64,000 bases of DNA from positions 7,657 through 71,656 of the forward strand of contig CAYFXR010000070.1 in NCBI GenBank assembly GCA_964347155.1. The letters are read 5' to 3'. This DNA comes from an uncultured Nitrospiraceae bacterium (lineage in GTDB: Bacteria > Nitrospirota > Thermodesulfovibrionia > UBA6902). The translations under genes were made by a program, and so were the position numbers. Positions 1 to 64,000 of the stretch are shown piece after piece. How positions within the stretch are numbered: the stretch's first letter is position 1; every line of letters starts with the position of its first letter. The notes beneath the pieces were generated by a model. The model worked only from the letters and a program-made list of their open reading frames with translations. It searched no databases and was not told the DNA's origin.

Positions 1-2340
1 AGTATTTTAAGTATTTCATTTAACCTTGCCTTTGCTTTTTGTGTATCAGCGAGAATAAGTCTTAACGTGTTATTTTTAATCTCTGCTTTTTCTACCAAAG
101 GTCGAATATCAACAGTCTTATTATCTCTTGATACCTGGTAGTTTTGCATGTTCATAAAAAAATTTATGTGTTTTTCCAATGCCTTGTCAATATTTACTTC
201 ATATTCGTAGCGAGAAAAAAGATTATTCAACGATATTTCATTTTTTGGAATCAAGTATGTATCGAGCAATTTAAGCCCTTTTGGCATTTCAGAGTTCGCC
301 ATTATTAAAAAATGAGTTGTATCTATAAAAGATGACATTTCTATATCAAAGTGCTCGTTTAAGCCTTCAATTCCTACCGCAAGGGCAGGGCCAAATGAAA
401 TTTTTGGATGTGGGTGAAATCCGGTTGAGAAGGCAACAGGGATTTTTGCCCTTTTCATTGCCCTTACCATAGCTGTCATAAGTTCCTGATGAGAGAGATA
501 ACGCATTTCACCTGTTTTTGAAAACGTAACCCTCATTTTCCGGAATTTAGATTTCGGAATCTGGATCTCTGATTTGTGTGGTTCACTATCCGCAATCCGC
601 AATCCAGAATCCGCAATTTTTGTTCTCTCTTTGCATTCAAGTCCGCATCCATGGCAAACATCCTGGCAATCTAATGTTATTTTCCCCTGCAGTGCCTTTT
701 GATATTCAGATTTCAGAAATTCTTTTGTTATTCCTGTATCTATAAAATCCCATGGCAGTTTCGCATCAGTGTCAAGAGTTCGTGAAGCATAATTATAGAG
801 ATTAATCCCGGTTTTTTCAGATGCAAGAAGCCATGTATCGAAGCTGAATAGTTCTGACCATCCGTCAAAACGGCATCCGAGTTTCCAGGCCGTCTCCAAT
901 AATAGAGAACAGTCTATATCGCCTCTTGAAAATACTGCCTCAAGAAGGCTATGTTCAACATGCTGTCCTTTGAAGTTGATGTCTCTCTTTTTAAAGACTT
1001 TTTTAATATAATCCTGTTTTTCCCGAAGTTCCCTGAAATGGTTCTGCCCTATCCACTGAAATGGTGTGTGTGGTTTTGGAACAAAAGCTGAAACGCCTAC
1101 ATTGATGTTTACACGTCTGCTGGTTATTTCTAAGCCTTTTTTTGATGTATGTACTGCCATGTCTATGAGACCGTTAATGTCGGTTATGGTTTCTGTAGGC
1201 AGACCGATCATAAAATAAAGCTTTACGTTCTTCCAGTTTTCAGTAAAAAGTTTTTTTAATGTTTCTTCGTACTCTTCATGAGAAAAGTTTTTGTTTATCA
1301 CATCACGGAGTCTTTTTGTGCCTGCTTCGGGTGCAATTGTAAAGCCTGTCTTTCTTACACTCTTTATTTCCCTGAGGATGTCACTGTTTATTGCACCAAC
1401 CCTTAACGAGGGAAGCGAGATTGAAGTGTAAGAGCCTGCACACAGCTTGTTGAAGTTTTTGATTAAAGGCAATAAACTGCTGTAGTCCCCTATACTGAGC
1501 GAAGTAAAAGAGATTTCTTCATAGCCGGTATTGAAAATAGATTTTTGAGACAGAGAAAGGACATTTTCGAGAGATCTCTCCCGTAATGGTCTGTAGGTCA
1601 TTCCGGCCTGGCAGAAACGGCATCCCTTTGTACATCCTCTTGAAATTTCAATTGCCACCCTGTCGTGGACAATTGTCATAAAAGGCACTATTGGTGCATC
1701 GGGAAAGGGTGCTTTATTAAGGTCTTCAGTAATTCTTCTTTTAATTTTTTGTTTGTGTGTGTCATGAATTAACGGAACGAATACACCGTCTATTTGGGCA
1801 AGGGCAGAGAACAGATTTTCTTTAATTTTGAATTTTTTATATACATCTATAATCTCTTTTATAATATCCTCTCCATCACCAATAACAAAGGCATCAATAA
1901 ACGGAGCTAAAGGCAGGGGATTTACCGTGCAGGGACCTCCTGCAATGATGAGAGGATGACTCTCCATTCTGCCAGTTGTTTTTATAGGAATTTTGCCTAA
2001 ATCCAATATATTTAGAACGTTTGTATAAGATAGTTCGTATTGAAGTGTAAACCCGATAATATCAAAATCTTTTAGTGGTCGTTGATTTTCAAGTGATGTG
2101 AGCGGCAAATTATTTTGTCTGAGATATGATTCGAAATCTATCCATGGTGCATAGACCCTTTCGGCAGAGGCATATGGAATATTGTTTATAATTGCATACA
2201 GGATCTTAAGTCCTATATGGGACATCCCGATCTCGTACGTGTCGGGAAAACAGAGGGCTACATTTATGTCAGCATCTTTTCGGATTGTGTTTACTTCATT
2301 GCCGATATACCTGCTTGGTCTCTTGAAAATCGCATAATTC
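1..2340 (-). CDS. Radical SAM protein (B12-binding / TIGR03960-like) fused to a TIGR03936/DUF2344-like C-terminal domain. The 3' end runs off the window edge.
   Basis: Hand translation of the reverse strand starting at the ATG at 2338-2340 gives MNYAIFKRPSRYIGNEV...EISRGCTKGCRFCQAGMTYRP, a CxxxCxxC radical SAM motif, then ...RKMRVTFSKTGEMRYLSHQELM... The frame stays open through position 1. The ORF track lists no complete ORF in 1-2216, which fits one long ORF running off the edge. Confidence 0.6.
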
Positions 2341-2608
2341 ATAAACAATTTTCATTATGTCATAGGAAATTAATGAAATGCAATTTTGTACAGAATCATC
2401 TCGAATCCGATGTTAATGCAACTGTTTAGCAGACTGTTGCTTTTTTGCTTTGAATTTCAAGCATTGCATTCCTGAGGACTGATAGACAACTGTGGACGGC
2501 ATTTTTTTGGATTTAAAATCCATAGCCTTACATCCTCTGGAAAACTTTTCATCCCACGTCACAAAAAAATAAATGCATTTGAAACAACTTATCTTTTTCT
2601 GTTTCATA

Positions 2609-3511
2609 TTAAACTGACCTATTTTTTCTGTAAATTCTCCCTACCCCTGAACCATGTGGTTCAGGGCTTTGATGTACTGAAACGTTAGTGTGGTTATGTA
2701 TGTTTTTCTGAATATATTCAAGACACTGTTCATACCCTATCGGATTTCCGATATCAAAAAAGGTTCCTTGAAAATGGCAGCCAAGAAAGCCTTTTTCCTT
2801 AAGTGTTAAACAATGGACTGGGGTATTCGTAAATTCCTTTGCTTTAATTGTATCTCTCAGTTTTTCGATAAATTCAAAGATATGAGGACCTGAGATACTC
2901 ATTGCACAGGAGCGGAGTTCTCCTTTGAATCTCGGGACAAAATGTCCTTTACCCTTTTGATAAAATTTCTTGATACGGTATATGTGATCGTTTGCAGGTT
3001 CAATGTCTACTCTTCCCGCATTACTTAAACCTGCAGCATTTTCCCTTTTAACATCCACAAGAGCAATAACGTCAGTTTTATACCGGCAGTATATAGATTT
3101 TAGAACATTCAATATCCCTGGAGCCGGGAAGTAAATATTATCAGGGTTTATGATGCCTACAGAGTGGCTACCGACAATATTTTTGGCATAGCTTATTGCA
3201 TCAGATTCACCGAGAGGTTTTTTTTGATAAAGAAAAGTCAGGGAACACACCTGTCTGATTTTTTCTATGGAGGTCTTATCTTCAAAATATTGACGTATTA
3301 TTTCTTTTTGTTTACTGATAATAATAATTATATTTTTAATACCGGCTGAAATACCTTCTTCTACAGCATATTGAATAGCGGGCTTGTTCCCAATCGGCAG
3401 CATCTCTTTGGGTATATCAGGATTAACTTCCCGCATTCGGGTCCCAAGCCCTGCAGCGGGAATGATGAGATAATGAGGTTCGGATTTCTTAAAATTTTTA
3501 TTTGAGGTCAT
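2609..3511 (-). CDS. galU: UTP-glucose-1-phosphate uridylyltransferase-like sugar nucleotidyltransferase
   Basis: N-terminal IIPAAGLGTRMREVNPDIPKEMLPIGNKPAIQYAVEE matches the GalU/NTP-transferase glycine-rich motif. Length is 300 aa. Confidence 0.55.
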   Translation of the reverse strand: MTSNKNFKKSEPHYLIIPAAGLGTRMREVNPDIPKEMLPIGNKPAIQYAVEEGISAGIKNIIIIISKQKEIIRQYFEDKTSIEKIRQVCSLTFLYQKKPLGESDAISYAKNIVGSHSVGIINPDNIYFPAPGILNVLKSIYCRYKTDVIALVDVKRENAAGLSNAGRVDIEPANDHIYRIKKFYQKGKGHFVPRFKGELRSCAMSISGPHIFEFIEKLRDTIKAKEFTNTPVHCLTLKEKGFLGCHFQGTFFDIGNPIGYEQCLEYIQKNIHNHTNVSVHQSPEPHGSGVGRIYRKNRSV

Positions 3512-3557
3512 AGAATAATTCTGCCTGTAAACAGTCTAGAATGTCATTTTTCCCTTC

Positions 3558-4961
3558 TTATCGAATGACATTTTTCTTTAATTGCATTTTTTGTGTAATG
3601 TAGTCATCGATTGACCTTGCAGCACGTTTACCGGCGCCCATTGCGCTTATTACAGTTGCGGCTCCTGTTGAGATATCTCCTCCGGCGAAAATTCCCTTTA
3701 AATTAGTTCTGCCGTTATGGTCAACTTTAATATAACCGTCACCCCATAGTTTAAGTCTCTTAATTGATCTTACAAGTATCGGATTTGATGTTTGCCCGAT
3801 TGCCATAATAACCTGATCAACTCTCAATGTAAATTCCTTCCCTGTACATTCAGGCCTCCTTCTGCCTGACTCATCAGGCTCAGATAATACCATCTTGTCA
3901 CACTTGAGACTCTTTACCCAGCCTTTATCGTCACCGATAATCTCTTTGGGATTCGATAGAAAACGGAATATAATTCCTTCTTCTTTTGCGTTTTCGACTT
4001 CTTCGTGTCTTGAGGGCATTTCTTTTTCAGTTCTCCTGTAAATGATATAAACTCTCTCTGCTCCTAATCTTAAGGCCGTCCTGGCGGAGTCCATAGCGAC
4101 GTTTCCGCCGCCGATAACTGCTGCTTTTTTTGCCTTTTTAACAGGTGTATCAAATACAGGGAATTTATGTGCCTTCATCAGATTGACCCGTGTCAGAAAT
4201 TCCGATGCAAAGTATACATTGTTTAAATTCTCACCGGGTATACCCATATATTTTGGTGAACCGGCACCGACACCGATAAATACCGCTTTAAAGCCTTCCT
4301 CAAAAAGTTCATCAACAGTTTTTGTCCTGCCGATAACGAAATTGAGCAAAATTTTCACACCGAGCTTTTTTACAAAGTCGATCTCTCTTTTTATTATTTT
4401 TTTCGGAAGTCTGAACTCCGGAATGCCGTATGTAAGCACACCTCCAGGCTCATGGAGCGCTTCAAAAACGGTGACCTCATACCCTAATTTTGCAAGATCT
4501 GCAGCTACTGTAAGACCGGCAGGGCCTGAGCCTATAACCGCAACTTTATGACCGTTCGGTGGCTGTATTTCCGGTAATTGTATGTGCTCCAGCGTCGGCT
4601 CATAATCAGCGACAAAACGTTCCAGTGCGCCTATTGAGATAGGTTTTCCTTTTTTGCCGAGCAGGCAATTACCCTGGCACTGATTTTCCTGCGGACACAC
4701 CCTGCCGCAGATAGCAGGAAGCATGTTAAATTCATAAATTGCTTTAAGACCGCCGAGATAATCCTTGTCTCTGACAAACTTTATGAACTTCGGTATGTCT
4801 ATCTCCACTGGACAACCGGCAACGCAGAGAGGTTTTTTACATTGAAGACACCGGTCAGCCTCTTTAAAAGCCTGTCTTTCCGTTAAACCAATAGCAACTT
4901 CTTTAAAGTCTGATTTTCTTTTTTCAGGATTTCTGTATCGCATAAGTAAATCAGGGTTCAA
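3558..4961 (-). CDS. nfnB: GltD-like NADPH-dependent oxidoreductase, large subunit (NfnB/SudA-type, 2x[4Fe-4S] plus FAD/NAD(P) domains)
   Basis: CLQCKKPLCVAGCP and CGRVCPQENQC cysteine clusters; two dinucleotide-binding motifs (VAVIGSGPAGL, AAVIGGGNVAMD); 467 aa. The start overlaps the upstream PyrK-like gene, which is typical operon coupling. Confidence 0.6.
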   Translation of the reverse strand: MNPDLLMRYRNPEKRKSDFKEVAIGLTERQAFKEADRCLQCKKPLCVAGCPVEIDIPKFIKFVRDKDYLGGLKAIYEFNMLPAICGRVCPQENQCQGNCLLGKKGKPISIGALERFVADYEPTLEHIQLPEIQPPNGHKVAVIGSGPAGLTVAADLAKLGYEVTVFEALHEPGGVLTYGIPEFRLPKKIIKREIDFVKKLGVKILLNFVIGRTKTVDELFEEGFKAVFIGVGAGSPKYMGIPGENLNNVYFASEFLTRVNLMKAHKFPVFDTPVKKAKKAAVIGGGNVAMDSARTALRLGAERVYIIYRRTEKEMPSRHEEVENAKEEGIIFRFLSNPKEIIGDDKGWVKSLKCDKMVLSEPDESGRRRPECTGKEFTLRVDQVIMAIGQTSNPILVRSIKRLKLWGDGYIKVDHNGRTNLKGIFAGGDISTGAATVISAMGAGKRAARSIDDYITQKMQLKKNVIR

Positions 4962-5796
4962 GGATTCCTTTTTTTGTTTTTCTTAAAAATTTGTTTAATG
5001 ACTGTTCTTCTTCTTTTTTGTAGAAGTTTAATCGGCTCCACAGTTCTCCGAAGTCAACTTCATGCCCGTCAAACTCAGGCCCTTCAATACATGCGAATCT
5101 TGTTTTCCCTCCCACGTGAACTCTACAGGCACCGCACATGCCTGTTCCTTCCACCATGATCGGGTTGAGACTCACTATGGTTTTGATGCGGTAAGGCCTG
5201 GTCAATTCTGAAACCGCCTGCATCATTTTGAGAGGGCCGACAGCTATTACGATTTTAATGGAATTGCTTTCTATAACTTCTTTTAACACATCGGTAACAA
5301 ATCCTTTTTCGCCGTAACTTCCGTCATCTGTAGCAATAAGAATATCCGTAGAGTGCTCCCTGAATTTATCTTCCCATATGAGAAGTTCTTTAGTTCGAGC
5401 TCCGAGAATGATGGTAACTTTATTTCTTTTCTCCTTTAACGCCTTAAGTATCGGATGAAGGGTAGCCGAACCAATACCGCCGCCTACTAATAAACAATGT
5501 CCGTATCTTTTGACAGGAGTGGGATGTCCGAGTGGGCCTGTGATATCCCGGATTTCGTCACCGGTATTAAGCATGCCTAATTCTTCCGTTGTCTTGCCAA
5601 CTTTTTGAAACAGCAATGTTATAGATCCGTTTTCTCGATCACAATCTGCAATGGTCAAAGGAATCCTTTCTCCTTTCTCATGAAGTCTCAGGACGACAAA
5701 ATTCCCGGCTTTTGCATGTTTGGAAATATAAGGCGCACTTATTATTATCATGTCAACCTGTGGTGCTATTGATTGTTTTTGTAAAATTTTAAACAT
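4951..5796 (-). CDS. nfnA: PyrK-like ferredoxin-NADP reductase-type small subunit (NfnA/SudB-type)
   Basis: 281 aa. FAD/NAD-binding fold (LLVGGGIGSATL). C-terminal GMCGACRVHVGGKTRFACIEGPEF 2Fe-2S cysteine motif. Paired with the GltD-like subunit downstream. Confidence 0.55.
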   Translation of the reverse strand: MFKILQKQSIAPQVDMIIISAPYISKHAKAGNFVVLRLHEKGERIPLTIADCDRENGSITLLFQKVGKTTEELGMLNTGDEIRDITGPLGHPTPVKRYGHCLLVGGGIGSATLHPILKALKEKRNKVTIILGARTKELLIWEDKFREHSTDILIATDDGSYGEKGFVTDVLKEVIESNSIKIVIAVGPLKMMQAVSELTRPYRIKTIVSLNPIMVEGTGMCGACRVHVGGKTRFACIEGPEFDGHEVDFGELWSRLNFYKKEEEQSLNKFLRKTKKGILEP

Positions 5797-5838
5797 TGTT
5801 TTATATTCTAACCCAAAAATCGACTCTGCATTATTGGG

Positions 5839-6570
5839 CTAGTCTCTCATCCCATGTGCAAGAGCTGTTACATATATATCGCGGGCACCGGCTTTTTTTA
5901 GTACATTCGAGCATTCGCCTACTGTGGCGCCAGTGGTTATTACATCATCTACCAGTAAAATATTTTTTCCCTCAATAAGTTTATTATTTCTTATTTCAAA
6001 TGCCTTTTTAATGTTTTTTATTCTGTCATGTGAACTTAATCCTACCTGTGGCATTGTATCTTTGATTTTAACAAGACAGTTAAATATGGCTTTACCCCCG
6101 ATGCATTTTGCTATGTACTGAGCGAGAAGAGCAGATTGGTTGAATTCCCTCTGTCTGAGGCGTTTCTTATAAAGCGGGATAGGAATAATTAAATCAACGC
6201 AGGGTATATTTACCCCGCACCGAGATTTCTCTGGTGTGGGGATTATCTGAAGCATTATTTCAGATAACGGTTTTGAAAGTCTTTTTATTTTGTGATACTT
6301 AAATAAATTTATCGCCCTTTTTAATGCGCCGTCGTATAATCCATAACTTCTTGCTGTCTTAAATGCAGGTTCGTTTTTAATGCACTCACCGCATGTCATA
6401 GATACGTCGGAAGTAAGGGGTCTTCCGCATTTCCGGCATGTGTGGCCTTTATATGGATATATTGTTTGCCAGCACCCAGCGCATATTGGTGCAATTTTAT
6501 GATCTAATGATGGTTTTTCACAGATCGGGCAGGATTGTGGGAAAAGGATATTTAAAAATCTATTTAACAT
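5839..6570 (-). CDS. comF: ComF family protein (phosphoribosyltransferase domain, N-terminal zinc-finger cysteines)
   Basis: CPICEK...CAGC...CRKCGRP...CGEC cysteine pairs plus C-terminal PRTase motif ILLVDDVITTGATV. The likely start is the internal Met MLNRFL. The track ORF extends to 6621. Confidence 0.55.
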   Translation of the reverse strand: MLNRFLNILFPQSCPICEKPSLDHKIAPICAGCWQTIYPYKGHTCRKCGRPLTSDVSMTCGECIKNEPAFKTARSYGLYDGALKRAINLFKYHKIKRLSKPLSEIMLQIIPTPEKSRCGVNIPCVDLIIPIPLYKKRLRQREFNQSALLAQYIAKCIGGKAIFNCLVKIKDTMPQVGLSSHDRIKNIKKAFEIRNNKLIEGKNILLVDDVITTGATVGECSNVLKKAGARDIYVTALAHGMRD

Positions 6571-6674
6571 AAAAAAGAATACCAGAATGCAAGGGTTCAA
6601 TGAACAATTAACAATGATCAATTAGTAAAAAATTTCTGCATTGTTCATTACTCATTGATAACTGGTAATTGTGT

Positions 6675-7892
6675 TTATGCTCCGAACTTCTTCAGCCTCC
6701 CTGCATGAGCGAGTGCCAGCGGCATAAGATTCATTGCAGGAAAAATTCCGAGTTCGCCTTTTACACATTCTCTCTCGGAAAAAACCTTGCAAATACCTCC
6801 AAGGACATAAGGAGATTTAATTAGTACAGGTACCGGATGCCAGCTATGGCTTTTTATGCGAGATGGTGTTGAATGGTCACCAGTTATAATAAGGACATCC
6901 GGTTTTAACCGGAATATATCCGGCAGGAGTTTATCAAACTCCTCTATCTTTGCTGCCTTGCCCTCAAAATTACCATCCTCACCATATGAGTCAATTTTTT
7001 TAACATGTAGAAAGAAAAAATCATATTCATTGTATGTATTCTGTAAAAATGTAATTTCATCTTTAACATTACCTTCAATAGCAGGTGTATCCATTTCCAT
7101 AAGACGTGCAAGCCCTCTATACATGGGGTAAGTGGCAATGGCAAGAGCTTTTAATCCAAACGCCTCATGAAAAGTAGGAATATTCGGCATACTGGAGAAT
7201 CCCCTCGTAAGGATAAAGTTAGCCTTTTCCTCATTTTTCAGTATTTCGTGTGCCATATTTATTAATCTCTCAGAAATCTGTGATACTTTTTCAGCATTTT
7301 TTGAAAGGGGTTTTGGGGGAAAAGGTGTTTTTCCCTCTTTCTGTGGGTCAGTATCGGTTATCATAGCTGAATCAGGGTCGAGAGCATCAGGGAATCTCAT
7401 CAAAATAGCAAATCTATGTTCCACGCCTGATGCAAATATAAGTTCTACATCATTGATTTTGCCTATCTCATTTTGCAGTTTCTCTGTAAGCTTCCTGTTT
7501 TGTTCGGTAGGTATCCTCCCGGCCCTTCTGTCAATAATAATTCCATCTTTGATTGTTGCATAATTGCCCCTCGCTGCTACATCTGTCCTTCTCACTTCAA
7601 GATCGAGTCCAAGGGCCTCCAAGATTCCCCTTCCGATCTGGCAATCTATGGGATTATATCCAAATATACCAAGATGTCCAGGGCCGCTTCCTGGGGTAAT
7701 TCCATAAGCGACAGGTATATGGAGCCCACATGCAGATTCGTTGGCCAGTGTATCAAGATGTGGCGTATGCGCAGTTTCAAGCTCGGTCCTCCCCGAGGCA
7801 TCAGGGAGTCCACCGAGTCCATCGAGAACTATGAGCAAAATCTTTGTAACATTTTTTTGTATGAGTGGTTTTATTAAATCCTGCATATTCAT
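6675..7892 (-). CDS. apgM: Cofactor-independent phosphoglycerate mutase, archaeal-type (ApgM family, alkaline-phosphatase superfamily)
   Basis: KILLIVLDGLGGLPD...TPHLDTLA N-terminus and overall 405-aa architecture typical of ApgM. Confidence 0.6.
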   Translation of the reverse strand: MNMQDLIKPLIQKNVTKILLIVLDGLGGLPDASGRTELETAHTPHLDTLANESACGLHIPVAYGITPGSGPGHLGIFGYNPIDCQIGRGILEALGLDLEVRRTDVAARGNYATIKDGIIIDRRAGRIPTEQNRKLTEKLQNEIGKINDVELIFASGVEHRFAILMRFPDALDPDSAMITDTDPQKEGKTPFPPKPLSKNAEKVSQISERLINMAHEILKNEEKANFILTRGFSSMPNIPTFHEAFGLKALAIATYPMYRGLARLMEMDTPAIEGNVKDEITFLQNTYNEYDFFFLHVKKIDSYGEDGNFEGKAAKIEEFDKLLPDIFRLKPDVLIITGDHSTPSRIKSHSWHPVPVLIKSPYVLGGICKVFSERECVKGELGIFPAMNLMPLALAHAGRLKKFGA

Positions 7893-7983
7893 GGTATGAT
7901 TGTCCTCCCCGTAATGCCTGAAAAAATTTTACACGAATTAAAACCGGAAAATGGTGAAACGCGCCCCTACATTTTTACTCATT

Positions 7984-8886
7984 TTATTTTATCAACATCT
8001 CAAGCAATGCCTTCTGTGTATGCAACCTGTTTTCCGCCTGATCTATGACAACACTCTGAGGAGAATCTATTACATCGTCGGTTATCTCTTCCCCTCGGTG
8101 TGCAGGGAGGCAGTGCATAACAATTGCATCGGGTTTTGCAAGAGAAAGGAGGTTTTGATTTAATTGATATTTTTTAAATATCTGCTTTCTTCGTTCTATA
8201 TCTCTTTCCTGTCCCATGCTTATCCACACGTCCGTATAAAGCGCATCAGCATCTTTTGCAGCCTCATAAGGGTCTATTATGACTTTGACTTTAGCTCCGC
8301 TGGCAGTGACTTTTTCATAAATTTTTCTGTCAGGATAGTAACCCTGAGGGCATGCAAGAACGAGGTCCAAACCTGTTAATAATGCTGCTTCCAGTAATGA
8401 ATTGGCAACGTTATTGCCGTCGCCAACGTAAGCAAGACGTACGTCTTTTAGTCTGCCCTTTTTTTCCATGATTGTTAACATATCTGCAAGCGCTTGGCAA
8501 GGATGATGCAAATCTGTAAGGCCATTAATCACAGGAATTGTAGCATTATTAGAAAGCTTTTCAATTGTTTCGTGGGCATAGGTTCTAATGACGATTCCAT
8601 GTAGATATCTTGCAAGTACCTTTGCGGTATCTTCTATAGTTTCTCCCCTTCCCAGTTGTAAATCTTTTGTGTTGATATATATTGCCTGTGCCCCGAGTTG
8701 ATATATACCGGTTTGAAAGGATATCCTCGTTCTTGTTGACGTCTTATCAAACATAAGCCCGATACTTTTCCCTATGAGCGGGCATTTTGAGATGTCTTTG
8801 CCTGCTTTGAACCCGGCGGATCTTTTCAGAAGAGCGTTCATCTCCTCTGATGATAGATCCAGCAATGTAAGAAAATCTCTTTTCAT
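7984..8886 (-). CDS. argF: Ornithine carbamoyltransferase
   Basis: STRTR carbamoyl-phosphate-binding motif and HCLPAHRGEE ornithine-binding motif; 300 aa; adjacent to argD. Confidence 0.8.
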   Translation of the reverse strand: MKRDFLTLLDLSSEEMNALLKRSAGFKAGKDISKCPLIGKSIGLMFDKTSTRTRISFQTGIYQLGAQAIYINTKDLQLGRGETIEDTAKVLARYLHGIVIRTYAHETIEKLSNNATIPVINGLTDLHHPCQALADMLTIMEKKGRLKDVRLAYVGDGNNVANSLLEAALLTGLDLVLACPQGYYPDRKIYEKVTASGAKVKVIIDPYEAAKDADALYTDVWISMGQERDIERRKQIFKKYQLNQNLLSLAKPDAIVMHCLPAHRGEEITDDVIDSPQSVVIDQAENRLHTQKALLEMLIK

Positions 8887-8952
8887 CTTCGTATCTCTTT
8901 CTTTAATAATTTTTTATGAGTAAATCCCAATTTAATAACTGCTTATTACAAA

Positions 8953-10149
8953 CTATGATTGATTTCCAAAAATATCTTCAAAGACGTCAATAAGATAATC
9001 AATTTCTTTTTCAATAACTATAAGAGGAGGGGTAAAACGAAGCACATTGCCGCTTGTGCAGCTTATGAGAATTCCTCTCTGGGCACATGACTCAACAATG
9101 GGGCTAGCAGTTTTTGTTAATTCAAGACCAAGCATAAGCCCTAACCCTCTTACTTCAATAATATCTGAAGGAAAGTCTTCCTTTAATTTTTCAAGTTTGC
9201 TCATAAAGTATTGTCCAATACGCCGACAATTATCCAGGATGAAGCCGTCTTCAAGCAAGATTTCTATTGTTGCAACCGCTGCCGCACATGCAAGAGGATT
9301 TCCTCCAAAAGTTGAGGCATGTGTTCCATGCTGAAATGATACTGCTACGGCATCTTTTGCAAGTATTGCACCTATCGCAACCCCTCCTCCAAGTCCTTTT
9401 GCAAGGACAATTATATCAGGTTTTATATTAAAATGTTCATATGCAAAGAGCTTCCCGGTTCTCCCAATACCTGTCTGGACTTCATCAAGGATAAGTAAAA
9501 GTTTATCTTTGTTGCATATTTCATGGACTTGTTCCAGATAGCCTTTTGAAGGCATCTTGATACCGCCTTCGCCCTGAATCGGTTCAAGCATTATAGCGCA
9601 TGTATGCTTTGTAATAGCTTTTTTGATAGCATCAATATCATTAAATGGTACATGTTTGAATCCGGGAACTAACGGTTCAAAACCTTTTTGCACTTTTTCT
9701 TGTCCAGTAGCGCTCAGTGCTGCAAGGGTTCTGCCGTGAAATGAACCATAGGCGGTTATAATTTCATATTTATTTGGTGAAATATGGTCTTTTGTATACT
9801 TTCTTGCAAGTTTTATTGCTCCTTCAATTGCTTCTGCACCTGAATTACAGAAGAAGGCCTTGTCTGCACATGAATGTTCGACTAAAAGCTTGGCAAGCTT
9901 AATCTGTGGCTCAATATGGTATAAATTAGAAACATGGAGAAGTCTTTGTGCCTGTTTTTGCAATGCAATTACAACCTTAGGGTGGCAATGGCCAAGACAA
10001 TTTACGGCAATGCCGCCAACAAAGTCGAGGTATTCTTTTCCATGAGAATCCCATACTTTCATTCCCCTTCCTTTCCTCAAAACAATAGGGAAGCGATTAT
10101 ATGTGTTCATTAAATATTTTTTAGACTCTTCTATAAATTTTTTCTCCAT
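8953..10149 (-). CDS. argD: Acetylornithine aminotransferase (class III PLP aminotransferase)
   Basis: 398-aa class-III aminotransferase fold (GGGVAIGAILA, LILDEVQTGIGRTG). Operonic with argF. Confidence 0.65.
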   Translation of the reverse strand: MEKKFIEESKKYLMNTYNRFPIVLRKGRGMKVWDSHGKEYLDFVGGIAVNCLGHCHPKVVIALQKQAQRLLHVSNLYHIEPQIKLAKLLVEHSCADKAFFCNSGAEAIEGAIKLARKYTKDHISPNKYEIITAYGSFHGRTLAALSATGQEKVQKGFEPLVPGFKHVPFNDIDAIKKAITKHTCAIMLEPIQGEGGIKMPSKGYLEQVHEICNKDKLLLILDEVQTGIGRTGKLFAYEHFNIKPDIIVLAKGLGGGVAIGAILAKDAVAVSFQHGTHASTFGGNPLACAAAVATIEILLEDGFILDNCRRIGQYFMSKLEKLKEDFPSDIIEVRGLGLMLGLELTKTASPIVESCAQRGILISCTSGNVLRFTPPLIVIEKEIDYLIDVFEDIFGNQS

Positions 10150-10247
10150 GGTTTAAACAATATAACATAAATCATTTAAGTAGCAAAAGTATCGGGATCA
10201 GTGGTAGCTATTTGTTTTAACAGCGATCATTTCGCTATAATTAATTT

Positions 10248-10712
10248 ATGTTAAAAAAAGGTCAAGCTTCCTCTTGTGAGATATTAATAAAAGCTGACAG
10301 AAAGACCGGTAACCGTAACAGATATTATCCTTTTCAAAATAATTTTACATGGAAAGGAGTAAAGGTTCAAAAGTATAAATCAAGAGGAGATGATTGGTCA
10401 GATATAAAAAGGCAGGCCTTGATAGGCGACTCTGGCGAAACTGCAAAATTTCATCTCAGATATTTTGAGATAATGCCCGGAGGATACAGCAGCTTTGAAA
10501 CTCACAAACACGAACACGTGGTAATTGGCATCAGAGGTAGAGGAAAGGCAAGGCTTGAAAAGAGGAATATTGATATTGAATTTCTCGATATTCTTTATAT
10601 TAACCCGAACACCCCACACAAATTTTATAATCCCTATAAAGAACCCTTTGGATTTTTTTGCATCGTTAATGCAAAAAGGGACAGGCCGAAGATTCTAAAA
10701 AAGCAGGGTTGA
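10248..10712 (+). CDS. Cupin-domain protein
   Basis: HKHEHVVIGIRGRGKARLE...PNTPHKF is a cupin two-His motif arrangement. Ends with TGA. Confidence 0.4.
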   Translation: MLKKGQASSCEILIKADRKTGNRNRYYPFQNNFTWKGVKVQKYKSRGDDWSDIKRQALIGDSGETAKFHLRYFEIMPGGYSSFETHKHEHVVIGIRGRGKARLEKRNIDIEFLDILYINPNTPHKFYNPYKEPFGFFCIVNAKRDRPKILKKQG

Positions 10713-10855
10713 CTGTTTGTAGGAGATATGTGTCTTAAGTGATAGTATTATTCATAGCAGATTTTGTTACAATAAAAAAATTTTAATAATGGTAAATGTC
10801 AAGACTCAAGTGACTATATGTCAAAGACTGAAAATGTAAAATAAGGAGATCAAAG

Positions 10856-11059
10856 ATGTCAGAAGTTACATTAAAAATTCAAGGGATGAGTTGTCAACAT
10901 TGTGTTATGAATGTGAAAAAAGCTGTTGACCGTATTGAGGGGGTCAACTCTTCAGCTGTCTCGATTGGCTCTGCTAAAATTGAATATGATGAATCAAAGA
11001 CAAACAAAGAAGCAATTGCCCAAGCTGTTCAGAATGCCGGATACAAAGTGATTGGATGA
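10856..11059 (+). CDS. copZ: Heavy-metal-associated (HMA) copper chaperone
   Basis: 67 aa. GMSCQHC metal-binding motif in a ferredoxin-like fold. AGGAG-type RBS upstream. Ends with TGA, which shows TGA is a genuine stop here. Confidence 0.75.
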   Translation: MSEVTLKIQGMSCQHCVMNVKKAVDRIEGVNSSAVSIGSAKIEYDESKTNKEAIAQAVQNAGYKVIG

Positions 11060-11153
11060 ATTATATATGCACTTTTTAAGAAAAGATTAGCATTAGCCGT
11101 TATAAATTTTTAATCGCATGAGAAAAAAATCTATAAAAGGAGATTCTATCAAT

Positions 11154-12803
11154 ATGAGTATGGAATATTCAGTAAGTCCTGAAGGAGAGAAGTTTCCCTT
11201 GCCGACGACAAAAGAATACAAAGAAGAATTTAAACGTCTTAAGGCGGCTGTGGCAAAACAAAGGAAACATAAGCGAGAGATTGTTGTAGTTATGGGGGTC
11301 GGGTTTGTAGGAGTTGCGATGGCAGCGGTCATAGCTGATACTGTAGATAAGAAGGCACGTCCGAGTAAATTTGTCATAGGCATGCAGAGACCAAGCACGC
11401 GGAGTTACTGGAAGATTCCAATACTCAATAGAGGAATATCTCCGGTCACATCAGAAGATGAAGAGCTTGCGCCTATGATAAAAAGATGTGTTATAGAGAA
11501 AAAGACACTTACCTCGACATTTACATACGAAGTACTGACTCTTGCAGATGTAGTTGTGATTGACATTCAATGCGATTACCTTAAGGAGTCTCTTGGAGAT
11601 ATCTATAACGGACGTGCCGATATGACTCCTCTTGAAGAATCGCTAGCGATTATGGCTGAACATATTTCACCTGATGCTCTTGTACTCATTGAAACAACGG
11701 TGGCACCTGGAACTACAGAACAGATTGCCTACCCGATAATGAAAAAGGTTTTTCAGAAAAGGGGTATTAAAACAGACCCTCTGCTTGCTCACAGCTTTGA
11801 AAGGGTAATGCCAGGGAAAGAGTATGTCTCGAGTGTCAGGGACTTTTGGAGGGTGTGCAGTGGCATAAACAAAAGGGCGCAAAAGAGGGTTGTGAGATTT
11901 CTCAATGATGTATTGAATACAAAGGATTATCCCCTTACCGTTCTTGACAGGCCGATTGAATCGGAAACGGCAAAAATAGTGGAAAACAGCTTCCGCGCCA
12001 CGATCCTTGCCTTTCTTGATGAATGGAGCCTATTTGCAGAACGAAATGGTGTAGACCTTATAAAAGTTATTGAAGCTATTAAAGTACGTCCAACCCATAA
12101 TAATATAATTTTCCCCGGACCTGGCATAGGTGGTTATTGTTTACCAAAAGACGGGGGACTTGGTATATGGGCATATAGGCATATTCACGGATTTGAAGAT
12201 GATATTTTCAGGATTACACCAATGGCAATAAATATTAATGATACACGTGCTTTACATGTCGGGCAGTTAACCAGAGACGCTCTGAGAAATATGAACAGAC
12301 CGATTGCTGCTGCGGACATACTTGTACTGGGTGCATCTTATCGAGAAGACGTAGGTGATACGCGATACAGTGGTTCTGAGTTAATAGTAAGACGTCTCAC
12401 GGAAATGGGAGCAGAGATGAGGGTGCATGATCCTTATCTGACATACTGGTGGGAATTTCAAAAGCAGGATACGTATCCAAAAGCAGGTTACAGTCTCGAG
12501 AGGTTCTTCAGAAATCAGTCGAAGCTCTCTAACCTGAGGGTTGAGAAAGATATGAAAAAGGCCCTTAAGGGAGTTGATGCAATAATTTTTGCTGTTAAGC
12601 ATAAATATTACCTTAATCTGGACCCTGATAAGATTGTAAAAATGGTAGGGAATACATTTGCAGTGATTGATTGCTTCGGGATACTAGATGATGAAAAAAT
12701 TCGCAGGTATTTTGAGCTTGGCTGTGAGGTTAAAGGGTTGGGAAGAGGTCATGTAAGATGGATAAAAGATGAAGTGAGAAAGCAGAAAATGAAAGAAAAA
12801 TAA
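11154..12803 (+). CDS. Nucleotide-sugar dehydrogenase (UDP-glucose/GDP-mannose dehydrogenase family)
   Basis: N-terminal Rossmann motif VVVMGVGFVGVAMAA and the catalytic-cysteine motif GGYCLPKDGG diagnostic of this family. The start is uncertain; the track ORF begins at 11118. Confidence 0.65.
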   Translation: MSMEYSVSPEGEKFPLPTTKEYKEEFKRLKAAVAKQRKHKREIVVVMGVGFVGVAMAAVIADTVDKKARPSKFVIGMQRPSTRSYWKIPILNRGISPVTSEDEELAPMIKRCVIEKKTLTSTFTYEVLTLADVVVIDIQCDYLKESLGDIYNGRADMTPLEESLAIMAEHISPDALVLIETTVAPGTTEQIAYPIMKKVFQKRGIKTDPLLAHSFERVMPGKEYVSSVRDFWRVCSGINKRAQKRVVRFLNDVLNTKDYPLTVLDRPIESETAKIVENSFRATILAFLDEWSLFAERNGVDLIKVIEAIKVRPTHNNIIFPGPGIGGYCLPKDGGLGIWAYRHIHGFEDDIFRITPMAININDTRALHVGQLTRDALRNMNRPIAAADILVLGASYREDVGDTRYSGSELIVRRLTEMGAEMRVHDPYLTYWWEFQKQDTYPKAGYSLERFFRNQSKLSNLRVEKDMKKALKGVDAIIFAVKHKYYLNLDPDKIVKMVGNTFAVIDCFGILDDEKIRRYFELGCEVKGLGRGHVRWIKDEVRKQKMKEK

Positions 12804-13977
12804 GAGGCAATTTTTTCATCCATTTAAATGTTCTGATTCCATGTATTGTTTCTACAGGTTTATTACCCAGTAAGTTCATTAATATTTTTAATAGATGATG
12901 GTTGAATTTGTTAAAGAAGGTAAAAACGAAATATCTTATCTTTTTAGCATAAATAAATTCCGGATATATATGGTTTTGCAGTAACTGAAGATAAGTTGTT
13001 GCGAGCTGTCTCCGGGAAGTCTCAAAATTATTTTTTGTTTCCATTGCCTTTAGTACGGCTTTTGCCGCTAGTTCAGCGCTTCTGTGTGCATAAAAGATTC
13101 CTTCCCCCAAGAATGGTTCACCAAAACCGGCAGCATCTCCAACGAGGATGACATTACTGAAGACCGGCTCAAGCATAAAATTCCCGTATGGGAATGCATA
13201 GCCCTTAGTCTTGTATGTCTTCAAATCACCTATATTCAGAACAGATAAAAAATTATGAAACAAATGTAAAAACTGTTTTCTGTTTTTCTGGTTCAGTCCC
13301 CCTATACCAACTATTAATTTATCGCTATTTGGAAACACCCATGAATATCCATGACTGATATAATCAAAATAAAGAATCGGATGATTAATTGCATGCCGCA
13401 GGTCAGAACGGTTAATAAAAATTTCCAATCCAGTAGCAAGATTCTTTTTCCACACCTTATCATTAAACTGATCTTTTGGAAAAGACCTTCTCATGTTGCT
13501 GTTTACGCCATCTGCACCAATAATAAATCGTGTCTTTATTTTTCTTCCTGTTGAAGTCTTGATAACACTTTCAGTCAAGTCAATAGATTCAACCCCTACC
13601 CCCTCAATTAACTCAGCACCGGTTTTTTGTGCTTTTTTTAAGAGGAAATTGTCATAACTATATCTGTCTACAAAGTGAAATGGAATGTTTATGTTTTTTT
13701 TATCTACAAGTTTATTTTTAAAAAAAATCTCATAATGATTGGACTCAAAATTAATAATGTCTTGTTTTTTAAGGCTGGTGACAGACTCACCAAATACCCG
13801 TTCTAAAAATCTGGTTGTTTTATATGTTAAGCAGCCTGCGCAGAGCTTGTGTCTCGGAAAAGTGCTTTTATCAATTATCAACACTCTGAGGCCGGATTTG
13901 CTTAAAAGGTATCCGGCAGTAGAACCTGCAGGTCCGGCACCGACTACAATTGCGTCGTAAATAGTTGTCTTTGACAT
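12730..13977 (-). CDS. FAD-dependent oxidoreductase, geranylgeranyl reductase family
   Basis: YDAIVVGAGPAGSTAGYLLSKSGLRVLIIDK dinucleotide-binding N-terminus; 415 aa. The 3' end overlaps the convergent dehydrogenase gene by about 70 nt, so the true stop may be earlier. Confidence 0.55.
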   Translation of the reverse strand: MSKTTIYDAIVVGAGPAGSTAGYLLSKSGLRVLIIDKSTFPRHKLCAGCLTYKTTRFLERVFGESVTSLKKQDIINFESNHYEIFFKNKLVDKKNINIPFHFVDRYSYDNFLLKKAQKTGAELIEGVGVESIDLTESVIKTSTGRKIKTRFIIGADGVNSNMRRSFPKDQFNDKVWKKNLATGLEIFINRSDLRHAINHPILYFDYISHGYSWVFPNSDKLIVGIGGLNQKNRKQFLHLFHNFLSVLNIGDLKTYKTKGYAFPYGNFMLEPVFSNVILVGDAAGFGEPFLGEGIFYAHRSAELAAKAVLKAMETKNNFETSRRQLATTYLQLLQNHIYPEFIYAKKIRYFVFTFFNKFNHHLLKILMNLLGNKPVETIHGIRTFKWMKKLPLIFLSFSAFSLHLLSILHDLFPTL

Positions 13978-14012
13978 CCGAATGATTTTAAATGCATTTT
14001 GGGGTTAATAAA

Positions 14013-15317
14013 TCATTGCCCCAAAAGTATTGATCCTCCCTTAAAGAATGTTCCGGCAACGGAAGCTGTCATAAGACAGGCAAGTGTTGCTGCTAAAAGG
14101 GCTCGCGGACCTACTGCTGAAAGGTCTGCCGTTCTTTTAGGGACAAGTGCTGCTATTCCGCCCACGAATATGGCGAGAGATGCGACATGTGCAAAACCAC
14201 ATAGTGCATATGTGGCAAGAAAGGCTGAACGAGGATCGTTAAGCCCCCCTTTGGCAAGGAGTTCCGCCAGATCCATATAGGACTTCGCTTCTGTAACGAT
14301 AACCCTTTCACCTATTATTTTTGATATCTCAAATGCATCTGATGCAGGAACGCCTATTACCAGTGTAAACGGATAAAATACGTAGCCTAAAAGTCCTTTT
14401 AGTGACCAGTCTATGGTAATTCCCAGAAGATTATTTACCTTTAATCCTGCTCCTGTAAAAATAAAATCAATCAGTGCTACAAGACCGAGGAAAGCGATCA
14501 GGAGAGCTATAACACCTCCAACTAATTTCAGACCTGCATTTGCACCATTTATCGATGCCTCTATGAAAGATGATTCTTTTTCATAGTACGGCTTTACATC
14601 CATTCCCAGAGTCTCAGGTTTTTCTGTCTCTGGCAAAAGAAGTTTTGACATTACAATAGCTGCCGGAGCTGAGAGAAACGATGCAGAAACCAGATGGCCT
14701 GCGATTGTTTGAAATTGATTTTGTAATATCAGAATATAAATAGCCAGAACACTGGATGCTATGGTTGCCATGCCTGCGGTAAGTATCGTGCACAGTTCTG
14801 AACGGGTCATCTTTGCAAGATATGGCTGAATTGTTGTTGCAGATTCAATACCGACGAAAATATTGCTTGATGTGCATAAAGACTCTGCTCCGCTTACCCT
14901 CATCAACTTTGTAAAAATTTTGGCAAAGATTCTTACAAGCCATGGCATAAACCCTGTATAGTAAAGGACTGCCATGAGACTTGCGAAAAATATAATGGTG
15001 GGCAGCGCCTGGAAGGCAAAAATAAAGCCTAAAGACTCACCTCCCCACTCATCGGTTGTTCCAGGAGGAAGTGCAAGCCTGCCAAAAATAAACTTTGTGC
15101 CTGCACTCGCAACATCAATAATTTTTACCAAGGCATCATTAATGAACATGAATACATTTGCACCTGCCGGTACTACAAAGATAAATAGGGCAAAAATTAA
15201 CTGGAGGATGCAACCCCACGTAATAACACGCCAGTTGACTATTTTTTTGTTAGCGGAAAGTAGCCATGCAAGACCCATTAATATGAATATCCCTGCAAGA
15301 CTTACGAAGTTATACAT
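14013..15317 (-). CDS. Concentrative nucleoside transporter (NupC/CNT family)
   Basis: 434-aa polytopic membrane protein. The N-terminal region ANKKIVNWRVITWGCILQL resembles the NupC N-terminus. Confidence 0.55.
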   Translation of the reverse strand: MYNFVSLAGIFILMGLAWLLSANKKIVNWRVITWGCILQLIFALFIFVVPAGANVFMFINDALVKIIDVASAGTKFIFGRLALPPGTTDEWGGESLGFIFAFQALPTIIFFASLMAVLYYTGFMPWLVRIFAKIFTKLMRVSGAESLCTSSNIFVGIESATTIQPYLAKMTRSELCTILTAGMATIASSVLAIYILILQNQFQTIAGHLVSASFLSAPAAIVMSKLLLPETEKPETLGMDVKPYYEKESSFIEASINGANAGLKLVGGVIALLIAFLGLVALIDFIFTGAGLKVNNLLGITIDWSLKGLLGYVFYPFTLVIGVPASDAFEISKIIGERVIVTEAKSYMDLAELLAKGGLNDPRSAFLATYALCGFAHVASLAIFVGGIAALVPKRTADLSAVGPRALLAATLACLMTASVAGTFFKGGSILLGQ

Positions 15318-15582
15318 GCGGTTTTCTCCTTTCGCTATAAAATTTCTGTTAACGATAATTAATGTTTTTGAAGTCGAATCGACTCTTTATTATTTGAGTT
15401 TATGAGATTTTGAAATAATATCCTAAATTCATGATGTTGTTCAAGAAATAAATTCAGCACAAGGTTCAGGTCTACGACTCTACGAGCCTTAGGCCCTTAG
15501 GATGGAGGGTTACAACAGAAGAGTTTTTAAACAGCATGTTGATGTTATTGCGTTACGGGGTGAGGAAAGATACAATATAAAT

Positions 15583-15939
15583 CTATTTTCTTGATATCCT
15601 TCTTCTCCACCAGCCCAGGCCTATCAATCCTACACCGAGGAGGATTACGGTTGCCGGTTCAGGGATGGGGATGACTTGTTTCATCTCCTGATCCTGTGGA
15701 GGGAAAGCCGGTGGTCTTCCGAGATAATTATCGTTAATATGATATATGGTTTTGCTACTCAGATATGAGACAGAAATAAGTGCATCTAAATCAGCAAAAA
15801 CATCATTGCTGATTAAAGTCCCTTGTGTAACAGCTACATTTACGGTGTAAGGATCAATGACGGGGTTAGCGAAAACAGGAGAGCCGGAGGCATAGAGTAC
15901 TGCAAAAATTAAAATTACTATTTTAACGTTCTTAACCAT
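15583..15939 (-). CDS. PEP-CTERM sorting-domain protein (secreted, exosortase substrate)
   Basis: Signal peptide MVKNVKIVILIFAVLYASGSPVFA. C-terminal PEPATVILLGVGLIGLGWWRRRISRK carries the PEP motif, a TM helix and a basic tail. The start is chosen at the internal Met; the track ORF extends to 16035. Confidence 0.65.
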   Translation of the reverse strand: MVKNVKIVILIFAVLYASGSPVFANPVIDPYTVNVAVTQGTLISNDVFADLDALISVSYLSSKTIYHINDNYLGRPPAFPPQDQEMKQVIPIPEPATVILLGVGLIGLGWWRRRISRK

Positions 15940-16315
15940 CTTTAAATCCAAAATATTAGTCCCCTTTTTTATCATTCCTGTTAAATAAAGTCTAAAATGT
16001 AGATGAGCAATTTCTGTGCCAAGATTGTAACACATTGATTTTGTTGGAAAATTTTATTGTCAATTTTTGTAAAGTGTAAATTTCTTCAACTTGAAAACCG
16101 CTTGTTTTTCAAATTAGATAAATAGAAAATAGAAATATTATTAAAAATCGTGATATTAGAAGAAAACAATAAATTGTTGTTTGTGTAAAGATTGCCGACA
16201 CTAAAAATTAGAAAACCCGACAAATTACAGTAAAAGCTATTGAAAAATACTAATCTTTTTTTTAATATATTCTCTTGTAGAAGGATATCCATATATATCT
16301 GGGAAGGAAATACAC

Positions 16316-17251
16316 ATGATACTGATTGATAATCTGACCAAATACTATGGCGATTCATGTGCCGTTGATCAAATAAGTTTTGAGATCAAAAAAGGGGAAA
16401 TCCTGGGTATTCTTGGTCCAAACGGGGCAGGAAAAACAACAACTCTCCGGATTCTCACCTGCTATCTGCAGCCTACGTCCGGGAACATAATGGTAAAAGA
16501 CTACAACATTTATGAGCATTCTCTGGAAATTAAAAGGATGATCGGGTACCTTCCTGAATCTGCTCCTTTATATCCGGACATGATTGTGTACGATTATTTG
16601 AAATTTGTTGCAGATGTACGGGAAATAGAAAAGACGAGAGTTGATTCCCGCATTAAAGAGCTTGCTGATATGTGCGGTATAAATGAAGTTATGCACCGAC
16701 CGATCAATGAACTGTCCAAAGGTTACAAACAGAGGGTTGGTCTTGCTCATGCCATGATGAATGATCCAGAGATATTAGTGCTGGACGAACCTACTTCCGG
16801 TCTCGACCCGAACCAGATCGTGGAGATAAGGGATATTATAAAAGCAATTGGAAAGGAAAAAACGGTTATTATTTCAACCCACATTCTCAGCGAGGCAGAG
16901 GCTACCTGTAACAGGATTGTCATAATCAACAAAGGTAAGATCGTTGCTGATGGAGCTACTGAAGAGCTTAAGCATGAAGCCGGAGGCGATTACATCGTAC
17001 ATGTGTCATTACAGCACAGTAATTTTGATGATGTAAAAAAATACTTTCAGGCCGTCCCGGAAGTAAGTGATGTGGTGCTTACAAATTCAGGAGACGGAAT
17101 AATAGATTTTCGCCTTGCATGTAGCGGCAATAAAGATGTACGTTCCGATATTTATGAAATTATCAAGAATAACAACTGGCCCCTCTTGGAATTTCACAGA
17201 GAAACCAGAACACTGGAAACCATATTCAGGGAGTTGACAAAGGAGAATTGA
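16316..17251 (+). CDS. ABC transporter ATP-binding protein (ABC-2 / GldA-like)
   Basis: Walker A GPNGAGKTT, signature LSKGYKQRV, Walker B ILVLDEPTSGLD; 311 aa. Confidence 0.8.
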   Translation: MILIDNLTKYYGDSCAVDQISFEIKKGEILGILGPNGAGKTTTLRILTCYLQPTSGNIMVKDYNIYEHSLEIKRMIGYLPESAPLYPDMIVYDYLKFVADVREIEKTRVDSRIKELADMCGINEVMHRPINELSKGYKQRVGLAHAMMNDPEILVLDEPTSGLDPNQIVEIRDIIKAIGKEKTVIISTHILSEAEATCNRIVIINKGKIVADGATEELKHEAGGDYIVHVSLQHSNFDDVKKYFQAVPEVSDVVLTNSGDGIIDFRLACSGNKDVRSDIYEIIKNNNWPLLEFHRETRTLETIFRELTKEN

Positions 17252-17252
17252 A

Positions 17253-17957
17253 ATGAGTAATTCACTGCATATCTTTAGAAAAGAATTTAAGGGATATTTC
17301 ATTTCTCCTATTGCCTATATTGTTATTTCGATTTTTCTCATATTAACAGGCTGGTTTTTCTTTTCAACCTTTTTTCTGTTCGGGCAGGCAGAATTGAGAA
17401 GTTTTTTCTCACTGCTCCCTGTTATATTTTCATTTATTATTCCGGCTATTACCATGAGGCTTTTTTCCGAAGAATTTAACACCGGTTCTTATGAATTGAT
17501 ACTAACCATGCCTGTTTCTTCACTGAATATCATTATCGGCAAGTTCCTGGCAGCAGCGGCGTTTGTTGCCATCATGCTCGTACCCACAATTTTTTACAGC
17601 ATTTTTATTTCGTTTATTGGTGATCTTGACTGGGGTCCGGTAATCGGCGGATATATTGGAGCTGTATTGCTGGGAGCTGCATTTTCGACAATCGGTCTGT
17701 TCGCCTCATCACTTACCCGCAACCAGATTATTGCATTTATTATAGGGATGGCTTTTTGTTTCGTACTTACACTCATCGACAAGATGCTCTTTTTTCTTCC
17801 AGAGTCCGTGCTTAACGTATTTCAGTACTTAGGCGCTGATTTCCATTTTCAGAATATTTCAAAAGGCATAATTGACTCCAGGGATATATTATATTTTCTT
17901 AGTGTCTGCTTTGTTATGCTTTATGGCACCAATCTTGTAATAGAGGAGAAGAAATAG
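17253..17957 (+). CDS. ABC-2 family permease (GldF-like)
   Basis: 234-aa six-TM protein immediately downstream of the ATPase, with a 1-nt intergenic gap. Confidence 0.65.
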   Translation: MSNSLHIFRKEFKGYFISPIAYIVISIFLILTGWFFFSTFFLFGQAELRSFFSLLPVIFSFIIPAITMRLFSEEFNTGSYELILTMPVSSLNIIIGKFLAAAAFVAIMLVPTIFYSIFISFIGDLDWGPVIGGYIGAVLLGAAFSTIGLFASSLTRNQIIAFIIGMAFCFVLTLIDKMLFFLPESVLNVFQYLGADFHFQNISKGIIDSRDILYFLSVCFVMLYGTNLVIEEKK

Positions 17958-17965
17958 GGACAGCC

Positions 17966-20158
17966 ATGAAAAAAACAGTTGAAAAAAGCAAGTATTACAA
18001 ATTTTTAATCTATCTCATTCTGGTTATACTTGCCAATATAGCAGGGATTACACTTTTTTTCAGACTGGATCTGACATCCAGCAAGGTCTATTCATTATCC
18101 AGAGCAAGCAAAGAGGTTGTTGCTACATTATCCGAACCTTTGACAATCAAGGTATTTTTCAACGGCAACCTTCCTGCCCCTTATAATAATATTGAGCGTT
18201 ATCTCCATGACCTGCTTGAAGAATATTCAGTTGCCGGTAATAGATACTTTAACTACCAGTTTTATAATATGTCGGGTGAGGAAAATGAAAAGTCAAAACG
18301 AAATCAGGAGCTTGCGCAGAGCTACGGAATTCATCCGATTCAGATCCAGAACATTGAACATGATGAAGTCAAATTCCAAAAGGCATACATGGGAATGGCA
18401 CTGATTCACGGGGATATTATTGAAACGCTCCCCACGATTACTTCCACAGAAGGTCTTGAGTATTCAATTACATCTACTATGAGGAAGATGAATAACAAGA
18501 TCAGCGCTCTTTTGCGATTGAAAGAAAAAATATCGGTTAAACTGTTCTTGTCTTCATCGCTAAAAGTCGTTGGGCCTTACATGAACATAACCGGGCTGGC
18601 ATCGTTGTCAGGGAAAATAGAAGATATCGTACATACATGAAATGACAAAAACTACGGCAGGCTTTCATTTATATACCTTGACCCAAGCGCAAATCCTGAT
18701 GCCGAGAAGGAAGCTGAACGCTACAATATTCTCCGCCTCAACTGGGATGAATTCAAGGATAGAAGAGGCAAAACGATCAAGGCAGACAGGGGATATGCAG
18801 GAATTACTGTAGAGCATGGAGACAGATTTGAGAACATTAAACTCATAGAGGTTTTTCGCCTTCCCTTTTTTGGCACACAATATCAGCTTACCGAATTAGA
18901 TGGACTTGAAAAAGCAATTGATGAGACAGTCGAGAATGTTATCGATATTAATGAAGAGATCGGGTATCTTGCAGATCACAATGCGCTTCCACTGGGAGCT
19001 GGTTTTACAATACCCGGTCAGCCGCATCAGGAATCTCTTTCCAATTTCAATAAACTGCTTTCAGAACAATATTCTGTAAGTCATGTCAAACTGAAAGAAA
19101 GCGGTGTGCCGGAGGGCTTGTCATTCATGATTATCGCAGGAGTAAAAGAAAATTTTACGGATTATGAACTCTATCATATCGACCAGTTCATCATGAAAGG
19201 GAATAGCCTTGCTATATTCATGGATTCATTCAATGAGGTTACACCTCAGAGTCAACACGGCATGAGGAATCAGTTTCAGAGATCCTTCTATATGCCCCTT
19301 GATACAGGGCTGGAAAAGCTGCTGAACCATTACGGAGTCAATGTGAAAAAATCCATAGTCCTGGATGAAAACTGCTTTAAACAAAGGATGCCGAGATCTT
19401 TTGGGGGTGGTGAACGTCCTATTTACTTTGCACCAATTGTTAAGAATGAACTTATCAATAAGGATGTCAAGTATTTGAAGAATATAAAAGGGATTGTCAT
19501 GCTGAAATCCTCTCCTCTCGAAATTAATGACCAGAAGGTAAAAGACAATGGACTCACGGCAACAAAACTTTTTTCATCATCTGAAAGGTCATGGGAAATG
19601 TCAGGCAGGGTCAATCTTAATCCCGTATTTATACATCCTCCCAAAAATGAGGATGAGTTCAAAAGTATGGCAATGGCATATACCCTTGAAGGCTCTTTTC
19701 GCAGCTATTTTGCCGATAAGCCCGTTCCTGTAAAGAATGACGAAGAAAAAGACAAATCCGAAGATGAGAAAAAGGATGAAGATGAAAAACAAACAGGTAT
19801 TGACATGTCCAAGATCAAGGGAGAAGGCGTTATTAAAAAAGGCAAACATGCAAAGATATTTTTGATCGGAACATCGGAAATTTTAAAAGACAATGTTATT
19901 GACGATGAAGGAAAGACCCCAAATGCCCAGTTTGTCATGAATGTTATAGACTATCTGAACAACAGGGAAAAAGTTGCCCTTATGCGCAGTAAAACACAAC
20001 GGTTTAACCCGCTGAAGGAAGTTGCTCCGACAACAAGAACAATTATTAAAGCTGTCAATATAGCGGGACTTCCCATACTGGTTGTCGTAGCCGGAATTAT
20101 CGTATGGGGCAGACGTGCTTCGAGAAAACGCATGATTCAGAGGATTTTTAGCAGATAG
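17966..20158 (+). pseudogene. GldG-like ABC-transporter-associated protein interrupted by a single in-frame TGA at 18638-18640
   Basis: Track ORFs 17966..18640 and 19106..20158 are in the same frame. Hand translation of 18641-19105 (NDKNYGRLSFIYLDPSANPDAEKE...) has no further stops. N-terminal signal-anchor, C-terminal TM and basic tail match GldG architecture. Confidence 0.55.
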
Positions 20159-20165
20159 TATATAA

Positions 20166-20228
20166 GTAAGGAGTAAGGAGTAAGGAGTAAGGAGTTTTCT
20201 TTCCCCTCAGGGGAAGGGTGAGAGGGGA
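20166..20228. repeat. Tandem heptamer (GTAAGGA)x4 followed by a GC hairpin (CCCCTCAGGGG...GAGGGG)
   Basis: Read directly: gtaaggagtaaggagtaaggagtaaggag then cccctcaggggaagggtgagagggg. Lies between the gldG-like stop and the next gene. Confidence 0.7.
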
Positions 20229-20257
20229 ACAGGAATGTTGATATCAATTAAAGGAGT

Positions 20258-21226
20258 ATGAGCATGAAGGGTAAAAAAGAACTTGCTATTCTGTTTTTTG
20301 TCATTGCTGTACTTGTCTACTATATTTTTTCAGAAAAAAGCGAAAAGACTCATTATGAATTGCCGGATGTTCAAAGGATAAAAAAAGATGACATCTCAAA
20401 GTTAAATATCAGAAAAAAGGATTCAGAAATTGCGCTGATCAAAGAAAATGGTAAGTGGCTCATAAGTGAAAAAAAATACCCGGCTGACAACTCTCTGGTA
20501 GATAAAATGCTGGAGGATATGTCCGGACTGAAACTTACTGCTCTCGCATCAGAATCTGAAAAATATGCCATATATGAACTGGATAAAAAGAACAGGATTC
20601 AGGTAGAGGCTTACAAAGGAGACAGCCTCTTGCGCAAGTTAAGTATAGGCAAACCTGCTTCATCATACAGACATACATTTATCATGCTTGATGATGACCA
20701 TCGTGTTTCCCATTCTGAAGGGAATATCAAAAGTGATTTTGACAAAACAATCTCTGAATTGCGCGATAAAAATGTTATGTCATTTCAAGATGATATTATG
20801 GAATTGACATTGAAAAAGGACAAAGATGAAATAACGATAGCGAAAGCAATTGCCCCTGTATCTGTTGATATCAGCGAAAAACAGGTTGAAGAACAGAAAA
20901 CTGAGGAAGCCGGACCGAAGTGGATGACTTCAAACGGCAAATCAGTAAAAGCGAGTGAAGTTGATGGAATTATTAATACATTATCCAACTTGCAGTGCGA
21001 TGAATTCATTGAAGACAAAACAAAGGAAGATTTCACATATCCCATCTTTACAGCAACTCTTAAAGGGGTAAATATTTACGCAATTTCCATTTTTGAGAAA
21101 AGGCAAGATAATAAATATCCCGCCATCTCTTCAGAAAGTGAATATCCCTTCCTCATTTCCAAATGGAAGGCGAATAAGATTATGAAGGAACCGGGGAGTT
21201 TGATGGAGAATCCAGAAACAAATTAA
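20258..21226 (+). CDS. Hypothetical membrane-anchored protein, possibly DUF4340-like partner of the GldG-like gene
   Basis: N-terminal TM anchor (LAILFFVIAVLVYYIF). Sits downstream of the ABC-2/GldG cluster. Family assignment is from gene context only. Confidence 0.3.
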   Translation: MSMKGKKELAILFFVIAVLVYYIFSEKSEKTHYELPDVQRIKKDDISKLNIRKKDSEIALIKENGKWLISEKKYPADNSLVDKMLEDMSGLKLTALASESEKYAIYELDKKNRIQVEAYKGDSLLRKLSIGKPASSYRHTFIMLDDDHRVSHSEGNIKSDFDKTISELRDKNVMSFQDDIMELTLKKDKDEITIAKAIAPVSVDISEKQVEEQKTEEAGPKWMTSNGKSVKASEVDGIINTLSNLQCDEFIEDKTKEDFTYPIFTATLKGVNIYAISIFEKRQDNKYPAISSESEYPFLISKWKANKIMKEPGSLMENPETN

Positions 21227-21237
21227 TAAAATAGAGA

Positions 21238-22269
21238 TCATTCCAGATGCACGTAAAACTCCCTTGGCTGGAGCTCCGTAAAGTTGCCGTTGTCAACAAG
21301 GAATTTTCTGAGGTTGGTGCATAGATGGCATTTTGAAAAATAGCCTGTATCTAACCCCTTATACCCATAACCTTGTGCAAAAGAGAAAAGTCCCTTTAGA
21401 TCATCATTGATCAGGAAACTCAATACTGGATATACATCAGATTCAATACCTTCCTGCAAAAGAATATCCAGGTTCCGGCAGTCTCCAAGCGAGATTCCAC
21501 CGCAAAATCCCGGGACATAATTTCCGTAATTATCAAAGTGGTTGTGCCAGGTTCTCAGGAAAGGGGTTATACATGGTTCGTTAAAAAAAAATGATGCTGG
21601 AGATGGAGGATACAATTCTTTTAATTCTTCTTTTAATATATATGGTGCTCTGCCCATCATGAAAAACTCAACATTTCTCAAGAGATTATTACTGCCCTCA
21701 ACTTTAAGATAATCATTAAAAGAAACTCTGTCTTTTATTCCCAATTGGACGAAACGTTTAAAATATTCCAGCTGATAAACCATTACATTTTTCCTGAAAA
21801 TGTCGAGTGAAATTCTGATTGCCCTTTCTGTCCGTTCAAACGGTACATATTCCAGATAAAAGGGATTAACAGAAATCATGATGCCGTGAAGGCCTTTGGA
21901 TTTCAGGAGATGGAGTTTTTCTTTAGTTGCTTTGTCGTTTATTGCCCAGAAACAGTTAGTCTCGACAAAGGTGGAAGGGATGTAAAGTTTGTGAGCTATC
22001 TCAACAGCCTTACATAATAATTCAAAATTCATAAATGGCTCTCCGCCGGTAAAATGTAGTCCATGACTGAGTGTCGTTGTTTTCTGACCGTAAGGGCTTG
22101 GCATAATTCTGCCGGAAAGCTGTTTTAAAGTACTCTCCAAATCCTCTTCGGAAATCCAATCCGCACTCCACTTCGGAGAACATCCGTATATGCAGTGTCT
22201 GCATTCAGCTGAACACTTATAGGAAAGAATTAATCCACCCGAGATCGGGGAGGGTATTTTAAATTTCAT
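21238..22269 (-). CDS. Radical SAM domain protein, uncharacterised
   Basis: CSAECRHC (CxxxCxxC) near the N-terminus, SHGLHFTGGEPF SAM-binding motif, extra C-terminal cysteines (CGGISLGDC, CHLC); 343 aa. Confidence 0.55.
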   Translation of the reverse strand: MKFKIPSPISGGLILSYKCSAECRHCIYGCSPKWSADWISEEDLESTLKQLSGRIMPSPYGQKTTTLSHGLHFTGGEPFMNFELLCKAVEIAHKLYIPSTFVETNCFWAINDKATKEKLHLLKSKGLHGIMISVNPFYLEYVPFERTERAIRISLDIFRKNVMVYQLEYFKRFVQLGIKDRVSFNDYLKVEGSNNLLRNVEFFMMGRAPYILKEELKELYPPSPASFFFNEPCITPFLRTWHNHFDNYGNYVPGFCGGISLGDCRNLDILLQEGIESDVYPVLSFLINDDLKGLFSFAQGYGYKGLDTGYFSKCHLCTNLRKFLVDNGNFTELQPREFYVHLE

Positions 22270-22314
22270 GGTAATAAGGAATGTATGCGCAGCCTTCAGG
22301 TTGCGTTATATTTA

Positions 22315-22492
22315 ACCCAAATAATGCAGACATTGCTCAATAAATTATTTAACTCGATAAATTTATTATTAAATTGTGCATATGGCTTTAAATAAAAGTA
22401 TTAACACTCGATCAATTAATATTGCGTTTAAGGTATCGAAAAATAATTTCTTTCACAAAGCCTGCATTATTTGAAATCCATTGTTTGGGTTT
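22315..22492 (+). mobile_element. MITE-like repeat, copy A (about 178 bp with 15-bp terminal inverted repeats)
   Basis: ACCCAAATAATGCAGACATTGCTCAA...AAGGTATCGAAAAATAATTTCTTTCACAAAGCCTGCATTATTTGAAAT..GGGTT. About 90% identical to copies at 27891, 28226 and 52909, and inverted at 38082. Confidence 0.7.
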
Positions 22493-22745
22493 AAACAAAT
22501 CTTACCACAAGATTGGGGTGATTTGGAACGCAGGCTATCAACCTGTCGATTCAACGAGGCGAAAAACCTGCAGCTATTATTTTATTGTATTGCAGTTAAG
22601 GGTTGGACGGTTTTTTTAACAGTATGTTAAATATAGTACTGAAGCTGCTCTAAAATTGATTGACATACATAGACACTTTGATATACTGGAGATAGATATT
22701 CGCGATTACGTCGATACTCCAGCATGTTTTAAGAAGGAACAGTTC

Positions 22746-23204
22746 ATGACCGCAAGACGAATTTTTCTGATCGCATCGTGTATGATTCTTATTATTGGTT
22801 GTGCTTATTTAAAATCCACACGGAAAACATATTCAAAAAGTTATGCCTTGAATGTTGAAGAACAAGCCAGCATTGGCGCCCCCATGATAACTGTTGAATA
22901 CAACACATATGCCTCAGCTCCGCATAAATATGGACTTGCCGAAGAACAGGACCATTGGCAATCTTTCGATTATCCTTTTTTTAATGATACGGCGAACACC
23001 GAGATCTACACAGGTATCTCAAATTCAGATAATACCATTCACATTTCGTATAAACAATATAAAAAGGACATTAAAAGTCCTACATTTTCTCAAGAATTAA
23101 CCTATGATTTGAGAGATGCAGATATCATCGTGTTTAAGAATTACAAAATTGAAATATTACATACTACGAGTGAATATATCAGGTTTCGGGTTCTTTCAGA
23201 CTGA
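22746..23204 (+). CDS. Hypothetical lipoprotein
   Basis: MTARRIFLIASCMILIIGCAYL is a signal peptide with a lipobox. No recognisable domain. Confidence 0.35.
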   Translation: MTARRIFLIASCMILIIGCAYLKSTRKTYSKSYALNVEEQASIGAPMITVEYNTYASAPHKYGLAEEQDHWQSFDYPFFNDTANTEIYTGISNSDNTIHISYKQYKKDIKSPTFSQELTYDLRDADIIVFKNYKIEILHTTSEYIRFRVLSD

Positions 23205-23373
23205 TTTGCCATCCTGTCACTCAAATAGAATGGTTTGGAAAAAGGGGATTAACCCTGAACCGCTACTGGTACAGGGTTAAGGGGGGGTATACATAAGTAA
23301 TTAATCGTTATTTGGAGCCCCTCTTTGTAGGCGGGGAGCTTCACTATGTTTAGATTTTCTGTTAAACTTTCAC

Positions 23374-24360
23374 ATGTCTGTAATCAAGGTAGAAAGTCTC
23401 GTTAAGCGATTTGATGCTCTCACAGCAGTTAATGATGTTACTTTTGAAGTGGAAGAGGGCACTATCTTTGGTTTTCTTGGCCCCAATGGCGCTGGCAAAA
23501 CGACCACAATAAATATCCTCTGCACATTGCTTTATCCCACATCCGGGAGGGCTTCCATTTCCGGATATGACTGTCGAAAAGAGCCTTCCGAGGTAAGAAA
23601 ATCCATAGGAATTGTTTTTCAGGACACAACTCTTGATAAAGATTTAACCGCATATGAAAATCTGATGTTCCATTCATACCTATATAATGTAAAGCGGGCT
23701 GATATGAAGACACGCATACACGATGCACTTCAATTTGTTGGATTGCATGAAAGAAGAAACGACCTTGTTAAAAAATTTTCAGGCGGGATGAAGAGAAGGC
23801 TTGAGGTTGCAAGGGGCCTTATACACAGGCCACGTGTCCTTTTTCTCGATGAACCGACTCTCGGACTTGATCCCCAGACAAGGGCAAACCTCTGGGAGTT
23901 TATTGTTGAACTTCCGAGGAAGCACAATGTAACAATTTTTATGACAACCCATTATATGGATGAAGCAGAGGTATGTGACAGAATAGCTATTATTGATAAT
24001 GGCAGGATTATTGCCACGGGCTCACCTGATGAACTCAAGAAGACCGTGGGAGGAGATGTGATTTATATAAGGACATCAGATAATAAAAAGGCAAAGCTCG
24101 AGATAGAGAGGATGTTCAATGTGAAAGTTTCTGAACAGGATAGTGAATTATACCTTACTGCTCTCAGGGGAGATGCCTGTATACCTGAAATTATAAGGAC
24201 AATTGGAGAGACGGTTCAGTCGGTCAGGCTCCAGAGACCCACTCTGAATGATGTGTTCCTTAAGCTTACAGGAAAGGAGATCAGGAGAGACGATTTGTCT
24301 TCGGGTGATGTCTTTAAGGAGACAGTTCGTGCATACAGGAGGAGATTTGATCGAGGTTAA
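23374..24360 (+). CDS. ABC transporter ATP-binding protein (ABC-2/DrrA-like)
   Basis: GPNGAGKTT, LSGGMKRRLEVA, LFLDEPTLGLD; 328 aa. Confidence 0.8.
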   Translation: MSVIKVESLVKRFDALTAVNDVTFEVEEGTIFGFLGPNGAGKTTTINILCTLLYPTSGRASISGYDCRKEPSEVRKSIGIVFQDTTLDKDLTAYENLMFHSYLYNVKRADMKTRIHDALQFVGLHERRNDLVKKFSGGMKRRLEVARGLIHRPRVLFLDEPTLGLDPQTRANLWEFIVELPRKHNVTIFMTTHYMDEAEVCDRIAIIDNGRIIATGSPDELKKTVGGDVIYIRTSDNKKAKLEIERMFNVKVSEQDSELYLTALRGDACIPEIIRTIGETVQSVRLQRPTLNDVFLKLTGKEIRRDDLSSGDVFKETVRAYRRRFDRG

Positions 24361-25105
24361 CGCCATATATGTATTAGTGGCGAGGGATTTTAAAAAATTC
24401 GTGCGTGAGAGGAGCAGGCTTGTCTCTACACTCGCAAGGCCTCTTATATGGCTTTTCCTTGTAGGAGGAGGAATGACGAGGCTTGTTTCGCCTAATATAG
24501 GAATATCTTATATGCAGTTTATATTTCCCGGCATACTCGGCATGACAATACTGTTTACTTCCATTTTTTCTTCAATATCCATTATATGGGATAAGGAGTT
24601 TGGTTTGATGAAAGAAATACTCGTGGCACCGGTATCGAGATTTTCAATAGTGATTGGCAAGGCTCTGAGCGGTACATTCATATCTGTTATACAGGCGATT
24701 GTGATATTAATGCTTTTCCCGTTTCTCGGTATAAAGATGGGTTTCATGGCAATACTATCTACCATTGTCATTGCGGTTATTCTTTCATTTTGTATATCAT
24801 CACTGGGTATCGTTATTTCCACGTTTTATGAGAGCTTTGAAAGTTTCAGTGTAATAATGAATTTTATTATTATGCCAATGTTTTTCCTGTCGGGTGCCAT
24901 GTATCCGGTGAACAGGCTTCCCTCGATATTAAAACAATTAACACGATTGAATCCTTTTACTTACGGTATTGACGCCTTAAAGCATACTGTATTGAAAAAA
25001 AGCGAGATAGTGGATTTTTCTATTGTTGCTGATTTAAGTGTTTTAATAATCGCTTCCATTGTATTTGTATTAATCGCTGGTATATTGTTTGAGAGGAAGA
25101 AATAA
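24308..25105 (+). CDS. ABC-2 family permease
   Basis: Six predicted TM segments and an ABC-2 permease-like profile downstream of the ATPase. The start is uncertain; the track ORF begins at 24248 and overlaps the ATPase. Confidence 0.6.
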   Translation: MSLRRQFVHTGGDLIEVNAIYVLVARDFKKFVRERSRLVSTLARPLIWLFLVGGGMTRLVSPNIGISYMQFIFPGILGMTILFTSIFSSISIIWDKEFGLMKEILVAPVSRFSIVIGKALSGTFISVIQAIVILMLFPFLGIKMGFMAILSTIVIAVILSFCISSLGIVISTFYESFESFSVIMNFIIMPMFFLSGAMYPVNRLPSILKQLTRLNPFTYGIDALKHTVLKKSEIVDFSIVADLSVLIIASIVFVLIAGILFERKK

Positions 25106-25114
25106 AAAGTTATT

Positions 25115-25555
25115 CTATTGCTCAAGTTTCTGAGCCTTTACAGCCAGATAGTACGCAATCATCAGGATTATAATGACGAATGCACTTAAACCTATTTCAT
25201 ACAGTTTTTCAACAGGTATGTGCTTCATAAGTGATGTCTGGGCTTCTATGAGAAGGATTCTTCTTACCGCGGCTATTATGCCGATGGCGAGAAAAGGACC
25301 CAAAGAGAATTTCTGTTTCTTTAAAAATCTGATAACTGTCCACAACAGCTCAAGGATAATAAGGGCAAGGAGCACATCATTTACCAGAGCAATAATAGAA
25401 TCACGGGAAGGATATAAAATATTTAGAAATGCATAAAACAGAATAAAACCGCACGCAACAAGCAGTAGTATGGCAGCTATTACATGAAATATTATATCAA
25501 TATTAACAAGAAATTTTCGGAATGTATCTGTTAAATATGTCTTTTTCTGTTCCAT
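25115..25555 (-). CDS. Small four-TM membrane protein, possibly PsiE-like
   Basis: 146-aa hydrophobic protein; topology is reminiscent of PsiE. No strong motif. Confidence 0.3.
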   Translation of the reverse strand: MEQKKTYLTDTFRKFLVNIDIIFHVIAAILLLVACGFILFYAFLNILYPSRDSIIALVNDVLLALIILELLWTVIRFLKKQKFSLGPFLAIGIIAAVRRILLIEAQTSLMKHIPVEKLYEIGLSAFVIIILMIAYYLAVKAQKLEQ

Positions 25556-25676
25556 TCGATACCCTTAACTCGCTATGCTCATTTGAAAAGGAAAAATACA
25601 GGAGAAATTAAATACCATTATCCCAATAGTCAGGAGAAAATGCAATGCATTTTTTACATTTAATTTGTGAAAAAAT

Positions 25677-25922
25677 ATGGTTAATCTAACTTTTTATTAC
25701 AAGGACGGATGCTGGTTGTGCGATCAGGCTGAAGAAATGATAAACGGCCTCAAGGAGAAGTTCGACATCAGGGTTAAGAAAATAGCAATTGACTCAGATG
25801 ATGAGCTTTATGAACTATACAGGTTTGACATTCCCGTCTTGGAATTCAAGGATGGTTCAAATCTTTATGGACGAATCAAGAAAAAAGACCTTCTCAGAAA
25901 GTTCGAAGAAAATAAAGAATAA
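25677..25922 (+). CDS. Glutaredoxin-like thioredoxin-fold protein (DUF836-type)
   Basis: 81 aa. CWLC redox motif at the fold-appropriate position (YYKDGCWLCDQA). Confidence 0.55.
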   Translation: MVNLTFYYKDGCWLCDQAEEMINGLKEKFDIRVKKIAIDSDDELYELYRFDIPVLEFKDGSNLYGRIKKKDLLRKFEENKE

Positions 25923-25963
25923 ATAAAAAAAATTTTTGATATTATAAATAAATGTAATAATGC

Positions 25964-25992
25964 TTGACATCCTCTTTGGTTTTATGTAAAGT
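25964..25992 (+). promoter_or_regulatory. Candidate sigma70-type promoter (TTGACA, 17-nt spacer, TAAAGT)
   Basis: Read directly. Lies about 165 nt upstream of ORF 26158. Confidence 0.3.
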
Positions 25993-26157
25993 TATGCTAC
26001 TTTTCTTTTCTGATTAATAAAAACCTTAATTTTTAATTGCGTTAGTAGATGTTAACAATGTCTTAGGGGAGTATACTCCTTTTCGACAGAAAATTTATAG
26101 GGTTTTATACCCTTGAGAGCGGGTTAGTCACAATAAGCATTTTAAAAATAATGTGAG

Positions 26158-26442
26158 ATGTTAACCCTGACGGAAAAAGAAATACTAACTGGATTAAAGA
26201 AATTGGGAATCAATTCCACTTCTGAACTCGATTCCTGTCTAAGAGAATATAAAGAGTATTATTCTTTGCAAAATTTTAGTGCAGATTTTTCACAAAAATA
26301 TCATGTAGAGATGGAAGCCAACTATTCCAATCACGTTACATCTTCCAACCGGCTTGCTCAAATATGTAACTCTATTTTTTCTGTAATCATTCATTTCTTG
26401 ACATTCTCGAAAGTAAAAACTGCTAAGAGGATAGAGAGATAA
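26158..26442 (+). CDS. Hypothetical protein
   Basis: 94-aa ORF with no recognisable motif. Coding status uncertain. Confidence 0.2.
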   Translation: MLTLTEKEILTGLKKLGINSTSELDSCLREYKEYYSLQNFSADFSQKYHVEMEANYSNHVTSSNRLAQICNSIFSVIIHFLTFSKVKTAKRIER

Positions 26443-26647
26443 TTCATTTTTAAACAATCATAATAATAACTTACCCAAAAAATTTTCACCCGTCATTCCG
26501 TACCTCATATCGAAGGAGGGGGCAGGCTTTAAGCGGAATCCAGGAGTTCAAAGGTGTTGAATTCTTGATTCAAGTAGCGGTTTATACCTTCCGATAAGAT
26601 AAGAAGTTGAGAAATTGATTAAAAAATACAACGTTGCGTATTTAATC

Positions 26648-27877
26648 ATGATAAAAAAAGTCAAAGTTGAACAATTAAAGCCTGGAATGTACATTCACGA
26701 TCTGAATTGTAGCTGGCTGAAGCATCCTTTTTTTGGTAACAGCGTAAAGATTAATGATGAGAAAATCATTGAAAAAATAAATGATTATGGAGTCAGTGAG
26801 GTTTACATTGACACAGATTTGGGACTGGATGTTGTCGATGCTCCGACGGGAGAAGAAGTCGGGCAGGAGATCCAGGAAGAACTGAAAGAAGAAGAACTGA
26901 AAGAAGTTGATGAAAAAAAACCTAAACTCGGTTACGTTGTTTCAATAGATAAAGAGATTATCAATGCAAGAAGGATAAAACAGGAAACAGTACAAACAAT
27001 ACAGAAAATAATGAGCAATGTAAAATTAGGAAAGCAAATCGAAAGGGGTAGGGTAGAATACCTTGTTGATAACATTATTGATTCGATTTTCCGGAATCAG
27101 GATGCACTTATAGGTCTTGGAAGACTCAGAAAGATTAATGATTATGTATACAATCATTCCATGAGTGTCTGTGTACTCATGATTTCTTTTTGCAGACAAC
27201 TTGGCTTTGATGCCGAGTTAATAAGAGAAATTGGAATTGGTGCTATGTTGCATGACATTGGCACGACAAAAGTACATTCACATATCCTGAACAAAAAAAC
27301 TGCATTATCTGAAGAAGAATATGAGAAGATCAAAAAGCATGTGGAGTATGGACATACCTTGCTTGAGGGAACCGAAGGTGTCAGTAATACAACAATTATC
27401 ACTGCTTACCAGCATCATGAAAGATTAGATGGTTCAGGTTATCCGAATGGCTTAAGAGGGGACGAAATAACGCAATATGGACAGGCTATCGCTATTGTGG
27501 ATGTATATGATGCATTAACAACGAAGAGATGTTACAAGCGGAAAATCCCTCCCACTCAGGCATTACGGATGCTCTATGAAAGGAGCGGGGTTCAATTTAA
27601 CAAAAATCTTGTACAACAATTTATTCGTTGTATTGGTATTTATCCTGTGGGCTCAATGGTACGTCTGGAAAGCGGCTTACTTGGTATTGTTATCAGCCAT
27701 AATGAAGGAAGTTTACTCAAGCCGGTTGTACGTGTTATATACGATACAAAAAAAGAGAGCAATATAGTTCCCTATGACGTCGATCTTTCAAAGACATCCG
27801 GAAAAGGTGGTGCGGATAGGATCATAAATTATGAATCACCGGAGAAATGGGAGATACAACCTGAGGTATATTTATAG
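26648..27877 (+). CDS. HD-GYP domain phosphodiesterase with N-terminal DUF3391-like domain (c-di-GMP hydrolase family)
   Basis: MLHDIGT (HD) ... HHERLDGSGYPNGL (GYP). The N-terminus MIKKVKVEQLKPGMYIHDLNCSWLKHPF is paralogous to the gene at 53419. The start is set at the second Met by that alignment. Confidence 0.75.
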   Translation: MIKKVKVEQLKPGMYIHDLNCSWLKHPFFGNSVKINDEKIIEKINDYGVSEVYIDTDLGLDVVDAPTGEEVGQEIQEELKEEELKEVDEKKPKLGYVVSIDKEIINARRIKQETVQTIQKIMSNVKLGKQIERGRVEYLVDNIIDSIFRNQDALIGLGRLRKINDYVYNHSMSVCVLMISFCRQLGFDAELIREIGIGAMLHDIGTTKVHSHILNKKTALSEEEYEKIKKHVEYGHTLLEGTEGVSNTTIITAYQHHERLDGSGYPNGLRGDEITQYGQAIAIVDVYDALTTKRCYKRKIPPTQALRMLYERSGVQFNKNLVQQFIRCIGIYPVGSMVRLESGLLGIVISHNEGSLLKPVVRVIYDTKKESNIVPYDVDLSKTSGKGGADRIINYESPEKWEIQPEVYL

Positions 27878-27890
27878 TTAAACCACATAA

Positions 27891-28058
27891 TGCAGGCTTT
27901 GCTCAATAAATTATTTAACTCGATATATTTATTATTAAATTATGCATATGGCTTTGAATAAAAGTATGCACATTCGATTAATTAATAATGCGTTTAAGGT
28001 ATCGAAAAATAATTTCTTTCACAAAGCCTGCATTATGTGAAATGAATTTTTTGTGTTA
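27891..28058 (+). mobile_element. MITE-like repeat, copy B
   Basis: AACCACATAATGCAGGCTTTGCTCAATAAATTATTTAACTCGATATATTTATT...CACAAAGCCTGCATTATGTGAAATGAATTTTTTGTGTT. Begins 14 nt after the HD-GYP stop. Confidence 0.7.
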
Positions 28059-28225
28059 ATCGTTGTTGCATTTTTAAAGATTTTGAAGGTGTCTGTGCCA
28101 CTTATTTAAATAGCTAACTGCATTTTTTGGGTTGACTAATTCAGAATCCTCATATTTTTTTCAACTTTTGTTCATATTTCCTTCGTAATTCTCTGCTATT
28201 TTTTTATTCAGTAATTAACATTATT

Positions 28226-28402
28226 AACCCAAATAATGCAGACATTGCTCAAGAAATTATTTAACTCGATATATTTATTATTAAATTGTGCATATGGCGT
28301 TGAATAAAAGTATGCACATTCGATTAATTAATAATGCGTCTAAGGTATTGAAAAATAATTTCTTTCACAACGCCTGCATTATTTGAAATGCATTTTTTGG
28401 GT
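28226..28402 (+). mobile_element. MITE-like repeat, copy C (tandem with copy B, about 170 bp apart)
   Basis: AACCCAAATAATGCAGACATTGCTCAAGAAATTATTTAACTCG...CACAACGCCTGCATTATTTGAAATGCATTTTTTGGGTT. Confidence 0.7.
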
Positions 28403-28423
28403 TAACTGATTCTAGTCTGACTA

Positions 28424-28450
28424 TTGACAATGCATGGATTGTGTTATACA
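28424..28450 (+). promoter_or_regulatory. Candidate promoter (TTGACA, 15-16 nt spacer, TATACA) for the Met/Gly-rich protein gene
   Basis: Read directly. Sits just right of MITE copy C and about 105 nt upstream of the ATG at 28557, which has an AAGGAGG RBS. Confidence 0.3.
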
Positions 28451-28556
28451 AGGGAATTATAGGAAAATAAGGAGTTAATAGAGTTGAAGGGAGGTGGTAT
28501 GCTGTTGTTATGAATGCTGAAAAACAAGAAAAATATGTTAAGGAGGTATTGGTAAT

Positions 28557-29034
28557 GAAACGAATATTGATAATAACTTTAATAATAGCAGGCTTAACGG
28601 CTGCTTACAGCTTTGCTGAGATGCAAAGAGGCATGATGGGCACAAAGGGTCAGGAAAAGACTAGTGAGACACCTTATAGTGGTGGTTATTATCCATGCCC
28701 TCAAATGATGGGACAGGGTATGATGGGTTATGGCGGTTACGGAATGATGGGACCAGGTATGATGGGTTATGGTATGATGGGTCATCACAGGATGGGTGGT
28801 ATGATGGGTCCTGGCATGATGGGCTATGGTGATTACGGTACAGGGAAATATGATCCTGAGGCATATCAAAAATATCTGGATGACACAGTGGACTTAAGGA
28901 AAAAACTTCACAACAGGAAATTTGACTATTTTGAGGCGCGCAGGAACCCTGATACAAAGCGCGAGACCCTCTTGAAAATTGAAAAAGAAATTCATGATAT
29001 TCAGTGGGAAATATACGAAAAGGCCCCGAGATAA
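28557..29034 (+). CDS. Periplasmic Gly/Met-rich protein with a C-terminal Spy/CpxP/ZraP-like helical region (putative metal-binding)
   Basis: Signal peptide MKRILIITLIIAGLTAAYSFA. Repeats MMGQGMMGYGGYGMMGPGMMGYGMMGHHRMGGMMGPGMMGYG, then a predicted helical tail. AAGGAGG RBS 8 nt upstream. The track ORF starts at 28510. Confidence 0.5.
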
Positions 29035-29047
29035 ATTTGTTGATCAT

Positions 29048-29575
29048 TTGTTACGTTTTACAGCAACATTGCTTTTGTCTTTCTTGCTATTGATAACTGG
29101 CTGCGAGACAAATTCATCGAAGAAATGGGAATGGATCTACAAAAAAATTCAATCGGATTTCCCGACTGTTTCTCATATTTCAACTGAAAATTTACATAAT
29201 TGGCTGAATTCCGAGGGTGACGCAAAGCCCATTATCCTTGACAGAAGAGAACATGAAGAATATGCTGTCAGCCATCTGTCCGGAGCTTTTCTTGCGACTA
29301 ACGATGAAGAGGCATTGGGAATAATTCAAAGAGAAGGCAAAGACCGCCCGATCATTGTTTACTGCGCAGTTGGTTATCGTTCCGCAGCACTGGCGAAAAA
29401 GCTTCAGGAAAAGGGCTTCACAAACATTTACAATCTGGAAGGATCGCTTTTTAAATGGGCCAATGAAGGGAGAGAGATTTATCAGAGTAATCAGCGAGTA
29501 AATGTAGTACACACTTATAATAGAATGTGGAAGGATTTCCTTGAAAGGAGATTGTGGTATACCCCGCAGAAATAA
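29048..29575 (+). CDS. Rhodanese-domain (sulfurtransferase) lipoprotein
   Basis: Lipobox LLLITGC. Rhodanese active-site loop IIVYCAVGYRSA. The start is uncertain (possible TTG); the track ORF begins at 28979 and overlaps the previous gene. Confidence 0.55.
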   Translation: MLRFTATLLLSFLLLITGCETNSSKKWEWIYKKIQSDFPTVSHISTENLHNWLNSEGDAKPIILDRREHEEYAVSHLSGAFLATNDEEALGIIQREGKDRPIIVYCAVGYRSAALAKKLQEKGFTNIYNLEGSLFKWANEGREIYQSNQRVNVVHTYNRMWKDFLERRLWYTPQK

Positions 29576-29755
29576 TACCAATAATCATATCTGTCCAATA
29601 GAGCATTGATCAGTAGGCAGAACCCCTCGAAAACATAATTGATCGACGGGCGCAATTCTGTTTTCTCGGCATTCAGCCTGCTGTTTGCCATTGTTTTAGA
29701 CAACAATGACCGATGGTATCAAAAAGGCAGCAAAGATATTGAATAAAGGATAAAG

Positions 29756-30607
29756 GTGAATAACATGGAAAATGAAGCTGCTGTGAGAATTGGTTTTTTC
29801 TTTGGTGTTTTTATCGTAATGGCTGTCTGGGAGGTTTTATCACCACGCCGGGTTTTGACCACCTCCAAAACTGTGCGCTGGCTAAGCAATATGGGTATTG
29901 TTTTTGTCAATACCGTAACTGTTCGATTAGTATTTCCTGTCTTAGCAATAAATGTTGCGGTTATGGCTCATGAGAACGGATGGGGGCTATTGAATAATAT
30001 TAATCTGCCTTACTGGTTTTCAGTTTTTTGGGGAGTTTTGTTCCTTGATCTTATCATTTATCTACAGCACGTCATGGTTCATGCTGTCCCTGTCTTGTGG
30101 CGATTTCATATGATGCACCATGCAGACCTTGACTATGACCTGACAACCGGGTTGCGTTTTCACCCATTAGAAATTATTATCAGCATGGTGATTAAGCTGA
30201 CTGCCGTGGCAGCTCTTGGCCCTCCGGTTATAGCGGTGCTTATCTTTGAGATAGTATTAAATGCTACAGCAATGTTTAACCATGGCAATATAAAAATCCC
30301 GTTTACTGTTGATAAGGTGCTCCGTCTTTTGGTAGTCACTCCGGATATGCACCGCGTACATCATTCTGTAACAATCCGGGAGACAAACAGTAATTTCGGC
30401 TTCAATTTCCCCTGGTGGGACCGTCTGCTGGGAACCTATCGTGCCCAGCCCGCTGCAGGACATGATGGAATGACGATCGGGTTATCCCAATTCCGCGATG
30501 CAAAACGGAATACCTTGCTATGGATGCTGGCTTTGCCTTTTATCGGGGATCCGGGCTCATATGCCATTAATCGCCGGGGAAGAGAGCCTGTTTCCAAAGG
30601 CCGCTGA
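29756..30607 (+). CDS. Fatty acid hydroxylase / sterol desaturase superfamily membrane protein
   Basis: Histidine boxes HVMVH, HMMHHAD, HRVHHS within TM segments; 283 aa. Confidence 0.6.
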   Translation: MNNMENEAAVRIGFFFGVFIVMAVWEVLSPRRVLTTSKTVRWLSNMGIVFVNTVTVRLVFPVLAINVAVMAHENGWGLLNNINLPYWFSVFWGVLFLDLIIYLQHVMVHAVPVLWRFHMMHHADLDYDLTTGLRFHPLEIIISMVIKLTAVAALGPPVIAVLIFEIVLNATAMFNHGNIKIPFTVDKVLRLLVVTPDMHRVHHSVTIRETNSNFGFNFPWWDRLLGTYRAQPAAGHDGMTIGLSQFRDAKRNTLLWMLALPFIGDPGSYAINRRGREPVSKGR

Positions 30608-30672
30608 TGTCCTGAAAATCCATTAAAAACGACTGTTCAAGTCGTTCAAATGGTTTAGAAGGCTTAAACCGC

Positions 30673-31782
30673 TTAAACTTTGTTAACAGTGATTTTATTG
30701 TTTGTGTTTGTGCTATTCTGTAATTTGGAATTTGCAACTTCTGATTTTAAGCTTAACGATTCCTTATACATTTTTTTGACTATTTTACTCGCGAGATCAT
30801 AAAAACCCATTTCAGTAATGATTCCCATACCATCTTTTAAAAAATCGGCCATTCTATTAATTGATTTGTCAACTCTCTTATCGTACTCTATAAAGCCGAG
30901 ATATTCGGGATTTATAGTCAGGTACTCATTAGCTACGGTTATAAATGATCGTCCCAGGTTAATGTCTTTGTGTTCTTTGACCATATTAATTAACAATCCC
31001 ATTTTTAAGCTTTTGATGCAAGCAGACAGTTTGGAACCCTGTTCCTTTCCCAATGAAGTGAATGCATCCTTTAACTTTGTTATTGTGTCAATCCTCTCAT
31101 CTTCTCCCGAATCAATGCATCGGTTAATGAGTTTCATACATTCGGCATCATTGCGGAAAGCCCTGGTTAATTTTCGCAATAAACATGTTTTAACAAATCC
31201 ATATGCATTTTGCATGGCGGTACTCTGAGGGGACAGGAGTATGATTCTGTTTGGTGCAAAAAGGAAGAAGTCCAATGTGGTATATGACGTCCCCGCACCA
31301 AGATCAAGAAGGATAATGTCTGCTTTAAGGTGTTTTAGATGGTTGAAAAGGCGGATTTTTTGTGCGTTTTTCGGGTTTGCGATACCGAGGATGTCATCGG
31401 CCCCACAGATTACTTTTAAATTTTCAACCGGCGTATTAAGGGCTATTTCTTCTATGTTTTCTACCTTTCGCTGCATGAAATCTATCAGTGTATAACGGGG
31501 ATATTTGATGCCTGTGAGCAAGTTTAGATTGCTTCCGCCCAGGTCTGCGTCTACCAGAATTACTTTCTTTCCCCATCTTGTCAGCGAAGCGCCTAGCATC
31601 ACTGTTATAAGGCTTTTGCCGACTCCCCCCTTGCCGCCGCCGACAGCCCATAGCTGACTTTTTAATTCCATATCTATTTGGGGTGCAACAAAGCCGGTGG
31701 TTTTGACAGGCCGATATCTCGTTTTATTCACCCTGTCAGGGGTTTTTTTGAATATAGATTTAAATAACTTGTATAGCCACAT
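30673..31782 (-). CDS. MinD/ParA/FlhG-family P-loop ATPase
   Basis: Deviant Walker A AVGGGKGGVGKSLITVMLG and Walker B ILVDADLGGSN; 369 aa with an N-terminal extension. Confidence 0.6.
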   Translation of the reverse strand: MWLYKLFKSIFKKTPDRVNKTRYRPVKTTGFVAPQIDMELKSQLWAVGGGKGGVGKSLITVMLGASLTRWGKKVILVDADLGGSNLNLLTGIKYPRYTLIDFMQRKVENIEEIALNTPVENLKVICGADDILGIANPKNAQKIRLFNHLKHLKADIILLDLGAGTSYTTLDFFLFAPNRIILLSPQSTAMQNAYGFVKTCLLRKLTRAFRNDAECMKLINRCIDSGEDERIDTITKLKDAFTSLGKEQGSKLSACIKSLKMGLLINMVKEHKDINLGRSFITVANEYLTINPEYLGFIEYDKRVDKSINRMADFLKDGMGIITEMGFYDLASKIVKKMYKESLSLKSEVANSKLQNSTNTNNKITVNKV

Positions 31783-31900
31783 TTTCTTTTTTAACTCTAT
31801 AGTAGTTTATTCGGACTTCTGTTGTAGGATCTTTAAAAAAAGACATGAAGAGGTAATTTTTAGCCAAACACTCATGTTTCTATGGGGCACTACGAAGAAT

Positions 31901-32102
31901 GAAAATGCCGTTTCTGTCATTCCCCGATCCCCGGTCAGGTCGAGGACAGGCTTGATCGGGGAATCCAGAAGCCGTTCCCGCGAAAGTGGGACACCACGTG
32001 GGGCAACAGTGGTATACACCACGTTGTGTACCATATCCCGCTGTGGCGGGGAGCCAGATAAAGGAAATGGATTTCCGTTTACACGGGAATGACATTTTCG
32101 GA
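31901..32102. ncRNA. Candidate structured RNA (riboswitch-like), class not assigned
   Basis: GC-rich about 200 nt in an AT-rich intergenic region. Closing helix GAAAATG..GTCATTCCC / GGGAATGACATTTTC. The 5' strand of that helix can alternatively pair with GATCGGGGAA at 31954-31963. Internal hairpins are CCCGC-GAAA-GTGGG, GTGGT-ATAC-ACCAC and CCCGC-TGTG-GCGGG. Strand is unknown. Confidence 0.3.
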
Positions 32103-32473
32103 TTAAATAATGCAGACATTATAGTTGAAAAAAATAACTATCAGAAGTTGTGAAGCTTCCCGATTAATCCCCTCAGCTTAGAGGAATTATAAAGTTCATA
32201 TTTTTGAAGATCAGATGAGAGCAATACCTGAGGAGGCGTCATTGGGTTTATTCGGCATCCAGTCTCCTTTGCGACATTATTTTGGACGGCCGGGTTTTTC
32301 GAGTTTGCTTTTTATTTTTTTTCAAAACTTAGTGATATAATCTTTTTATGGAAAAGACTAATGATACTAAATATAACGAAGAAAAAGAATTTATGGTAAA
32401 TTCATAATGTGTTCGCTATTAATTGATACACTGAATTCAGGATACATCCTCTCCCCTAAGTGGAGAGGGAGAT

Positions 32474-35062
32474 ATGATGGGAAGGAATATCATGGTTAAG
32501 GATTCGGAGAAATTTGACAAGGGTCCTGCAAAGTTCATACAAGACTTACCCGGAGACGCATGCCAAATACCTGAGCCAGCAACAGAACAAAAAGAAATAT
32601 CACCTGAATCAGAAAGGGTTGACTTGCCTGTGACAGGAATGTCATGTGCCGCATGCTCGTCGAGGGTGCAGAAGGCACTTTCAAAACTTGATGGAGTGGA
32701 TACTGCTGCGGTTAATTTAGCTGCCGAAAAGGCTACAATTTACTACAACCCGTTAAAAACTTCAGTTGGGGAATTCATAAAGACAATAAAAGACCTCGGA
32801 TATGGCGTGACAGTCTCAAGGATTGACATTCCGATAAAGGGCATGACATGCGCTTCATGTGTGAACAAAGTGCAAAAAGCTCTTTCGTCATTAAACGGCG
32901 TTTTTTTCGCTTCGGTAAATCTTGCAACTGAGAAAGCAACTGTTGAATATTCGCCTTTACAGGCTGGCATGAGGGACTTTAAAAAAGCTCTGAAAGATAC
33001 CGGTTATGACATTGTAGAGATAGAACACGGCGAGGACATGGTTGAGAAGGAGAAAAAGGAGAGGGAAAAAGAATATAAGCAACTAAAAACAAAACTCATT
33101 GTCGGGGCTGTACTCATCGTCCCGATTTTCATCCTTGTATTCTGGGATAGAATAGGATTGTCTGTAACTGTAGAGATACCAAAACAGATAAATTTATTGC
33201 TACAGTTTTTTATTCAAACACCGGTTCAGTTCTGGGTGGGATGGCAGTTTTACACCGGTGCTATTGCTGCCGCACGCCACAGGACTTCCAATATGAATAC
33301 ACTGATTGCTGTGGGAACTTCAGCTGCCTATGTTTACAGTGTAACGGCAACCTTTTTCCCGTCTGTTTTTGAGATAAAAGGTTATTCAGCTGAAGTATAT
33401 TTCGATACAGCTGCAACAATTATTGTTCTTATTTTGCTCGGAAGACTTTTTGAGGCTAGGGCGAAAGGTAAGACTTCAGAGGCCATAAAGAAGCTCATGG
33501 GACTACAGGCAAAGACAGCAAGGGTTATCAGGGACGGAGAGGAAAGGGACATCCCTATAGAGGAAGTAGAAATAGGCGATATCATACTTGTCAGACCAGG
33601 AGAAAAGATTCCTGTTGACGGTGTATTAAAGGAAGGATATTCATCAATTGATGAGTCCATGATATCAGGCGAGTCCATCCCTGTTGAGAAAAACATTGGT
33701 GATGAGGTGATTGGAGCGACTATCAATAAAACAGGTTCGTTTAGATTTGAAGCCACTAGAGTTGGCCGTGATACCATGCTTTCCCAGATCATCAATATGG
33801 TACAGGAGGCGCAGGGCTCAAAACCCCCTATAGCCCGTCTTGCAGATAAAATAGCTTCAATATTTGTCCCCGCTGTTATGGTGATTGCTGCAGTAACTTT
33901 TATTATCTGGTATTTCTTTGGTCCCGTACCGGCTTTTACATATGCATTGCTCAATTTTATATCGGTTCTTATCATCGCCTGTCCATGCGCTTTGGGACTT
34001 GCCACACCGACATCAATTATGGTGGGAACAGGCAAGGGCGCTGAAAATGGCATATTGATAAGGGGAGGGGAGTCGCTTGAAACAGCGCATAAAATAAACA
34101 CCATTATTTTTGATAAAACAGGTACGCTTACAAAGGGTGAGCCTGCTGTTACGGACATTATCAGGGCGCAGGAGTCAGGTTTCAGTGATCAGGAAATATT
34201 GTTTTTTGCAGCTTCAGCTGAGAAACGGTCGGAGCATCCTCTCGGAGAGGCTATTGTAAATAAGGCAAACGAGAAGGGTGTGACTTTGAGAGACCCGGCT
34301 GATTTCCAGGCTGTTCCCGGTCACGGTATCAGGGCAAAGATTGATGGCAAGACTGTAGTCCTCGGCAATGCGAATTTTATGAGTGATGAGAATGTAAATT
34401 TCAAAAGCCTTCAGAAAAGAGCTGAAGGCCTTTCTCGTGAAGGCAAGACCCCGATGTACATTGCAGTGGAGGGATATGCAATAGGAATAATAGCAGTTGC
34501 CGATACGTTAAAAGAAAACTCAATCGCTGCGATAAAAGCACTCGGCAAACTCGGTGTGGAAACAGTGATGCTGACCGGTGACAATAAGCGAACTGCCGGG
34601 GCTATTGCAAAAGAGGTCGGAATAGACCGGGTATTTGCTGAGGTGCTTCCAGAGGACAAGGTAGATGAGGTTATGAAACTTCAGGCTGAAAAAAAGATAG
34701 TTGCCATGGTTGGAGACGGGATAAATGACGCGCCGGCCCTTGCTCAGGCTGATGTGGGAATAGCAATCGGAACAGGCACTGATGTTGCAATGGAGGCTTC
34801 TGATATTACACTGATTAAGGGCGATTTGAGAGGTGTTGTAGCCTCAATAGCTTTGTCTAAAGCAACACTCAGGAACATCAAACAAAACCTCTTCTGGGCA
34901 TTTGCCTACAATACAGTTTTAATTCCGGTTGCTGCTGGAGTGTTATTCCCGTTCTTTGGAATTCTCCTGAACCCCATGTTCGCAGCAGCGGCAATGGGCA
35001 TGTCATCTGTTACCGTTGTTACCAATGCCTTACGGTTGAGAAAGTTTCGTTTTGATATGTAA
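32474..35062 (+). CDS. copA: Copper-translocating P1B-type ATPase with two N-terminal HMA domains
   Basis: [11 protein letters not shown] and [14 protein letters not shown] motifs, CPC transmembrane metal site ([11 protein letters not shown]), DKTGTLT phosphorylation motif, GDGINDAP; 862 aa. Confidence 0.85.
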
Positions 35063-35161
35063 AGGTCTGCATTTTTTCTTTTTGCTCCCTTCAGATCTTC
35101 TCTAATTGAGCCGATAAGATTATGTGAATTATTTATTAACTTTTTAAAATGGTGTTCCTGC

Positions 35162-36781
35162 GTGCTTAAACTGCTTTTAAAAGATATTGCAATAAGAGAA
35201 AATTTGTCTGTCCAGAGTAATACCTCTTTAAGAAATTCAATTAAGTTAATGAATATTAACAGAAAAGGTGTGGTTGTTGTGCTGGAGGATAAACGACTGG
35301 CAGGAATCTTAACTGAAAGGGATATTATTAAAATATTATATGAGGGCATTAACCTGGATGAAAGTGTAGATAAATATGCCAAGAAAACTTTGGTTTCAAC
35401 CAAAGGGTGCAGGACAGTAGGTTATGCTTTGAATTTGACAATTGATAATAAAATAAGAAGGGTGATAGTCACAGATGATTCAAATAATTTTATCGGTCTT
35501 GTCACACAGCAGGATTTACTTAAATATGTTGAAGAGGATTTTTATCGCCTAAGCATTAAGGTCAAGCATATTTTGAAAGATGCTGGAAGTCTGATCAGTG
35601 TCTCCTCAGATGATCCATTAATTAACGCACTCAAAAAGATGATAGAAAATAAAATTAGTGCTGTTGTAGTAATGGAAGATAGAGCAGTTGTAGGAATCAT
35701 AACAGAGAAAGATATTTTAAAACTGGCTGGTGACAATATTTCCCTTGAAAATATGGTAGACAAATATATGTCCAGTCCTGTTGAAACTGTTTGCAACGAC
35801 TCACCCCTTGTTGAAATTGTAGAAGTAATGAATTACAAGAACATCAGAAGAGTCTTAATCGTTGATCAGGAGGGACGGGAGATTGGTATACTTACCATAA
35901 GAGATGTGATTAAAAATTTAGAGGGAGATTACAGTAAATTTCTTGAAAGGAAGCTTAGAAATGCCAGGGAGATTTTGAACTTGCTCCCTGAGATGCTTAT
36001 AGAGATAGCTGACACCGGAAAAGAGCAGTTAATAGTCTGGGCAAACAGCAAAGTTATTGAAAAATTTGGCAAAGAAATTCTGGATAAATCTGTAGCAGAC
36101 TTTCTCCAAAGGAAAAATTGGAATAAAATCTATGATACCTTGAATAAATTAACCAAAGTAGAAAATATAAGGCTCAAGAAAGACAATAGAATTTATGAAC
36201 TTTCCGGATTTTTATTAAGAATTGATGGAAGAATAGAAAAAAGAAGATACCAGCTTATAATAAGAGATATTACGGAAGAAGTCAGACTATCTACGTTCGA
36301 CCCCCTCACTAATATTTATAACAGAAGGTTCATAAATGGATTCATGATACAAGAAATAGAAAGAAGCAAGCGGTCTTACAAAAAATTTTCTATTGTAATA
36401 TGTGATATAGACGATTTTAAAAAAATCAATGATATACACGGGCACTTATCAGGAGACATTGTACTTAAATCTGTTTCCCAGCTTATAACAAATACTATCA
36501 GGCATCTGGATGTTGTGGGAAGGTATGGAGGAGATGAGTTTATGATAATTTTGCCAGAGGCATCCGGCCAAACAGCTTCTCATATTGTAGATAGAATCAG
36601 ATTTAATATCGGTAGCTTGGAAATACCGGTTCTCAAAAACAAAAAAGTAAAAGTTACTGCCAGTTTCGGTATCGCGACTTTTCCAGAAGATGGGATATCC
36701 CCGGATGACTTACTTATTGCAAGCGATGAAAGGTTATATAAAACTAAAAGCTCCGGGAAAAATAAAGTTTTTTACAATTAA
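35162..36781 (+). CDS. Diguanylate cyclase (GGDEF) with tandem CBS-pair sensory domains
   Basis: Two CBS pairs in the N-terminal half. C-terminal GGDEF domain with RYGGDEFMIILPE active-site motif; 539 aa. Confidence 0.7.
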   Translation: MLKLLLKDIAIRENLSVQSNTSLRNSIKLMNINRKGVVVVLEDKRLAGILTERDIIKILYEGINLDESVDKYAKKTLVSTKGCRTVGYALNLTIDNKIRRVIVTDDSNNFIGLVTQQDLLKYVEEDFYRLSIKVKHILKDAGSLISVSSDDPLINALKKMIENKISAVVVMEDRAVVGIITEKDILKLAGDNISLENMVDKYMSSPVETVCNDSPLVEIVEVMNYKNIRRVLIVDQEGREIGILTIRDVIKNLEGDYSKFLERKLRNAREILNLLPEMLIEIADTGKEQLIVWANSKVIEKFGKEILDKSVADFLQRKNWNKIYDTLNKLTKVENIRLKKDNRIYELSGFLLRIDGRIEKRRYQLIIRDITEEVRLSTFDPLTNIYNRRFINGFMIQEIERSKRSYKKFSIVICDIDDFKKINDIHGHLSGDIVLKSVSQLITNTIRHLDVVGRYGGDEFMIILPEASGQTASHIVDRIRFNIGSLEIPVLKNKKVKVTASFGIATFPEDGISPDDLLIASDERLYKTKSSGKNKVFYN

Positions 36782-36805
36782 CCCACATAATGCATTATCT
36801 GGGTT
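36781..36805. repeat. TIR-only mini-palindrome of the MITE family (ACCCACATAATGCATTATCTGGGTT) at the GGDEF gene 3' end
   Basis: Read directly. Left and right MITE termini abutted. Forms a hairpin immediately after the stop codon. Confidence 0.6.
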
Positions 36806-36865
36806 ATGAACAAATTAGTTGTATATGTCAACATTTGCATTTACAAAAATTGTAACTCGTTTTGC

Positions 36866-36990
36866 TGTCTTGATAATAAAAGGATTCAAGGATTCGAAGA
36901 TTCAAGGGGTCAAGGATTATTTAATAAAATTAATTCCTTCACTTGAACCCCTGGACCCTTGACCACTCGAACCCTTGAGAGAAAAATTCG
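36866..36990. terminator. Large imperfect palindrome between convergent genes (candidate bidirectional terminator)
   Basis: GGATTCAAGGATTCGAAGATTCAAGGGGTCAAGGATT ... CCTTCACTTGAACCCCTGGACCCTTGACCACTCGAACCCTTGAG lies between the GGDEF gene (+) and the cytochrome gene (-). Confidence 0.35.
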
Positions 36991-37040
36991 GGAAAAGCCT
37001 TTACAATACTTGTAAACGCTTTTTGTAGCTATCATAAATT

Positions 37041-38057
37041 TTAATGTCCGAATAGATTTGGTATGATAAAAGTCTTATATTTTGTTACGAGACTTTTAAT
37101 ATTCAAATACTGTAAATCTTTGGTCTTTTTATCATCAAAACCGAGTGCTTGAAAATCCAATATGCCGTCTGGAGAATGACATTCATTGCAGGCGAAACTG
37201 ATCTCTTTTCTTGCAATATCTCTGTGGAAGTAGCTTAGCTGTTCTTTTCTCTCTTCAGGACTAATGTTTTTTTCTTTGTCAAGATACTCTCTGGCTTTTT
37301 CATTGTCCTTTGTATTTATCAATAATATCCCCCCCTTTTTTCCGGTTTTAAAAACGGCAATTCTTGATATTACATACTCTGTCTTTTGTGTTTCATCTGA
37401 ATCGTCTTTTTGAGATGAAAATATCTTTAACATCCTGGTTATCAAACTTTCAGTTTCCCCGTTTTCTTCGTTTTCACGCTTTTGGTGTGTTCCGTAAGGC
37501 TCACCGGTAAATTCGAACTCTTCAGGTTCTTTCCAATCATATGCCAGGTATTTCAGTTTATCCTTTTTAAGATGGCATACTTCGCAGAGCATGAAACCTG
37601 TATGCATGTTTACAAGAGCCCTGACCTTATTATTTTCACTGTGAGGGTATAAAGGATGGCAGACCCGGCAGGATGATTTGTCATTGAGGAGGGTGATGGC
37701 AAATCTTTCATCCTTATGGAAGTTGACAAAATATGCCGGATCAATGGTATCTATTTTTTCCTTGTCTTCAAGATGGCATTCGGTAGTGCAATCAACATCT
37801 GTTACGTTTGTATGTGGAAACTGAACTATCTGTGGATGGCATTGCTTGCAGTCTGTTTTGCCGTGTTTGGATGAGATGTGCTTTTCTTCGTCAATATGGA
37901 GTACTTTAAATTTATCGGGTTTTTCAAACTTTACGAGACCGGGATACCGATGACAGGTAAGGCATCCTCCCTTATCTACGGCAAGGCATTGAGGAGGAGA
38001 TTTTAAGACAAAATATGAAATTGTGATAAATAATATCAAAAAAACATGCTTTTTCAT
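37041..38057 (-). CDS. Multihaem c-type cytochrome (secreted)
   Basis: Six CxxCH/CxxxCH motifs (CLTCH, CKQCH, CTTECH, CRVCH, CEVCH, CNECH). Signal peptide MKKHVFLILFITISYFVL. The start is set at the internal Met. Confidence 0.75.
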   Translation of the reverse strand: MKKHVFLILFITISYFVLKSPPQCLAVDKGGCLTCHRYPGLVKFEKPDKFKVLHIDEEKHISSKHGKTDCKQCHPQIVQFPHTNVTDVDCTTECHLEDKEKIDTIDPAYFVNFHKDERFAITLLNDKSSCRVCHPLYPHSENNKVRALVNMHTGFMLCEVCHLKKDKLKYLAYDWKEPEEFEFTGEPYGTHQKRENEENGETESLITRMLKIFSSQKDDSDETQKTEYVISRIAVFKTGKKGGILLINTKDNEKAREYLDKEKNISPEERKEQLSYFHRDIARKEISFACNECHSPDGILDFQALGFDDKKTKDLQYLNIKSLVTKYKTFIIPNLFGH

Positions 38058-38081
38058 TTGTAAACACAGAAAGCACATTTA

Positions 38082-38239
38082 CAACAATGCAGGCTTTGTG
38101 AAAAAATTTATTTTTCGATACCTTAACATAATTTTAATCCATAGAGCGGTATATATGTTTGTGCAAAGACATTTGCATAATTTAATAAAAAAATCATAGA
38201 GTTAAATAGATTTTTGAACAATGTCTGTATTATTTGGGT
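38082..38239 (-). mobile_element. MITE-like repeat, copy D (inverted orientation), immediately upstream of the cytochrome gene
   Basis: The reverse complement reads CAAATAATACAGACATTGTTCAAAAATCTATTTAACTCTATGATTTTT...GGTATCGAAAAATAAATTTTTTCACAAAGCCTGCATTGTTGT. Confidence 0.6.
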
Positions 38240-38325
38240 AAAAAGTTTTTTCTTCAAGTAAGTAGTACTCTTAGAGCAAAATCAGATTTTTTTTATTCTG
38301 TTCACAAGGTTAATTATACATTATA

Positions 38326-38883
38326 TTATTTAGCTGGTAACTCTTGAATATTCAGCACCTTTATATCAAAATGGAGGATTTTGCCGGCTAAAGGGTGGTT
38401 GTGATCAAGTACAACAGTTTGTTCTTTAATTTCTGCAACGCGTGCATACACAATCTGCCCGTTGGCATCCTGGCCCTTTAGCATTATCCCGACTTTCATT
38501 GCATCTTGCGGAATCTGTTCCTTGCTGATCTCCATAAAAGCATTCTTGTTAACAGTGCCATAGCCTTCCTCAGGGCTTACTGTTACTTGCTTACTTTCAC
38601 CAATTTTCATCCCCTCCATCGCCTTTTCAAGCCCCGGAACAATTTGCTGAGATCCATGAACGTAGGTCAACGGTTCAGACCCAACATTGGTATCAACCGT
38701 AGCGTTATCTTCCAGCTTGAGAGTATACTCGATTGAAACTTTCTTGCCTGATGAAACTGTCATCTCTTTTTCTCCTTTCTTTGTTTCTGCTTGAACGAAT
38801 GATGAACCGATCAAAGCATAGAGGATCGAAACAAAAACAACAAATGACTTGATCGTATGTACTTTCACTGATTTTTCCTCCAT
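38326..38883 (-). CDS. FKBP-type peptidyl-prolyl cis-trans isomerase (periplasmic)
   Basis: Signal peptide. FKBP C-terminal motif VVLDHNHPLAGKILHFDIKVLNIQ; 185 aa. Confidence 0.7.
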   Translation of the reverse strand: MEEKSVKVHTIKSFVVFVSILYALIGSSFVQAETKKGEKEMTVSSGKKVSIEYTLKLEDNATVDTNVGSEPLTYVHGSQQIVPGLEKAMEGMKIGESKQVTVSPEEGYGTVNKNAFMEISKEQIPQDAMKVGIMLKGQDANGQIVYARVAEIKEQTVVLDHNHPLAGKILHFDIKVLNIQELPAK

Positions 38884-39279
38884 ATGTAGATATTAACGGA
38901 AATAGACTGGAAGGGTTTTCTGTGCTGTTGATTGGATAATTGTTTTATTCCAGACTTTTCTGGAAATATCTTCCTTATTAAAGAATTTTTATAAGCTTAA
39001 CATAGGGAGTGAAAATAGTCTATTGATAAAAAGGTAAAAAGTTTGAAGCCCGATATAGGGCTGCATTAAGGTATCGAGATGATTTTTCCCGCCTGCTCCG
39101 CATAACCCGGCAGCAAAAGTATCGCTCAATTTAGATTTTAATATCTTGACAATATGGCAGTTGATAATACTTTTTTGCTCCTTTAAACTAAAACACATAC
39201 ATAACCCAATTCCAGTTGGGAGCATACAACTCAGTATTTTTTCTATCTGGAACCAGGATCAATGTGGAGGTCTGCGATT

Positions 39280-39774
39280 ATGGCGGAACATTCATTTGAC
39301 ATAGTCAGTAAAGTTGATATTCAGGAGGTTTCCAATGCTATCCATCAAGCAATGAAAGAAATCAAGCAGCGGTTTGATTTCAGAGGCAGTAAAAGTAATA
39401 TTGAACTTGACAGGGGCAGGAACGAAATACTTGTTTTATCTGACGATGCATACAAATTAAAAAGTGTTATTGATGTCCTGCAGAGCAAACTGATTAAGAG
39501 AAAAGTTTCCCTAAAGGCATTACATTATGGGAAAGTTGAAGATGCACTTTCGGGAACTGTTAAACAGCTTATAAGCCTTCAGCAGGGAATCCCGACAGAA
39601 AAGGGCAAAGAGATTGTGAAAGTCATAAAAAATACAAAAATCAAAGTACAGGCAGAAATCCAAAAAGACCAGCTCCGTGTCAGGGCAAAGAAGATAGATG
39701 ACCTACAGTCAATAATAAATCATTTGAAAGAGAAAGATCTGGGGATTCATATGGAGTTTGTAAATTACAGATAA
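39280..39774 (+). CDS. yajQ: YajQ-family (UPF0234) nucleotide/c-di-GMP-binding protein
   Basis: [34 protein letters not shown]...LISLQQGI...[13 protein letters not shown] aligns along its length with YajQ proteins as I recall them. Confidence 0.7.
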
Positions 39775-39881
39775 GTATAGAGTGATTGGTCATGAGTAAT
39801 GAGTTTGGAACTGAATTTAATCATATTTACTTGACTCTTAACTCCTAACTCTTAACTCTGAAGTATTGTATAATACAACGT

Positions 39882-41999
39882 ATGGGTTTTTGGGATGACA
39901 TTAAACATGATTTCAGAGCTGTATTTGAGATGGATCCTGCTGCAAGAAGCAGGCTAGAAGTTATTTTTTCTTATTCAGGATTTCATGCAATCCTGTTTCA
40001 CAGAATCAATCACGTGTTGTGGAAAATGAATATTCCCGTATTGCCCCGTTTTTTCTCCCAGGTTGCAAGATTTATTACCGGCATAGAAATACATCCTGCA
40101 GCAAAGATAGGAAAAGGGTTTTTTATTGATCACGGTATGGGCGTCGTCATAGGAGAGACAACAGAGATAGGCGAGAATTGCCTTCTTTATCAGGGAGTTA
40201 CACTTGGCGGCACCGGAAAGGAAAGGGGCAAGAGGCATCCAACTCTTGGTAATAACGTAGTAGTTGGAGCGGGCACAAAAGTTCTCGGTGCAATAACGAT
40301 CGGGGATAATGTGAAAATAGGAGCAAACTCCGTCTTGCTGAACTCTGTACCGAAGAACTCTATTGTCGTTGGCGTGCCGGGCAGGGTGATTAAAAAGAAG
40401 GTTGTAAAGATGTTAGCCGAAGGACCTGTAGAAATGCTCGATCATGTGCACATACCTGACCCGCTCGAGGAGAAATTCGAGGAAATCAAAACTTATATGA
40501 ATGATCTTGAAAGGAGAATGAGCACATTGGAAGGCAGAGGTGAAACGATTAAGGTTTTTAACACACTCAGCGGGAAAAAAGAGGATTTTGTTCCCCTTAA
40601 TTCAGGCAAGGTGAATATGTATGTATGCGGGATAACGGCTTATGACGTCTGCCATTTGGGCCATGCACGAAGTGCAATTGTATTTGATATTATAAAGCGG
40701 TACCTGAGATACAGAGGCTATGACGTAACGCATGTACGGAACATAACCGATATTGACGACAAAATTATTGCCCGTGCAGCAGAGGAGAAGATTTCTACGG
40801 AAGAGGTAGCAAAAAAATATTCAGAAGAATATTACAGGGATATGGAATTGCTCGGTGTAAGCAGGGCTGACATTGAGCCAAACGCAACGGATCACATTAA
40901 GGAAATGATAGAAAATGTTCAGGGGCTGATTGATAAAGACTATGCCTACAGTGTTGATGGAGATGTTTATTTTGAAGTCAGCAAGTTTCCGAGCTATGGA
41001 AAACTGTCAAAAAAGAACAAAGATGACCTTATGGCCGGGGCAAGGGTCGATGTGGACGAGAGGAAGAAGAGTCCCCTTGATTTTGCTTTATGGAAGGCCT
41101 CTAAGGAAGGTGAGCCTTTCTGGGAAAGCCCGTGGGGAAAAGGCAGACCGGGATGGCATATAGAATGCACGGCAATGTCGTCAAAATACCTTGGGGAAAG
41201 TTTTGATATACACGGTGGTGGAGCTGATCTTATTTTCCCGCACCATGAAAACGAAATAGCACAGAGTGAGGCTTTCACTGGCAAGCCGTTTGTAAGATAC
41301 TGGATGCATAATGGATTTATAACTGTTGATAACGAAAAGATGTCAAAATCCCTGGGAAACTTTTTTACCATCAAAGAAATCCTTGAAAAATTTGAGCCTG
41401 AGGTAGTGCGATATTTTCTCCTGACTACACATTACAGAAGTCCGATAGAGTTTTCAGATGCGCAGTTGAATGAGGCAGAGCTTTCTATCGATAGATACTA
41501 TACAACAGTGATGAGGATCAATGATTTTCTCGAAACAACTGTAACCGCCGAAAAGATTACCTCGTCGGCTGAACTTGAGGATTTACTGTCTTCATTTAGG
41601 GAAAAGTTTCACAATGCAATGAATGACGATTTCAATACGGCTTCAGTATTAGGATTCATTTTTGAGCTTGTCAGGGAAGTGAACCGATTTCTTGATTTAA
41701 ACCCTTCGGGGCAGAAGGCAAAAGACCTCGTTACCCGTACAAAAGAACTTCTTGCTGAAGGGGGAGATGTCCTTAATATATTCAACAAGACACCTGTTGA
41801 ATGGTATAGGTCGTTAATGAAAGTCAAGAAGATAGAACTTGCGGAGGAAATGCTTCATAACAAGATAGCAGAGAGACGGGAAGCACGAAAACAAAAGGAC
41901 TGGGATACTGCAGATAATATAAGAAAAGAGCTTGCAGAAAAAGGAATTATTCTTGAAGACAAGAAAGACGGGACGGCATGGAAGATCAAGGTTGGGTGA
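39882..41999 (+). CDS. cysE-cysS: Serine O-acetyltransferase (CysE) and cysteinyl-tRNA synthetase (CysS) encoded as one continuous 705-aa ORF
   Basis: N-terminal CysE hexapeptide region (GVVIGETTEIGENCLLYQGVTLGGTGK...) and CysE-type tail (LDHVHIPDP...LERRMSTLE). This is followed directly by CysS (IKVFNTLSGKKEDF, HLGHARS HIGH motif, KMSKSLGN) with no stop. An in-frame ATG at 40518 is preceded by GAAAGGAGA. Confidence 0.7.
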   Translation: MGFWDDIKHDFRAVFEMDPAARSRLEVIFSYSGFHAILFHRINHVLWKMNIPVLPRFFSQVARFITGIEIHPAAKIGKGFFIDHGMGVVIGETTEIGENCLLYQGVTLGGTGKERGKRHPTLGNNVVVGAGTKVLGAITIGDNVKIGANSVLLNSVPKNSIVVGVPGRVIKKKVVKMLAEGPVEMLDHVHIPDPLEEKFEEIKTYMNDLERRMSTLEGRGETIKVFNTLSGKKEDFVPLNSGKVNMYVCGITAYDVCHLGHARSAIVFDIIKRYLRYRGYDVTHVRNITDIDDKIIARAAEEKISTEEVAKKYSEEYYRDMELLGVSRADIEPNATDHIKEMIENVQGLIDKDYAYSVDGDVYFEVSKFPSYGKLSKKNKDDLMAGARVDVDERKKSPLDFALWKASKEGEPFWESPWGKGRPGWHIECTAMSSKYLGESFDIHGGGADLIFPHHENEIAQSEAFTGKPFVRYWMHNGFITVDNEKMSKSLGNFFTIKEILEKFEPEVVRYFLLTTHYRSPIEFSDAQLNEAELSIDRYYTTVMRINDFLETTVTAEKITSSAELEDLLSSFREKFHNAMNDDFNTASVLGFIFELVREVNRFLDLNPSGQKAKDLVTRTKELLAEGGDVLNIFNKTPVEWYRSLMKVKKIELAEEMLHNKIAERREARKQKDWDTADNIRKELAEKGIILEDKKDGTAWKIKVG

Positions 42000-42010
42000 T
42001 GAATGTTCTG

Positions 42011-42781
42011 CTAATTTCTATATTTTTTGCAAAAAACCTCTGTGATGTTCCAAAGCTCGTCTGTTAAAGATTCCTTGACCTTGGCCTGTATGAAATCTGG
42101 AATGTTTCCATAGTATGCATCGGCAATTCCACCGGTTATGCAAGCAAGGGTGTCGCTGTCGCCACCGAGAGAAATTGCATTACGGATTGCATCTTCGTAT
42201 GAGGTAGATTCAAGAAAGGCAATGATCGCCTCCGGAACAGTACCCTGACAGGATACGTCGAAGTGGTAGTGAGGGCGTATCTCGTCCAGGCTCTTTTCCA
42301 GTTTGTAACCGAATCTGTGCTGAATTTCTTTTTTGATATGTTCCTTATCCTGTGTAGTGCGGGCAAGGAAAACAGATAGTGCAGTGGCCTGAGCACCTTT
42401 AATTCCTTCAGGATGATTGTGGGTGATTTCCGCAGATTTAGCGGCTTCATCCAGGACTCTTTCGATACTGTCAAATGCAAAGCCGACCGGACTTACGCGC
42501 ATGGCCGAGCCGTTTCCCCAGCTGTTGTAGGGCCGGGGATCTTCAGAAAGCAGCCAGTAAATGAATGAACCGCCATACCCAGCATGAGGATACTTCCGCC
42601 CGATCTTTCTGATTGACGAAAGGTAATCAGAAACATCCAGGATTGATTTTGCAACGGCAACGGTCAGTACAGAGTCATCTGTAAAACGACAGAGTGGATG
42701 GAAGAGGGGAAAATCCTTTGTCTTGATTGGATAACCTTCATAAACAGAGCCGATAATATCTCCTGCAATCGCACCTATCAT
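42011..42781 (-). CDS. ADP-ribosylglycohydrolase family protein (DraG-like)
   Basis: MIGAIAGDIIGSVYEG N-terminus and ...GGDSDTLACITGGIADAYYG C-terminal metal-site motif; 256 aa. Confidence 0.7.
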   Translation of the reverse strand: MIGAIAGDIIGSVYEGYPIKTKDFPLFHPLCRFTDDSVLTVAVAKSILDVSDYLSSIRKIGRKYPHAGYGGSFIYWLLSEDPRPYNSWGNGSAMRVSPVGFAFDSIERVLDEAAKSAEITHNHPEGIKGAQATALSVFLARTTQDKEHIKKEIQHRFGYKLEKSLDEIRPHYHFDVSCQGTVPEAIIAFLESTSYEDAIRNAISLGGDSDTLACITGGIADAYYGNIPDFIQAKVKESLTDELWNITEVFCKKYRN

Positions 42782-42870
42782 GAGTTTTTTAGCACCCTTT
42801 CTGTAGGGTTACCCATTTAAAGGGCGCATGTCAAGCGAAAAAACTCCCATTTCCGTGAAAAGCATTCTGC

Positions 42871-42934
42871 GGGGTCAGGTCTTTCATTGTGACAGTTTTG
42901 TAACAATGAATGTAACAATGAAAGACCTGACCCC
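42871..42934. repeat. Perfect 20-bp inverted repeat (GGGGTCAGGTCTTTCATTGT ... ACAATGAAAGACCTGACCCC) with a 24-nt spacer, followed by a CTGACCCCACACAC direct repeat
   Basis: Read directly. Lies between the HigA-like gene 3' end and the ADP-ribosylglycohydrolase gene 5' end. Confidence 0.7.
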
Positions 42935-42976
42935 ACACACTCTGACCCCACACACTTAATTTTTTTCAACGCTTGG

Positions 42977-43237
42977 TTATGCCGCTGTTTTTTTCTTTAT
43001 GTCCCACCCGGGAAAAACGAGAACTGCAGGATGACACCTGAGAGCTATCGCGATTACCTTCGCCCGCTCAACTCCTAGCTTGACCCGATCGTTTTCGATA
43101 GCTGAAATAGTAGATTGAGGAATTCCTGTAATTTCAGCCAGATCGTTTTGACTCATTTCTTGCAGTTCCCTGATAATCCTTACCGATTCTCCAACTGTTA
43201 CATCTACCGTCTTCTTTGCCTTTTTGAAATTTCTCAT
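42977..43237 (-). CDS. HTH XRE-family antitoxin (HigA-like)
   Basis: LQEMSQNDLAEITGIPQSTISAIENDR helix-turn-helix. The start at the internal Met abuts the upstream toxin gene stop. Confidence 0.65.
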   Translation of the reverse strand: MRNFKKAKKTVDVTVGESVRIIRELQEMSQNDLAEITGIPQSTISAIENDRVKLGVERAKVIAIALRCHPAVLVFPGWDIKKKTAA

Positions 43238-43238
43238 T

Positions 43239-43520
43239 TTATTTCCTCCTATAATCATGAGGAGTAATATTTATAACCTGGACAAATATATCTTTGGCTG
43301 CAATCTTGTAAATAATTCTATATTTTATACCTAACCTTGATGATCTAAATCCTTTCCATTCACCTCGCAAAGCCTCGTCATGGAACCCTTTGATGAATCT
43401 TAAGCCTTCCGGGCCTGATATCCTTACAATGTCTTTCCATTTTTCATAATGTTTTAATATTTCTACGGGCAATCCATTAAGCTGTTTAGTCACACGTCGA
43501 TGCTCATATATTTCCCACAT
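43239..43520 (-). CDS. RelE/ParE-superfamily toxin (HigB-like; toxin-first gene order)
   Basis: 93-aa basic protein upstream of and translationally coupled to the XRE antitoxin. Family assignment is from size, context and composition. Confidence 0.5.
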   Translation of the reverse strand: MWEIYEHRRVTKQLNGLPVEILKHYEKWKDIVRISGPEGLRFIKGFHDEALRGEWKGFRSSRLGIKYRIIYKIAAKDIFVQVINITPHDYRRK

Positions 43521-43534
43521 ACAGTATTGTATAT

Positions 43535-43550
43535 ATACTATTTATAGTAT
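43535..43550. promoter_or_regulatory. Palindromic candidate operator (ATACTATTTATAGTAT) in the toxin-antitoxin promoter region
   Basis: Perfect 7-bp arms about 15 nt upstream of the toxin start codon. Confidence 0.4.
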
Positions 43551-43559
43551 GTCAATTAA

Positions 43560-44077
43560 AGGCTGATGTCAATATTTATTGTAGTGTGTTATCCGGGGGT
43601 ATCCGGGGTCTATAATGATTAACGCGTGGGGTCACCCTTCAATTTACATTTTATAAAATTACTTAAATGTATAATGTAGGTTTGACCCTGATTCTCTGGA
43701 AGCCCCCACTTATCCGATTATGTTTTTTTCATGTGGGGTTCCGCCCCCACACGACGGGTTCATTCTTTTTTCCGCAAAAAAGAACGAACAAAGAAAAAGC
43801 GCCCCTTACATCCCGGAAACAATCAATAGGGTTATTAATACATAAGTGGCACGGCGATGCTGTGTCCTTACTTCTGACTTCTGCACTAGTGCACTTTTGC
43901 TCTATGATATTTTTGTGGGTGAACATTCACTATCCGGCTACGGCCCGATAGTCTCTGTGAAACGCCCCTTGCGGACGTAAAAGTCCCGTCAGGACAACGT
44001 CCCTTTACGGGACCCGCATGAGGGGTGTTGTGGAGAGCGGGGGAGAGAAGCCCCCGCTTATCCGATTGTACGATCTT
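43560..44077. other. GC-rich non-coding island of about 520 bp with 21-bp direct repeats and terminator-like hairpins (candidate small RNA genes or an integrated remnant)
   Basis: GAAGCCCCCACTTATCCGATT+T7 at 43699-43729 and GAAGCCCCCGCTTATCCGATT at 44047-44067 preceded by the hairpin GCGGGGG-AGAGAAG-CCCCCGC. Internal hairpins are TGTGGGG..CCCCACA and GGACG..CGTCC/GTCCC..GGGAC. No credible ORF. Confidence 0.4.
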
Positions 44078-44554
44078 TTATGTCTTTAGTTGTTTTCTAA
44101 TATAAGTATGATCGCAATAGCTATCACCCGTTCCGATTTGATGTTTGCGTTCAAAGTCCCAGTTATTAATGTTATCTTTCGCAACTTCCCAATCGCCACT
44201 GCAAACATAAGGGCCGATGTCTATATATCCAAGCAGTATCACAAGTTCAGCAAAGGGGCAGTTTGCTACATGCAGTTTAAGAATGTTGCTGCTATTTTCA
44301 GCAATTGAAATATCGTAAAAAGGCCGTAACCATTTGGCCCTCCTGGTTATTATATCTTTCAACTTGTCGAAGTCATCAGCACTATCTACATAAGGAACGA
44401 GAATTCTCACGAAAGTTTTTGCGATCCTGACGATAATTGGGCGCATTATTTCTATAGCCTTTTCTCTTGATGAAAAAAGGGACAGGATTTTGATACACAG
44501 TATAACCGGGCCTGCTACAACAATGGCTACCAATTGTCTTAATATTTTTTTCAC
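44078..44554 (-). CDS. Hypothetical protein with N-terminal TM helix
   Basis: 158-aa ORF (MKKILRQLVAIVVAGPVILCIKIL...). No motif recognised. Confidence 0.3.
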   Translation of the reverse strand: MKKILRQLVAIVVAGPVILCIKILSLFSSREKAIEIMRPIIVRIAKTFVRILVPYVDSADDFDKLKDIITRRAKWLRPFYDISIAENSSNILKLHVANCPFAELVILLGYIDIGPYVCSGDWEVAKDNINNWDFERKHQIGTGDSYCDHTYIRKQLKT

Positions 44555-44783
44555 ACAATTACCTCAGCAGATTATCAGCTGCCTTAAATTATGTCGTACA
44601 ACGCCTGAGTCAGTGATGCAGGCCTGAATAATATAAAGTGACATTTTATTTTGAAGCATAACGTGGAGCTGAGTGACGAGTACTACTGTATTGCAGTAGG
44701 TTGCTTGAAAATAATTTGACAACCTAAAATTAATCCGAGCTAAAAAAGCGCCCTGTGGTACTCGTTCGATCTCCAACGCCTTG

Positions 44784-45329
44784 TTATCTTTTCAATATTT
44801 TTTCATCTGCCCCCGCAGCTTTAAGTAACTCAACAACTTCTTCATGCCCCTCATGCTGAGCTACAATCAAAGCCATTGCTAACCGTTTTGAATCTTTATT
44901 TGCTCCATTATCTAATAATAGCTAAACTACTTCTGTGCTGCCATTAAGGGATGCGTATATTAGCGCTGTTAATCCTTCGCTTGTTCTGGCATGTACATCT
45001 GCTCCATGATTTAATAAATTATTAGTTATCTTAGCGTTACTACACGTAGCAGCTCTCATTAATGGTGACATTCCTTCATTATCCTGAGCATTTACATTTG
45101 CCCCTCTATCTAATAAAACTTGCACAGCTCGAGTTTGTCGGTGTCTGCATGATGCTAATATTAAGGGTGTCCTGCCTCGTGCATCTCTGGCATTTACGTC
45201 TACTCCTTCATCTAATAGATTCTCTATAGAACCATAATATCCGTGTGTTGCATTCCAGTATATATCATTCACTTGAGCGCATGCTATTGTCAGTATAAAT
45301 GCTAACAATAAAATACTTGAGAATCTCAT
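44784..45329 (-). pseudogene. Ankyrin-repeat protein (secreted) interrupted by an in-frame TAG (plus-strand cta at 44922-44924)
   Basis: Track ORF 44922..45425 ends ...LNGSTEVV*. The same frame continues LLLDNGANKDSKRLAMALIVAQHEGHEEVVELLKAAGADEKILKR to a TAA at 44784-44786, completing an ankyrin repeat. The stop sits where K/E/Q is expected (EVV-x-LLL). Confidence 0.6.
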
Positions 45330-45684
45330 GAAGCCTCCTTTTGTATTTCTTAAAGATAACATATTAATAGAGTAAACTCGTTTTTCTTGGATTTTCAATA
45401 TACCTGTCAAAAATACCAGTTTCATAAATGATTGAAATTAAACTAAACTTATTTTTAATGGCATTCTTGTTTGCTCTGTAATAACATATATACCAAATAT
45501 CGTTTTTGCTGACTTTTTATCATTTTCAGGGGACATGCAATGAAGAAAGAAGTATTGCCCGAATTCCAGAATTATCTGCGTTCAAATAGCCTTGTCCACG
45601 AAAAGTATATAAAATTTTATGTCCATTGGGCAAGGAAATTCTTATAGCTATTAGCTATAAGCTGTAGGCTATAAGCTCAAATTT

Positions 45685-46044
45685 ATGAAAGACTTTAAGG
45701 ATTTGAAAGTATGGGAGCGCGGTCATAAGTTAACTTTAAAAATATATAAAATCACATCAGGTTTTCCTCGCGAAGAATTGTATGGATTAACTAGCCAAAT
45801 GCGAAGATCTTGTGCTTCAATTCCAACAAATATAGCTGAAGGGTGTGGAAGGAGCAGAGATACAGAACTTGCACGTTTTCTGGAAATTTCAATATGTTCA
45901 TCAAGCGAGCTGGAGTATCTACTTTTATTAAGTACAGACCTGAATTTTATAACTAAATCTGAAAGTGAAATTTTGAACGGTGAGCTAGTCGAAATAAAGA
46001 GGATGTTAATATCTTTTTATCAAAAGCTTAAAGCTAAAAGCTAA
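45685..46044 (+). CDS. Four-helix-bundle protein (23S rRNA intervening-sequence protein family, TIGR02436-like)
   Basis: KVWERGHKLTLKIYKIT..FPREELYGLTSQMRRSCASIPTNIAEG is the family signature region as I recall it; 119 aa. Confidence 0.65.
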   Translation: MKDFKDLKVWERGHKLTLKIYKITSGFPREELYGLTSQMRRSCASIPTNIAEGCGRSRDTELARFLEISICSSSELEYLLLLSTDLNFITKSESEILNGELVEIKRMLISFYQKLKAKS

Positions 46045-46518
46045 ATGCTTATAGCTTAGCAACCATGATCTATCTTCACTTCATAAGAGAATTGTCTGGT
46101 GCCCCTGAAAGTCCTATTGATAGTCTGAATAAAGACGAATGAAATAAGCGGAAAGTTTATTTATTATAAAATCTCCCCTCGCCCCTCTTTGCCAAAGAGG
46201 GGGATTATATATAAATCAACCTCAAACTATGGAGGTTGAACCTCCATAGTTGTTACTCTGACAGTTCCAGATTCGGATACACCCTGGAAAAAGACACCAG
46301 AATCTTGACTGAATTCTCAGGATAGGTCATCGAAAAATCTTTAATCCTCCCTTGCCCCCCTTTTATAAAGGGGAGGAATTAAAGTATAGATTTCGGATCA
46401 AGTCCGGAATGACAATTGTGGTACAGCATTGGTTCAATCGAGGAAAATTAAACCAGCAGAAGGGAATGAGATACATTTTTAATTTTGCATTTTGTAATTT
46501 AAATTTGCAATCCCTGTT

Positions 46519-46545
46519 AACCCAAAAAATGCATTATTTGGGTTA
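46519..46545. repeat. TIR-only mini-palindrome of the MITE family (AACCCAAAAAATGCATTATTTGGGTT) at the 3' end of the ABC ATPase gene
   Basis: Read directly. A near-perfect 26-nt palindrome 13 nt downstream of the minus-strand stop at 46558. Confidence 0.6.
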
Positions 46546-46557
46546 AACTCAAGTGTT

Positions 46558-47625
46558 CTAACAGGTTATCCTTTGCCCGTTGTAAAAGAAATGTACTCCT
46601 GTGTCGTCTAATGCAATTGAAATTTCCTGGCCTGTTTTTCCCTGAAAACCTGAAGGTGCCTTGGCAATCAGTCTTATATCATCGATTTTTATATAAAGAA
46701 TGGTTTCGGGGCCGAGATGTTCGATTAATTCCAGATGCCCCCTGATAGGCCCGTGTCCCGGTGTTAAAGACTCGGATCTGATGCCCATGGTAATATCTTG
46801 ATTCGCATATTTCTTTAGCTCTTCCCTTAATCCAAGGCGGATCGTTAGTTTGTCTGATTTGAAAAACATTTCTTTTTCATTGACATCTAAAAGCCCTTTG
46901 ACGAGATTTATCTGGGGGGTGCCAATGAAGGTTGCTACGAAAAGATTCGACGGGGTGTGGTACATTTCATCCGGGGTACCGATCTGTTGTATCACGCCCT
47001 GATCAAGCAACACTATTTTTTCTCCGAGTGTCATTGCCTCTACCTGGTCATGAGTAACATATAGGGTAGTGGCTTTTAATTTTTGATGGAGTCGTGCGAG
47101 TTCCACCCTCATGCTGCTTCGCAGTTTTGCATCAAGATTGGACAGAGGTTCGTCAAAGAGAAACAATTTCGGGTTTCTGACAATTGCCCTTCCAATTGCA
47201 ACCCTCTGCCTTTGACCGCCTGACAATTCTTTTGGTTTCCTGTTCAATAATTCCTCAATACCTAAAAGAACTGCTGTTTCTTTTACCTTCTTATCCATCT
47301 CTTGTTTTGGCCTCTTCCGCATTTTTAGAGAAAAAGCCATGTTTTCATATACATTGAGATGAGGATAAAGGGCATAGCTCTGAAAAACCATTGCAATATC
47401 TCTTTCCTTTGGTGTGAGATTGCTTACTTCCCTGTCACCTATGAAGATTTCCCCATCATCCTGCTGCTCGAGCCCAGCAATTAACCTGAGTACCGTTGTT
47501 TTCCCGCACCCTGACGGGCCAAGGAGTATACAGAATTCACCTTCCTTGACTTCAAAGGAAATAGCATTGATAACCTTCGTAGTACCGAAGGATTTTTGTA
47601 GATTATCTATTTTCAGATTTGCCAT
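46558..47625 (-). CDS. ABC transporter ATP-binding protein, MalK/UgpC/PotA type with C-terminal TOBE-like domain
   Basis: GPSGCGKTT, LSGGQRQRVAIGRA, LFLFDEPLSNLD; 355 aa. No cognate permease adjacent. Confidence 0.75.
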   Translation of the reverse strand: MANLKIDNLQKSFGTTKVINAISFEVKEGEFCILLGPSGCGKTTVLRLIAGLEQQDDGEIFIGDREVSNLTPKERDIAMVFQSYALYPHLNVYENMAFSLKMRKRPKQEMDKKVKETAVLLGIEELLNRKPKELSGGQRQRVAIGRAIVRNPKLFLFDEPLSNLDAKLRSSMRVELARLHQKLKATTLYVTHDQVEAMTLGEKIVLLDQGVIQQIGTPDEMYHTPSNLFVATFIGTPQINLVKGLLDVNEKEMFFKSDKLTIRLGLREELKKYANQDITMGIRSESLTPGHGPIRGHLELIEHLGPETILYIKIDDIRLIAKAPSGFQGKTGQEISIALDDTGVHFFYNGQRITC

Positions 47626-47724
47626 GATTAGATTTTTTACTGAAGAAATTATACCATTATGCGGTTTTTTGAAGGGGGATTTTTACAATGATCAGACAAA
47701 TGATGAAGTTTGCATCCTTCCTGT

Positions 47725-48951
47725 TTAAGACAGGGGAGAAGAGTGGGTAAGCGACCGTCTTATCAAGTCGTTTTCGCAAACTCCCTGATGTATGGGCAAC
47801 AAAACAACTTCTTCATTCCTTCCTGACTTTATGGGATTTCCTTTTGTACTGAACATTTCCTTAACATCAAACGTTTGATTTTCAAGCCCTGCGGTGAGGA
47901 ATTCTATTTTATCGCCGATTTTGAGATTGTTCCTTAATGCGATGACGGCCTTTCCGTTGTTGACTGATTGAACAACTCCAACAAGCTCATGACTCATTCT
48001 GTATACGTACTCCTCGTCATGATTGTAGCCGCTATCAGGATGTGTTCCGAAAAACATACCCGTGGTATAACCCCTGCTGGAAAACATTGACAGCTCTTGA
48101 AGCCATTGTTTTTTCGCCCTGTAAGGCCTGTGCCTGAGGATGTCAATAGCCTCCCTGTATGTCTTGACTACTCCTGCTACATAATTGATGCCTTTCATCC
48201 TTCCTTCGATCTTGAAACTGTTAACCCCTGCATCGGCAAGTTTGTCAACGTGCTCAATCATGCACAGGTCTCTTGAACTCAAAATATAGGTTCCCCTGTC
48301 GTTTTCATATACAGGGAGGTACTCTCCCGGCCGCTTTTCTTCAGTCAATGCATAATTCCACCTGCATGAATTTGTACATTCTCCCTGGTTTGCCGATCTG
48401 TTTGCCAGAAAACTGCTCATATAGCATCTTCCCGAATAAGAGATGCATATGGCGCCGTGCACAAAGCACTCAAGTTCAATGGATATAGTATCTCGTATAT
48501 CCTTTATCTCATTAATAGTCAGCTCTCTTGACAGGACTAATCTCTTTGCACCCATCCTCTCCCAGAATTTTGCTGACTCGTAATTAGTGATATTTGCCTG
48601 TGTACTTATATGAACAGGAATTTCAGGGGCAATTTTGGATGCTATTTCAAATACCCCGATATCTGAAATTATCAATGAGTCCGGCGATATTTTTTTAAGG
48701 TATGACAGATGATCTTTAACGAGGGAAATATCTTTATTATGAGGAAAAATATTTACAGTGATATAGCATTTTCTGCCTGTCTGGTGAATAAGAATTGCAG
48801 CATTTTCAAGCTCGTCTGTAGTAAAATTATCAGCTTTTGCCCTGAGGCTGAATTCAGAAGACCCCATATAAACAGCATCAGCACCGTAGTGGAGTGCAGT
48901 CCTGAGCTTTTCTAGGTTCCCTGCAGGAGCAAGGAGTTCAGGCAATTTCAT
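47725..48951 (-). CDS. Peptidase U32 family protein
   Basis: MKLPELLAPAGNLEKLRTALHYGADAVYMG N-terminus is characteristic of U32/PrtC-like proteins; 408 aa. Confidence 0.7.
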   Translation of the reverse strand: MKLPELLAPAGNLEKLRTALHYGADAVYMGSSEFSLRAKADNFTTDELENAAILIHQTGRKCYITVNIFPHNKDISLVKDHLSYLKKISPDSLIISDIGVFEIASKIAPEIPVHISTQANITNYESAKFWERMGAKRLVLSRELTINEIKDIRDTISIELECFVHGAICISYSGRCYMSSFLANRSANQGECTNSCRWNYALTEEKRPGEYLPVYENDRGTYILSSRDLCMIEHVDKLADAGVNSFKIEGRMKGINYVAGVVKTYREAIDILRHRPYRAKKQWLQELSMFSSRGYTTGMFFGTHPDSGYNHDEEYVYRMSHELVGVVQSVNNGKAVIALRNNLKIGDKIEFLTAGLENQTFDVKEMFSTKGNPIKSGRNEEVVLLPIHQGVCENDLIRRSLTHSSPLS

Positions 48952-48996
48952 ATGAAATTATTTTAACATGAATGATTACTTACGGGGTGTGTTTTA

Positions 48997-50304
48997 TCAT
49001 TCGCTTATCATACCGGCGTCTGTAAGCGATGACTTTAATGCCTGTACAATCGCTGGATCAAACTGGGTGCTGGCATTTGCCTCGATTTCACTTAAGGCCA
49101 TCTCGTAATCGAGTTGTGTGCTGTTCGAATTTTTATTTGTCAGCATGTCAAACTTATCCGCTACAGAAAGAATACGGGCACAAAGGGGAATTTCATCTCC
49201 TTTTATTGCCATGGGATAGCCGGTACCGTCAAATCTTTCATGATGATGCAGGATAATGTCTGCCGAATCGTTCCAGAGAGAAATAGATTTTATCAAATCA
49301 TATCCAAGTATTGAATGCTGCATAATTTTTTCTTTTTTTCGCTGATCTCTTGGATCAATTTTCAGCATACCAATATCGTGTAAGAGACAGGCATAATAAA
49401 GCCTTTTTAATTCAATCTCGGATAAATTCAGTTGTTTTCCGATATAGTTGGCGTAGTTGGCCACTCTTCGTGAATGTCCTTTCTTGTTCTGTATGTAATC
49501 CTGAGCGCCGACAAGGATTTCAGTTATATGAATAAAATCACTCAGTTGTTTTTCTTTTGATCTGTTTTGCGCAATAGATATACTTGCCTGATCAGCAATA
49601 CTGTGAAGTAATGCTTCTTCTTGTTTGGTAAACACTCCCTGTTTTTTATTCCGAAGTTCAATAGCACCGATGATTTCGTTGGCATATACAAGCGGGACGC
49701 AGATAACCGATTTCGTTTTAAGGCCTGTTTCATTGTCAAAATCAGAATCATATCGTGTATCTTTTGCTGCATTGTTGATAAGGGCCGGTTTTCCGTTTTT
49801 TACCACCCAGCCGGCGATCCCTTCACCAGATTTTAGAGTCCGATTGTTCATTTTTTGAGAGTTTTTTCCAAAGTTAACCTTAAACTGGAGGTTGTCTTTG
49901 TCATCGTTGAGAAGGAGGGACCCTGATTCGGCAGCAATGAGGTTCATAGCTGATTCCATGATTTTTTTCAAGAGAATATCAAGATATAACGTTTCTCGAA
50001 ACTGTTTTGTAATCCCGAAGAGGCTGTTTAATTTTATATTAAGATCCTGTGCAGATACGATGGATGAATTAGTGGCCTTTGTTGAGAGGATTAAACCGAG
50101 AACTGACACGGCAACAGCAAGCACAAGTAATATTCCGACATTTACCGGGATCTTCGAAATGTCACCCTCTGTGACGTACGGATAAATATATTTGATTGAA
50201 AAATAAACAAGCAGGGCTAACGGAATGATGGATGCAATAAAATGTGAGATCTTAACGTAACGGCGAATGTTATCAAAGAAATCTTTACCTTCAAGACCGT
50301 GCAT
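48997..50304 (-). CDS. Membrane-anchored GAF plus HD-GYP domain protein (c-di-GMP phosphodiesterase family)
   Basis: N-terminal TM helices, central GAF-like region, LLHDIGMLKI (HD) and HHHERFDGTGYPMAI (GYP); 435 aa. Confidence 0.65.
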   Translation of the reverse strand: MHGLEGKDFFDNIRRYVKISHFIASIIPLALLVYFSIKYIYPYVTEGDISKIPVNVGILLVLAVAVSVLGLILSTKATNSSIVSAQDLNIKLNSLFGITKQFRETLYLDILLKKIMESAMNLIAAESGSLLLNDDKDNLQFKVNFGKNSQKMNNRTLKSGEGIAGWVVKNGKPALINNAAKDTRYDSDFDNETGLKTKSVICVPLVYANEIIGAIELRNKKQGVFTKQEEALLHSIADQASISIAQNRSKEKQLSDFIHITEILVGAQDYIQNKKGHSRRVANYANYIGKQLNLSEIELKRLYYACLLHDIGMLKIDPRDQRKKEKIMQHSILGYDLIKSISLWNDSADIILHHHERFDGTGYPMAIKGDEIPLCARILSVADKFDMLTNKNSNSTQLDYEMALSEIEANASTQFDPAIVQALKSSLTDAGMISE

Positions 50305-50649
50305 TACCTGGTTCCTCAGTAAATATATATTCTCAGTAACCTATGATGCAAAATTACTATTTAAAATTACTATCTTAATATCGACTATAATCGTTGGAAA
50401 CTTTAGGATTACAGGAGTTCTCCCAATTTTTTAGCTGTATCAACATCTACCTTATCTTAGGAATCTTAGCAAACCCATATGATTTCCCCCTTTGGAAAAG
50501 GGGGATCAAGGGGGATTTTATAATGATTACATCTACAAATCCCCACTTACCCCTTATAGGGGCGTTGCCCCAACGGTGAAAAGCCGCGTTGCGGCCTCGC
50601 CGCTTTACGCGGGGCTTTACGCCCCCCCTTTACTAAAGGGGGGAAATAT

Positions 50650-50740
50650 AAATTGGTATATCAATTAATATTGCCCTTAAGGTACCGACAAATAATTTCT
50701 TTCACAAAGCCTGCATTGTTTGAGGTGCATTTTTTGGGTT
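50650..50740 (+). repeat. Partial MITE-like copy (right half only)
   Basis: ...CTTAAGGTACCGACAAATAATTTCTTTCACAAAGCCTGCATTGTTTGAGGTGCATTTTTTGGGTT. Lies upstream of the GAF-HD-GYP gene. Confidence 0.55.
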
Positions 50741-51120
50741 CAGGACGGGGTGTGCAGTAATGCTTACCAGATCAAGGAAAGAAAAGCGTCGAGGTCTGTT
50801 TGAAGACGGTTAAACTTGCACCAGATTACCATACACTCCTCTGAACGATAGCAATAACCGTCTTTAATTACTACATGAATACTTACACCCGTCCTTTCAC
50901 GGTACGGGCATGGTATGTGAAGCTTTCCCGTTTCTATTGCATAGACTTTCTGCATGAGCGGGTCTTTCATATTTATATTTTATTCTTATTCGTATACCTT
51001 TGTAAATTGGTTTTGTTTGGTATAATTATCATGAGCAAATAGTGAATTTTTTTGAAAAAAAAATGTAGACTATATGTAACTGTAAATAAAGGAGATAATC
51101 TTTTGAACAATAGTGTCCCC

Positions 51121-52404
51121 ATGTATGACAATACACCTGCTATTGATGAAAAAACCCAAAGGCATTTAAAACAAATAGACAAAGCAGATATTATCATAGG
51201 AATTCCGAGTTACAACAATGCGGAATCTATTGGCCGTGTGATAAAGGCTGCGGAGCTTGGTCTTGCAAAATATTTTTCCAGGTATAAGGGAGTGATTATC
51301 ATCTCTGAAGGGGGATCTGTTGAAGAAACCCAAAGAGCTGTTGATGTTTTAAAAGATAAACACTATTTTGAAGATTCATTCATATCTAAGCCCCCATTTG
51401 AAACAGAGATACTCGTTACAAAATACCTTGGGGCTTCAGGAAAGGGAACAGCAATAAAGGCAATATTTGAGGCAGCGCAAATCCTGGATATGAAGGCAGG
51501 CTGTATGCTTGACGCAGATTTGAGGAGCATCTCACCGGCATGGGTAGAGCTGCTCATTGCTCCTATCATCTTGAAAAATTTTGAATTTGTAGCCCCTTAT
51601 TACAGTCGCCACAAATATGATGGAACCATTACGAATATGATCGCTTTTCCTTTAACCTGGGCTTTATACGGCAGACGTGTCCGACAGCCAATCGGTGGTG
51701 ACTTTGGATTTTCTTTGGAACTTGTAAAAAGCCTTCTTTCAAAAAATGTATGGGAAACAGACATCGCAAGATTTGGTATTGATATATGGATGACAACAGT
51801 TGCTATATGTGAGGATTTTAAAATCTGCCAGTCCTTTCTCGGTGCAAAAATTCATGATATAAAAGATCCTGGCAAACATCTGAGTCCAATGTTTAAGCAG
51901 GTTGTTGGTACAATTTTCAATTTAATGGACATATATCAGGAAAAATGGTTTCGAGTGAAAGGAAGCCGTCCTACTGCTATCTTTGGATTTGAATCTGAAT
52001 TTGCTCCGAAACCGATAGATGTGGATATTGAGAATTTGATTAATAAGTTCAAAGAAAGTGTCCCAAGGTATTTGCATGTCTGGGAAAGAGTACTTGAGAC
52101 TGAAAATTGTCAGAAGATACAGGAAGTGGCAAATATGGAGGGCAATCTGTTTGAGTTGCCTGTCGAATTATGGATTAAGTCATTATATGATTTTGCCGTG
52201 GCCTATGATAAGAAATCTGACGGGATTAACGCTCATGAAATAATTGAGGCATTGGTTCCGATTTATTATGCTCAGACCGCGTCTTTTGTAAACAAAACAC
52301 TGAATCTGGATTCCCATCAGACAGAAGAAGTGATAAACCAACAATGTACCGTATTTGAAAAATTAAAATCGTATCTGGTTAAAAGTTGGGCCTCTCATGA
52401 GTAA
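51121..52404 (+). CDS. Glycosyltransferase (GT-A fold, family 2-like); possibly a glycosyl-glycerate-type synthase
   Basis: IIIGIPSYNNAESIGRVI N-terminal GT-A motif and DAD (MLDADL) motif. The start is set at MYDNTP; the track ORF starts at 51052. Specific function is not supported. Confidence 0.45.
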   Translation: MYDNTPAIDEKTQRHLKQIDKADIIIGIPSYNNAESIGRVIKAAELGLAKYFSRYKGVIIISEGGSVEETQRAVDVLKDKHYFEDSFISKPPFETEILVTKYLGASGKGTAIKAIFEAAQILDMKAGCMLDADLRSISPAWVELLIAPIILKNFEFVAPYYSRHKYDGTITNMIAFPLTWALYGRRVRQPIGGDFGFSLELVKSLLSKNVWETDIARFGIDIWMTTVAICEDFKICQSFLGAKIHDIKDPGKHLSPMFKQVVGTIFNLMDIYQEKWFRVKGSRPTAIFGFESEFAPKPIDVDIENLINKFKESVPRYLHVWERVLETENCQKIQEVANMEGNLFELPVELWIKSLYDFAVAYDKKSDGINAHEIIEALVPIYYAQTASFVNKTLNLDSHQTEEVINQQCTVFEKLKSYLVKSWASHE

Positions 52405-52419
52405 AAGGGGGTAAAAAAA

Positions 52420-52782
52420 GTGAGGAAAAAAATTCTGGTTGTAGATGATGAAAAGAATATTCGGTTATTGCTTCAGGAAGAACTGACAGACGAAGGATAT
52501 GATGTTATTATGGCGCACAGCGGCGAAGCCGCGCTGGACATGATAAAAGAGGAAAACCCCGACCTTGTAACGCTCGATATAAAAATGCCGGGTGAAGACG
52601 GCCTGAGTATATTACGGAAGATACGGGAGATAAACTACGATTTGCCTGTTATTATCTGCTCAGCATACAGTGTATTTAAAAGTGATTTTTCGGCAGTCGC
52701 AGCAGACCATTATGTAGTAAAGTCTTCTGACTTTGATGAGCTTAAGAATAAGATCAAGGAAATACTCGCTTACGAGTTTTGA
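52420..52782 (+). CDS. Stand-alone response-regulator receiver (CheY-like)
   Basis: ILVVDDEKNIRLLL, phospho-acceptor context LVTLDIKMPGEDG, and a conserved Lys region; 120 aa. GTG start. Confidence 0.7.
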   Translation: MRKKILVVDDEKNIRLLLQEELTDEGYDVIMAHSGEAALDMIKEENPDLVTLDIKMPGEDGLSILRKIREINYDLPVIICSAYSVFKSDFSAVAADHYVVKSSDFDELKNKIKEILAYEF

Positions 52783-52908
52783 CAACTTTTTAAAACCCTC
52801 TTTCCCCCACGTTTAATCCAAACAATGCATTTTTTTAAACTTGTCAAAATATCAGGCATTGTCCCAAGTTTGTATGATGGAAATAACGATGTTTAAGTTT
52901 TTTACTTT

Positions 52909-53085
52909 ACCCAAATAATGCAGACATTGCTCAAGAAATTATTTAACTCGATAAAATTATTATTAAATTATGCATATATCTTGGAACAAAAATATTCACC
53001 TTAGATTGGTTGGAATTGCGTCTAAGGTATCGAAAAATAATTTCTTTCACAAGGCCTGCATTATTTGAAATGCATTTTTTGGGTT
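52909..53085 (+). mobile_element. MITE-like repeat, copy E, upstream of the second DUF3391-HD-GYP gene
   Basis: ACCCAAATAATGCAGACATTGCTCAAGAAATTATTTAACTCGATAAAATTATT...CACAAGGCCTGCATTATTTGAAATGCATTTTTTGGGTT. Flanked by about 28-bp direct repeats (..AATGCATTTTTTTAAACTTGTCAAAATAT at 52823-52852 and 53352-53379). Confidence 0.7.
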
Positions 53086-53220
53086 TATAAGAAAACGCTA
53101 TCATTACCCGACCCCCTAATCAAGTCAGAGGGTATGCTTGATCGAACAATCCAGAAATAGGAATTGGATTCGGGCACAGATACCTTCAAAATCTTTAAAA
53201 ATGCAACATGATTATTGGAT

Positions 53221-53283
53221 GCCATTTTGCAATCGAAAAAAGTTCTTATGCATAACATAATACCCTTACGATTGCAAAATGGC
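53221..53283. repeat. Perfect 15-bp inverted repeat (GCCATTTTGCAATCG ... CGATTGCAAAATGGC) with a 33-nt spacer
   Basis: Read directly. Lies in the upstream region of the HD-GYP gene at 53419. Confidence 0.7.
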
Positions 53284-53418
53284 ATGTTCAAATGTGTTGC
53301 TTTTAAAGCTTTTTCAGGCATCTGTGCCTCCTATGATCGCATTTTGGGGTAAATGCAATTTTTAAACTTGTCAAAATATTAAGTTAATGCGGTATCTATC
53401 CGAATTATATAGATAGTT

Positions 53419-54621
53419 ATGATAAAAAAGATTAAGATTGACCGGTTAAGGCCGGGAATGTTTATCCACGATCTTAACTGTGGCTGGATGCGCCATCCTT
53501 TCATCTCAAACAGTATAAAAATCAGGAATGAGAAAACGATTGAAAAGATCATTGACCATGGAATCTGCGAGGTTTACATTGATACGGATAAGGGGCTGGA
53601 TGTTACGGATGCTCCCACATTAAAAGAGGTGAATCAGGAAATTCAAACTGAACTGCATAAAGTTGCTGAAGCAATAAAATTAGAAAATGGCTGTCGTGTT
53701 CCAATCGGTAGAGAGATCGTAAAGGCAAAGGAGATAAAAAAAGAAGCAAAACAAACGGTACAGAATATCATGGAAGAGGTAAGGTTTGGCAAGCAAATAA
53801 AGACCGAAAAAGTCGAAAAAGTTGTCGGGAAAATGATTGATTCAATATTTCGTAATAAAGATGCACTTATCAGTCTAGGAAGGATAAAACAGGCCGATGA
53901 ATATACATATATGCATTCAATGAGTGTTTGCGTACTTATGATTTCTTTTGGCAAGTATCTCGGTTTTGATCAACAGCAGTTAAAAGAAGTCGGGATTGGT
54001 GCAATGTTGCATGACATTGGCAAAATGAGGGTGCCTCAGTATCTCCTTCAAAAAAGATCCTTATTGTCTGACGGAGAATTTAATACGATTAAGGAACATG
54101 TAGAATACAGTCGTGTATTACTTGAACAGACCGGTAACATTGCCGATACATCCATTTTGTTAGCGTATCAGCATCATGAAAGAGTAGACGGGACAGGTTA
54201 CCCAAATAATTTAAAAGGTGATGAAATTTCGAAATACGGACAGGCTGCAGCCATAGTAGATGTGTATGATGCCATGACTTCGAAAAGATGTTACCAACGC
54301 AAATCTCAACCTACAGATGTATTAAGAAAGCTTTTTGAGTGGAGTGAGTTCCATTATAACAAAGATCTGGTACAACATTTTATCCGCTGTGTTGGTATAT
54401 ACCCTGTTGGGACACTGGTACGTCTTGAAAGCGGTTTGCTCGGCGTAATTCTTAATACCGGTGAAAAAAGCCTGTTGCAACCGCGTATACGAACTATCTA
54501 TAACACAAAAAAGCAGAGATTAATAACACCCCGTGACATTGATCTTTCAAAGGGTGGAGACAGAATTGTATGCCATGAATCACCGGAGAAATGGAAAATA
54601 ATACCCGAGAGATATTTGTAA
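53419..54621 (+). CDS. HD-GYP domain phosphodiesterase with N-terminal DUF3391-like domain (paralog of the gene at 26648)
   Basis: MIKKIKIDRLRPGMFIHDLNCGWMRHPF..., MLHDIGK, HHERVDGTGYPNNL. Collinear with the gene at 26648 over its full length. Confidence 0.75.
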   Translation: MIKKIKIDRLRPGMFIHDLNCGWMRHPFISNSIKIRNEKTIEKIIDHGICEVYIDTDKGLDVTDAPTLKEVNQEIQTELHKVAEAIKLENGCRVPIGREIVKAKEIKKEAKQTVQNIMEEVRFGKQIKTEKVEKVVGKMIDSIFRNKDALISLGRIKQADEYTYMHSMSVCVLMISFGKYLGFDQQQLKEVGIGAMLHDIGKMRVPQYLLQKRSLLSDGEFNTIKEHVEYSRVLLEQTGNIADTSILLAYQHHERVDGTGYPNNLKGDEISKYGQAAAIVDVYDAMTSKRCYQRKSQPTDVLRKLFEWSEFHYNKDLVQHFIRCVGIYPVGTLVRLESGLLGVILNTGEKSLLQPRIRTIYNTKKQRLITPRDIDLSKGGDRIVCHESPEKWKIIPERYL

Positions 54622-55794
54622 CTATTTTACTTCTTTGACCTCTCTCCCGTAAGGGCTTAATTCTCTTAATTCATTAATAATTGGCGGCATTTTCTCGAGA
54701 ACACAATCTATGTCTTCATCTGTCGTATATCTGCTCAAAGAAAATCTGACAGAACCGTGGATGGAAGTAAAAGGGACTCCCATTGACCTCAATACATGGG
54801 ACGGCTCAAGCGAACCGGATGTACATGCAGAGCCTGAAGATGCACAGATATTGTATTCATTGAGCCGCAATAGGATGGCTTCTCCTTCAACGTATTCAAA
54901 ACTTATATTGGTTGTATTCGGTAATCTGTTATCAATGTCACCATTGATTCTTGCACTTGGACACGTGTCGAGAAGCCCTTGTTCAAGCCGGTCCCTCAAT
55001 TCTTTTACTTTTGTGTTTTCAAAAGGAAAGTGATGTTTGGCAAGTTCGCAGGCCTTTCCAAATCCAATAATCGAGGCTACATTTTCTGTGCCGCCTCTTC
55101 GGCCTTTTTCCTGATGCCCTCCGATTATGTAAGGTGTGAACCTGGTTCCTTTTTTGATAAAAAGGGCTCCTACACCTTTTGATGCATGTATTTTGTGCCC
55201 CGAGATCGATATCATATCGATAGGAAGTCTTTTTACGTCTACAGGAATCTTTCCCACTGCCTGAACTCCATCCGTATGGAAAGGAACGCCTTTTGACTTT
55301 GCAATTGCAGTAATTTCTTCCAAGGGAAAGATTACACCGCTTTCGTTGTTTGCATACATAATTGAAACAACCGCTGTGTCATCTGTTATTGATGCTTCCA
55401 GTTCTTCAAGGTTCAATCTTCCATGTTTGTCGACAGGCAGGAATGTTACCCTGTAACCTCGTCTAGCAATTGTCTTGCAGAAATTCAAAACTGCAGGGTG
55501 CTCCACCCGTGTTGTGATGATATGTCTCTTTTCCGGTCTGGACATAAGCGCGCTCATGATTGCCGTATTGTCACTTTCGGTGCCGCAGCTCGTGAAAATG
55601 ATTTCCTCAGGTTCTGCATTAATCAGCCAGGCAACCTGTTCTCTTGCAACTTCTATCTTCCTGTGTACCTGACCGCCGAATGTGTGCATGCTTGAGGGAT
55701 TGCCGTACAGGGTACTGAAATAGGGCAGCATTTCTTCTCTTACTTCATCAGCAACCATTGTTGTTGCATTGTTGTCCAGATAAACTACCCTCAT
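54622..55794 (-). CDS. nifS: Cysteine desulfurase (class I, NifS/IscS-type)
   Basis: VYLDNNATT N-terminus, PLP-lysine region SISGHKIHASKGVG, active-site loop SSGSACTSG; 390 aa. Overlaps nifU by 4 nt (ATGA). Confidence 0.8.
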   Translation of the reverse strand: MRVVYLDNNATTMVADEVREEMLPYFSTLYGNPSSMHTFGGQVHRKIEVAREQVAWLINAEPEEIIFTSCGTESDNTAIMSALMSRPEKRHIITTRVEHPAVLNFCKTIARRGYRVTFLPVDKHGRLNLEELEASITDDTAVVSIMYANNESGVIFPLEEITAIAKSKGVPFHTDGVQAVGKIPVDVKRLPIDMISISGHKIHASKGVGALFIKKGTRFTPYIIGGHQEKGRRGGTENVASIIGFGKACELAKHHFPFENTKVKELRDRLEQGLLDTCPSARINGDIDNRLPNTTNISFEYVEGEAILLRLNEYNICASSGSACTSGSLEPSHVLRSMGVPFTSIHGSVRFSLSRYTTDEDIDCVLEKMPPIINELRELSPYGREVKEVK

Positions 55795-56630
55795 TCAACC
55801 TCCACAACAAGTTCTTCACTTATCAGTTCTTTTAATTTTTTCTCGATATTATGGACTGTCACGTCAGCCATCAGACAGCCTATACACATTCCTCTTAAAG
55901 ACACAATAACCTTATTCCCGTCAACATCTATCAGTTCTATATCACCGCCGTCTGCCTGCAAAAGGGGTCTTATTTCCTTTTCAATGATTTCCTGTATCAT
56001 TGCAATTTTTTGAATATTTGTGAGTTTCTTTTTCGGTGTAACGATTTCTTCTACGACCTTCTCTGCCCATACTTCCTTAAGAATCTTTTCTATATCGGGG
56101 ATGCAACTTCCGCACCCTCCTCCTGCCTTTGTAAAATTTGTAACATCTTCAACAGTATGAAGCTTGTTTTCCGTAATTACCCGCATGATTTTTTGATCTG
56201 TAACCCCAAAGCATTCACAGACAAGTTCTCCTTCTTCAATTTCAGGAGGTTTTTCTCCCCTGTACTGTGCTATGGCTGCCTCAAGTGCTTCACGTCCCAT
56301 AACTGAACAGTGCATTTTTTCTCGCGGAAGACTTCCGAGGTAATCTGCAATATCATTATTTGTAATCTTTAGTGCTTCATCGATGGTTTTGCCTTTAATT
56401 AATTCTGTCAAGGCAGATGATGATGCTATGGCGCTTGCACACCCAAAGGTCTGAAATTTTGCGTCAATGATTCTATTCGTTTCTTTGTCGATATTGAGGG
56501 TAAGTTTTAGAGCGTCACCACAGATAATGCTTCCCACCTCACCCACTGCGTCAGGGTTTTCAATCTCACCTGTATTTTTTGGGTGAAGAAAAAGATCTTT
56601 TACTTTTTCAGAATATTCCCACATAATCAA
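55791..56630 (-). CDS. nifU: NifU Fe-S cluster assembly scaffold (N-terminal U-type domain, central cysteine cluster, C-terminal Nfu domain)
   Basis: YSEKVKDLFLHPKNTGEIENPDAVGEVGSIICGDALKL, central GGGCGSC..., C-terminal GMCIGC; 279 aa. Confidence 0.75.
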   Translation of the reverse strand: MIMWEYSEKVKDLFLHPKNTGEIENPDAVGEVGSIICGDALKLTLNIDKETNRIIDAKFQTFGCASAIASSSALTELIKGKTIDEALKITNNDIADYLGSLPREKMHCSVMGREALEAAIAQYRGEKPPEIEEGELVCECFGVTDQKIMRVITENKLHTVEDVTNFTKAGGGCGSCIPDIEKILKEVWAEKVVEEIVTPKKKLTNIQKIAMIQEIIEKEIRPLLQADGGDIELIDVDGNKVIVSLRGMCIGCLMADVTVHNIEKKLKELISEELVVEVE

Positions 56631-56695
56631 TTTTTACACAGCTGCATTATCTTGTCAAGAATAGAAAGTATATGATATATTTAATAAAAGTAACA

Positions 56696-56787
56696 AGTTA
56701 TACGTTGCAAGTTATATGTTATACGTTAAAAGAATATAAATACAAAGTGTGCGGTTCGTATAACTAATAATTTATAACATATAACTT
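56696..56787. promoter_or_regulatory. Repeated GTTATACG(TT) motifs, two direct and one inverted, in the divergent nifU / fmdB promoter region
   Basis: AAGTTATACGTTGCAAGTTATATGTTATACGTT (56696-56728) and CGTATAACTAATAATTTATAACATATAACTT (56757-56787), read directly. Confidence 0.4.
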
Positions 56788-56802
56788 TTTTTTGAGAAAA
56801 AT

Positions 56803-57084
56803 ATGCCTATATACGAGTATCAATGCACAAAATGCAATGAGAAATTTGAAGTGACACAGAAGATAACTGATGATCCTTTTACCGTGTGCAGTTTGTGCGG
56901 AGGAGAGTTGAAAAAACTCATAACGAACACATCTTTTGTACTGAAAGGCAACGGCTGGTATGTTACAGATTACCCTTCTGCTGAAAGGAAAAAAGCAATG
57001 GAGGCCAAAAAGCCTGCACCTGCCGATAAAGATAAAAAACCCGAAAAAAAGACTGAAACCAAGAAAGAAGCTGTTAAAACATAG
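56803..57084 (+). CDS. FmdB-family zinc-ribbon protein
   Basis: [17 protein letters not shown]...CSLCGG is the CxxC..CxxC signature of the FmdB/TIGR02605 family; 93 aa. Confidence 0.7.
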
Positions 57085-57869
57085 TGGCGTCCCTACAAAG
57101 TGATTACACACGCGTATACCCGCAAGTTAATATCCCTTTTGATTTATTTAATAAATATTCCTCTTTTTTAAAAAAGAACAGGTTAAACCTCGAAATTTAT
57201 TTCGGATCGAGAATGTTTGATTCTGTCACAAGGAGCGATATTATCAGGCTTAAAAATAAGCTTGATTATAATCCACAGCTTACACTCCATGCACCATATA
57301 TGGATTTATCACCCGGCGCTGTAGATTCAAAAGTGAGACAAATTACCATTGAGAGATTTACCGATGTCCTTGATTTTGCCGAAATACTTAAGCCTATAGT
57401 GATTGTTTTCCACTCGGGGTATGATAGAAAACGATATGGAGACAGGATGGATATCTGGCTTGAAGGTAGTCTCGAGACATGGAGGCCCATTAATAAAAGA
57501 GCTGCTGAAATGGGGATAAAAATTGCCATAGAGAACGTGTTCGAGGATGAGCCAGAAAATCTCAGACTTTTGGTGGAAGAAATGGATTCGAAAAATTTCG
57601 GATTATGTTTTGATACCGGTCACTTTAATATGTTCTCGAAATTGCCCCTTTCAGAATGGCTTGGATTGATAAGGCCGTATATCATAGAACTCCATCTTCA
57701 CGACAATTCAAGATATGCGGATCAGCATCTTGCTATTGGAGACGGGGACTTTGATTTTACAACTTTATTCAGGGAACTGAAAGGTATAGACTGTGTATAT
57801 ACAATTGAGGCACAAACGGTTGAAGGTGTAAAGAAGAGTCTGGAACGACTGAAGGAATATCTAAAATAA
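57084..57869 (+). CDS. Sugar phosphate isomerase/epimerase (xylose isomerase-like TIM barrel)
   Basis: 261 aa. Pattern resembles the AP-endonuclease-2/xylose-isomerase-like barrel (IAIENVFED..., FDTGHFNMF, LHLHDN). Confidence 0.5.
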   Translation: MASLQSDYTRVYPQVNIPFDLFNKYSSFLKKNRLNLEIYFGSRMFDSVTRSDIIRLKNKLDYNPQLTLHAPYMDLSPGAVDSKVRQITIERFTDVLDFAEILKPIVIVFHSGYDRKRYGDRMDIWLEGSLETWRPINKRAAEMGIKIAIENVFEDEPENLRLLVEEMDSKNFGLCFDTGHFNMFSKLPLSEWLGLIRPYIIELHLHDNSRYADQHLAIGDGDFDFTTLFRELKGIDCVYTIEAQTVEGVKKSLERLKEYLK

Positions 57870-57881
57870 AAGGATCTAATT

Positions 57882-59057
57882 TTAAAGATTTCCCCTCAGA
57901 TTTCTCATCGAGAATCCTCTTAACTCGGGTAGGCCATCGCCTTTAAACTGAATCATAACGCTATGTGATTCGCCCATTCCCTGAGGCATGATTAACCCTT
58001 TAATTTTTGAAATCTCGGACAAATAATCAGCAGAATGAAAATATAGTTCGATAATGACTTCATCTATGCCTGATGCTGCAAGAAATGTTCCCTGAGAACA
58101 ATAGCCTATCGTTTTTAGTCCGAGCTCATCTCCCCACAGCTTAAGTGATGAAAAATTTACATGTGCAGTAATATCCTGTTCCCCAATATGCTGGTAGGGA
58201 TTTTCATTATAAAGATGTCTGTGATAACAGAGCAGGGTGCCTTTTATACGGTCTTCGCTATAATATTCTTTTGAAGAATATCCATAGTCAATTGTAAGAA
58301 GAAAGCCGGTTGATAATATCGAGTTTAATTCTTCAAGCCAGTTTCTTATTCTCAGGTTTATTTCTGTCCGATAACCCGGATGAAGATTAATAGAAAATTG
58401 ACTGATGTAATCTACTATTTCCTGAGAACTCACTTTATTTTTTTCTTCCAGAAGTTCTTTGCCTTTAAAAGTTACATAAATTTCTTTTAAGTCATCTTCC
58501 ATCTCAACAAGATGCACGGGAAATGCATCAAGCAACTCATTTGAAAAAATACAGCCCTTGATTCCTCTATTAAAGTCTTTTAAGGATTTCACCCATGTTA
58601 TTTTTTCTGAAACCTTTCCTAGAAGTTCTTTTTGCCTTTTTTCAAAATGTGAATAAGGCTCGACAATTACATATCTTAATGACCTCATGAAACTGGTTTT
58701 ATTTTTTGAAAGGGATAAGTCTTCAGAGGGCTCATATAAATAGTCAAGAATATCTTTGCACAAATACCCAACCCCTGCACCCATTTCAACAGCCTGGAAG
58801 TCAGAAGGTTGTCCCATTAATTCCCACATTTCCATTAGCTGTCTTCCTATCATTGCACCGAATATGGGGTGTAAATGCGGGCTGGTATAAAAATCTCCTT
58901 CCCGTCCTATTGTAGTTTGTGGAGACGAGTAATACCCCAGTTCAGGATAATAAAGCGATATATCCATAAATTGCTCAAAAGTGACGGGCCCTTTGTTTTT
59001 GATTTTTTCAATAATTATTTCTTCAAGCGGATTCATTATGAAATAAGTATAATCCAA
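57882..59057 (-). CDS. Class I SAM-dependent methyltransferase, MidA/DUF185 family
   Basis: PVTFEQFMDISLYYPELGYYSS N-terminal region and glycine-rich motif VEMGAGVGYL; 391 aa. Confidence 0.6.
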   Translation of the reverse strand: MDYTYFIMNPLEEIIIEKIKNKGPVTFEQFMDISLYYPELGYYSSPQTTIGREGDFYTSPHLHPIFGAMIGRQLMEMWELMGQPSDFQAVEMGAGVGYLCKDILDYLYEPSEDLSLSKNKTSFMRSLRYVIVEPYSHFEKRQKELLGKVSEKITWVKSLKDFNRGIKGCIFSNELLDAFPVHLVEMEDDLKEIYVTFKGKELLEEKNKVSSQEIVDYISQFSINLHPGYRTEINLRIRNWLEELNSILSTGFLLTIDYGYSSKEYYSEDRIKGTLLCYHRHLYNENPYQHIGEQDITAHVNFSSLKLWGDELGLKTIGYCSQGTFLAASGIDEVIIELYFHSADYLSEISKIKGLIMPQGMGESHSVMIQFKGDGLPELRGFSMRNLRGNL

Positions 59058-59202
59058 ATTGATAGATTCTTTATATCAAAATCGAAAAGACATTTTCGGG
59101 TCAATGATGCTCTTAATTGCTGTAAACATAGAATCGCTCAATTAGGTTATAATTTAAACATTCGGGATATCTTTAATTTGTCTGGCAAAATGATGAAACA
59201 TG

Positions 59203-59852
59203 CTGTAATTTTCGACATGGACGGTGTGCTTGTGGATACAGAGCCGATATATTTCGGTATCAGCAGGCGATTGTTCAGTTTTCTAGGTTTCAGGATCCCT
59301 TTGGAGGAGCATTATACATTTGTAGGTATTTCAGCAACAGAGATGTGGGGAAAGCTGCATAAGAAGTTTAATCTGGGACAATCAGTCGGGGATTTGATGG
59401 CCCTTGAGAAACAAGAGCAATATCGGGAACTGAGTGCAATTACATCGCTTCCGCCGATAGAAGGGATACCGGCATTACTGGAGACTCTGCTAGACCGTCA
59501 GATCAATCTCTCGATTGCCTCATCGTCACCAAAAAAGATTGTTGATTTGATTCTTGAGAAAACAAATCTCGCATCATTCTTTAATGTGATTGTAAGCGGT
59601 GAGGAAGTTATGAGGGGAAAACCATATCCTGATATTTTTTTAAAGTCATCAAAAAGGCTGCACGTTTCACCTGCGGATTGCGTGGTTATTGAGGACTCAA
59701 CGCATGGAATCGTGGGCGCAAAAGCAGCATGAATGAAATGTATAGGATTTCAAAATCTGAACTCGGGGAACCAGGACCTGTCCAGTGCTGATCTTGTTAT
59801 TAACGATTTCTCAGGGAGCAGTAGAAAAAAGGTATTAGGACTGTTGAACTAG
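59203..59852 (+). pseudogene. HAD-IA family hydrolase (beta-phosphoglucomutase-like) interrupted by an in-frame TGA at 59733-59735
   Basis: MMKHAVIFDMDGVLVDTEPIY (DxDG motif I) ...GIVGAKAA then TGA. The same frame continues MKCIGFQNLNSGNQDLSSADLVINDFS to a TAG at 59850. HAD-IA proteins normally read ...AAGM.., so the TGA replaces an expected Gly (GGA). Confidence 0.6.
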
Positions 59853-59937
59853 GGTACCATGGCTCTTTTGAACCTCTGTAATTTCGTATTTCCGAACTTT
59901 CCTGCTGATAGCTGTTTGCTGAAAGCTGATAGCCGAT

Positions 59938-60924
59938 CTACTTCACTTCCAGCATCCTGTCAAGTGCTCTTTTAGCGGGTATCCTTATGTCTTCATGGAC
60001 TTTAATTTTATAAGTCATTGTTTCAAAAGCATGCAACACACTGTTAAGGGAAGTCCTTTTCATATTCGGGCAAATCATGTCTTTTCTGAGTGGATAAAAA
60101 ATTTTATCAGGATTGTTTTTTCTTAACCCATAGAGTAGACCTGTTTCCGTACCAATTATAAATTCCTTGGCGTCTGAGGATTTTGCATACCTGAGCATGC
60201 CTGAAGTGCTTGTTACATGATCTGCTTTTTCGAGAACTTCCATCCTGCATTCAGGATGTGCAAGTACTAATGCATCGGGATGTTCCTGTCTTGCATTGTC
60301 TACATCTGCCACAGTAACTCTGTCATGCACATGACAAAAACCATCCCATGCTATTACTTCTTTTTTTGTATTTCTTGCGATCCATGCTGAAAGATTTCTG
60401 TCAGGTACGCATATCACTTTATAGGTGTCGAGTGATTCCACAATTTTTACACCATTGGCAGATGTACAGCATATATCACTCTCAGATTTAACGTCCGCTG
60501 TAGTATTAACATATGTTACCACAGGTATACCGGGATGGAGCCTTTTCATATCTTTTAGAGTAAAATCGACCGGATACATATATCCACCTGTATATTCATA
60601 ACCGGGGAAGTAGTTTTTTAAATTTCTTTTACCGCTGATTGTTATCATATCAGCCATCGGACAGCAGGCTGTATTCTCTGGCAGCAGAACTGTTTTTTCA
60701 GGAGAGAGGATTGATGCACTTTCAGCCATAAAGTTTACTCCGCAGAAAACAATGACATCACATTTTATTGAAGCTGCTGTACGGGAAAGTTCCAAAGAAT
60801 CACCTGTAAAATCAGCAATATCCTGTACTTCCTGTCGCTGGTAATTATGGGCGAGGATTATGGCGTTCTTTTCTTCTTTTTGCTTCAGTATTTTTTCACG
60901 CAGTCCTTCAGTATCTTTCATCAA
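59938..60924 (-). CDS. nadA: Quinolinate synthase
   Basis: AIILAHNYQRQEVQDIADFTGDSLELSR N-terminal region and conserved cysteines of NadA; 328 aa. Confidence 0.75.
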   Translation of the reverse strand: MMKDTEGLREKILKQKEEKNAIILAHNYQRQEVQDIADFTGDSLELSRTAASIKCDVIVFCGVNFMAESASILSPEKTVLLPENTACCPMADMITISGKRNLKNYFPGYEYTGGYMYPVDFTLKDMKRLHPGIPVVTYVNTTADVKSESDICCTSANGVKIVESLDTYKVICVPDRNLSAWIARNTKKEVIAWDGFCHVHDRVTVADVDNARQEHPDALVLAHPECRMEVLEKADHVTSTSGMLRYAKSSDAKEFIIGTETGLLYGLRKNNPDKIFYPLRKDMICPNMKRTSLNSVLHAFETMTYKIKVHEDIRIPAKRALDRMLEVK

Positions 60925-60954
60925 ACTACTATTTTAGATTTTTTTTTGAAAATT

Positions 60955-61611
60955 TTAAAGCTTGAACTGTTTGTATAGTGAGGGGTTATTCGTAAAAAGG
61001 ACGGTTCCATCTTCAAGAGTAACCTTGTAGATTTTCACTGGTTTTTTACTATGAGAATTTTTATAAATATAGAGAACATTCTTGACAAACTGTTTCGTCT
61101 CGGTAAAAGATGGTATTCCCTTGGATTTTTCTACTGCTGAAGGCCCTGCATTATACGCCGCAAGTGCAAGTTGTACGTCCCCGTTGAATCTGTCAAGAAG
61201 CTGTTTCAGATATCTCGTGCCGCCTTCGATATTTTCTTCGGGATCAAATGGATTTTTAATGTGCATATCCCTGGCAGTTGAGGGCATTAACTGCATAAGA
61301 CCAATGGCGCCTTTTTTCGATACAGCATTTTTATCCCAGTTGGATTCTGCTGTTATGAGTGCCTTTATGATTGCCGGTTCGATATTGTATTTATCCGATT
61401 TGCTTTTGATTAATTGATCGTAATTACTGCCGGATCTGGCAGATTCAACTATAATTGTCTCATATTCCCCGTCCGGGAGACTGTTGGTGTAGTGAGTAAC
61501 TCCGTTTTCATCAACATATTTATAGATATCCGCATCGGATGTGATAACAATAATAAAAAAAGCGATAACTGTGCCTGGAAAAATAATTTTCTTCATTAAA
61601 AAATATATCAT
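60955..61611 (-). CDS. Lytic transglycosylase domain protein (Slt-type, secreted)
   Basis: Signal peptide. Catalytic region IKALITAESNWDKNAVSKKGAIGLMQLMPSTA (ES..GLMQ motif); 218 aa. Confidence 0.65.
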   Translation of the reverse strand: MIYFLMKKIIFPGTVIAFFIIVITSDADIYKYVDENGVTHYTNSLPDGEYETIIVESARSGSNYDQLIKSKSDKYNIEPAIIKALITAESNWDKNAVSKKGAIGLMQLMPSTARDMHIKNPFDPEENIEGGTRYLKQLLDRFNGDVQLALAAYNAGPSAVEKSKGIPSFTETKQFVKNVLYIYKNSHSKKPVKIYKVTLEDGTVLFTNNPSLYKQFKL

Positions 61612-61904
61612 GCTGATGTAATTATGGTCAATTTTTACTATTTTATACGGAAAAAAACAGGTAAATATTAACAGATGGACTTTTTGAAAAATGACAGTGT
61701 GAAAAATTATTGATTTAACTGTGTGATATAATTAATCTCTGTCTTTTTAAGTAAATTAACAGCTTGGGGTTAAATGAAAAAATTTAACCCTTAGCCAGGA
61801 GCGGTTCAGGGTTGAATTAAATATTAAATATTAAATATTAAATATAGTTGTTGGTTGTTAGATGTTAATCTGAAAATAAAAACAAACAACTGAAAACTTC
61901 TCTC

Positions 61905-63215
61905 ATGAGAAAATCTATCATTACAATTGTGGGAAGACCAAATGTGGGGAAATCAACCCTTTTTAACAGGATGGTAGGCAAACGGCATGCTGTTATAGAG
62001 GATTCCCCCGGTATAACAAGGGACAGGCTTTATGGGGAAGCCCGGTGGGAAGATAAATCCTTTTTGGTTGTAGATACAGGAGGATTCCGGCATGAGCCTG
62101 AGGAGGATATTATCGGGGAAGTGAGAAAACAGGTGTTCCTGGCAGTAGAAGAAGCAGATATTATTATTTTGTTAATGGATGCTGAAAGCGGGATCTTGCC
62201 TTTGGATATTGAGTTAATCGATACACTGAGGAAATATGGAAAAAGAATCTTTTATGCAGTCAATAAAATTGACGGACCAAAAAAGGAGAATGCCCTTTAT
62301 GATTTTTATCGCCTGGGTGTTGAGCTATTTCCCCTATCTGCCCTTAATGGGTATGGATATGAAACTCTTATGGAAAACATTTCATCATTGCTGCCGGTAA
62401 GTAGGGAGGAAAAATCCGAATATCCAAAGATTGCAATCGTGGGAAGGCCAAATGTTGGGAAATCAACCCTTGTGAATTCCCTCCTCAGCAAGGAAAGGAT
62501 GATTGTCAGCCCAATTCCAGGGACAACAAGGGATGCGGTAGACTCAATCTGTTCTTTCTATAAAAAGAAATATATTATTATAGATACAGCCGGAATACGA
62601 AGAAAAGGCAAGATGGCAAAATCGGTTGAAAGATACTCATTTATAAGAACAATGAGGAATATTGAAGATTGCGATGTTGCCTTGATAGTTATCGATGCAT
62701 CAGAGGGAGTTGTAGAGCTGGATCAGAAAATAGCAGGTTTTGTTCATACCGCAGGGAAAGGGTCGATTATTCTCCTGAATAAGTGGGATCTTGTTGATAA
62801 AAGCTCATTGTCGTTAGATAAAGCACAGGAGCAGGTATATCAAGAGCTCTGGTTTATGCGGTATGCTCCGATCTTGACCACATCAGCAATAAGCAAAAAA
62901 AGAGTTACGAAGATTTTTCGTTTGATTGATCGGATAATGACAGAGAGTGTAAAGAGAATCAGTACACATGAGCTGAATGTGTTTCTCAGGGATGCCCTTG
63001 GAATGCGGGAACTTCCATTATATCGTGGCAAAAGGGTCAAAATATATTATATTGCACAGATTAAGTCAAACCCGCCTGGTTTTGTAATATTCACAAATAG
63101 AAAAGAAGGGATAAAAGAACAGTATATTAAATTTCTGGAAAATCAGTTAAGGGCGCGTTTTGCATTTGAAGGGGTTCCTGTAGAATTTTATGTAAGACAG
63201 AGAAAGCAAAGATAA
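61905..63215 (+). CDS. der: Ribosome-associated GTPase Der/EngA (tandem GTPase domains plus KH-like domain)
   Basis: Two G domains, each with GRPNVGKSTL and DTAG/DTGG motifs; 436 aa. Confidence 0.85.
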   Translation: MRKSIITIVGRPNVGKSTLFNRMVGKRHAVIEDSPGITRDRLYGEARWEDKSFLVVDTGGFRHEPEEDIIGEVRKQVFLAVEEADIIILLMDAESGILPLDIELIDTLRKYGKRIFYAVNKIDGPKKENALYDFYRLGVELFPLSALNGYGYETLMENISSLLPVSREEKSEYPKIAIVGRPNVGKSTLVNSLLSKERMIVSPIPGTTRDAVDSICSFYKKKYIIIDTAGIRRKGKMAKSVERYSFIRTMRNIEDCDVALIVIDASEGVVELDQKIAGFVHTAGKGSIILLNKWDLVDKSSLSLDKAQEQVYQELWFMRYAPILTTSAISKKRVTKIFRLIDRIMTESVKRISTHELNVFLRDALGMRELPLYRGKRVKIYYIAQIKSNPPGFVIFTNRKEGIKEQYIKFLENQLRARFAFEGVPVEFYVRQRKQR

Positions 63216-63279
63216 ATCGGGCAGAAGGTAAGCAAAAACTAAAGGGAAAAAATTATCATCCGATTAATTAAGTTAAAAA

Positions 63280-64000
63280 ATGTATATAATAAAGCCTCTC
63301 GGTAACAGTTTAACGTCTTTTTTTAGAAATGAGTGTTTTTATCTGGCTGCATCAATAGCATATTTTCTCATCGTGTCTCTGGTGCCTTTGGGACTGTTAA
63401 TTGTTGCATTCTTTGGCTATATGCTCGGTGGGAATCAGGAGCTCTATCGATTTCTCCTTTCAAAGTTGATCGGTTTTTTCCCTGCAGTTACATCAGGGAT
63501 TACCAATGAGCTCAGGAATTTAATTACCTATAAGGGAATTAGCATGATAACTTTTTTTATTTACGGTTTCCTCGCCTTGCAGCTTTTCTATTCTGTAGAG
63601 CATGCAATGAACGTGATATTCAAAGTTCCCAAAAAAAGACATTTCCTTTTATCGTTGTTCTGGACTATTTTTATCGTCACACTTGTAATAATTTTCTGGC
63701 TTCTTTCTTTTACTGTAAGTTCGATTGCCGGAGTGTTTAGACAACATCCAATGAATGTATTCGGGATTCAAATTGGTTACAGGGCTGCTATATTACTAAA
63801 ATATGTAGCGCCCTTTGTGCTTGTTTTATTGACATTTACTACCGTTTATAAAATTGTGCCGAGAGTAAAAGTCTCATTAAGAGATGCATTTTCAGGGGCA
63901 CTCCTTGTTACGGTAATGTGGGAATTAGCCAAACATTTCTTTACGTGGTCTGTCAAAAATATTGCCTTTATCGGTACTATATATGGTTCGTTAACCACGT
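63280..64000 (+). CDS. YihY/BrkB-family membrane protein. The 3' end runs off the window edge.
   Basis: Hand translation from the ATG at 63280 (MYIIKPLGNSLTSFFRNECFYLAASIAYFLIVSLVPLGLL...) stays open to position 64000. The N-terminal motif is typical of the YihY/RNase BN-like family. Confidence 0.55.
   Translation, partial: MYIIKPLGNSLTSFFRNECFYLAASIAYFLIVSLVPLGLLIVAFFGYMLGGNQELYRFLLSKLIGFFPAVTSGITNELRNLITYKGISMITFFIYGFLALQLFYSVEHAMNVIFKVPKKRHFLLSLFWTIFIVTLVIIFWLLSFTVSSIAGVFRQHPMNVFGIQIGYRAAILLKYVAPFVLVLLTFTTVYKIVPRVKVSLRDAFSGALLVTVMWELAKHFFTWSVKNIAFIGTIYGSLTT

Follow-up and report, generated by a model that had tools for sequence, protein, structure and literature searches.

The DNA analysed here, a 64,000-nucleotide stretch of contig CAYFXR010000070.1 from an uncultured Nitrospiraceae bacterium (the window), contains a family of short repeats set among radical-SAM, HD-GYP, GGDEF and multihaem cytochrome genes. 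Repeat finding, MAFFT alignment and an nhmmer profile recover the family alike, as five full copies with a body of ~174 bp (77–93% identical; nhmmer E = 1e-46 to 1e-56) and one 3' half copy, so that the near-identical repeat family described in a sequence-only reading of this DNA is real. Copies on the same strand are 85–93% identical to the reference copy, the single minus-strand copy is 77–78% identical to its nearest relatives, and an 18-nt core motif occurs seven times in the window against 0.33 occurrences expected from shuffles. Every copy is intergenic, as had been claimed. All copy coordinates below refer to the CCC...GGG body and leave out the duplicated 4-mers on either side.

The first full copy (22316–22489, plus strand, E = 8.7e-54) is flanked by TTTAA at 22311–22315 and 22490–22494 and lies between a radical-SAM gene on the minus strand and a 182-aa ORF on the plus strand. 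The second (27882–28055, plus strand), recovered by all three methods, has degenerate termini (ACC...GTG) and TTAA at 27878–27881 and 28056–28059, with the TAG stop codon of the HD-GYP gene at 26615–27877 directly on its 5' side. It is followed on the same strand by an appendix (28065–28133) in which a single arm belonging to a second repeat family (28065–28099) precedes a spare right terminus, CTGCATTTTTTGGGTT, at 28118–28133; the appendix as a whole has its homologue at locus L004, in the right part of the outer element of a nested arrangement. Next comes the third full copy (28228–28401, plus strand, E = 5.6e-56), with TTAA at 28224–28227 and 28402–28405 and an ORF (28510–29034) starting 105 nt downstream; what had been taken for a tandem pair is in fact two copies separated first by a second-family fragment and then by the spare right terminus. 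The fourth and most diverged full copy (38065–38238, minus strand, E = 2.5e-46) has TTTA at 38239–38242 and 38061–38064, and 3 nt beyond its 3' end lies the ATG (38057) of a gene whose multihaem cytochrome product carries five CxxCH motifs plus a single CxxxCH motif. The half copy (50659–50738, plus strand, profile positions 99–181, E = 1.6e-18) has GC-rich hairpin repeats in place of the 5' half, a state also present in metagenome contigs L018 and L026. The fifth full copy (52910–53083, plus strand, E = 5.7e-55) is flanked by TTTA at 52906–52909 and 53084–53087, and a second HD-GYP gene (53419–54621) begins ~335 nt downstream of it. The half copy and the placement of the element upstream of both the cytochrome gene and an HD-GYP gene stand as first read, and the copies themselves do too, except that the starts first given for the second and fourth of them, 27891 and 38082, cut off copy ends. 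Two further intervals that had been called degenerate pieces, 32105–32120 and 39060–39100, are not significant matches to the profile (E = 7.5 and 2.8). Absent from that reading were two solo palindromes, the terminus at 28118–28133 and a degenerate terminus-like piece, AATCCAAACAATGCA, upstream of the fifth copy (52815–52829, plus strand).

The body of the element is AT-rich, begins with CCC and ends with GGG. The sequence-only reading had proposed a 15-bp terminal inverted repeat; inverted termini of 14–15 bp are indeed present, but they are better read as contiguous, AACCCAAATAATGCA opposite TGCATTTTTTGGGTT with one mismatch, and no 13-nt insertion is required, because the right terminus is preceded, at a distance of 3 nt, by a second, internal TGCATTATTTG. 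The arms as a whole form an imperfect inverted repeat of ~33 nt with 85–88% complementarity around a variable centre that is not conserved between copies, and the profile also matches its own reverse strand; the invariance of the 3' arm is partly built in, since further loci were retrieved by a pattern inside it. A single copy folds to -45.8 kcal/mol, against -28.6 kcal/mol in shuffles (z = -4.5). Two subfamilies occur side by side, and variants range from 22 bp, termini only, to ~420 bp. Variants with the common termini include one of ~290 bp with TTAA on both flanks (L001), one with a GC-rich insert (L002) and a short derivative of ~60 bp (L011), and at L004 a standard copy with TTTA on both sides is nested inside an outer element that has a perfect 16-bp terminal inverted repeat. 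The smallest forms are 22-bp solo palindromes, neither assigned to a strand, of which the window holds two and 30 shuffles held none. The first, CCCACATAATGCATTATCTGGG (36782–36803), consists of two termini fused, has TTAA on its left and TTAT on its right, and starts at the stop codon of a GGDEF gene in a convergent spacer; the second, CCCAAAAAATGCATTATTTGGG (46521–46542), also in a convergent spacer, has TTAA on both sides and is the exact reverse complement of the product predicted for an ATGCA–ATGCA deletion within a full copy.

Inspected for target-site duplications, the copy boundaries show a 4-bp direct duplication that is mostly TTAA, with TTTA, TCTA and TAAA also seen. In 14 of 20 copies the same 4-mer stands on the left and on the right, where permutation predicts 6.4, and none of 20000 permutations reached 14 matches; the flanks are mismatched in the remaining six. 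When only copies whose left 4-mer is not TTAA are counted, six of ten match (TTTA four times, TCTA and TAAA) against 1.4 expected (P = 1e-4). The matching flanks are direct repeats, not inverted ones, the duplication is 5 bp in one case, and similarity ends sharply at the CCC/GGG termini in all copies. The extra bases at left and right (0+2, 1+1 and 2+0) fit a 4-bp duplication and not TA; a MITE of Correia/ERIC type was set aside, its TA dinucleotide duplication not being seen in a flank pattern of 4 bp. TTAA is itself a palindrome, and may in part belong to the element.

These duplications bear on whether the copies could instead be extragenic palindromes of the REP/BIME kind, whose spread would be owed to a RAYT-type Y1 transposase or to recombination and not to a DDE transposase. 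The 22-bp palindromes placed directly after stop codons and in convergent spacers are REP-like in position, and a Y1_Tnp gene lies on the syntenic contig of a relative, L035. We nevertheless consider such an origin very improbable: the copies are bounded by variable 4-bp direct duplications, whereas Y1 transposases are not known to make such duplications, and the solo palindrome at 46521–46542 is what a deletion within a full copy is predicted to leave. L035, the relative that bears the Y1 gene, is without any copy of the family, and a tblastn search with its Y1 protein found no match in the window or in 34 repeat-bearing loci.

The reading of the copies as a mobile family also draws on their distribution beyond the window, where further copies were sought in related DNA. 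The 3' core is present in 32 metagenome contigs and in two metagenome-assembled genomes (MAGs), both Thermodesulfovibrionales/Nitrospiraceae; the GTDB representatives scanned do not include the source genome. After removal of duplicate loci, ~20 further insertion sites join the six in the window, all beside unrelated genes, with neighbours that include genes for IF2, SerRS, an aldolase, IspF, a PBP and a histidine kinase. The copy at 52910–53083 is 97% identical to the copy at L011 and 95% identical to that at L004, and such near-identity at unrelated loci suggests recent activity. In L035, whose cytochrome is 74% identical, the FKBP–cytochrome spacer holds no copy; homology of the flank reaches TTTTTA at the left junction and the right side differs by ~190 nt, so that the cytochrome site resembles a replacement of ~190 nt and not a simple insertion. 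Nor is any copy found in L035, L036 and L037 together, ~55 kb in total, the first two being syntenic with the window and L037 having only the cytochrome and a metal ATPase in common with it. The element is probably not ancestral. Among close strains a clean filled/empty pair was not found, and contigs L005, L018 and L026 have the same insertions.

The copies might also be no mobile element at all but what segmental duplication or gene conversion in this chromosomal region has left behind. All those of the window fall inside 31 kb, two paralogous HD-GYP genes border copies, the right terminus together with 9 nt of flank is duplicated (28116–28142 and 28386–28412), and a 21-nt direct repeat stands on both sides of the region of the fifth copy. 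To this account we give almost no credence, since similarity is lost sharply at the CCC/GGG termini of every copy, copies are present on other contigs, at ~20 unrelated loci, as well as in other genomes, and the placement of the copy differs between the HD-GYP paralogues, downstream of one and upstream of the other.

A different kind of explanation is that the repeat specifies a structured RNA, equipped with a promoter and a terminator of its own, which acts on the gene downstream either as a small RNA encoded in many copies or as a cis-regulatory leader. Consistent with this, the 3' end points toward a gene start at 24 of 30 distinct sites (binomial P = 0.0007, counted by hand), and where genes lie in tandem the figure is 12 of 14 contexts (P = 0.006, likewise), although under fairer null models the bias reaches only P = 0.03–0.18. 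Single copies fold more stably than shuffles, as given above, one copy abuts a start codon, and some known MITEs yield sRNAs (PMC10969869). On the other side, Rfam returned no match, whether the gathering threshold or E <= 1 was applied, and the RNAalifold consensus is just -7.4 kcal/mol, its covariation term being -0.41 kcal/mol; 12 of 19 pairs are invariant and only two show changes on both sides, a number that 41 of 500 shuffles reach. Near-invariant arms alone pair, the centre is unconserved, and the lineage-wide structured RNA with covarying pairs that had been named as the competing outcome did not emerge, so that a structured RNA family was rejected. The downstream genes are unrelated in function, and target duplications and nesting are unexpected in an RNA gene. 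Two signals proposed from the letters likewise found no support: of the five window copies, three have an interrupted hairpin with U-tract at the right end, which was not called terminator-like, and the supposed promoter-like stretches inside copies are weak matches (mostly 9/12, at best 10/12) on the opposite strand. On the strand of the element itself the scans gave no promoter-like match, and promoter-like counts were not above those of shuffles in the two regions scanned, which cover four full copies and the half copy. We regard an RNA or leader function as the origin of the family as improbable.

As had been observed, the copies encode no transposase, for which 174 bp is too small, and a Pfam scan of window ORFs of at least 100 aa gave no match to a transposase family; these ORFs were greedily selected, a few were read or judged otherwise than by Pfam, and for four of them Pfam gave no match of any kind. 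The autonomous partner that had been suggested, a transposase between the same terminal inverted repeats, was sought in the window, 37 loci, viral contigs and plasmids, and no insertion sequence with the same termini was found there. Many accepted MITE families are without a known partner. According to ISfinder, IS1380 elements have CC ends and duplications of 4–5 bp. The eukaryotic piggyBac elements, of which IS1380 is the prokaryotic outgroup, duplicate TTAA or, rarely, a one-base variant of it, TAAA and CTAA among them, and have terminal repeats beginning with CCC (PMC10813416). The same signature, CC(C)...(G)GG termini with a 4–5 bp TTAA-type duplication, is present here, and because of these ends and this duplication an IS1380/piggyBac-type transposase is the candidate partner and the most likely mobiliser, as a lead; the likeness is one of ends and duplication, with no transposase found. 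An IS1380-derived MITE family is not described in the literature searched.

Taken with the dispersed sites, the near-identical copies at unrelated loci, the nested and size variants with common termini and the absence from relatives, the flanking duplications lead us to regard the copies as very probably a family of non-autonomous DNA transposons, that is, MITEs, of Thermodesulfovibrionia-type Nitrospirota, in agreement with the sequence-only reading. MITEs as defined in the literature (PMC10969869, PMC4133298) are AT-rich and shorter than ~500 bp (PMC10969869); the Nitrospirota element, at ~174 bp, has inverted termini, direct flanking repeats, multiple copies at unrelated sites and a stable single-strand stem-loop. 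The Correia/CREE elements of Neisseria, ERIC of Enterobacteriaceae and Nezha of cyanobacteria are likewise small, AT-rich, intergenic and multicopy, and bacterial MITEs in general share the inverted termini, flanking direct repeats, lack of a transposase gene, potential for a long stem-loop, size variants and nested clusters (PMC10969869, PMC3184786, PMC4133298). None of the three is similar in sequence to the Nitrospirota element; Correia and ERIC have TA flanks in contrast to its 4-bp TTAA-type duplication, and Nezha has a cognate insertion sequence, ISNpu3, where none was found here. Chunjie, a MITE from Geobacter uraniireducens, is similar in being 178–235 bp long and AT-rich, with many intergenic and partial copies, and in its host, an anaerobe with abundant multihaem cytochromes (PMC3184786, PMC10969869), but its terminal inverted repeats measure 21 bp and its direct repeats 9 bp (PMC3184786), against 14–15 bp termini and a 4-bp duplication in the Nitrospirota element. 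The 2024 MITE review does not mention Nitrospirota, and mobile elements of this phylum are barely described.

In the mechanism that we propose, a transposase encoded elsewhere in the genome would bind the arms and termini and move the element, which would integrate at T/A-rich 4-bp sites, preferring TTAA and using TTTA, TCTA and TAAA too, with duplication of the target 4-mer at insertion; internal deletion, internal insertion and nesting would then yield variants from 22 bp to ~420 bp. A fuller reading, which we put forward tentatively and think rather unlikely to hold in all its parts, is that this would be the first described bacterial MITE group whose CCC...GGG ends and TTAA duplication make up a piggyBac-type signature, and that a transposase active in Thermodesulfovibrionia, either IS1380-like or truly piggyBac-like, would mobilise it, with copies perhaps co-opted as 5' leaders. 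The leader hint arises because of the orientation toward gene starts at 24 of 30 sites and because, at the multihaem cytochrome gene, one copy seems to have taken the place of the native upstream region up to the start codon.

The element is of an ordinary kind and leaves the current understanding of MITEs unchanged; its sole notable point is the likeness of its ends and 4-bp duplication to piggyBac/IS1380, and with this TTAA/CCC signature one could look for an active transposase of that type in the phylum. Insertions border c-di-GMP signalling genes and the cytochrome gene, and so could alter their expression. The family accounts for a substantial share of the AT-rich, repetitive DNA between the genes of these uncultured Nitrospirota, and it probably explains assembly breaks too, as ~10 metagenome contigs end inside a copy.

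The repeats in this window form a MITE family that is new and comes from a little-studied phylum. Near-identical elements had been picked out in the sequence-only reading, and a repeat finder, end-to-end alignment and profile search agree that repeats lie where it had placed them. The repeat finder returns a direct family of four members (182 nt, 85-93% identity) with inverted matches to a fifth, minus-strand copy; end-to-end alignment was obtained for six intervals; and a profile of the five copies recovers all of them in a search of the window (E = 1e-46 to 1e-56) together with a half copy at 50659-50738 (E = 1.6e-18). Read base by base, the bodies of the full copies run from CCC to GGG at 22316-22489, 27882-28055, 28228-28401, 38065-38238 (minus strand) and 52910-53083, numbered here as copies 1 to 5, and an 18-nt core motif has 7 occurrences in the window where 0.33 are expected. 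Two "degenerate pieces" reported alongside them, at 32105 and 39060, fall short of significance in the profile search (E = 7.5 and 2.8). Six sites and two solos fall within 31 kb, and two subfamilies are present together in the window.

The family profile also matches each copy's own reverse strand, and a single copy folds to -45.8 kcal/mol vs -28.6 for shuffles, so that the element is a long imperfect palindrome extending beyond its short pair of ends. The solos are 22-bp palindromes at 36782-36803 and 46521-46542 in which left and right termini are fused at a common TGCA (0 in 30 shuffles); both lie just beyond stop codons in convergent spacers, and the one at 46521 is the exact reverse complement of the remnant expected if a full copy underwent deletion between its two ATGCA repeats. 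A fragment of a second repeat family is followed by a spare right terminus at 28118-28133.

With the ends fixed at CCC and GGG, the 4 nt to the left of each copy were compared with the 4 nt to the right. Left and right 4-mers agree in 14 of 20 copies; permutation of the right flanks between copies predicts 6.4, and none of 20000 permutations reached 14 matches. Since TTAA is palindromic, a direct repeat is there inseparable from an extended inverted repeat, and the ten copies with another left 4-mer were therefore examined separately; six of them match (TTTA four times, TCTA and TAAA) vs 1.4 expected (P = 1e-4), and all six matches are direct repeats. A 290-bp variant on the repeat-bearing contig L001 has TTAA on either side, and one window copy shows a 5-bp duplication, TTTAA. 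Models of a TA or a 3-bp duplication fitted fewer copies than the 4-bp model.

Public collections were scanned with a pattern of 24 nt, 20 of them specified, from the 3' arm. It matches 32 metagenome contigs and two MAGs that serve as species-representative genomes, one of an uncultured Nitrospiraceae bacterium and one of the Thermodesulfovibrionales; because the loci were retrieved with a pattern from inside that arm, its invariance among them is partly built in. Three of the matched contigs are the window's own loci (97.5-100% identity) and a few others duplicate each other, and removal of duplicates leaves about 20 further distinct insertion sites. The genes beside these are mutually unrelated, among them IF2, SerRS, an aldolase, IspF, a penicillin-binding protein, a histidine kinase and an adenylate cyclase. 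Copy 5 is 97% identical to the copy in L011 and 95% identical to that in L004, both at different loci. About 10 metagenome contigs terminate within a copy, as expected of a repeat that breaks assemblies.

No family member occurs on three contigs of relatives that together span about 55 kb; two of these contigs are syntenic with the window, and the third has only the cytochrome gene and a metal ATPase in common with it. One of the syntenic contigs, L035, corresponds to window 29.7-42.8 kb and encodes a 74% identical homologue of the cytochrome protein beside copy 4, with no family copy in its FKBP-cytochrome spacer. It aligns well with the window as far as TTTTTA at the left junction, where the alignment collapses; the right side of the site is not a clean empty site, about 190 nt of L035 being missing from the window. 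Judged from these sequences, the family's insertions appear not to be ancestral. The missing ~190 nt are the native upstream region of the cytochrome gene as seen in L035. In the window (38055-38064) copy 4 ends 3 nt before the ATG (38057) of the cytochrome gene (37041-38057); this ATG lies 3 nt past the element's duplicated TTTA and has no obvious Shine-Dalgarno sequence. L035 also carries, at 983-1957, a gene for a 324-aa Y1_Tnp protein (PF01797) beside a VapBC pair, which is absent from the window and the repeat-bearing loci.

The family also varies in size. L001 has the same ends around a different centre of ~200 nt; L002, L010 and L029 have inserts of GC-rich hairpins; L011 has a ~60-bp derivative; and in L004 a standard copy with TTTA on both flanks is nested within an outer element whose terminal repeat is perfect over 16 bp, AACCCAAATAATGCAG / CTGCATTATTTGGGTT. 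Such constancy of the ends around differing contents is how substrates of a single transposase behave. Apparent internal-deletion alleles (L006 vs L016, L028 vs L034) were rejected, the differences being scaffold gaps (NN). Short GC-rich palindromes, TTAATCCGCCTGAGGCGGAT and CCTGCCTGCCGGCAGGCAGG, lie inside otherwise standard copies at L010 ~1520-1545 and 5300-5330 and at L029 ~150-175.

A palindrome of this kind might instead be a structured RNA. The orientation of the copies leans that way: at 24 of 30 distinct sites (P = 0.0007), and at 12 of the 14 with a tandem-gene context (P = 0.006; hand count, null of 0.5), the 3' end points towards the start of a gene, although this weakens to P = 0.03-0.18 under fairer nulls; such gene-facing orientation, which a purely selfish element does not predict, is a lead rather than a finding. 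Rfam, however, gave no match for the whole window at the gathering threshold or for one locus at E <= 1. The structure predicted from 23 copies has only 19 arm pairs (consensus -7.4 kcal/mol, covariation term -0.41), and 12 of the 19 never vary while 2 change on both sides, a count reached in 41 of 500 shuffles. The internal promoters and 3' terminator suggested in the sequence-only reading are unsupported: the promoter-like matches inside copies are weak (mostly 9/12, best 10/12), on the opposite strand, and no more frequent than in shuffles in the two regions scanned (four full copies and the half copy), and the 3' hairpin with its T-run is broken in copies 1, 2 and 4 and was not called terminator-like. 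An integron attC site was dismissed by inspection, as the ends are not RYYYAAC/GTTRRRY and there are no cassettes.

The element is non-autonomous. The search for an autonomous partner that the earlier reading had called for was run on the window, the loci, viral contigs and plasmids, and no cognate autonomous element was found in them. A Pfam scan of greedily selected window ORFs of at least 100 aa gave no match to a transposase family, four scanned ORFs being without any Pfam match (a few ORFs were judged otherwise than by Pfam); ORFs adjoining half copies encode DnaJ-PilZ, radical SAM, IspF and similar proteins and no transposases; viral contigs scanned with the 5' and 3' patterns, and plasmids searched by blastn with one copy, gave no match. 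When the window and all loci were scanned for terminus motifs, the sole plausible pair, 14194/15386, was treated as chance because it brackets what, from its sequence, is a transporter-like membrane protein.

By published definitions the family has all the structural features of a MITE: it is small, present in many copies and free of a transposase, has terminal inverted repeats and flanking direct repeats, occupies intergenic AT-rich sites and forms a stable stem-loop (PMC10969869, PMC4133298, PMC3184786). A cognate IS is lacking, and so is a clean empty site. The original MITE reading was right and is now better founded, on target duplications, unrelated insertion sites, variants and absence in relatives. 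Chunjie differs in its duplication, with repeats of 9 bp rather than 4 bp, and its terminal inverted repeats measure 21 bp (PMC3184786). Correia and ERIC elements, in contrast to this family, duplicate TA. IS1380 elements in ISfinder have CC ends and 4-5 bp duplications. The piggyBac elements, whose prokaryotic relatives are IS1380, have CCC...GGG ends and a TTAA-type 4-bp duplication with occasional one-base variants (PMC10813416). From the same signature of ends and duplication we propose, by analogy, that a candidate IS1380/piggyBac-type transposase would move the element. A literature search returned no paper linking MITEs with Nitrospirae or Thermodesulfovibrio, and a 2024 MITE review makes no mention of IS1380 or TTAA.

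Other repeats share these spacers. The second palindromic family (~156 bp, 53173-53328, arms GGCACAGAYACCTTCAAAATCTTTAAAAATGCAAC) lies ~190 nt upstream of the HD-GYP gene at 53419, with one arm at 28065-28099 (minus strand) and a further occurrence at L004 1868-1902; its centre has TGGATGCCATTTTGCA (~53216-53231) and its mirror image, with, by eye, a sigma-54-like GG-N10-GC spacing. A perfect 21-nt direct repeat, TTTTTAAACTTGTCAAAATAT (52832-52852 and 53359-53379, spacing 527 bp), brackets the repeat nest upstream of that gene and is perhaps the trace of a duplication or of a larger insertion. At 50486-50640, in place of the half copy's 5' half, lie GC-rich hairpin repeats (CCCCCTTTGGAAAAGGGGGATCAAGGGGGATTT and adjoining units), and similar units occur in other Nitrospirota contigs (L001 2097-2129, L021 361-393 and, inside the L002 copy, L002 1963-2037). 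A long hairpin of GGATTCAAGG-like units fills 36882-36980 in the convergent spacer between the GGDEF and cytochrome genes, with related units in L009 1709-1789. A c-di-GMP regulon link was rejected: three HD-GYP genes and one GGDEF gene adjoin copies in the window, but neighbours elsewhere are unrelated. The DUF3391-HD-GYP paralogues at 26615-27877 and 53419-54621 (71-74% nucleotide identity over matched stretches) each have an element copy at one border, and family members likewise adjoin a third HD-GYP gene (48997-50304), which includes a GAF domain, and a CBS-GGDEF gene (35162-36781).

Follow-up and report, generated by a model that had tools for sequence, protein, structure and literature searches.

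Palindromes at gene ends as probable tip-only forms of a MITE-like repeat in an uncultured Nitrospiraceae genome

Two 26-nt palindromes at the 3´ ends of genes were analysed in a 64-kb stretch of DNA from an uncultured Nitrospiraceae bacterium; this whole stretch is called the window. Our preferred reading, to which we assign a probability of about 0.55, is that they are tip-only derivatives (mini-palindromes, or minis) of a previously undescribed, low-copy, non-autonomous, MITE-like inverted-repeat family. The evidence better fits the leftovers of an ordinary miniature transposon family than a novel type of signal. The palindromes carry the termini of a longer element and share its TTAA-like flanks, a relative has a single TTAA at an empty site, the palindromes are enriched at stop codons, and close relatives lack them.

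The long element and its joined tips

The long element measures 178–182 nt and is present in the window as five full copies and one half copy (Table 1). These 5.5 copies occupy unrelated spacers with 76–93% identity. The copies that begin at 22312, 27878, 28224 and 52906 are 85–93% identical, and the decayed copy lies between the start of a cytochrome gene and the end of an FKBP gene. The terminal sequences of the long form are CCCAAATAATGCA (left) and TGCATTTTTTGGG (right), with terminal inverted repeats that reach the minimum of 10–15 bp expected of a MITE (left end AACCCAAATAATGCAG..., right end ...CTGCATTATTTGAAATGCATTTTTTGGGTT); its imperfect inverted repeats measure about 45 nt. The element has a left and a right half-site plus a partial inner right half-site, and does not amount to two complete palindromes. 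It is predicted to fold into a long hairpin (-40 to -46 kcal/mol, z about -4), and an Rfam search with it returned no match. The element is small and non-coding, with the absence of an ORF judged from its AT-rich sequence. In a second Nitrospiraceae MAG (L003), a 73% identical long copy adjoins a mini on the same contig.

Both mini-palindromes consist of the left tip and the right tip of this element, with a single central TGCA in common. Joining the left and right tips of the copy at 28224 at AATGCA gives exactly the sequence of the flanked mini-palindrome 2 (TTAACCCAAATAATGCATTTTTTGGGTTAAC). The sequence-only reading, which had placed both palindromes in the family of the long element with the termini exactly abutted, was therefore correct on this point, and both were recovered by a sequence scan above expectation. 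At up to 7 mismatches the 26-mer has two matches in the window, each with at most 2 mismatches, against 0.12 expected. For the 15-nt half-site AACCCAAATAATGCA, 4.3 matches are expected at up to 3 mismatches and 29 were found, a count reached in none of 100 shuffles. Chance is excluded for both counts. The locations that had been reported hold, with small corrections: the first palindrome begins at 36780 rather than 36781, and shares two bases with the end of the TAA rather than only one, and the second ends at 46544 rather than 46545. Its distance of 13 nt past the ABC ATPase stop is confirmed when measured from the TAG at 46558–46560. With its TTAA flank included, mini-palindrome 1 spans the CBS-GGDEF stop codon completely.

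Two further TIR-like pieces had been proposed. The first is a genuine left half-site at 52815, followed by a right half that differs from the consensus at 8 of 26 positions (counted by eye) and was not recovered at up to 7 mismatches. In L032, the element at the orthologous site, a short form with TTAA on either side, has the same AATCC variant at its left end. The second piece (56642–56652) is an 11-nt resemblance with no statistical support.

Table 1. Positions of family members, genes and variable segments in the window.
Feature	Position	Strand	Remarks
Long element copy	22312-22493	+	Flanks TTTAA / TTTAA
Long element copy	27878-28059	+	TTAA directly after the TAG stop (27875-27877) of an HD-GYP gene (26615-27877)
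Solo right-end half-site	28119-28133	-	TGCATTTTTTGGGTT (plus-strand letters); 60 nt after the copy at 27878
Long element copy	28224-28405	+	Flanks TTAA / TTAA; highest nhmmer score, nearest the family model; predicted long-hairpin fold
CBS-GGDEF diguanylate cyclase gene	35162-36781	+	Pfam CBS and GGDEF
Mini-palindrome 1	36780-36805		AACCCACATAATGCATTATCTGGGTT; full 26-mer; overlaps last two bases of TAA stop 36779-36781
Mini-palindrome 1 with flanks	36778-36807		TTAA-CCCACATAATGCATTATCTGGG-TTAT; first TTAA contains the TAA of the CBS-GGDEF gene
259-nt spacer between convergent GGDEF and cytochrome genes	36782-37040		TTAA at both ends
Decayed long copy	38062-38241	-	76% identical; direct TTTA / TTTA flanks
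Accessory island, 3.7 kb	42782-46557		Missing in relatives L025 and L026
Mini-palindrome 2	46519-46544		AACCCAAAAAATGCATTATTTGGGTT; 13 nt past ABC ATPase stop
Mini-palindrome 2 with flanks	46517-46546		TTAA-CCCAAAAAATGCATTATTTGGG-TTAA; beyond minus-strand TAG 46558-46560
ABC transporter ATPase gene (MalK/UgpC-like)	46558-47625	-	Pfam ABC_tran and OB_MalK
Long element, 3´ half	50647-50741	+	G+C-rich hairpin sequence replaces the 5´ half
Solo left half-site	52815-52829	+	AATCCAAACAATGCA; 2 mismatches; decayed right half follows
Long element copy	52906-53087	+	Direct TTTA / TTTA flanks; response-regulator / HD-GYP spacer
Decayed double right end	53339-53368	+	GCATTTTGGGGTAAATGCAATTTTTAAAC; same position as right end of the L032 element

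Most copies of both forms are flanked by TTAA, which stands on both sides of 9 of the 16 minis collected below and of two long copies in the window. Since TTAA is self-complementary, a target duplication is indistinguishable from a longer palindrome in most copies. Three copies have direct repeats that are not self-complementary, TTTA/TTTA at 52906 and 38241 and TCAA/TCAA in L015. Two minis (L003 and L007) have inverted flanks, TAAA...TTTA.

Placement at stop codons and empty sites in relatives

Public genome and metagenome collections were scanned with the strict mini pattern only, which diverged copies would escape. The scans yielded 16 unique palindromes, mostly from uncultured Nitrospirota, with the consensus TTAACCCAAATAATGCATTTTTTGGGTTAA. 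Among 185,579 species representatives, no related MAG has more than two exact-pattern copies; in the metagenome collection the exact pattern occurs in 12 contigs only. The T-versus-A asymmetry between the left and right ends of the long element is kept in 8 of the 16 minis. Three others (L011, L007 and L012) are perfectly symmetric.

The sequence-only reading had tied its proposal to an excess of these palindromes at gene ends, and the search and tabulation against stop codons found one. Six of the 16 minis overlap a TAA stop, compared with 6.4% of the non-disruptive TTAA sites in the window (P = 3e-4), and another five sit 7–19 nt past a stop. In total, 11 of 16 lie within 20 nt of a stop, compared with 12.7% of such sites (P = 3e-7). 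At or just after gene ends are 12 of 16, several of them between convergent genes, and 4 of 16 are just upstream of genes. Of 10 ORFs with ends at or close to minis, 8 have Pfam domains that extend to the C-terminus. The GGDEF homologues have 539–540 aa, the same as the gene in the window, and this gene is not truncated because its stop has the same position as in the relatives.

Empty and occupied sites, a comparison that had also been suggested, were found among relatives at two junctions. The 259-nt spacer begins with mini-palindrome 1 and also carries an unrelated hairpin repeat (36886–36978). L027 and L028 lack it, their genes abutting or overlapping: a single TTAA common to the GGDEF and cytochrome stop codons makes up the empty site of L027, and in L028 the stops abut. 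More than one event is needed for the 259-nt insert because an element tip is present at its left end only. At the second junction, the response-regulator / HD-GYP spacer of L029 and L030 is without any element. Furthermore, the cytochrome/YajQ spacer of L027 is shorter and contains no half-sites, and the decayed long copy is missing there. The relatives' loci L021–L028 (9 to 21 kb each, more than 100 kb in total) contain no half-sites, compared with 15 in the window. A locus that carries a long copy in one strain and has a mini instead in a second strain was not found. Pfam searches of about 50 window ORFs detected no transposase (including Y1_Tnp), RAYT, recombinase or integrase domain.

Origin of the tip-only form

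According to the preferred reading, a transposase encoded elsewhere would mobilise the long form in trans, inserting it at TTAA-like four-base targets with duplication of the target. The 26-nt palindromes would be long elements shrunk to their two tips. Slippage of replication between the two AATGCA direct repeats (6 bp) just inside the tips is the likeliest route, and the long hairpin may stimulate it as in the 'nearly precise excision' of Tn10. Deletion from AATGCA to AATGCA in the copy at 28224 yields the mini sequence exactly. A passage of PMC12524634 that cites d'Alencon et al. describes how, in a Tn10 derivative, deletion occurs across inverted repeats between short direct repeats, and an internal deletion of a REPIN that leaves one palindrome has been noted (PMC3116915). 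Such transposase-independent deletion between the AATGCA repeats is the better version of the idea, offered from the sequence alone, that the palindromes are excision footprints or solo-TIR relics. A footprint made by a transposase is unlikely, since excision by cut-and-paste takes the terminal repeats out and does not leave both intact, as they are here. The term solo-TIR relic is imprecise, as two tips are always there and are always joined at the same TGCA.

A TTAA target may include a TAA stop, which the duplication would rebuild. Insertions at stop codons would be harmless and hence kept, and those in genes or promoters would be lost; we propose that the minis pile up at gene ends for this reason. 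Any effect of the modest RNA hairpin on transcript 3´ ends would be incidental. Two observations fit the deletion route less well. The symmetric minis are not a direct product of the proposed AATGCA deletion. Moreover, 11 of 16 minis and 1 of 6 long copies lie within 20 nt of a stop (Fisher P = 0.056), a possible difference that is not expected if minis are long copies simply deleted in place.

In an unlikely alternative, the 26-nt palindrome is itself mobile and possibly ancestral, as a REP-like element or an ultra-short MITE, and the 180-nt form is derived from it. The palindrome would have received about 150 nt in its central TGCA and undergone a 14-nt tandem duplication in its right half; otherwise, the long form would be a composite. 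The inner segment of the long form, bracketed by TGCA...TGCA and bearing inverted repeats of its own, suits such an insertion, and some insertion sequences are known to target REP hairpins (PMC3184786); however, no inner segment lacking the tips was ever found. The minis have TTAA or TCAA flanks of their own, and contig L012, which is 99% identical to the window over 19292–20174, has one where the window has none. The possible difference in placement near stops also favours independent mobility. The minis occupy 16 non-orthologous sites in at least eight assemblies, including MAGs labelled Omnitrophota and Bacteriovoracaceae, and the long form was observed in Nitrospirota contigs only. However, this apparently wider spread is an ascertainment effect, because the collections were scanned for the mini pattern only, and the phylum labels of MAG contigs may reflect binning errors. 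The reported range of prokaryotic MITEs is 50–800 bp (PMC11602168), above the 22–26 bp of the palindrome, which is probably too short for a DDE transposase to pair two ends. The direct-repeat flanks and the lack of a RAYT in the window argue against a single-strand mechanism of the REP/RAYT type.

In a bolder version, the 22–26-bp palindrome would be a self-sufficient transposable unit of two transposase-binding tips only, the smallest inverted-repeat element known. It would insert at TTAA, prefer TAA stops that the duplication rebuilds, and have spread across phyla (Nitrospirota, Omnitrophota and Bdellovibrionota-type MAGs), and the 180-nt form would be its lineage-specific elaboration. Taken as a whole, this version is improbable. 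If the palindrome were itself mobile, the known size limit of inverted-repeat transposons would fall.

It is quite improbable that the palindromes are retained primarily because their RNA hairpin terminates transcripts or, like REP of E. coli, shields their 3´ ends from exonucleases, with a transposon origin being secondary. The enrichment within 20 nt of stops exceeds TTAA availability, and several copies lie between convergent genes. The predicted RNA hairpins of the minis (10–11 paired bases, -9.3 to -11.9 kcal/mol, z -2.7 to -3.8) exceed shuffled sequence in stability, and REP and SPRITE elements are similar in placement and proposed roles (PMC3184786). Three copies show G-C for A-T double changes at one stem position. 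Double changes in a quasi-palindrome can, however, also come from template switching without selection. Only three G-C pairs occur in the AT-rich stem, the letters directly after it are ATGAAC or AAACTC, and half of the minis retain a T/T mismatch at stem pair 11–20. With no T/U tract, the mini-palindromes were not listed as terminator-like in a scan of 36000–47700, and an intrinsic (Rho-independent) terminator, which has a G+C-rich stem-loop with a T/U tract immediately behind it, was rejected. On the six copies at a stop codon, the terminating ribosome would probably melt the stem, given its footprint size, and the 4 of 16 copies just upstream of genes do not suit a 3´-end role. Related MAGs have at most two exact-pattern copies each, and the relatives' loci without palindromes imply that the genes manage without them. 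A terminator role is thus poorly supported. The same features, together with the absence of a RAYT or other transposase gene from the window, weigh against the earlier suggestion of an ancestral REP-like terminator hairpin, which is weakly supported.

Finally, it is highly improbable that the palindrome is a protein-binding site that marks the edges of acquired DNA, such as a simple dif-, attC- or lox-like site-specific recombination site, with 10–11-bp arms around ATGCAT, or an operator. Its size (26–30 bp) and symmetry fit a recombinase core site and both window copies edge DNA that is missing in relatives (the 259-nt spacer and the island, with mini-palindrome 2 about 20 nt inside the island edge), but the other island edge has no second site or half-site, a strain breakpoint in L017 lies 290 nt from the palindrome rather than at it, no inserted DNA adjoins the many copies found at gene ends with conserved synteny, and the window ORFs include no integrase or recombinase. 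Integron attC sites span 57–141 bp with R´´/R´ cores RYYYAAC ... GTTRRRY and form cassette arrays beside intI. An attC identity was rejected, as the mini is 26 nt, only 3 of 9 right flanks inspected by eye fit GTTRRRY and no cassette array is present.

Comparison with known repeat families

If the preferred reading is true, poorly studied uncultured Nitrospirota contribute another small bacterial repeat family, which would account for assembly breaks and strain rearrangements near these genes. It would also be a clean natural case of a TTAA-type target that allows insertions on stop codons with the gene unharmed, and of a MITE that collapses into a tip-only palindrome resembling a REP element. 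Such a collapse bears on the old question of how REP-like hairpins originate.

The family resembles the Correia/NEMIS (Neisseria), RUP (Streptococcus pneumoniae) and Nezha (cyanobacteria) MITEs, which are likewise non-coding, 100–200 nt long and bounded by terminal inverted repeats. All have several diverged intergenic copies, sites that are filled in some relatives and empty in others, hairpins predicted to be stable and internally deleted size variants, and the flanks here look like their short AT-rich target duplications. In contrast to their TA target, the target here is TTAA-like (4 bp), and copy number is low. At 26 nt, the tip-only form falls below the 50–800 bp quoted for MITEs (PMC11602168). 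Unlike in these MITEs, the tip-only form is unusually often located exactly on stop codons, and a parent insertion sequence with matching termini is absent from this window.

The piggyBac superfamily of eukaryotes comprises TTAA-specific cut-and-paste transposons, and IS5-group insertion sequences use 4-bp YTAR targets. The present family is similar in its four-base TTAA-like target, apparently duplicated on either side. For the terminal sequence CCCAAATAATGCA, no match to a described family was obtained, and the window offers no transposase by which to classify the element. IS982-family termini, with the consensus 5´-AC(N)6T(N)5TT-3´ (PMC7335449), were rejected because ACCCAAATAATGCAGA has A at position 9 and GA at positions 15–16.

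In REP and REPIN-RAYT systems (Enterobacteria, Pseudomonas), too, short extragenic palindromes lie close to the ends of genes, often of convergent pairs, and a longer hairpin-forming form (REPIN) exists in addition to a shorter one. Here the shared placement is that of a 26–30-nt extragenic palindrome, in 12 of 16 cases at or just after gene ends. However, a REPIN is two inverted REPs, whereas the long form here is not two minis; instead, its two tips make up the mini. REP elements number tens to hundreds per genome, compared with at most two exact-pattern copies per related MAG, and their stems are G+C-rich rather than AT-rich. The RAYT (Y1/HUH) gene is usually flanked by REPs, and no RAYT is present in the window. 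HUH/Y1 enzymes make no target duplications, in contrast to the flanks observed here, which look like such duplications. The shorter REP form is thought to arise partly through internal deletion (PMC3116915).

The nearly precise excision of Tn10/Tn5-type transposons is the closest parallel to the proposed deletion. In both cases, a transposase-independent deletion between short direct repeats inside long inverted repeats leaves, or would leave, a small palindrome of element tips still flanked by the target duplication. The Tn10/Tn5 events involve laboratory transposons with kb-long inverted repeats, whereas the event proposed here is read from the sequence of a 180-nt element with 6-bp repeats.

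Structure of the palindromes and the long element

Two 26-nt palindromes (minis) are present in the window. Each consists exactly of the left tip and the right tip of a ~180-nt inverted-repeat element, with one TGCA common to both. The sequence-only reading had located both palindromes correctly at gene ends but missed one end of each by one base. Mini 1 lies at the end of an ORF that encodes four CBS domains and a GGDEF domain and, with its TTAA flank included, covers the entire TAA stop. The minus-strand ORF next to mini 2 encodes a MalK-like ABC ATPase. In scans of the window, the 15-nt tip sequence (half-site) gives 29 matches at up to 3 mismatches (4.3 expected), and the full 26-mer occurs twice, each time with no more than 2 mismatches (0.12 expected even at 7 mismatches), which excludes a chance origin of the minis. 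Another TIR-like piece, proposed at 56642-56652, is without support. The mini RNAs are predicted to fold into 10–11-bp stems (-9.3 to -11.9 kcal/mol; z of -2.7 to -3.8).

Minis, long-element copies and the accessory island in the window
Feature	Position	Strand	Description
Mini 1	36780-36805		AACCCACATAATGCATTATCTGGGTT; covers the last two bases of the TAA stop of ORF 35162-36781
Mini 2	46519-46544		AACCCAAAAAATGCATTATTTGGGTT; 13 nt from the TAG stop of minus-strand ORF 46558-47625
Long element	22312-22493	+	178-182 nt, 85-93% identity
Long element	27878-28059	+	178-182 nt, 85-93% identity
Long element	28224-28405	+	178-182 nt, 85-93% identity
Long element	52906-53087	+	178-182 nt, 85-93% identity
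Long element	38062-38241	minus	76% identical
3' half of long element	50647-50741	+	
Accessory island	42782-46557		3.7 kb, between the ADP-ribosylglycohydrolase and ABC ATPase genes

The tips of the long element read CCCAAATAATGCA and TGCATTTTTTGGG, and AAATAATTTCTTTCACAANGCCTGCATT is an example of its core. The order is AACCCAAATAATGCA, ~150 nt with ~45-nt imperfect inverted repeats, TGCATTATTTGAAA and TGCATTTTTTGGGTT, and the whole is predicted to form a single long hairpin (-40 to -46 kcal/mol, z about -4). No Rfam family has a match anywhere in the window at gathering thresholds, and permissive scans of 27800-28520 and 36700-37100 return only chance miRNA-like matches on an unrelated hairpin. 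The window contains no tRNA or tmRNA detected by search and encodes no transposase, RAYT or integrase gene.

Long copies are oriented like the next downstream gene in six of six cases (copies of the window and L003 4786-4965; one-sided P = 0.016), and no consistent sigma-70-like promoter was found on the strand facing that gene in three copies. Genes of cyclic-di-GMP metabolism are abundant in the window (26615-27877, 35162-36781, 48997-50304 and 53419-54621) and adjoin four of the six long-element copies; they comprise the CBS-GGDEF gene (35162-36781), two DUF3391-HD-GYP paralogues (59% identical) and one GAF-HD-GYP gene. A small ORF without a Pfam match (28510-29034) lies immediately downstream of two long copies and contains repeat family D6 (28704-28829, with units such as AATGATGGGACAGGGTATGATGGGTTATGG), which would encode Met/Gly-rich repeats.

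Placement at gene ends and distribution

A scan with the pattern ACCCANANAATGCATTNTNTGGGT of one genome per species (185,579 species) identifies eight loci, three Nitrospirales/Nitrospiraceae MAGs accounting for five of these, and a metagenome scan for the mini identifies 12 contigs. The match in Dichelobacter nodosus is an unrelated convergent-gene hairpin with different flanks (ATCA...TGAT) and without the AACCC ends. With this hairpin and duplicates left out and the two window copies counted in, 16 unique minis are obtained.

For 6/16 minis, the flanking TTAA supplies the TAA stop of a long ORF. In five others the palindrome begins 7–19 nt past the stop and in one 74 nt past it; the remaining four lie 0–70 nt 5' of a start codon. 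Of the ten ORFs with 3' ends at or close to minis, eight have Pfam domains, most of which extend to the C-terminus, indicating that these genes are real and untruncated. The baseline is formed by the 157 TTAA sites of the window that do not disrupt genes; a stop falls at 6.4% of these, and 12.7% are at a stop or follow one within 20 nt. The corresponding numbers of minis are 6/16 (P = 3e-4) and 11/16 (P = 3e-7), so the enrichment at gene ends is real and the refutation that the sequence-only reading had set out does not apply. Two ORFs, one of 469 aa in L002 (524) and the cytochrome ORF of the window (38076-38078), have as their first in-frame start an ATG that belongs to the element (its AATGCAT centre or its right tip); the true starts of both may lie further downstream.

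The family is patchy and lineage-specific, since half-sites number 15 in the window and zero in the loci of eight relatives (L021-L028, 9 to 21 kb each), the proteins of which are about 70-80% identical to those of the window. By its protein matches the window belongs with uncultured Nitrospirota, and an exact look-up of its ABC ATPase gives no entry. The GGDEF locus is near-identical in two other loci (L009, 95.7%; L017, 99.2%). Locus L012, with 99% identity to window 19292-20174, has a mini that is missing from the corresponding window site. One contig, L003, carries both a mini and a long copy (4786-4965, 73% identical). Neither the mini nor the long-element core is found in viral contigs, BLAST of plasmids with long copy 28224 gives no match, and a literature search on the terminal sequences returned irrelevant matches only, with no description of these sequences.

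The metagenome contigs L017 and L012, both 99% identical to the window, diverge from it abruptly. L017 (4493-6579, compared with the window from 37074) continues into argC instead of the cytochrome gene, and the identity of L012 drops from 99% to 86% before the contig ends in the mini. These transitions are either strain-level rearrangements or assembly chimeras at repeats.

Flanks, empty sites and origin

TTAA is present on both sides of 9/16 minis, two long copies of the window and the short variant in L032. Because TTAA is self-complementary, target duplication and a longer palindrome are indistinguishable at these copies. The informative copies diverge: direct TTTA/TTTA flanks are found at long copies 52906 and 38241 and direct TCAA/TCAA flanks in L015; the flanks in L003 and L007 are inverted (TAAA/TTTA).

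Among this evidence, comparison with relatives is the strongest. In L027 (GGDEF 71% identical), the convergent GGDEF and cytochrome genes overlap and a single TTAA supplies both stops; in L028 the two genes abut. The window has a 259-nt spacer here, bounded by TTAA on each side, with mini 1 at its start. The GGDEF stop is at the same position in all three, six codons past a conserved GKN, and the homologues have 539-540 aa. An element tip is present only at the left end of the 259-nt insert, which indicates that more than one event is recorded. The spacer, missing from relatives, also contains an unrelated imperfect hairpin of GATTCAAGG-like units (36886-36978; 33-nt arms, 73% complementary), with a weakly similar piece at L029 5472-5533. 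For long copy 27878, the TTAA of which starts immediately 3' of the TAG stop of an HD-GYP gene, no empty site was obtained: none of 120 retrieved HD-GYP homologues is orthologous to paralogue 26615-27877, all being closer to paralogue 53419.

A ~112-nt short version of the element, TTAA-flanked and 45 nt before a start codon, occupies the orthologous response-regulator / HD-GYP spacer in L031, L032 (2566-2680) and L034 (HD-GYP protein 73% identical), and no element is present there in L029 and L030. The window has an AATCC-type left half-site (52815-52829) and a decayed right end (53339-53368) at positions matching the L032 element; thus an old copy has apparently been fragmented here, and the 182-nt copy is a more recent arrival. 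The right tip and its flank (AATGCAnTTTTTAAACTTGTCAAAATAT) are duplicated at 52823-52851 and 53353-53380 (about 27/29 identical), one copy joined to the left half-site as in a mini and the other to the double right end of the long form.

The observations are most simply explained by a MITE-like family with insertion at TTAA-like targets and a 4-bp duplication, the minis being its tip-only derivatives. Slippage between AATGCA repeats across the hairpin would generate the constant mini junction. Deletion from one AATGCA direct repeat to the other in copy 28224 yields TTAACCCAAATAATGCATTTTTTGGGTTAAC, which is identical to the flanked 46519 mini. The constancy of the junction is better explained by such slippage than by transposase excision, in which the tips would be lost. 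A precedent for slippage deletion is the 'nearly precise excision' described for a Tn10 derivative (PMC12524634), and deletions within REPINs are another (PMC3116915). The tips are asymmetric (left AAATAA, right AAAAAA in reverse complement), leaving a T/T mismatch in 8/16 minis and in the long copies. This common asymmetry supports common descent, and retention of the mismatch speaks against a hairpin kept perfect by selection.

The polarity may run from long to short or from short to long. The long form can also be viewed as a mini that received ~150 nt at its TGCA, together with a 14-nt duplication. Minis and long copies may also be differently placed (11/16 against 1/6 within 20 nt of a stop, P = 0.056), and symmetric minis are not direct products of deletion from the long form. 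A role of the hairpin as a transcript terminator is poorly supported: the minis have no T tract and are not listed by a terminator scan, six overlap the stop codon, four lie 5' of genes, and relatives do without them. The predicted hairpin may have a mild exonuclease-barrier effect, like E. coli REP.

Minis are not read as recombination sites. The ABC ATPase gene overlaps the ADP-ribosylglycohydrolase gene by ATGA in L025 and L026 (ATPase 81% identical), and mini 2 is located inside the island that separates them in the window, about 20 nt from its edge. The island encodes an Xre-type HTH and ParE/HigB-like toxin pair and ATC_hydrolase-like, ankyrin-repeat and 23S rRNA intervening-sequence (23S-rRNA-IVS) proteins. 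A search for a counterpart site at the opposite island edge or for outward-facing tip junctions gave 6 matches against 4.3 expected, not above chance, and the L017 strain breakpoint is 290 nt from mini 1. A 20-bp perfect inverted repeat is located near one island edge (42868-42937).

Comparison with known systems

A GGTTCAATCG...CGATTGAACC-type hairpin lies 5' of the ABC ATPase gene in L023-L026 (e.g. L025 1684-1715); the similar piece in the window (46431-46462) is downstream of that gene. Small G/C-rich palindromes, CCCCCCTTT(A/T)AAAGGGGGG, recur in spacers (46182-46202, 46352-46378, 50478-50522 and 50623-50643), and at 50647 one block stands in place of the long element's 5' half. At 13990-14013, just past a nucleoside transporter stop, AAATGCATTTTGGGGTTAAT resembles the right tip and forms a TTTTGGGG...CCCCAAAA hairpin; it may be a distant relative of the family or a chance match.

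The family lacks the defining features of integron attC sites and the terminus features of IS982, and the palindromes lack those of intrinsic terminators. It differs from the REP/RAYT system in copy number, RAYT gene (none in the window) and REPIN architecture. It fits the criteria for a MITE other than a known parent element and a clear-cut target duplication; the tip-only form and the placement at stop codons are the only unusual aspects of an otherwise MITE-like family.

Follow-up and report, generated by a model that had tools for sequence, protein, structure and literature searches.

The 64-kb stretch of DNA analyzed here (the window) carries cysE and cysS as one unbroken reading frame of 705 codons. 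Judged from its conservation, this ORF is a genuine gene under selection for a bifunctional serine O-acetyltransferase (SAT)/cysteinyl-tRNA synthetase (CysRS). The ORF listing contains a single 705-aa ORF whose peptide is identical to the one quoted in the preliminary description. The bifunctional polypeptide proposed there was borne out, as both domains are intact and every close relative carries the same fusion. Taken as a whole, a selected bifunctional gene of single origin, whose cysS start site was kept at the domain boundary in most other lineages and was possibly relocated here, is considered the likely explanation of the locus. The features are listed in Table 1.

The 120 best homologs are all fusions of about 705 aa with 71–100% identity, and a second search revealed around 112 further fusion clusters. 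In total, the same fusion was found in at least 230 protein clusters, drawn from NCBI, JGI, ENA and Logan assemblies, and in 14–15 species genomes, all of them Nitrospirota MAGs. The loci L001–L014 and the truncated L021, likewise all from Nitrospirota MAGs, are single open frames, as are about 12 more from metagenomes. The comparison with related genomes suggested in the preliminary description thus showed a fusion that is conserved across the lineage. The dN/dS ratios are about 0.04 for CysE, 0.10 for the linker and 0.04 for CysS, values that are rough because dS is saturated even among the closest relatives.

Table 1. Features of the cysE-cysS locus (positions in the window).
Feature	Position	Strand	Basis and remarks
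Tandem heptamer CTTAACT x 4.3	39830..39859	+	TRF; just upstream of the -10 box
TTG-TATAAT, putative -10 promoter element	39866..39874	+	Ends 7 nt before the ATG; no SD
cysE-cysS fusion gene	39882..41999	+	705 codons + stop; ORF listing, domain searches, full-length homologs of ~705 aa
CysE catalytic core, aa 1-168, short type	39882..40385	+	TIGR01172, PDB alignment, invariant active-site region
Linker = native CysE C-terminal tail, aa 169-222	40386..40547	+	Homolog lengths, unfused CysE tails, AF2
Shine-Dalgarno-like GAAAGGAGA, codons E210-R211-R212	40509..40517	+	Synonymous-site conservation
ATG (M213), non-conserved	40518..40520	+	Homolog residue counts
TTG (L216), candidate relocated internal start	40527..40529	+	10 nt after AGGAG; codon conservation, start role inferred
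Decayed ancestral cysS RBS/start, GAGGTGA-AACG-ATT (I223)	40537..40550	+	Junction codon tables, protein counts
Complete cysteinyl-tRNA synthetase, aa 223-705	40548..41996	+	TIGR00435, structure alignments, invariant motifs

Domain composition and upstream region

By Pfam and NCBIfam searches, the protein was divided into a CysE core (aa 7–168), the native CysE tail (aa 169–222) and a complete CysS (aa 223–701), with the boundary at codons 222/223 (40545–40550). The CysE half contains the left-handed β-helix hexapeptide core (Hexapep in Pfam) and matches TIGR01172 over the complete model (1–162 of 162, aa 7–168) with 241 bits at a cut-off of 210.65. It aligns with the solved SATs 4n69, 1ssq and 1t3d across GxxIHPAAKIGxGxxxDH. 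The FIDHG region with D83 and H84 is invariant in 41 homologs, as is H71; from the SAT structures of E. coli and H. influenzae, we take these three to be the catalytic residues. All solved SATs in the PDB align with the query only from their own residue ~80–105 onwards, so the N-terminal helical domain is absent and the enzyme belongs to the short type. This α-helical domain makes the hexamer in E. coli-type SATs and defines the long subtype only.

The CysS half matches TIGR00435 with 586 bits (cut-off 340) over positions 1–464 of 466 (aa 223–701). PF01406, PF09190 and PF23493 are all matched, including the DALR and the C-terminal anticodon-binding domains. Residues 1–480 of this half align with residues 2–460 of E. 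coli CysRS (1li5), and an alignment with 3tqo was obtained as well. HLGH (258–261), KMSKS (486–490), C249, C429, H454 and E458 show no variation among 41 homologs; the latter four are presumably the equivalents of the E. coli Zn ligands described with the 1li5 structure. No second cysS or cysE is located within the 64-kb window.

The linker has a length of 54 aa in 117 of the 120 best-matching homologs, and the stand-alone CysE proteins of unfused relatives end in the same LDH.H..DP-helix tail. AF2 predicts an amphipathic helix at aa 194–216, preceded by a conserved segment with a pLDDT below 50 (aa 164–193) and followed by a connector of six residues. The helix has hydrophobic residues at 199/202/206/209/213/216. 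The linker is simply CysE's own tail, in which a flexible stretch of conserved sequence leads into a helix with a heptad repeat.

The intergenic DNA in front of the fusion gene comprises 107 nt only. Of 31 informative fusion loci, 18 have a TA[TC]AAT box 5–13 nt ahead of the ATG; the gap is 7 ± 1 nt in 12 of these 18. Due to the lack of an SD sequence before the ATG and the TATAAT box 7 nt upstream, a leaderless mRNA is suggested, and the gene appears to be transcribed as such from this conserved box. Period-7 repeats of different sequence occupy the same place as the tandem heptamer in L003, L084 and L085.

An Rfam scan of the whole window returned no family at the gathering score, so that no T-box or other known leader was detected, and a promoter consensus scan of 39200–42300 showed no internal sigma-70-like promoter on the + strand. 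Four terminator-like matches in the same region are at chance level; three of them lie in the ORF or its flanks without a frame break after them. The neighboring genes are unrelated and do not form a cys operon with the fusion: YajQ/DUF520 lies on the upstream side, an ADP-ribosylglycohydrolase is in convergent orientation, and a further pair resembles HigB/HigA, judged by inspection only.

Possible internal start sites of cysS

Most fusions outside the window's subclade still have GGAGG-N4-ATG precisely where CysS begins; they are termed clade A in the following. In 17 loci, the junction reads GGA GGN NNN ATG, and GGA encodes the first Gly in all 17, compared to 31% at 49 other Gly-Gly dipeptides of the same genes. 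Met223 occurs in 105 of the 112 clusters, and 79 of the 112 have GGxM with a hypervariable x. In clade A, an SD sequence together with an in-frame start is hence conserved beyond the need of the protein. This codon choice points to selection at the DNA level and argues that free CysS is made from the boundary as well, and we lean towards clade-A organisms producing both the fusion and free CysRS off one mRNA. The earlier proposal that CysS could also be made separately therefore probably holds for the wider family via this site, but not via the ATG named for the window. Measured against the usual SD spacing, the gaps are marginal in both cases, with 4 nt in clade A and 10 nt in the window.

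In the window's subclade, the boundary ATG was lost, and Met or Val is absent from the boundary in 84 of 116 clusters. The SD-like sequence noticed in the preliminary description proved to be conserved at synonymous sites throughout this subclade: 14 of 18 DNA sequences share an identical GAAAGGAG, and the E210 codon is GAA in all 18 versus a gene-wide GAA:GAG ratio of 49:51. TTG216 is present in 17 of the 18, whereas TTG accounts for about 10% of the Leu codons in these genes. Among the 14 RR-type sequences, neither GAAAGGAG nor TTG216 varies. Excess synonymous identity peaks gene-wide at the junction, with a permutation p of ~0.03 for 18 related sequences whose phylogeny was ignored. RR211-212 is associated with a missing boundary Met (Fisher p = 1e-13, 120 clusters), but this is descriptive only, since the K-type sequences are probably a single clade.

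Due to this conservation at synonymous sites, a relocated internal start at GAAAGGAG-N10-TTG216 is plausible, with chances that we place somewhat below even. A conserved RNA structure as the cause of the constraint was rejected, as RNAalifold yielded −0.55 kcal/mol and no real covariation at the junction. Programmed frameshifting via the internal SD was dismissed too, because no conserved slippery sequence was seen in the subclade alignment by eye. The median SD:anti-SD energy is lowest at the junction (−9.8 kcal/mol), but the Gly-rich motifs at codon 106 (−9.6) and codons 443–446 (−9.2 kcal/mol) are nearly equal. For this reason energy alone is not distinctive, and the codon-choice controls were used instead.

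Whether the 80-kDa CysE-CysS protein is the only form of CysRS in the organism of the window is an evenly balanced question. If it is, the GAAAGGAG...TTG element could represent, for example, an SD-mediated translational pause at the domain boundary that helps CysE to fold co-translationally or to trimerize, or a residual or hitch-hiking constraint. This reading is in line with the decay of the SD and of the start codon ATG where CysS actually begins, the scarcity of boundary Met/Val, the weakness of a TTG start with a 10-nt spacer as an initiation site, and the placement of the element exactly at the end of CysE. Furthermore, TTG216 is kept in L085, L163 and L164, three subclade members without AGGAG, which makes it less certain that this SD and this start belong together.

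On the other hand, a fusion-only product has to be reconciled with the gene-wide peak of synonymous constraint at GAAAGGAG/TTG216, with a rare Leu codon that is almost fixed, and with a constraint that no RNA structure explains. All four subclade sequences without AGGAG have ATG or GTG at codon 222 after an SD-like motif, so it looks as if some internal start was kept in every lineage. In addition, gaps of 4 and 11 nt between GGAGG and the start occur at real gene starts in the window, the 11-nt gap with an ATG.

Alternative readings and origin of the fusion

It is improbable that the hexapeptide domain has given up the SAT role in cysteine biosynthesis and instead regulates or oligomerizes CysRS, or acts as an acetyltransferase on another substrate. 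Such a role would be compatible with the absence of the N-terminal helical domain found in all solved SATs, with the EpsC model NF041874 that the CysE half passes as well (236 bits), with a C-terminus that is not free, and with the absence of cysK from the ten neighboring ORFs scanned. This is outweighed by a cysE score that exceeds the curated equivalog cut-off, by the invariant active-site region and low dN/dS of this half, and by the adjacent short-type cysE-cysS pairs in unfused relatives and in the gltX-cysE-cysS operon of Bacillus (PMC5499597).

According to the preliminary description, free CysS could start at the codon-213 ATG (40518) via the adjacent GAAAGGAG, with both elements at the CysS boundary. 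An SD-like sequence and an in-frame ATG are indeed present (GAAAGGAGAATG, 40509–40520, with the ATG at 40518–40520), and no other start codon is as strong as ATG, but they are located 10 codons upstream of the boundary, within the helical C-terminal tail of CysE. The ATG follows AGGAG after 1 nt, which is too close for SD-directed initiation given a practical minimum of ~4 nt. Residue 213 is Ile in 107, Leu in 7 and Val in 5 of 120 homologs and Met in this sequence only, while the DNA relatives have ATA, ATC or ATT. On these counts, M213 is an incidental, conservative Ile-to-Met change in the heptad core of the tail helix, and a CysS start at this codon is very unlikely.

The closest unfused homologs are separate, adjacent cysE-cysS pairs in MAGs of Omnitrophota, Chloroflexia and Methanomassiliicoccales/Thermoplasmata (L015–L020, L093–L097, L131), with 43–57% identity in both halves. 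They share the tail motif and the gene order with the fusion but have a stop codon, in some cases up to 90 nt, between the genes. With these pairs as outgroups, the fusions are monophyletic in an NJ tree without support values, and in a search of the representative library a single 50%-identity cluster corresponds to the fusion. The other long CysS proteins among the matches are SufE-CysS, mTERF-CysS and duplicated CysS and no CysE fusions.

In the unfused L016, L096 and L097, the cysE stop adjoins the cysS ATG in frame (TAGATG), so a single substitution could have created the fusion: the cysE stop codon of such a tightly coupled pair would have been lost. Judged from the tree and these relatives, the fusion arose once, near the base of the Nitrospirota (Thermodesulfovibrionales-type) clade, by ancient stop loss. 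Of the alternative named in the preliminary description, a lost stop or a sequencing error, only a stop loss at the origin of the fusion is retained, and a recent event is rejected. The close relatives do not have separate genes differing from this locus by one base, as all of them are fused. Although the TAGATG arrangement shows that one base change is enough for such an ORF, an error or point mutation that removed the cysE stop in this genome alone has a negligible chance given the same open frame and 54-aa linker in all these clusters and species-level genomes and the purifying selection on the linker.

Relation to known systems and significance

In-frame internal initiation with two products per ORF is known from the IF2 forms of E. 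coli infB, from clpB and from cheA, where an SD and a start inside a long ORF yield the full-length and an N-terminally truncated protein. GGAGG-N4-ATG of clade A fits this pattern; its predicted internal site differs in being the fossil RBS of a once-separate gene. The archaeal SepRS-SepCysE-SepCysS transsulfursome is a non-covalent complex for tRNA-dependent chemistry in which consecutive steps are linked. It likewise couples cysteine formation physically with tRNA-Cys charging, with proteins unrelated to those of the fusion, in which, unlike in the transsulfursome, the intermediate step (CysK/OASS) lies outside the polypeptide.

The cysteine synthase complex of SAT and OASS (CysK) requires the free C-terminal Ile of SAT, whereas in the fusion this tail runs on into CysRS. 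The CysE tails of the unfused relatives end in ...LENR, ...LRIR or ...SIRK and not in Ile, so this SAT subfamily probably never used the CysK-complex mechanism. In B. subtilis, CysE is of the short type with a helical ..PDP.. C-terminal tail, and gltX-cysE-cysS is under T-box leader control. The Bacillus operon is co-transcribed and encodes the same two enzymes in the same order, cysE followed by cysS (PMC5499597), but as two separate polypeptides, whereas the fusion is a single polypeptide with no T-box in the window and an apparently leaderless promoter.

As both catalytic domains are intact, the fused polypeptide is predicted to have both activities and would make O-acetylserine as well as charge tRNA-Cys. 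Since the linker is the native CysE tail, the protein probably forms, by analogy with known SAT structures, a trimer through its CysE part, with one CysRS module on each of the three subunits. The first committed step in the synthesis of cysteine would thereby be tied, in stoichiometry and in expression, to the use of cysteine in translation.

A more elaborate reading, which we consider unlikely, is a gene with two outputs. The leaderless mRNA would yield small amounts of a CysE-CysRS trimer whose SAT is tuned allosterically when tRNA-Cys or cysteine binds to CysRS, and the fossil or relocated internal RBS would provide the bulk of free CysRS. If this were true, translation demand would feed back on cysteine synthesis at the protein level, replacing the T-box RNA of the Firmicutes, and the family would represent a natural series of an internal RBS kept, moved or lost after fusion.

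A full-text literature search found no paper describing a CysE-CysRS protein, and to our knowledge fusions of aminoacyl-tRNA synthetases with amino-acid biosynthetic enzymes are rare. The architecture is new, while the enzymes are known, and both the fusion of operon neighbors and internal starts are well known. In the source databases, the fusion proteins are named 'cysteine--tRNA ligase', 'cysteinyl-tRNA synthetase' or 'hypothetical protein' only, so the annotation of the clade does not reflect the predicted SAT activity. If both activities are confirmed, any statement 'no cysE' in metabolic reconstructions of Thermodesulfovibrionales-type Nitrospirota would have to be corrected. Furthermore, the family is a natural experiment on the fate of a downstream RBS after gene fusion, which appears to have been kept by selection at the DNA level in most lineages and has decayed, or possibly been relocated, in the lineage of the window.

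Conservation of the cysE-cysS fusion gene

The uninterrupted frame of 705 codons reported in the preliminary description was confirmed by ORF listing, and its translation contains every peptide quoted there. At the N-terminus the Pfam families Hexapep and SATase_N were detected, followed C-terminally by tRNA-synt_1e (aa 236-532, E = 5e-141), DALR_2 and CysS_C. The NCBIfam models cysE (TIGR01172) and cysS (TIGR00435) match aa 7-168 with 241 bits (cut-off 210.65) and aa 223-701 with 586 bits (cut-off 340), respectively. The CysS part could be aligned end-to-end with solved cysteinyl-tRNA synthetase (CysRS) structures. The CysE part aligns to solved serine O-acetyltransferases (SAT) only from their residue ~80-105 onward and therefore represents the short SAT type, which lacks the N-terminal helical domain. 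FIDHG in CysE as well as HLGH, KMSKS, C249, C429, H454 and E458 in CysS are invariant in 41 homologs.

Coordinates of the features discussed in the text (positions in the window)
Feature	Position	Strand	Description
154-aa ORF	10248		second TATAAT-N6-ATG of the window, at the ORF start
YajQ/DUF520 gene	39262-39774	+	GGAGG 9 nt upstream of ATG 39280
Tandem heptamer	39830-39859		CTTAACT x 4.3, in the place expected for the -35 region
TTG-TATAAT box	39866-39884 region	+	ends 7 nt before the fusion ATG
cysE-cysS fusion	39882-41999	+	single ORF, 705 aa
SD-like site with ATG213	40509-40520		GAAAGGAGAATG in the raw sequence; ATG in frame
GAGGTGA-N4-ATT	40537-40550		at the true CysS boundary
Toxin-antitoxin-like ORFs	42977-43520	-	two overlapping 93-aa ORFs, one HTH/Xre-like, one HigB/RelE-like (inspection only)
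PF14196 ORF	44078-44554	-	158 aa, L-2-amino-thiazoline-4-carboxylic acid hydrolase, E = 2e-10

The best 120 matches in a collection of 5.8 billion proteins are all about 705 aa long, carry both domain sets and show 71-100% identity. They originate from NCBI, JGI, ENA and Logan assemblies, and the named ones are annotated as 'cysteine--tRNA ligase' of Nitrospirae/Nitrospirota MAGs. In 117 of the 120, the linker (aa 169-222) comprises exactly 54 residues. A GTDB scan with one genome per species and a junction-spanning alignment as query revealed 14 complete single-frame fusions (L001-L014) and a further one truncated at the end of its contig (L021), all labeled as Nitrospirota, Thermodesulfovibrionales, Dissulfurispiraceae or similar; about a dozen more were found in the metagenome scan. 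When a second protein search was seeded with the divergent member L005, ~112 additional clusters of fusion proteins, 705-720 aa in length, were listed. A single representative (P0121) covers the entire family in a library clustered at 50% identity, and the 149 matches after it are ordinary CysS of ~480 aa or unrelated fusions. Comparison of the five most closely related DNA sequences gave a dN/dS of ~0.04 in both CysE and CysS and of ~0.10 in the linker; these values are rough because dS is saturated. The alternative of a sequencing error or a recently lost stop codon was discarded, since the same frame is present throughout close relatives from independent assemblies; the fusion is an ancient gene that is conserved in the lineage and kept by selection.

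Two metagenome copies are interrupted, one by an in-frame stop inside CysS (L083, contig PJEL010043335.1) and one by a frame break (L091, contig Ga0100383_1004450), the latter having an intact counterpart identical at the junction (L092). Both copies are likely to reflect errors in assembly or reads, or to be pseudogenes.

Origin of the linker and comparison with known systems

The nearest unfused relatives from the same scans are Omnitrophota, Chloroflexia and Methanomassiliicoccales/Thermoplasmata MAGs as well as metagenome contigs, in which cysS directly follows cysE. In a neighbor-joining tree of concatenated sequences, calculated without support values, the fusions cluster together, apart from these outgroups. 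The stand-alone CysE of the unfused relatives has the same C-terminal motif and helix as the fusion linker (L015 ends in ...LDHIHVLDPLMQAIEELEERIKKLENR before the stop codon), and their CysS begins with MKIFNTLSG. In three of them (L016, L096, L097), the cysE stop codon is directly followed, in frame, by the start codon of cysS (AGA TAG ATG AAG), so that one substitution would make a fusion. The linker thus consists of the native CysE tail and a few residues from the old inter-cistronic signal.

In an AlphaFold model of the fusion (pLDDT 79.5, pTM 0.66; low confidence for aa 164-193), aa 194-216 form a helix and the CysRS fold starts at residue 223. Hydrophobic residues occupy positions 199, 202, 206, 209, 213 and 216 in nearly all of the 120 homologs, giving an a/d heptad pattern. 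As solved SATs are built on trimers, we infer that the assembly would comprise a trimeric core, a short coiled-coil stalk and three CysRS modules.

The canonical SAT-CysK complex requires a free C-terminal Ile on SAT, which is impossible in the fusion. Because the CysE tails of the unfused relatives do not end in Ile, this SAT subfamily probably does not form a complex of this type. The gene order is the same as in the unfused relatives and in the Bacillus gltX-cysE-cysS operon (PMC5499597), whereas the fusion encodes one polypeptide and lacks a T-box, as no Rfam element was found in the window. No publication describing a fusion of CysE with CysRS was retrieved by full-text literature searching.

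Other unusual CysRS proteins were encountered. P0267 (724 aa, representative library) is a SufE-CysS fusion with another sulfur-metabolism domain at the CysRS N-terminus (SufE, PF02657, at aa 66-184, with a complete CysRS after it), P0211 (1253 aa) combines mTERF with CysRS, and P0190 appears to be a partly duplicated CysRS.

Putative internal translation start sites

Known examples of genes with internal in-frame starts are infB, clpB and cheA. Among the fusions not belonging to the window's subclade (the related fusions that have lost the boundary ATG), 17 loci have GGA GGN NNN ATG (G-G-x-M) at the boundary (codon 222/223), a canonical GGAGG with a 4-nt spacer and an in-frame ATG that aligns to the position where stand-alone CysS starts. 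GGA serves as the first Gly codon in all 17 loci, compared to 31% at 49 other Gly-Gly dipeptides of the same genes (p ~2e-9 assuming independence; a few pairs are near-duplicates). In the search seeded with L005, 105 of 112 clusters have Met at the boundary, 79 of them as GGxM with x being R, K, V, A, M, I, T, L, G or N. Due to the conserved Met, the hypervariable residue before it and the codon-specific Gly-Gly, this pattern is regarded as a retained, translated ribosome binding site (RBS), and a fossil RBS at the true boundary characterizes the family as a whole. Judging from this arrangement, most of the family probably continues to produce free CysRS by internal initiation in addition to the full-length fusion, a possibility that the preliminary description had raised for the window.

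The SD-like site and in-frame ATG (codon 213) described there do exist, but they are located 10 codons upstream of the CysS boundary, within the CysE tail. At codon 213, 107 of the 120 homologs have Ile, 7 have Leu and 5 have Val, with ATA, ATC or ATT in the relatives' DNA; Met occurs solely in the window's protein. ATG213 begins 1 nt past AGGAG, a spacing too short for SD-directed initiation, and residue 213 is a heptad core position. For these reasons, a CysS start at this codon is considered very unlikely, and M213 is best read as an incidental, conservative ATA-to-ATG change without a start role. Within the window's subclade, conservation of the neighboring SD-like sequence extends to the DNA level.

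At the window's own boundary (GGC AGA GGT GAA ACG ATT; G-R-G-E-T-I), both GGAGG and ATG have been lost; in its group, 84 of 116 clusters carry neither Met nor Val at this position. In this sequence only, codon 219 is AGA (R219) and not AAG, which places GAGGTGA 4 nt before ATT (I223), a good SD with a very weak non-canonical start codon.

The strongest synonymous conservation of the whole gene is located at the junction. When 8 sequences were compared, the ten highest-scoring sliding windows were all located at codons ~187-236 (0.76-0.85 vs a gene mean of 0.47); with 18 sequences and the codon-usage expectation subtracted, the maximum is still at codons 209-227 (permutation p ~0.03). The signal results from CTT GAA AGG AGA (GAA in 18/18) and from TTG at codon 216, found in 17/18 sequences although TTG makes up ~10% of Leu codons. 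No conserved RNA structure accounting for it was found at the junction. GAAAGGAG is complementary to the conserved anti-SD core; its extended match presumes the 16S tail CCUCCUUUC, which is assumed, the window containing no rRNA. TTG216 is the only conserved start-capable in-frame codon downstream of the SD-like site, 10 nt on, and GGAGG gaps at real gene starts within the window are 4 and 11 nt.

This pattern fits an internal start relocated to TTG216, and all four subclade sequences without AGGAG (L085, L163, L164, L169) carry ATG or GTG at codon 222 after an SD-like motif. Arguments against it are that TTG216 is kept also where AGGAG is absent, that the relocated site would be weak, and that the element could alternatively act in pausing at the domain boundary. 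With regard to the relocated start, internal initiation in the window's organism itself is conceivable but somewhat doubtful.

Upstream region and neighboring genes

The fusion gene stands alone, with a YajQ/DUF520 gene upstream on the same strand, which is kept in close relatives, and a convergent ADP-ribosylglycohydrolase gene 12 nt downstream. The YajQ/DUF520 relatives have 164 aa, and its true start is probably ATG 39280 and not the first ATG at 39262. At a distance of 2 kb from the fusion gene, the opposite strand carries the PF14196 ORF, which belongs to a cysteine-related family. Period-7 repeats of wholly different sequence (GCTGAYN, CTATTAN, TAATAAC) occupy the same upstream place as the tandem heptamer in L003, L084 and L085.

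No SD was found ahead of the ATG at 39882. TA[TC]AAT precedes the ATG by 5-13 nt in 18 of 31 informative loci of the fusion gene from both the window's subclade and the fusions keeping GGAGG-N4-ATG, with a gap of 7 +/- 1 nt in 12. TATAAT-type boxes were found at the equivalent place in L002, L003, L006, L012-L014, L082-L085, L087-L090 (gap of 19 nt in L088), L162, L163, L165, L167 and L170. The box about 7 nt before the ATG, together with the missing SD, suggests a leaderless fusion mRNA. If the mRNA is leaderless, the internal SD would be the sole canonical RBS of the transcript.

Follow-up and report, generated by a model that had tools for sequence, protein, structure and literature searches.

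Group II introns of the IIC-attC type insert in the bottom strand of attC sites, opposite to the direction of cassette transcription, and their insertion separates a gene from its attC (PMC3001079, PMC4424553), while the expression of neighbouring cassettes is also affected (PMC3001079). Group II introns start with a 5' end of the GUGYG type; domain V is a helix of ~34 nt that has the catalytic triad close to its base and two bulged nucleotides in the 3' strand, and domain VI is a hairpin in which an adenosine is bulged 7-8 nt ahead of the 3' splice site. The catalytic triad of domain V is defined as AGC or CGC, and in bacteria the majority of intron copies have been truncated or inactivated, often amid other mobile DNA (PMC4424553). 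In the class 1 integron of plasmid pIMP4_000369 (NZ_CP031121.1; intI1-blaIMP-4-qacG2-aac(6')-Ib4-catB3-[intron]-qacEdelta1-sul1), the intron is antisense to the cassettes, has the termini GTGTACGCCC... and ...GGCTACCCGATT, as in the family described below, and ends where its last bases overlap the catB3 stop codon, with the catB3 attC hairpin located directly upstream of its 5' end.

We analysed a 64-kb stretch of DNA from an uncultured bacterium, referred to throughout as the window, and found that plus-strand positions 43913-44067 very probably represent the last 155 nt, at the 3' end, of a group II intron of class C (IIC-attC type), and are thus mobile-element debris. The fragment lies within an interval (43521-44077) that sits between two minus-strand features, a toxin-antitoxin operon and an ATC_hydrolase-family gene. 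The features of this region and the evidence for them are as follows.

43520-42977, minus strand: operon of a RelE/ParE-like toxin and an HTH antitoxin
43526-43572, minus strand: two overlapping promoter-like sites (ATTGACAT repeated), before the toxin-antitoxin operon
43619-43698, plus strand: candidate attC-like target hairpin (bottom strand) of a lost intron copy, from fold and layout
43699-43719, plus strand: putative solo relic of a second intron copy, its last 21 nt, from sequence match
43720-43912, no strand assigned: spacer of 193 nt between the two relics, with two hairpins (43732-43751 and 43758-43789)
43913-43951, plus strand: reverse transcriptase/maturase relic, the last 12 codons (LWVNIHYPATAR) and the TAG stop, from tblastn
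43961-44029, plus strand: domain V, its terminal loop expanded by an insertion, from RNA fold, covariance model R1 and covariation
43977-44013, plus strand: insertion of 37 nt in the domain V terminal loop, GGAC on either side, from blastn, cmsearch and alignment
44031-44067, plus strand: domain VI hairpin GGAGAGCGGGGG / AGAGAAG / CCCCCGCTT[A]TCC, then the GATT tail, from fold, covariation and R1
44078-44554, minus strand: PF14196 ATC_hydrolase-family gene, the antisense gene that forms the 3' exon context, with its stop 10 nt beyond the intron 3' end

Composition and repeats of the interval

A preliminary description had reported a non-coding, GC-rich island of 520 bp with two direct 21-mers, each followed by a T-run, and had read it as sRNA genes or as an attL/attR-like pair. 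The 21-mers are present on the plus strand (GAAGCCCCCACTTATCCGATT at 43699-43719 and GAAGCCCCCGCTTATCCGATT at 44047-44067), share the same orientation at a spacing of 348 bp, and are the only two sites in 64 kb even when three mismatches are allowed (0 of 100 shuffled sequences with matches; chance expectation none). We likewise recovered the hairpins GCGGGGG-AGAGAAG-CCCCCGC (44034-44054) and TGTGGGG-TTCCGC-CCCCACA (43732-43751), the pairings GGACG/CGTCC and GTCCC/GGGAC (43974-44013), and a direct repeat, TATCCGGGG, found twice within 43590-43608.

Other parts of that description were overstated. The GC excess is real (0.463 in 43560-44077 compared to 0.388 in the whole window) but local, since 43913-44067 (0.581) carries nearly all of it and 43521-43698 has a GC content of 0.331. 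A T-run follows the first 21-mer (ATGTTTTTTT) but not the second, which continues with GTACGATCTTTTATG, and neither site was called in a terminator scan. The interval is non-coding as far as its two ORFs are concerned: the 94-aa ORF on the plus strand has no Pfam match and none among 1.84 billion representative proteins, and the 65-aa ORF on the minus strand has no homologue among the 5.8 billion clusters searched. The 94-aa ORF makes one exception, as its last 12 codons are what is left of a protein gene. Rfam models gave no match at curated thresholds across the whole window, and only chance-level matches in a permissive scan of 43300-44300. The promoter-like sites at 43526-43572 are separate from the intron relics.

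Homology and structure of the intron fragment

The identity of the fragment was assessed with protein, profile and covariance searches. Using tblastn with nine full-length intron proteins, we found 100% identity across their last 12 residues (LWVNIHYPATAR, 43913-43948) and no other match in 43400-44100. A profile of 37 full introns had a single nhmmer match in the window (43913-44077, E = 7e-31), which covers positions 1827-1954 of the 1955 in the profile. With blastn, 43914-43976 and 44010-44067 aligned to the adjacent positions 4233-4295 and 4292-4349 in ~75 loci, such that the window carries a 37-nt insertion relative to those loci. The covariance model R1, built from 47 relatives with the window and its paralogues left out, matched 43949-44070 on the plus strand (84.9 bits, E = 7e-24) with 26 of 26 pairs standard, and in the cmsearch alignment a single model position in the domain V loop is occupied by 38 nt of the window.

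The predicted RNA fold of 43949-44067 (-57.7 kcal/mol, z = -5.15) contains a domain V with a 2-nt bulge and a domain VI with a bulged A. Domain V at 43961-44029 has kept the CGC triad, the G-U wobble and the 2-nt AU bulge, and all of its 13 pairs are standard in the R1 alignment. In domain VI, 13 pairs are conserved, seven of which show compensatory changes in relatives, and the branch-point A is bulged at 44060, 7 nt before the end of the element at 44067. Across 50 sequences, 99.2% of the cells in the two domains were paired and 12 pairs had double changes, a level reached by none of 500 shuffles (slid controls, 45-51% paired). The 3' splice site is directly after 44067, since homology to all copies ends at ...CCGATT and the flanks beyond are unrelated.

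These results account for the most conspicuous elements of the interval: the 21-mer combines the 3' strand of domain VI with the tail of the intron, the strong hairpin that had been noted in front of the second 21-mer is domain VI, and the nested GGACG/GTCCC hairpins are the insertion in domain V. This insertion, which houses the nested GGACG/CGTCC and GTCCC/GGGAC pairings, is common to the window and the paralogous loci L007 and L008.

The proposal of one or two plus-strand sRNA genes sharing a 3' terminator module of hairpin and U-tract drew on the same structures, as domain VI forms a strong hairpin, the predicted fold of the region is good (z = -5.15) and TTTTTTT follows the first 21-mer. 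Those hairpins, however, are homologous, with covariation, to domains V and VI, which lie 3' of a maturase ORF in ~77 copies. The supposed terminators are thus domain VI with the 3' tail, and the remaining GC-rich hairpins are domain V and the insertion in its loop. Moreover, the first 21-mer is without a 5' hairpin arm, neither site was called terminator-like, no Rfam sRNA family matched, and there is no promoter-like site on the plus strand between 43540 and 44047. We consider sRNA genes highly improbable here. The checks that had been suggested alongside them, namely Infernal, relatives and covariation, resolved the identity as group II intron tails.

Most of the intron is missing from the window. 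Ribozyme domains I-IV are not represented, as the full-intron profile matched only positions 1827-1954 and group-II-D1D4 models had no match at E ≤ 10, and the 5' end motif GTGTACG is absent from 43520-43912. Only the 12 terminal codons of the maturase ORF are present in the window, while relatives encode proteins of 446-508 aa. With neither ribozyme core nor protein, the relics cannot splice or move and are inert. The Rfam model RF00029 (Intron_gpII) had no match on the window sequence at its gathering score or at E ≤ 10 because of the 37-nt insertion in domain V; in the intron family the domain V loop is non-GNRA (GACC), which together with the loop insertion depresses the RF00029 score.

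Copies in metagenomes and full-length relatives

The 21-mer had no match in contigs representing one genome per species and was found in six metagenome contigs, which have ...GGTGTTGTGGAGAGCGGGGGAGAGAAGCCCCCGCTTATCCGATT in common, with identity ending right after GATT and full divergence thereafter. Copies differed in their 5' extent, from at least 155 nt (window and L007) and ~190 nt (L006) to 96 nt (L008) and 29 nt (L003). A protein-database search with a spurious ORF crossing the element in L006 led to a contig of 540 bp, L009, in which the same 3' end is preceded by an ORF ending in ...YWKQWRLARTKVRNLLKLG...MWVNIHYPATAR and a stop. This ORF is a longer maturase C-terminus, with a weak match to the GIIM maturase domain (PF08388). 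Using the L009 protein fragment we fetched 79 related loci, mainly from Desulfobacterota, with some from Nitrospirota, Acidobacteriota and other metagenome-assembled genomes (MAGs).

Full-length copies of ~1.9 kb (L013 and L010) matched RF02001, RF01998 and RF00029 above threshold, with full-length relatives scoring 42-45 bits on RF00029. Among the insertion-free paralogues, L009 scored 44.2 bits and L005 38.3 bits, just below the threshold of 40. The family has the termini GTGTACGCCCGGCA... at the 5' end and ...GGCTACCCGATT at the 3' end.

Two cases deserve separate mention. L009 has a weak group-II-D1D4-3 match at positions 54-148 (30 bits, threshold 32), directly after which just 89 C-terminal codons of the intron protein remain, and is an internally deleted derivative. 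An apparent 49-nt insertion with NN in domain VI (L002:3100-3150, equal to L004:1150-1200) was rejected as a scaffold join of two intron copies, one of which has a GTGGGGG/CCCCCAC stem variant matching the first 21-mer of the window.

The distribution of the 21-mer also bears on the proposed attL/attR-like direct repeats, which would bound one degraded integrated element at 43699-44067. Near-identical 21-mers in direct orientation 348 bp apart, with accessory genes around them, are what such an element would leave. The 21-mer is nevertheless the element's own 3' end and not a duplicated target; other loci have one 21-mer, always at the same end and with unrelated sequence beyond it; and there is no integrase nearby, nor does the interior (43720-43912) match anything mobile. 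That proposal was correct in recognizing a degraded mobile element in an accessory-gene neighbourhood. Its mechanism did not hold, as the repeats are the same 3' end in two intron copies, and we regard site-specific integration as very improbable.

A further possibility, that the copies are REP/BIME palindromes whose movement depends on a RAYT (Y1) transposase, or that they are a right end or guide-RNA scaffold of an IS200/IS605 element, is close to negligible in our assessment. It is suggested by the L006 copy, which adjoins a RAYT-like gene (NF047646, 72.9 bits; PF01797), by an element end 10 nt past the hairpin, and by copies that are multiple and extragenic. Against it, the adjacency occurs in one locus, where the RAYT unit, which has 26-nt inverted repeats of its own, abuts the broken 5' side of the fragment, no RAYT or TnpB gene is present in the window, and the homology to domains V and VI and to the maturase is decisive. 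The REP/RAYT and IS200/IS605 candidates were dropped with the maturase C-terminus of L009 and its Rfam match to domains V-VI. The L006 gene itself (634-1735) encodes a RAYT-like Y1 transposase with a probable frameshift, scores below the NF047646 cutoff (72.9 bits, cutoff 80), and has inverted repeats of 26 nt (ATCACAGATAAAGATACGACCCCACT) on each side, adjoining the 5' break of the intron fragment.

Insertions in the terminal loop of domain V

Of all parts of a group II intron, domain V is usually the one most conserved. We found insertions of 24-37 nt at the same position of its terminal loop in three intron lineages: the first comprises the window (43977-44013), L007 and L008 (37 nt), the second L046:1640-1670 from a Chitinivibrionales MAG and L011:~4300-4330 from a Nitrospirae MAG, which come from two different phyla and have one common insertion (..GAAGTGCCCTTGGGGTAGACCC), and the third L055:~4290-4320. 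Within the genome studied here, the 37-nt variant is present at no fewer than three different loci, which is the pattern to expect had introns with the insertion once been mobile. All insertion-bearing copies, including L046, L055 and L011, have broken protein frames, and it is doubtful that IIC-attC introns accept structured expansions of 25-37 nt in the domain V loop and still move.

A second relic and its candidate target

The first 21-mer (43699-43719) corresponds to the domain VI 3' strand and tail in an 'A' variant (CCCCCAC), without the 5' hairpin arm, and L003 contains a similar relic of 29 nt with the same A variant. Judging from this match, 43699-43719 appears to be the remnant of another copy in the same orientation, 21 nt being too short for independent statistical proof.

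Directly upstream, a GATTAAC box (43619-43625) precedes a palindrome at 43629-43688 that is imperfect and bulged (DNA fold -9.6 kcal/mol, z = -2.2). By analogy with the layout of the 5' exons in relatives and of the catB3 attC (L089), 43619-43698 is a plausible attC-like target of the lost copy.

A comparable arrangement was observed behind the antitoxin gene, read on the minus strand (42868-42976): the antitoxin stop codon lies within GCATAAC, an RYYYAAC-like box, and 3' of it GTGTGTGGGGTCAG occurs twice, followed by a perfect 20-bp palindrome (GGGGTCAGGTCTTTCATTGT/ACAATGAAAGACCTGACCCC). The GGGGTCA...TGACCCC base there resembles that of the palindrome at 43629-43688, and the two may be related hairpin sites. 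Elsewhere in the interval, TTATCCGGGGGTATCCGGGG at 43589-43610 resembles the intron tail TTATCCGATT, and TATCCG occurs five times on the plus strand in 557 nt compared to 19 times in the whole window; such sites could be more decayed intron tails, or chance.

The spacer between the relics (43720-43912) had no match to the intron profile, the nine intron proteins, the protein databases or, by blastn, the 89 loci. Its last ~45 nt are common to the window and L007, although the two adjoin different genes, which is not predicted by simple independent truncation from the 5' side. The common upstream junction suggests duplication of an already broken unit and not two independent truncations. The spacer may be a cassette without an ORF that has decayed, or it may have been duplicated along with the broken intron end.

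Antisense placement and the IIC-attC lineage

Termini, antisense position and protein similarity all indicate that the relic probably belongs with the IIC-attC introns of integrons. The protein of the full-length relative L013, which stands in for the window in this comparison as the window itself keeps only 12 residues, showed 55-58% identity, across 98% of its length, to intron proteins of class 1 integrons on enterobacterial resistance plasmids. In 36 of 79 copies, an antisense ORF (60 codons or longer) terminates no more than 25 nt from the intron 3' end, compared to 7.7% of random positions (p ~1e-19). In the window, the fragment is on the plus strand and the ATC_hydrolase gene on the minus strand, with its stop 10 nt past 44067; the corresponding distances are 11 nt in L006 and 18 nt in L007, and in L008 the stop overlaps the intron end. 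At the other end of full-length relatives, 40 of 53 distinct 5' flanks had a bulged palindrome preceded by an RYYYAAC-like box (YAAC), the box lying 47-84 nt upstream, and several of these flanks are nearly identical to the catB3 attC. At the window locus the large fragment has lost its 5' junction, and the layout would fit an attC context. A tblastn search with IntI1 detected no integron integrase across the 64-kb window (best E = 0.62).

We also considered that the fragment may have been domesticated, with the minus-strand counterparts of the domain V and VI hairpins acting as a 3' stabiliser or terminator of the ATC_hydrolase mRNA, or as a cis element of the toxin-antitoxin operon. The fragment starts 10 nt past the stop of the gene, the few positions at which near-identical contigs differ fall in loops or stay compatible with G-U pairing on the minus strand, and IIC-attC introns are known to affect neighbouring cassette expression (PMC3001079), all of which would suit such a role. 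On the minus strand, however, the hairpins are not followed by a U-tract, and the same fragment is found behind unrelated genes elsewhere, so that its position follows from the target choice of the intron. The polymorphism argument comprises ~5 sites in assemblies of one population; strain polymorphisms as a sign of a minus-strand RNA were discarded, the sites being too few and the argument superseded. Domestication is very unlikely, and an inert intron end is the preferred reading. At most, the hairpins of the relic could possibly structure, passively, the 3' end of the antisense gene's transcript.

The surrounding 4.5 kb (42011-46557) consist of small accessory genes, mostly on one strand. 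Among them, the ankyrin-repeat ORF at 44790-45425 (minus strand) stops at an in-frame TAG (44922-44924), with an ankyrin-like frame running ~45 codons further; it is probably a pseudogene, and the gene is called in pieces in L001 and as 167 aa in L002. A gene at 45685-46044 (plus strand) encodes a PF05635 '23S rRNA intervening sequence protein', or bAvd-like four-helix-bundle protein, and is bracketed by low-complexity AGCTATAAGC / AGCTTTTAGC repeats (45640-45690 and 46040-46075). Outside the stretch, an ORF of 705 aa at 39882-41999 resembles, by eye, a fusion of serine acetyltransferase (CysE-like hexapeptide repeats) and cysteinyl-tRNA synthetase.

The window additionally contains a family of ~180-nt repeats with palindromic ends (TTAACCCAAATAATGCAGGC ... 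GCCTGCATTATTTG..TTTGGGTT) at 22305-22493, 27871-28059, 28224-28412, 50660-50740 and 52899-53087, and short forms at 36771-36794, 38086-38113 and 46510-46545, the last of which directly follows the ABC-transporter gene that bounds the accessory stretch. These repeats might be MITE-, REP- or attC-like candidates.

Origin and comparison with known introns

We infer that each copy would have arrived by retrohoming: directly behind a minus-strand gene, an intron RNA-protein particle would reverse-splice into a bulged hairpin site, on its bottom strand, before the RNA was copied into DNA. The 5' ~1.75 kb, comprising domains I-IV and the protein gene, would have been lost later through incomplete reverse transcription or deletion. 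What was observed comprises the homology, structure and covariation, the end of the element at 44067, several copies whose downstream flanks are unrelated, and the antisense position.

The feature is ordinary, consisting of decayed 3' ends of a known retroelement class. Its recognition removes a false lead, as a structured, GC-rich, repeat-bearing island that resembled sRNA genes is a broken retroelement, and it illustrates how the standard Rfam model can miss a group II intron remnant that carries a loop insertion. The 4.5-kb accessory stretch appears to have been struck at least twice by attC-targeting introns, which hints that this uncultured bacterium may have, or may once have had, integron-type cassettes among the small genes of the stretch. 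For specialists in introns, the recurrence of insertions in the domain V loop is a minor curiosity.

REP/BIME elements and IS200/IS605 right ends are likewise multi-copy, extragenic and hairpin-rich, and one copy here is RAYT-adjacent, but no homology test for them was positive and the window element is homologous to the intron instead. In RF00029 searches, insertion-free paralogues and full-length relatives match or nearly match, whereas the window copy does not. Compared with the IIC-attC introns of integrons, the window keeps only the last 155 nt (21 nt for the putative second copy), has a 37-nt insertion in the loop of domain V, and has a domain VI tail of TTATCCGATT instead of CTACCCGATT; unlike the integron setting of those introns, the 64-kb window is without an integron integrase and its attC is a candidate only. 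As in other 5'-truncated bacterial intron copies, the 3' end is common and the 5' extent varies. With IIC-attC introns (S.ma.I2 lineage; the catB3 intron of pIMP4_000369) the window shares the 3' terminus ...CT(A/T)(C/T)CCGATT, and its full-length relatives also have the 5' terminus GTGTACGCCC. The architecture of domains V and VI is the same, including the CGC triad, and in both the insertion is antisense, at or no more than ~10 nt from the stop of the neighbouring gene.
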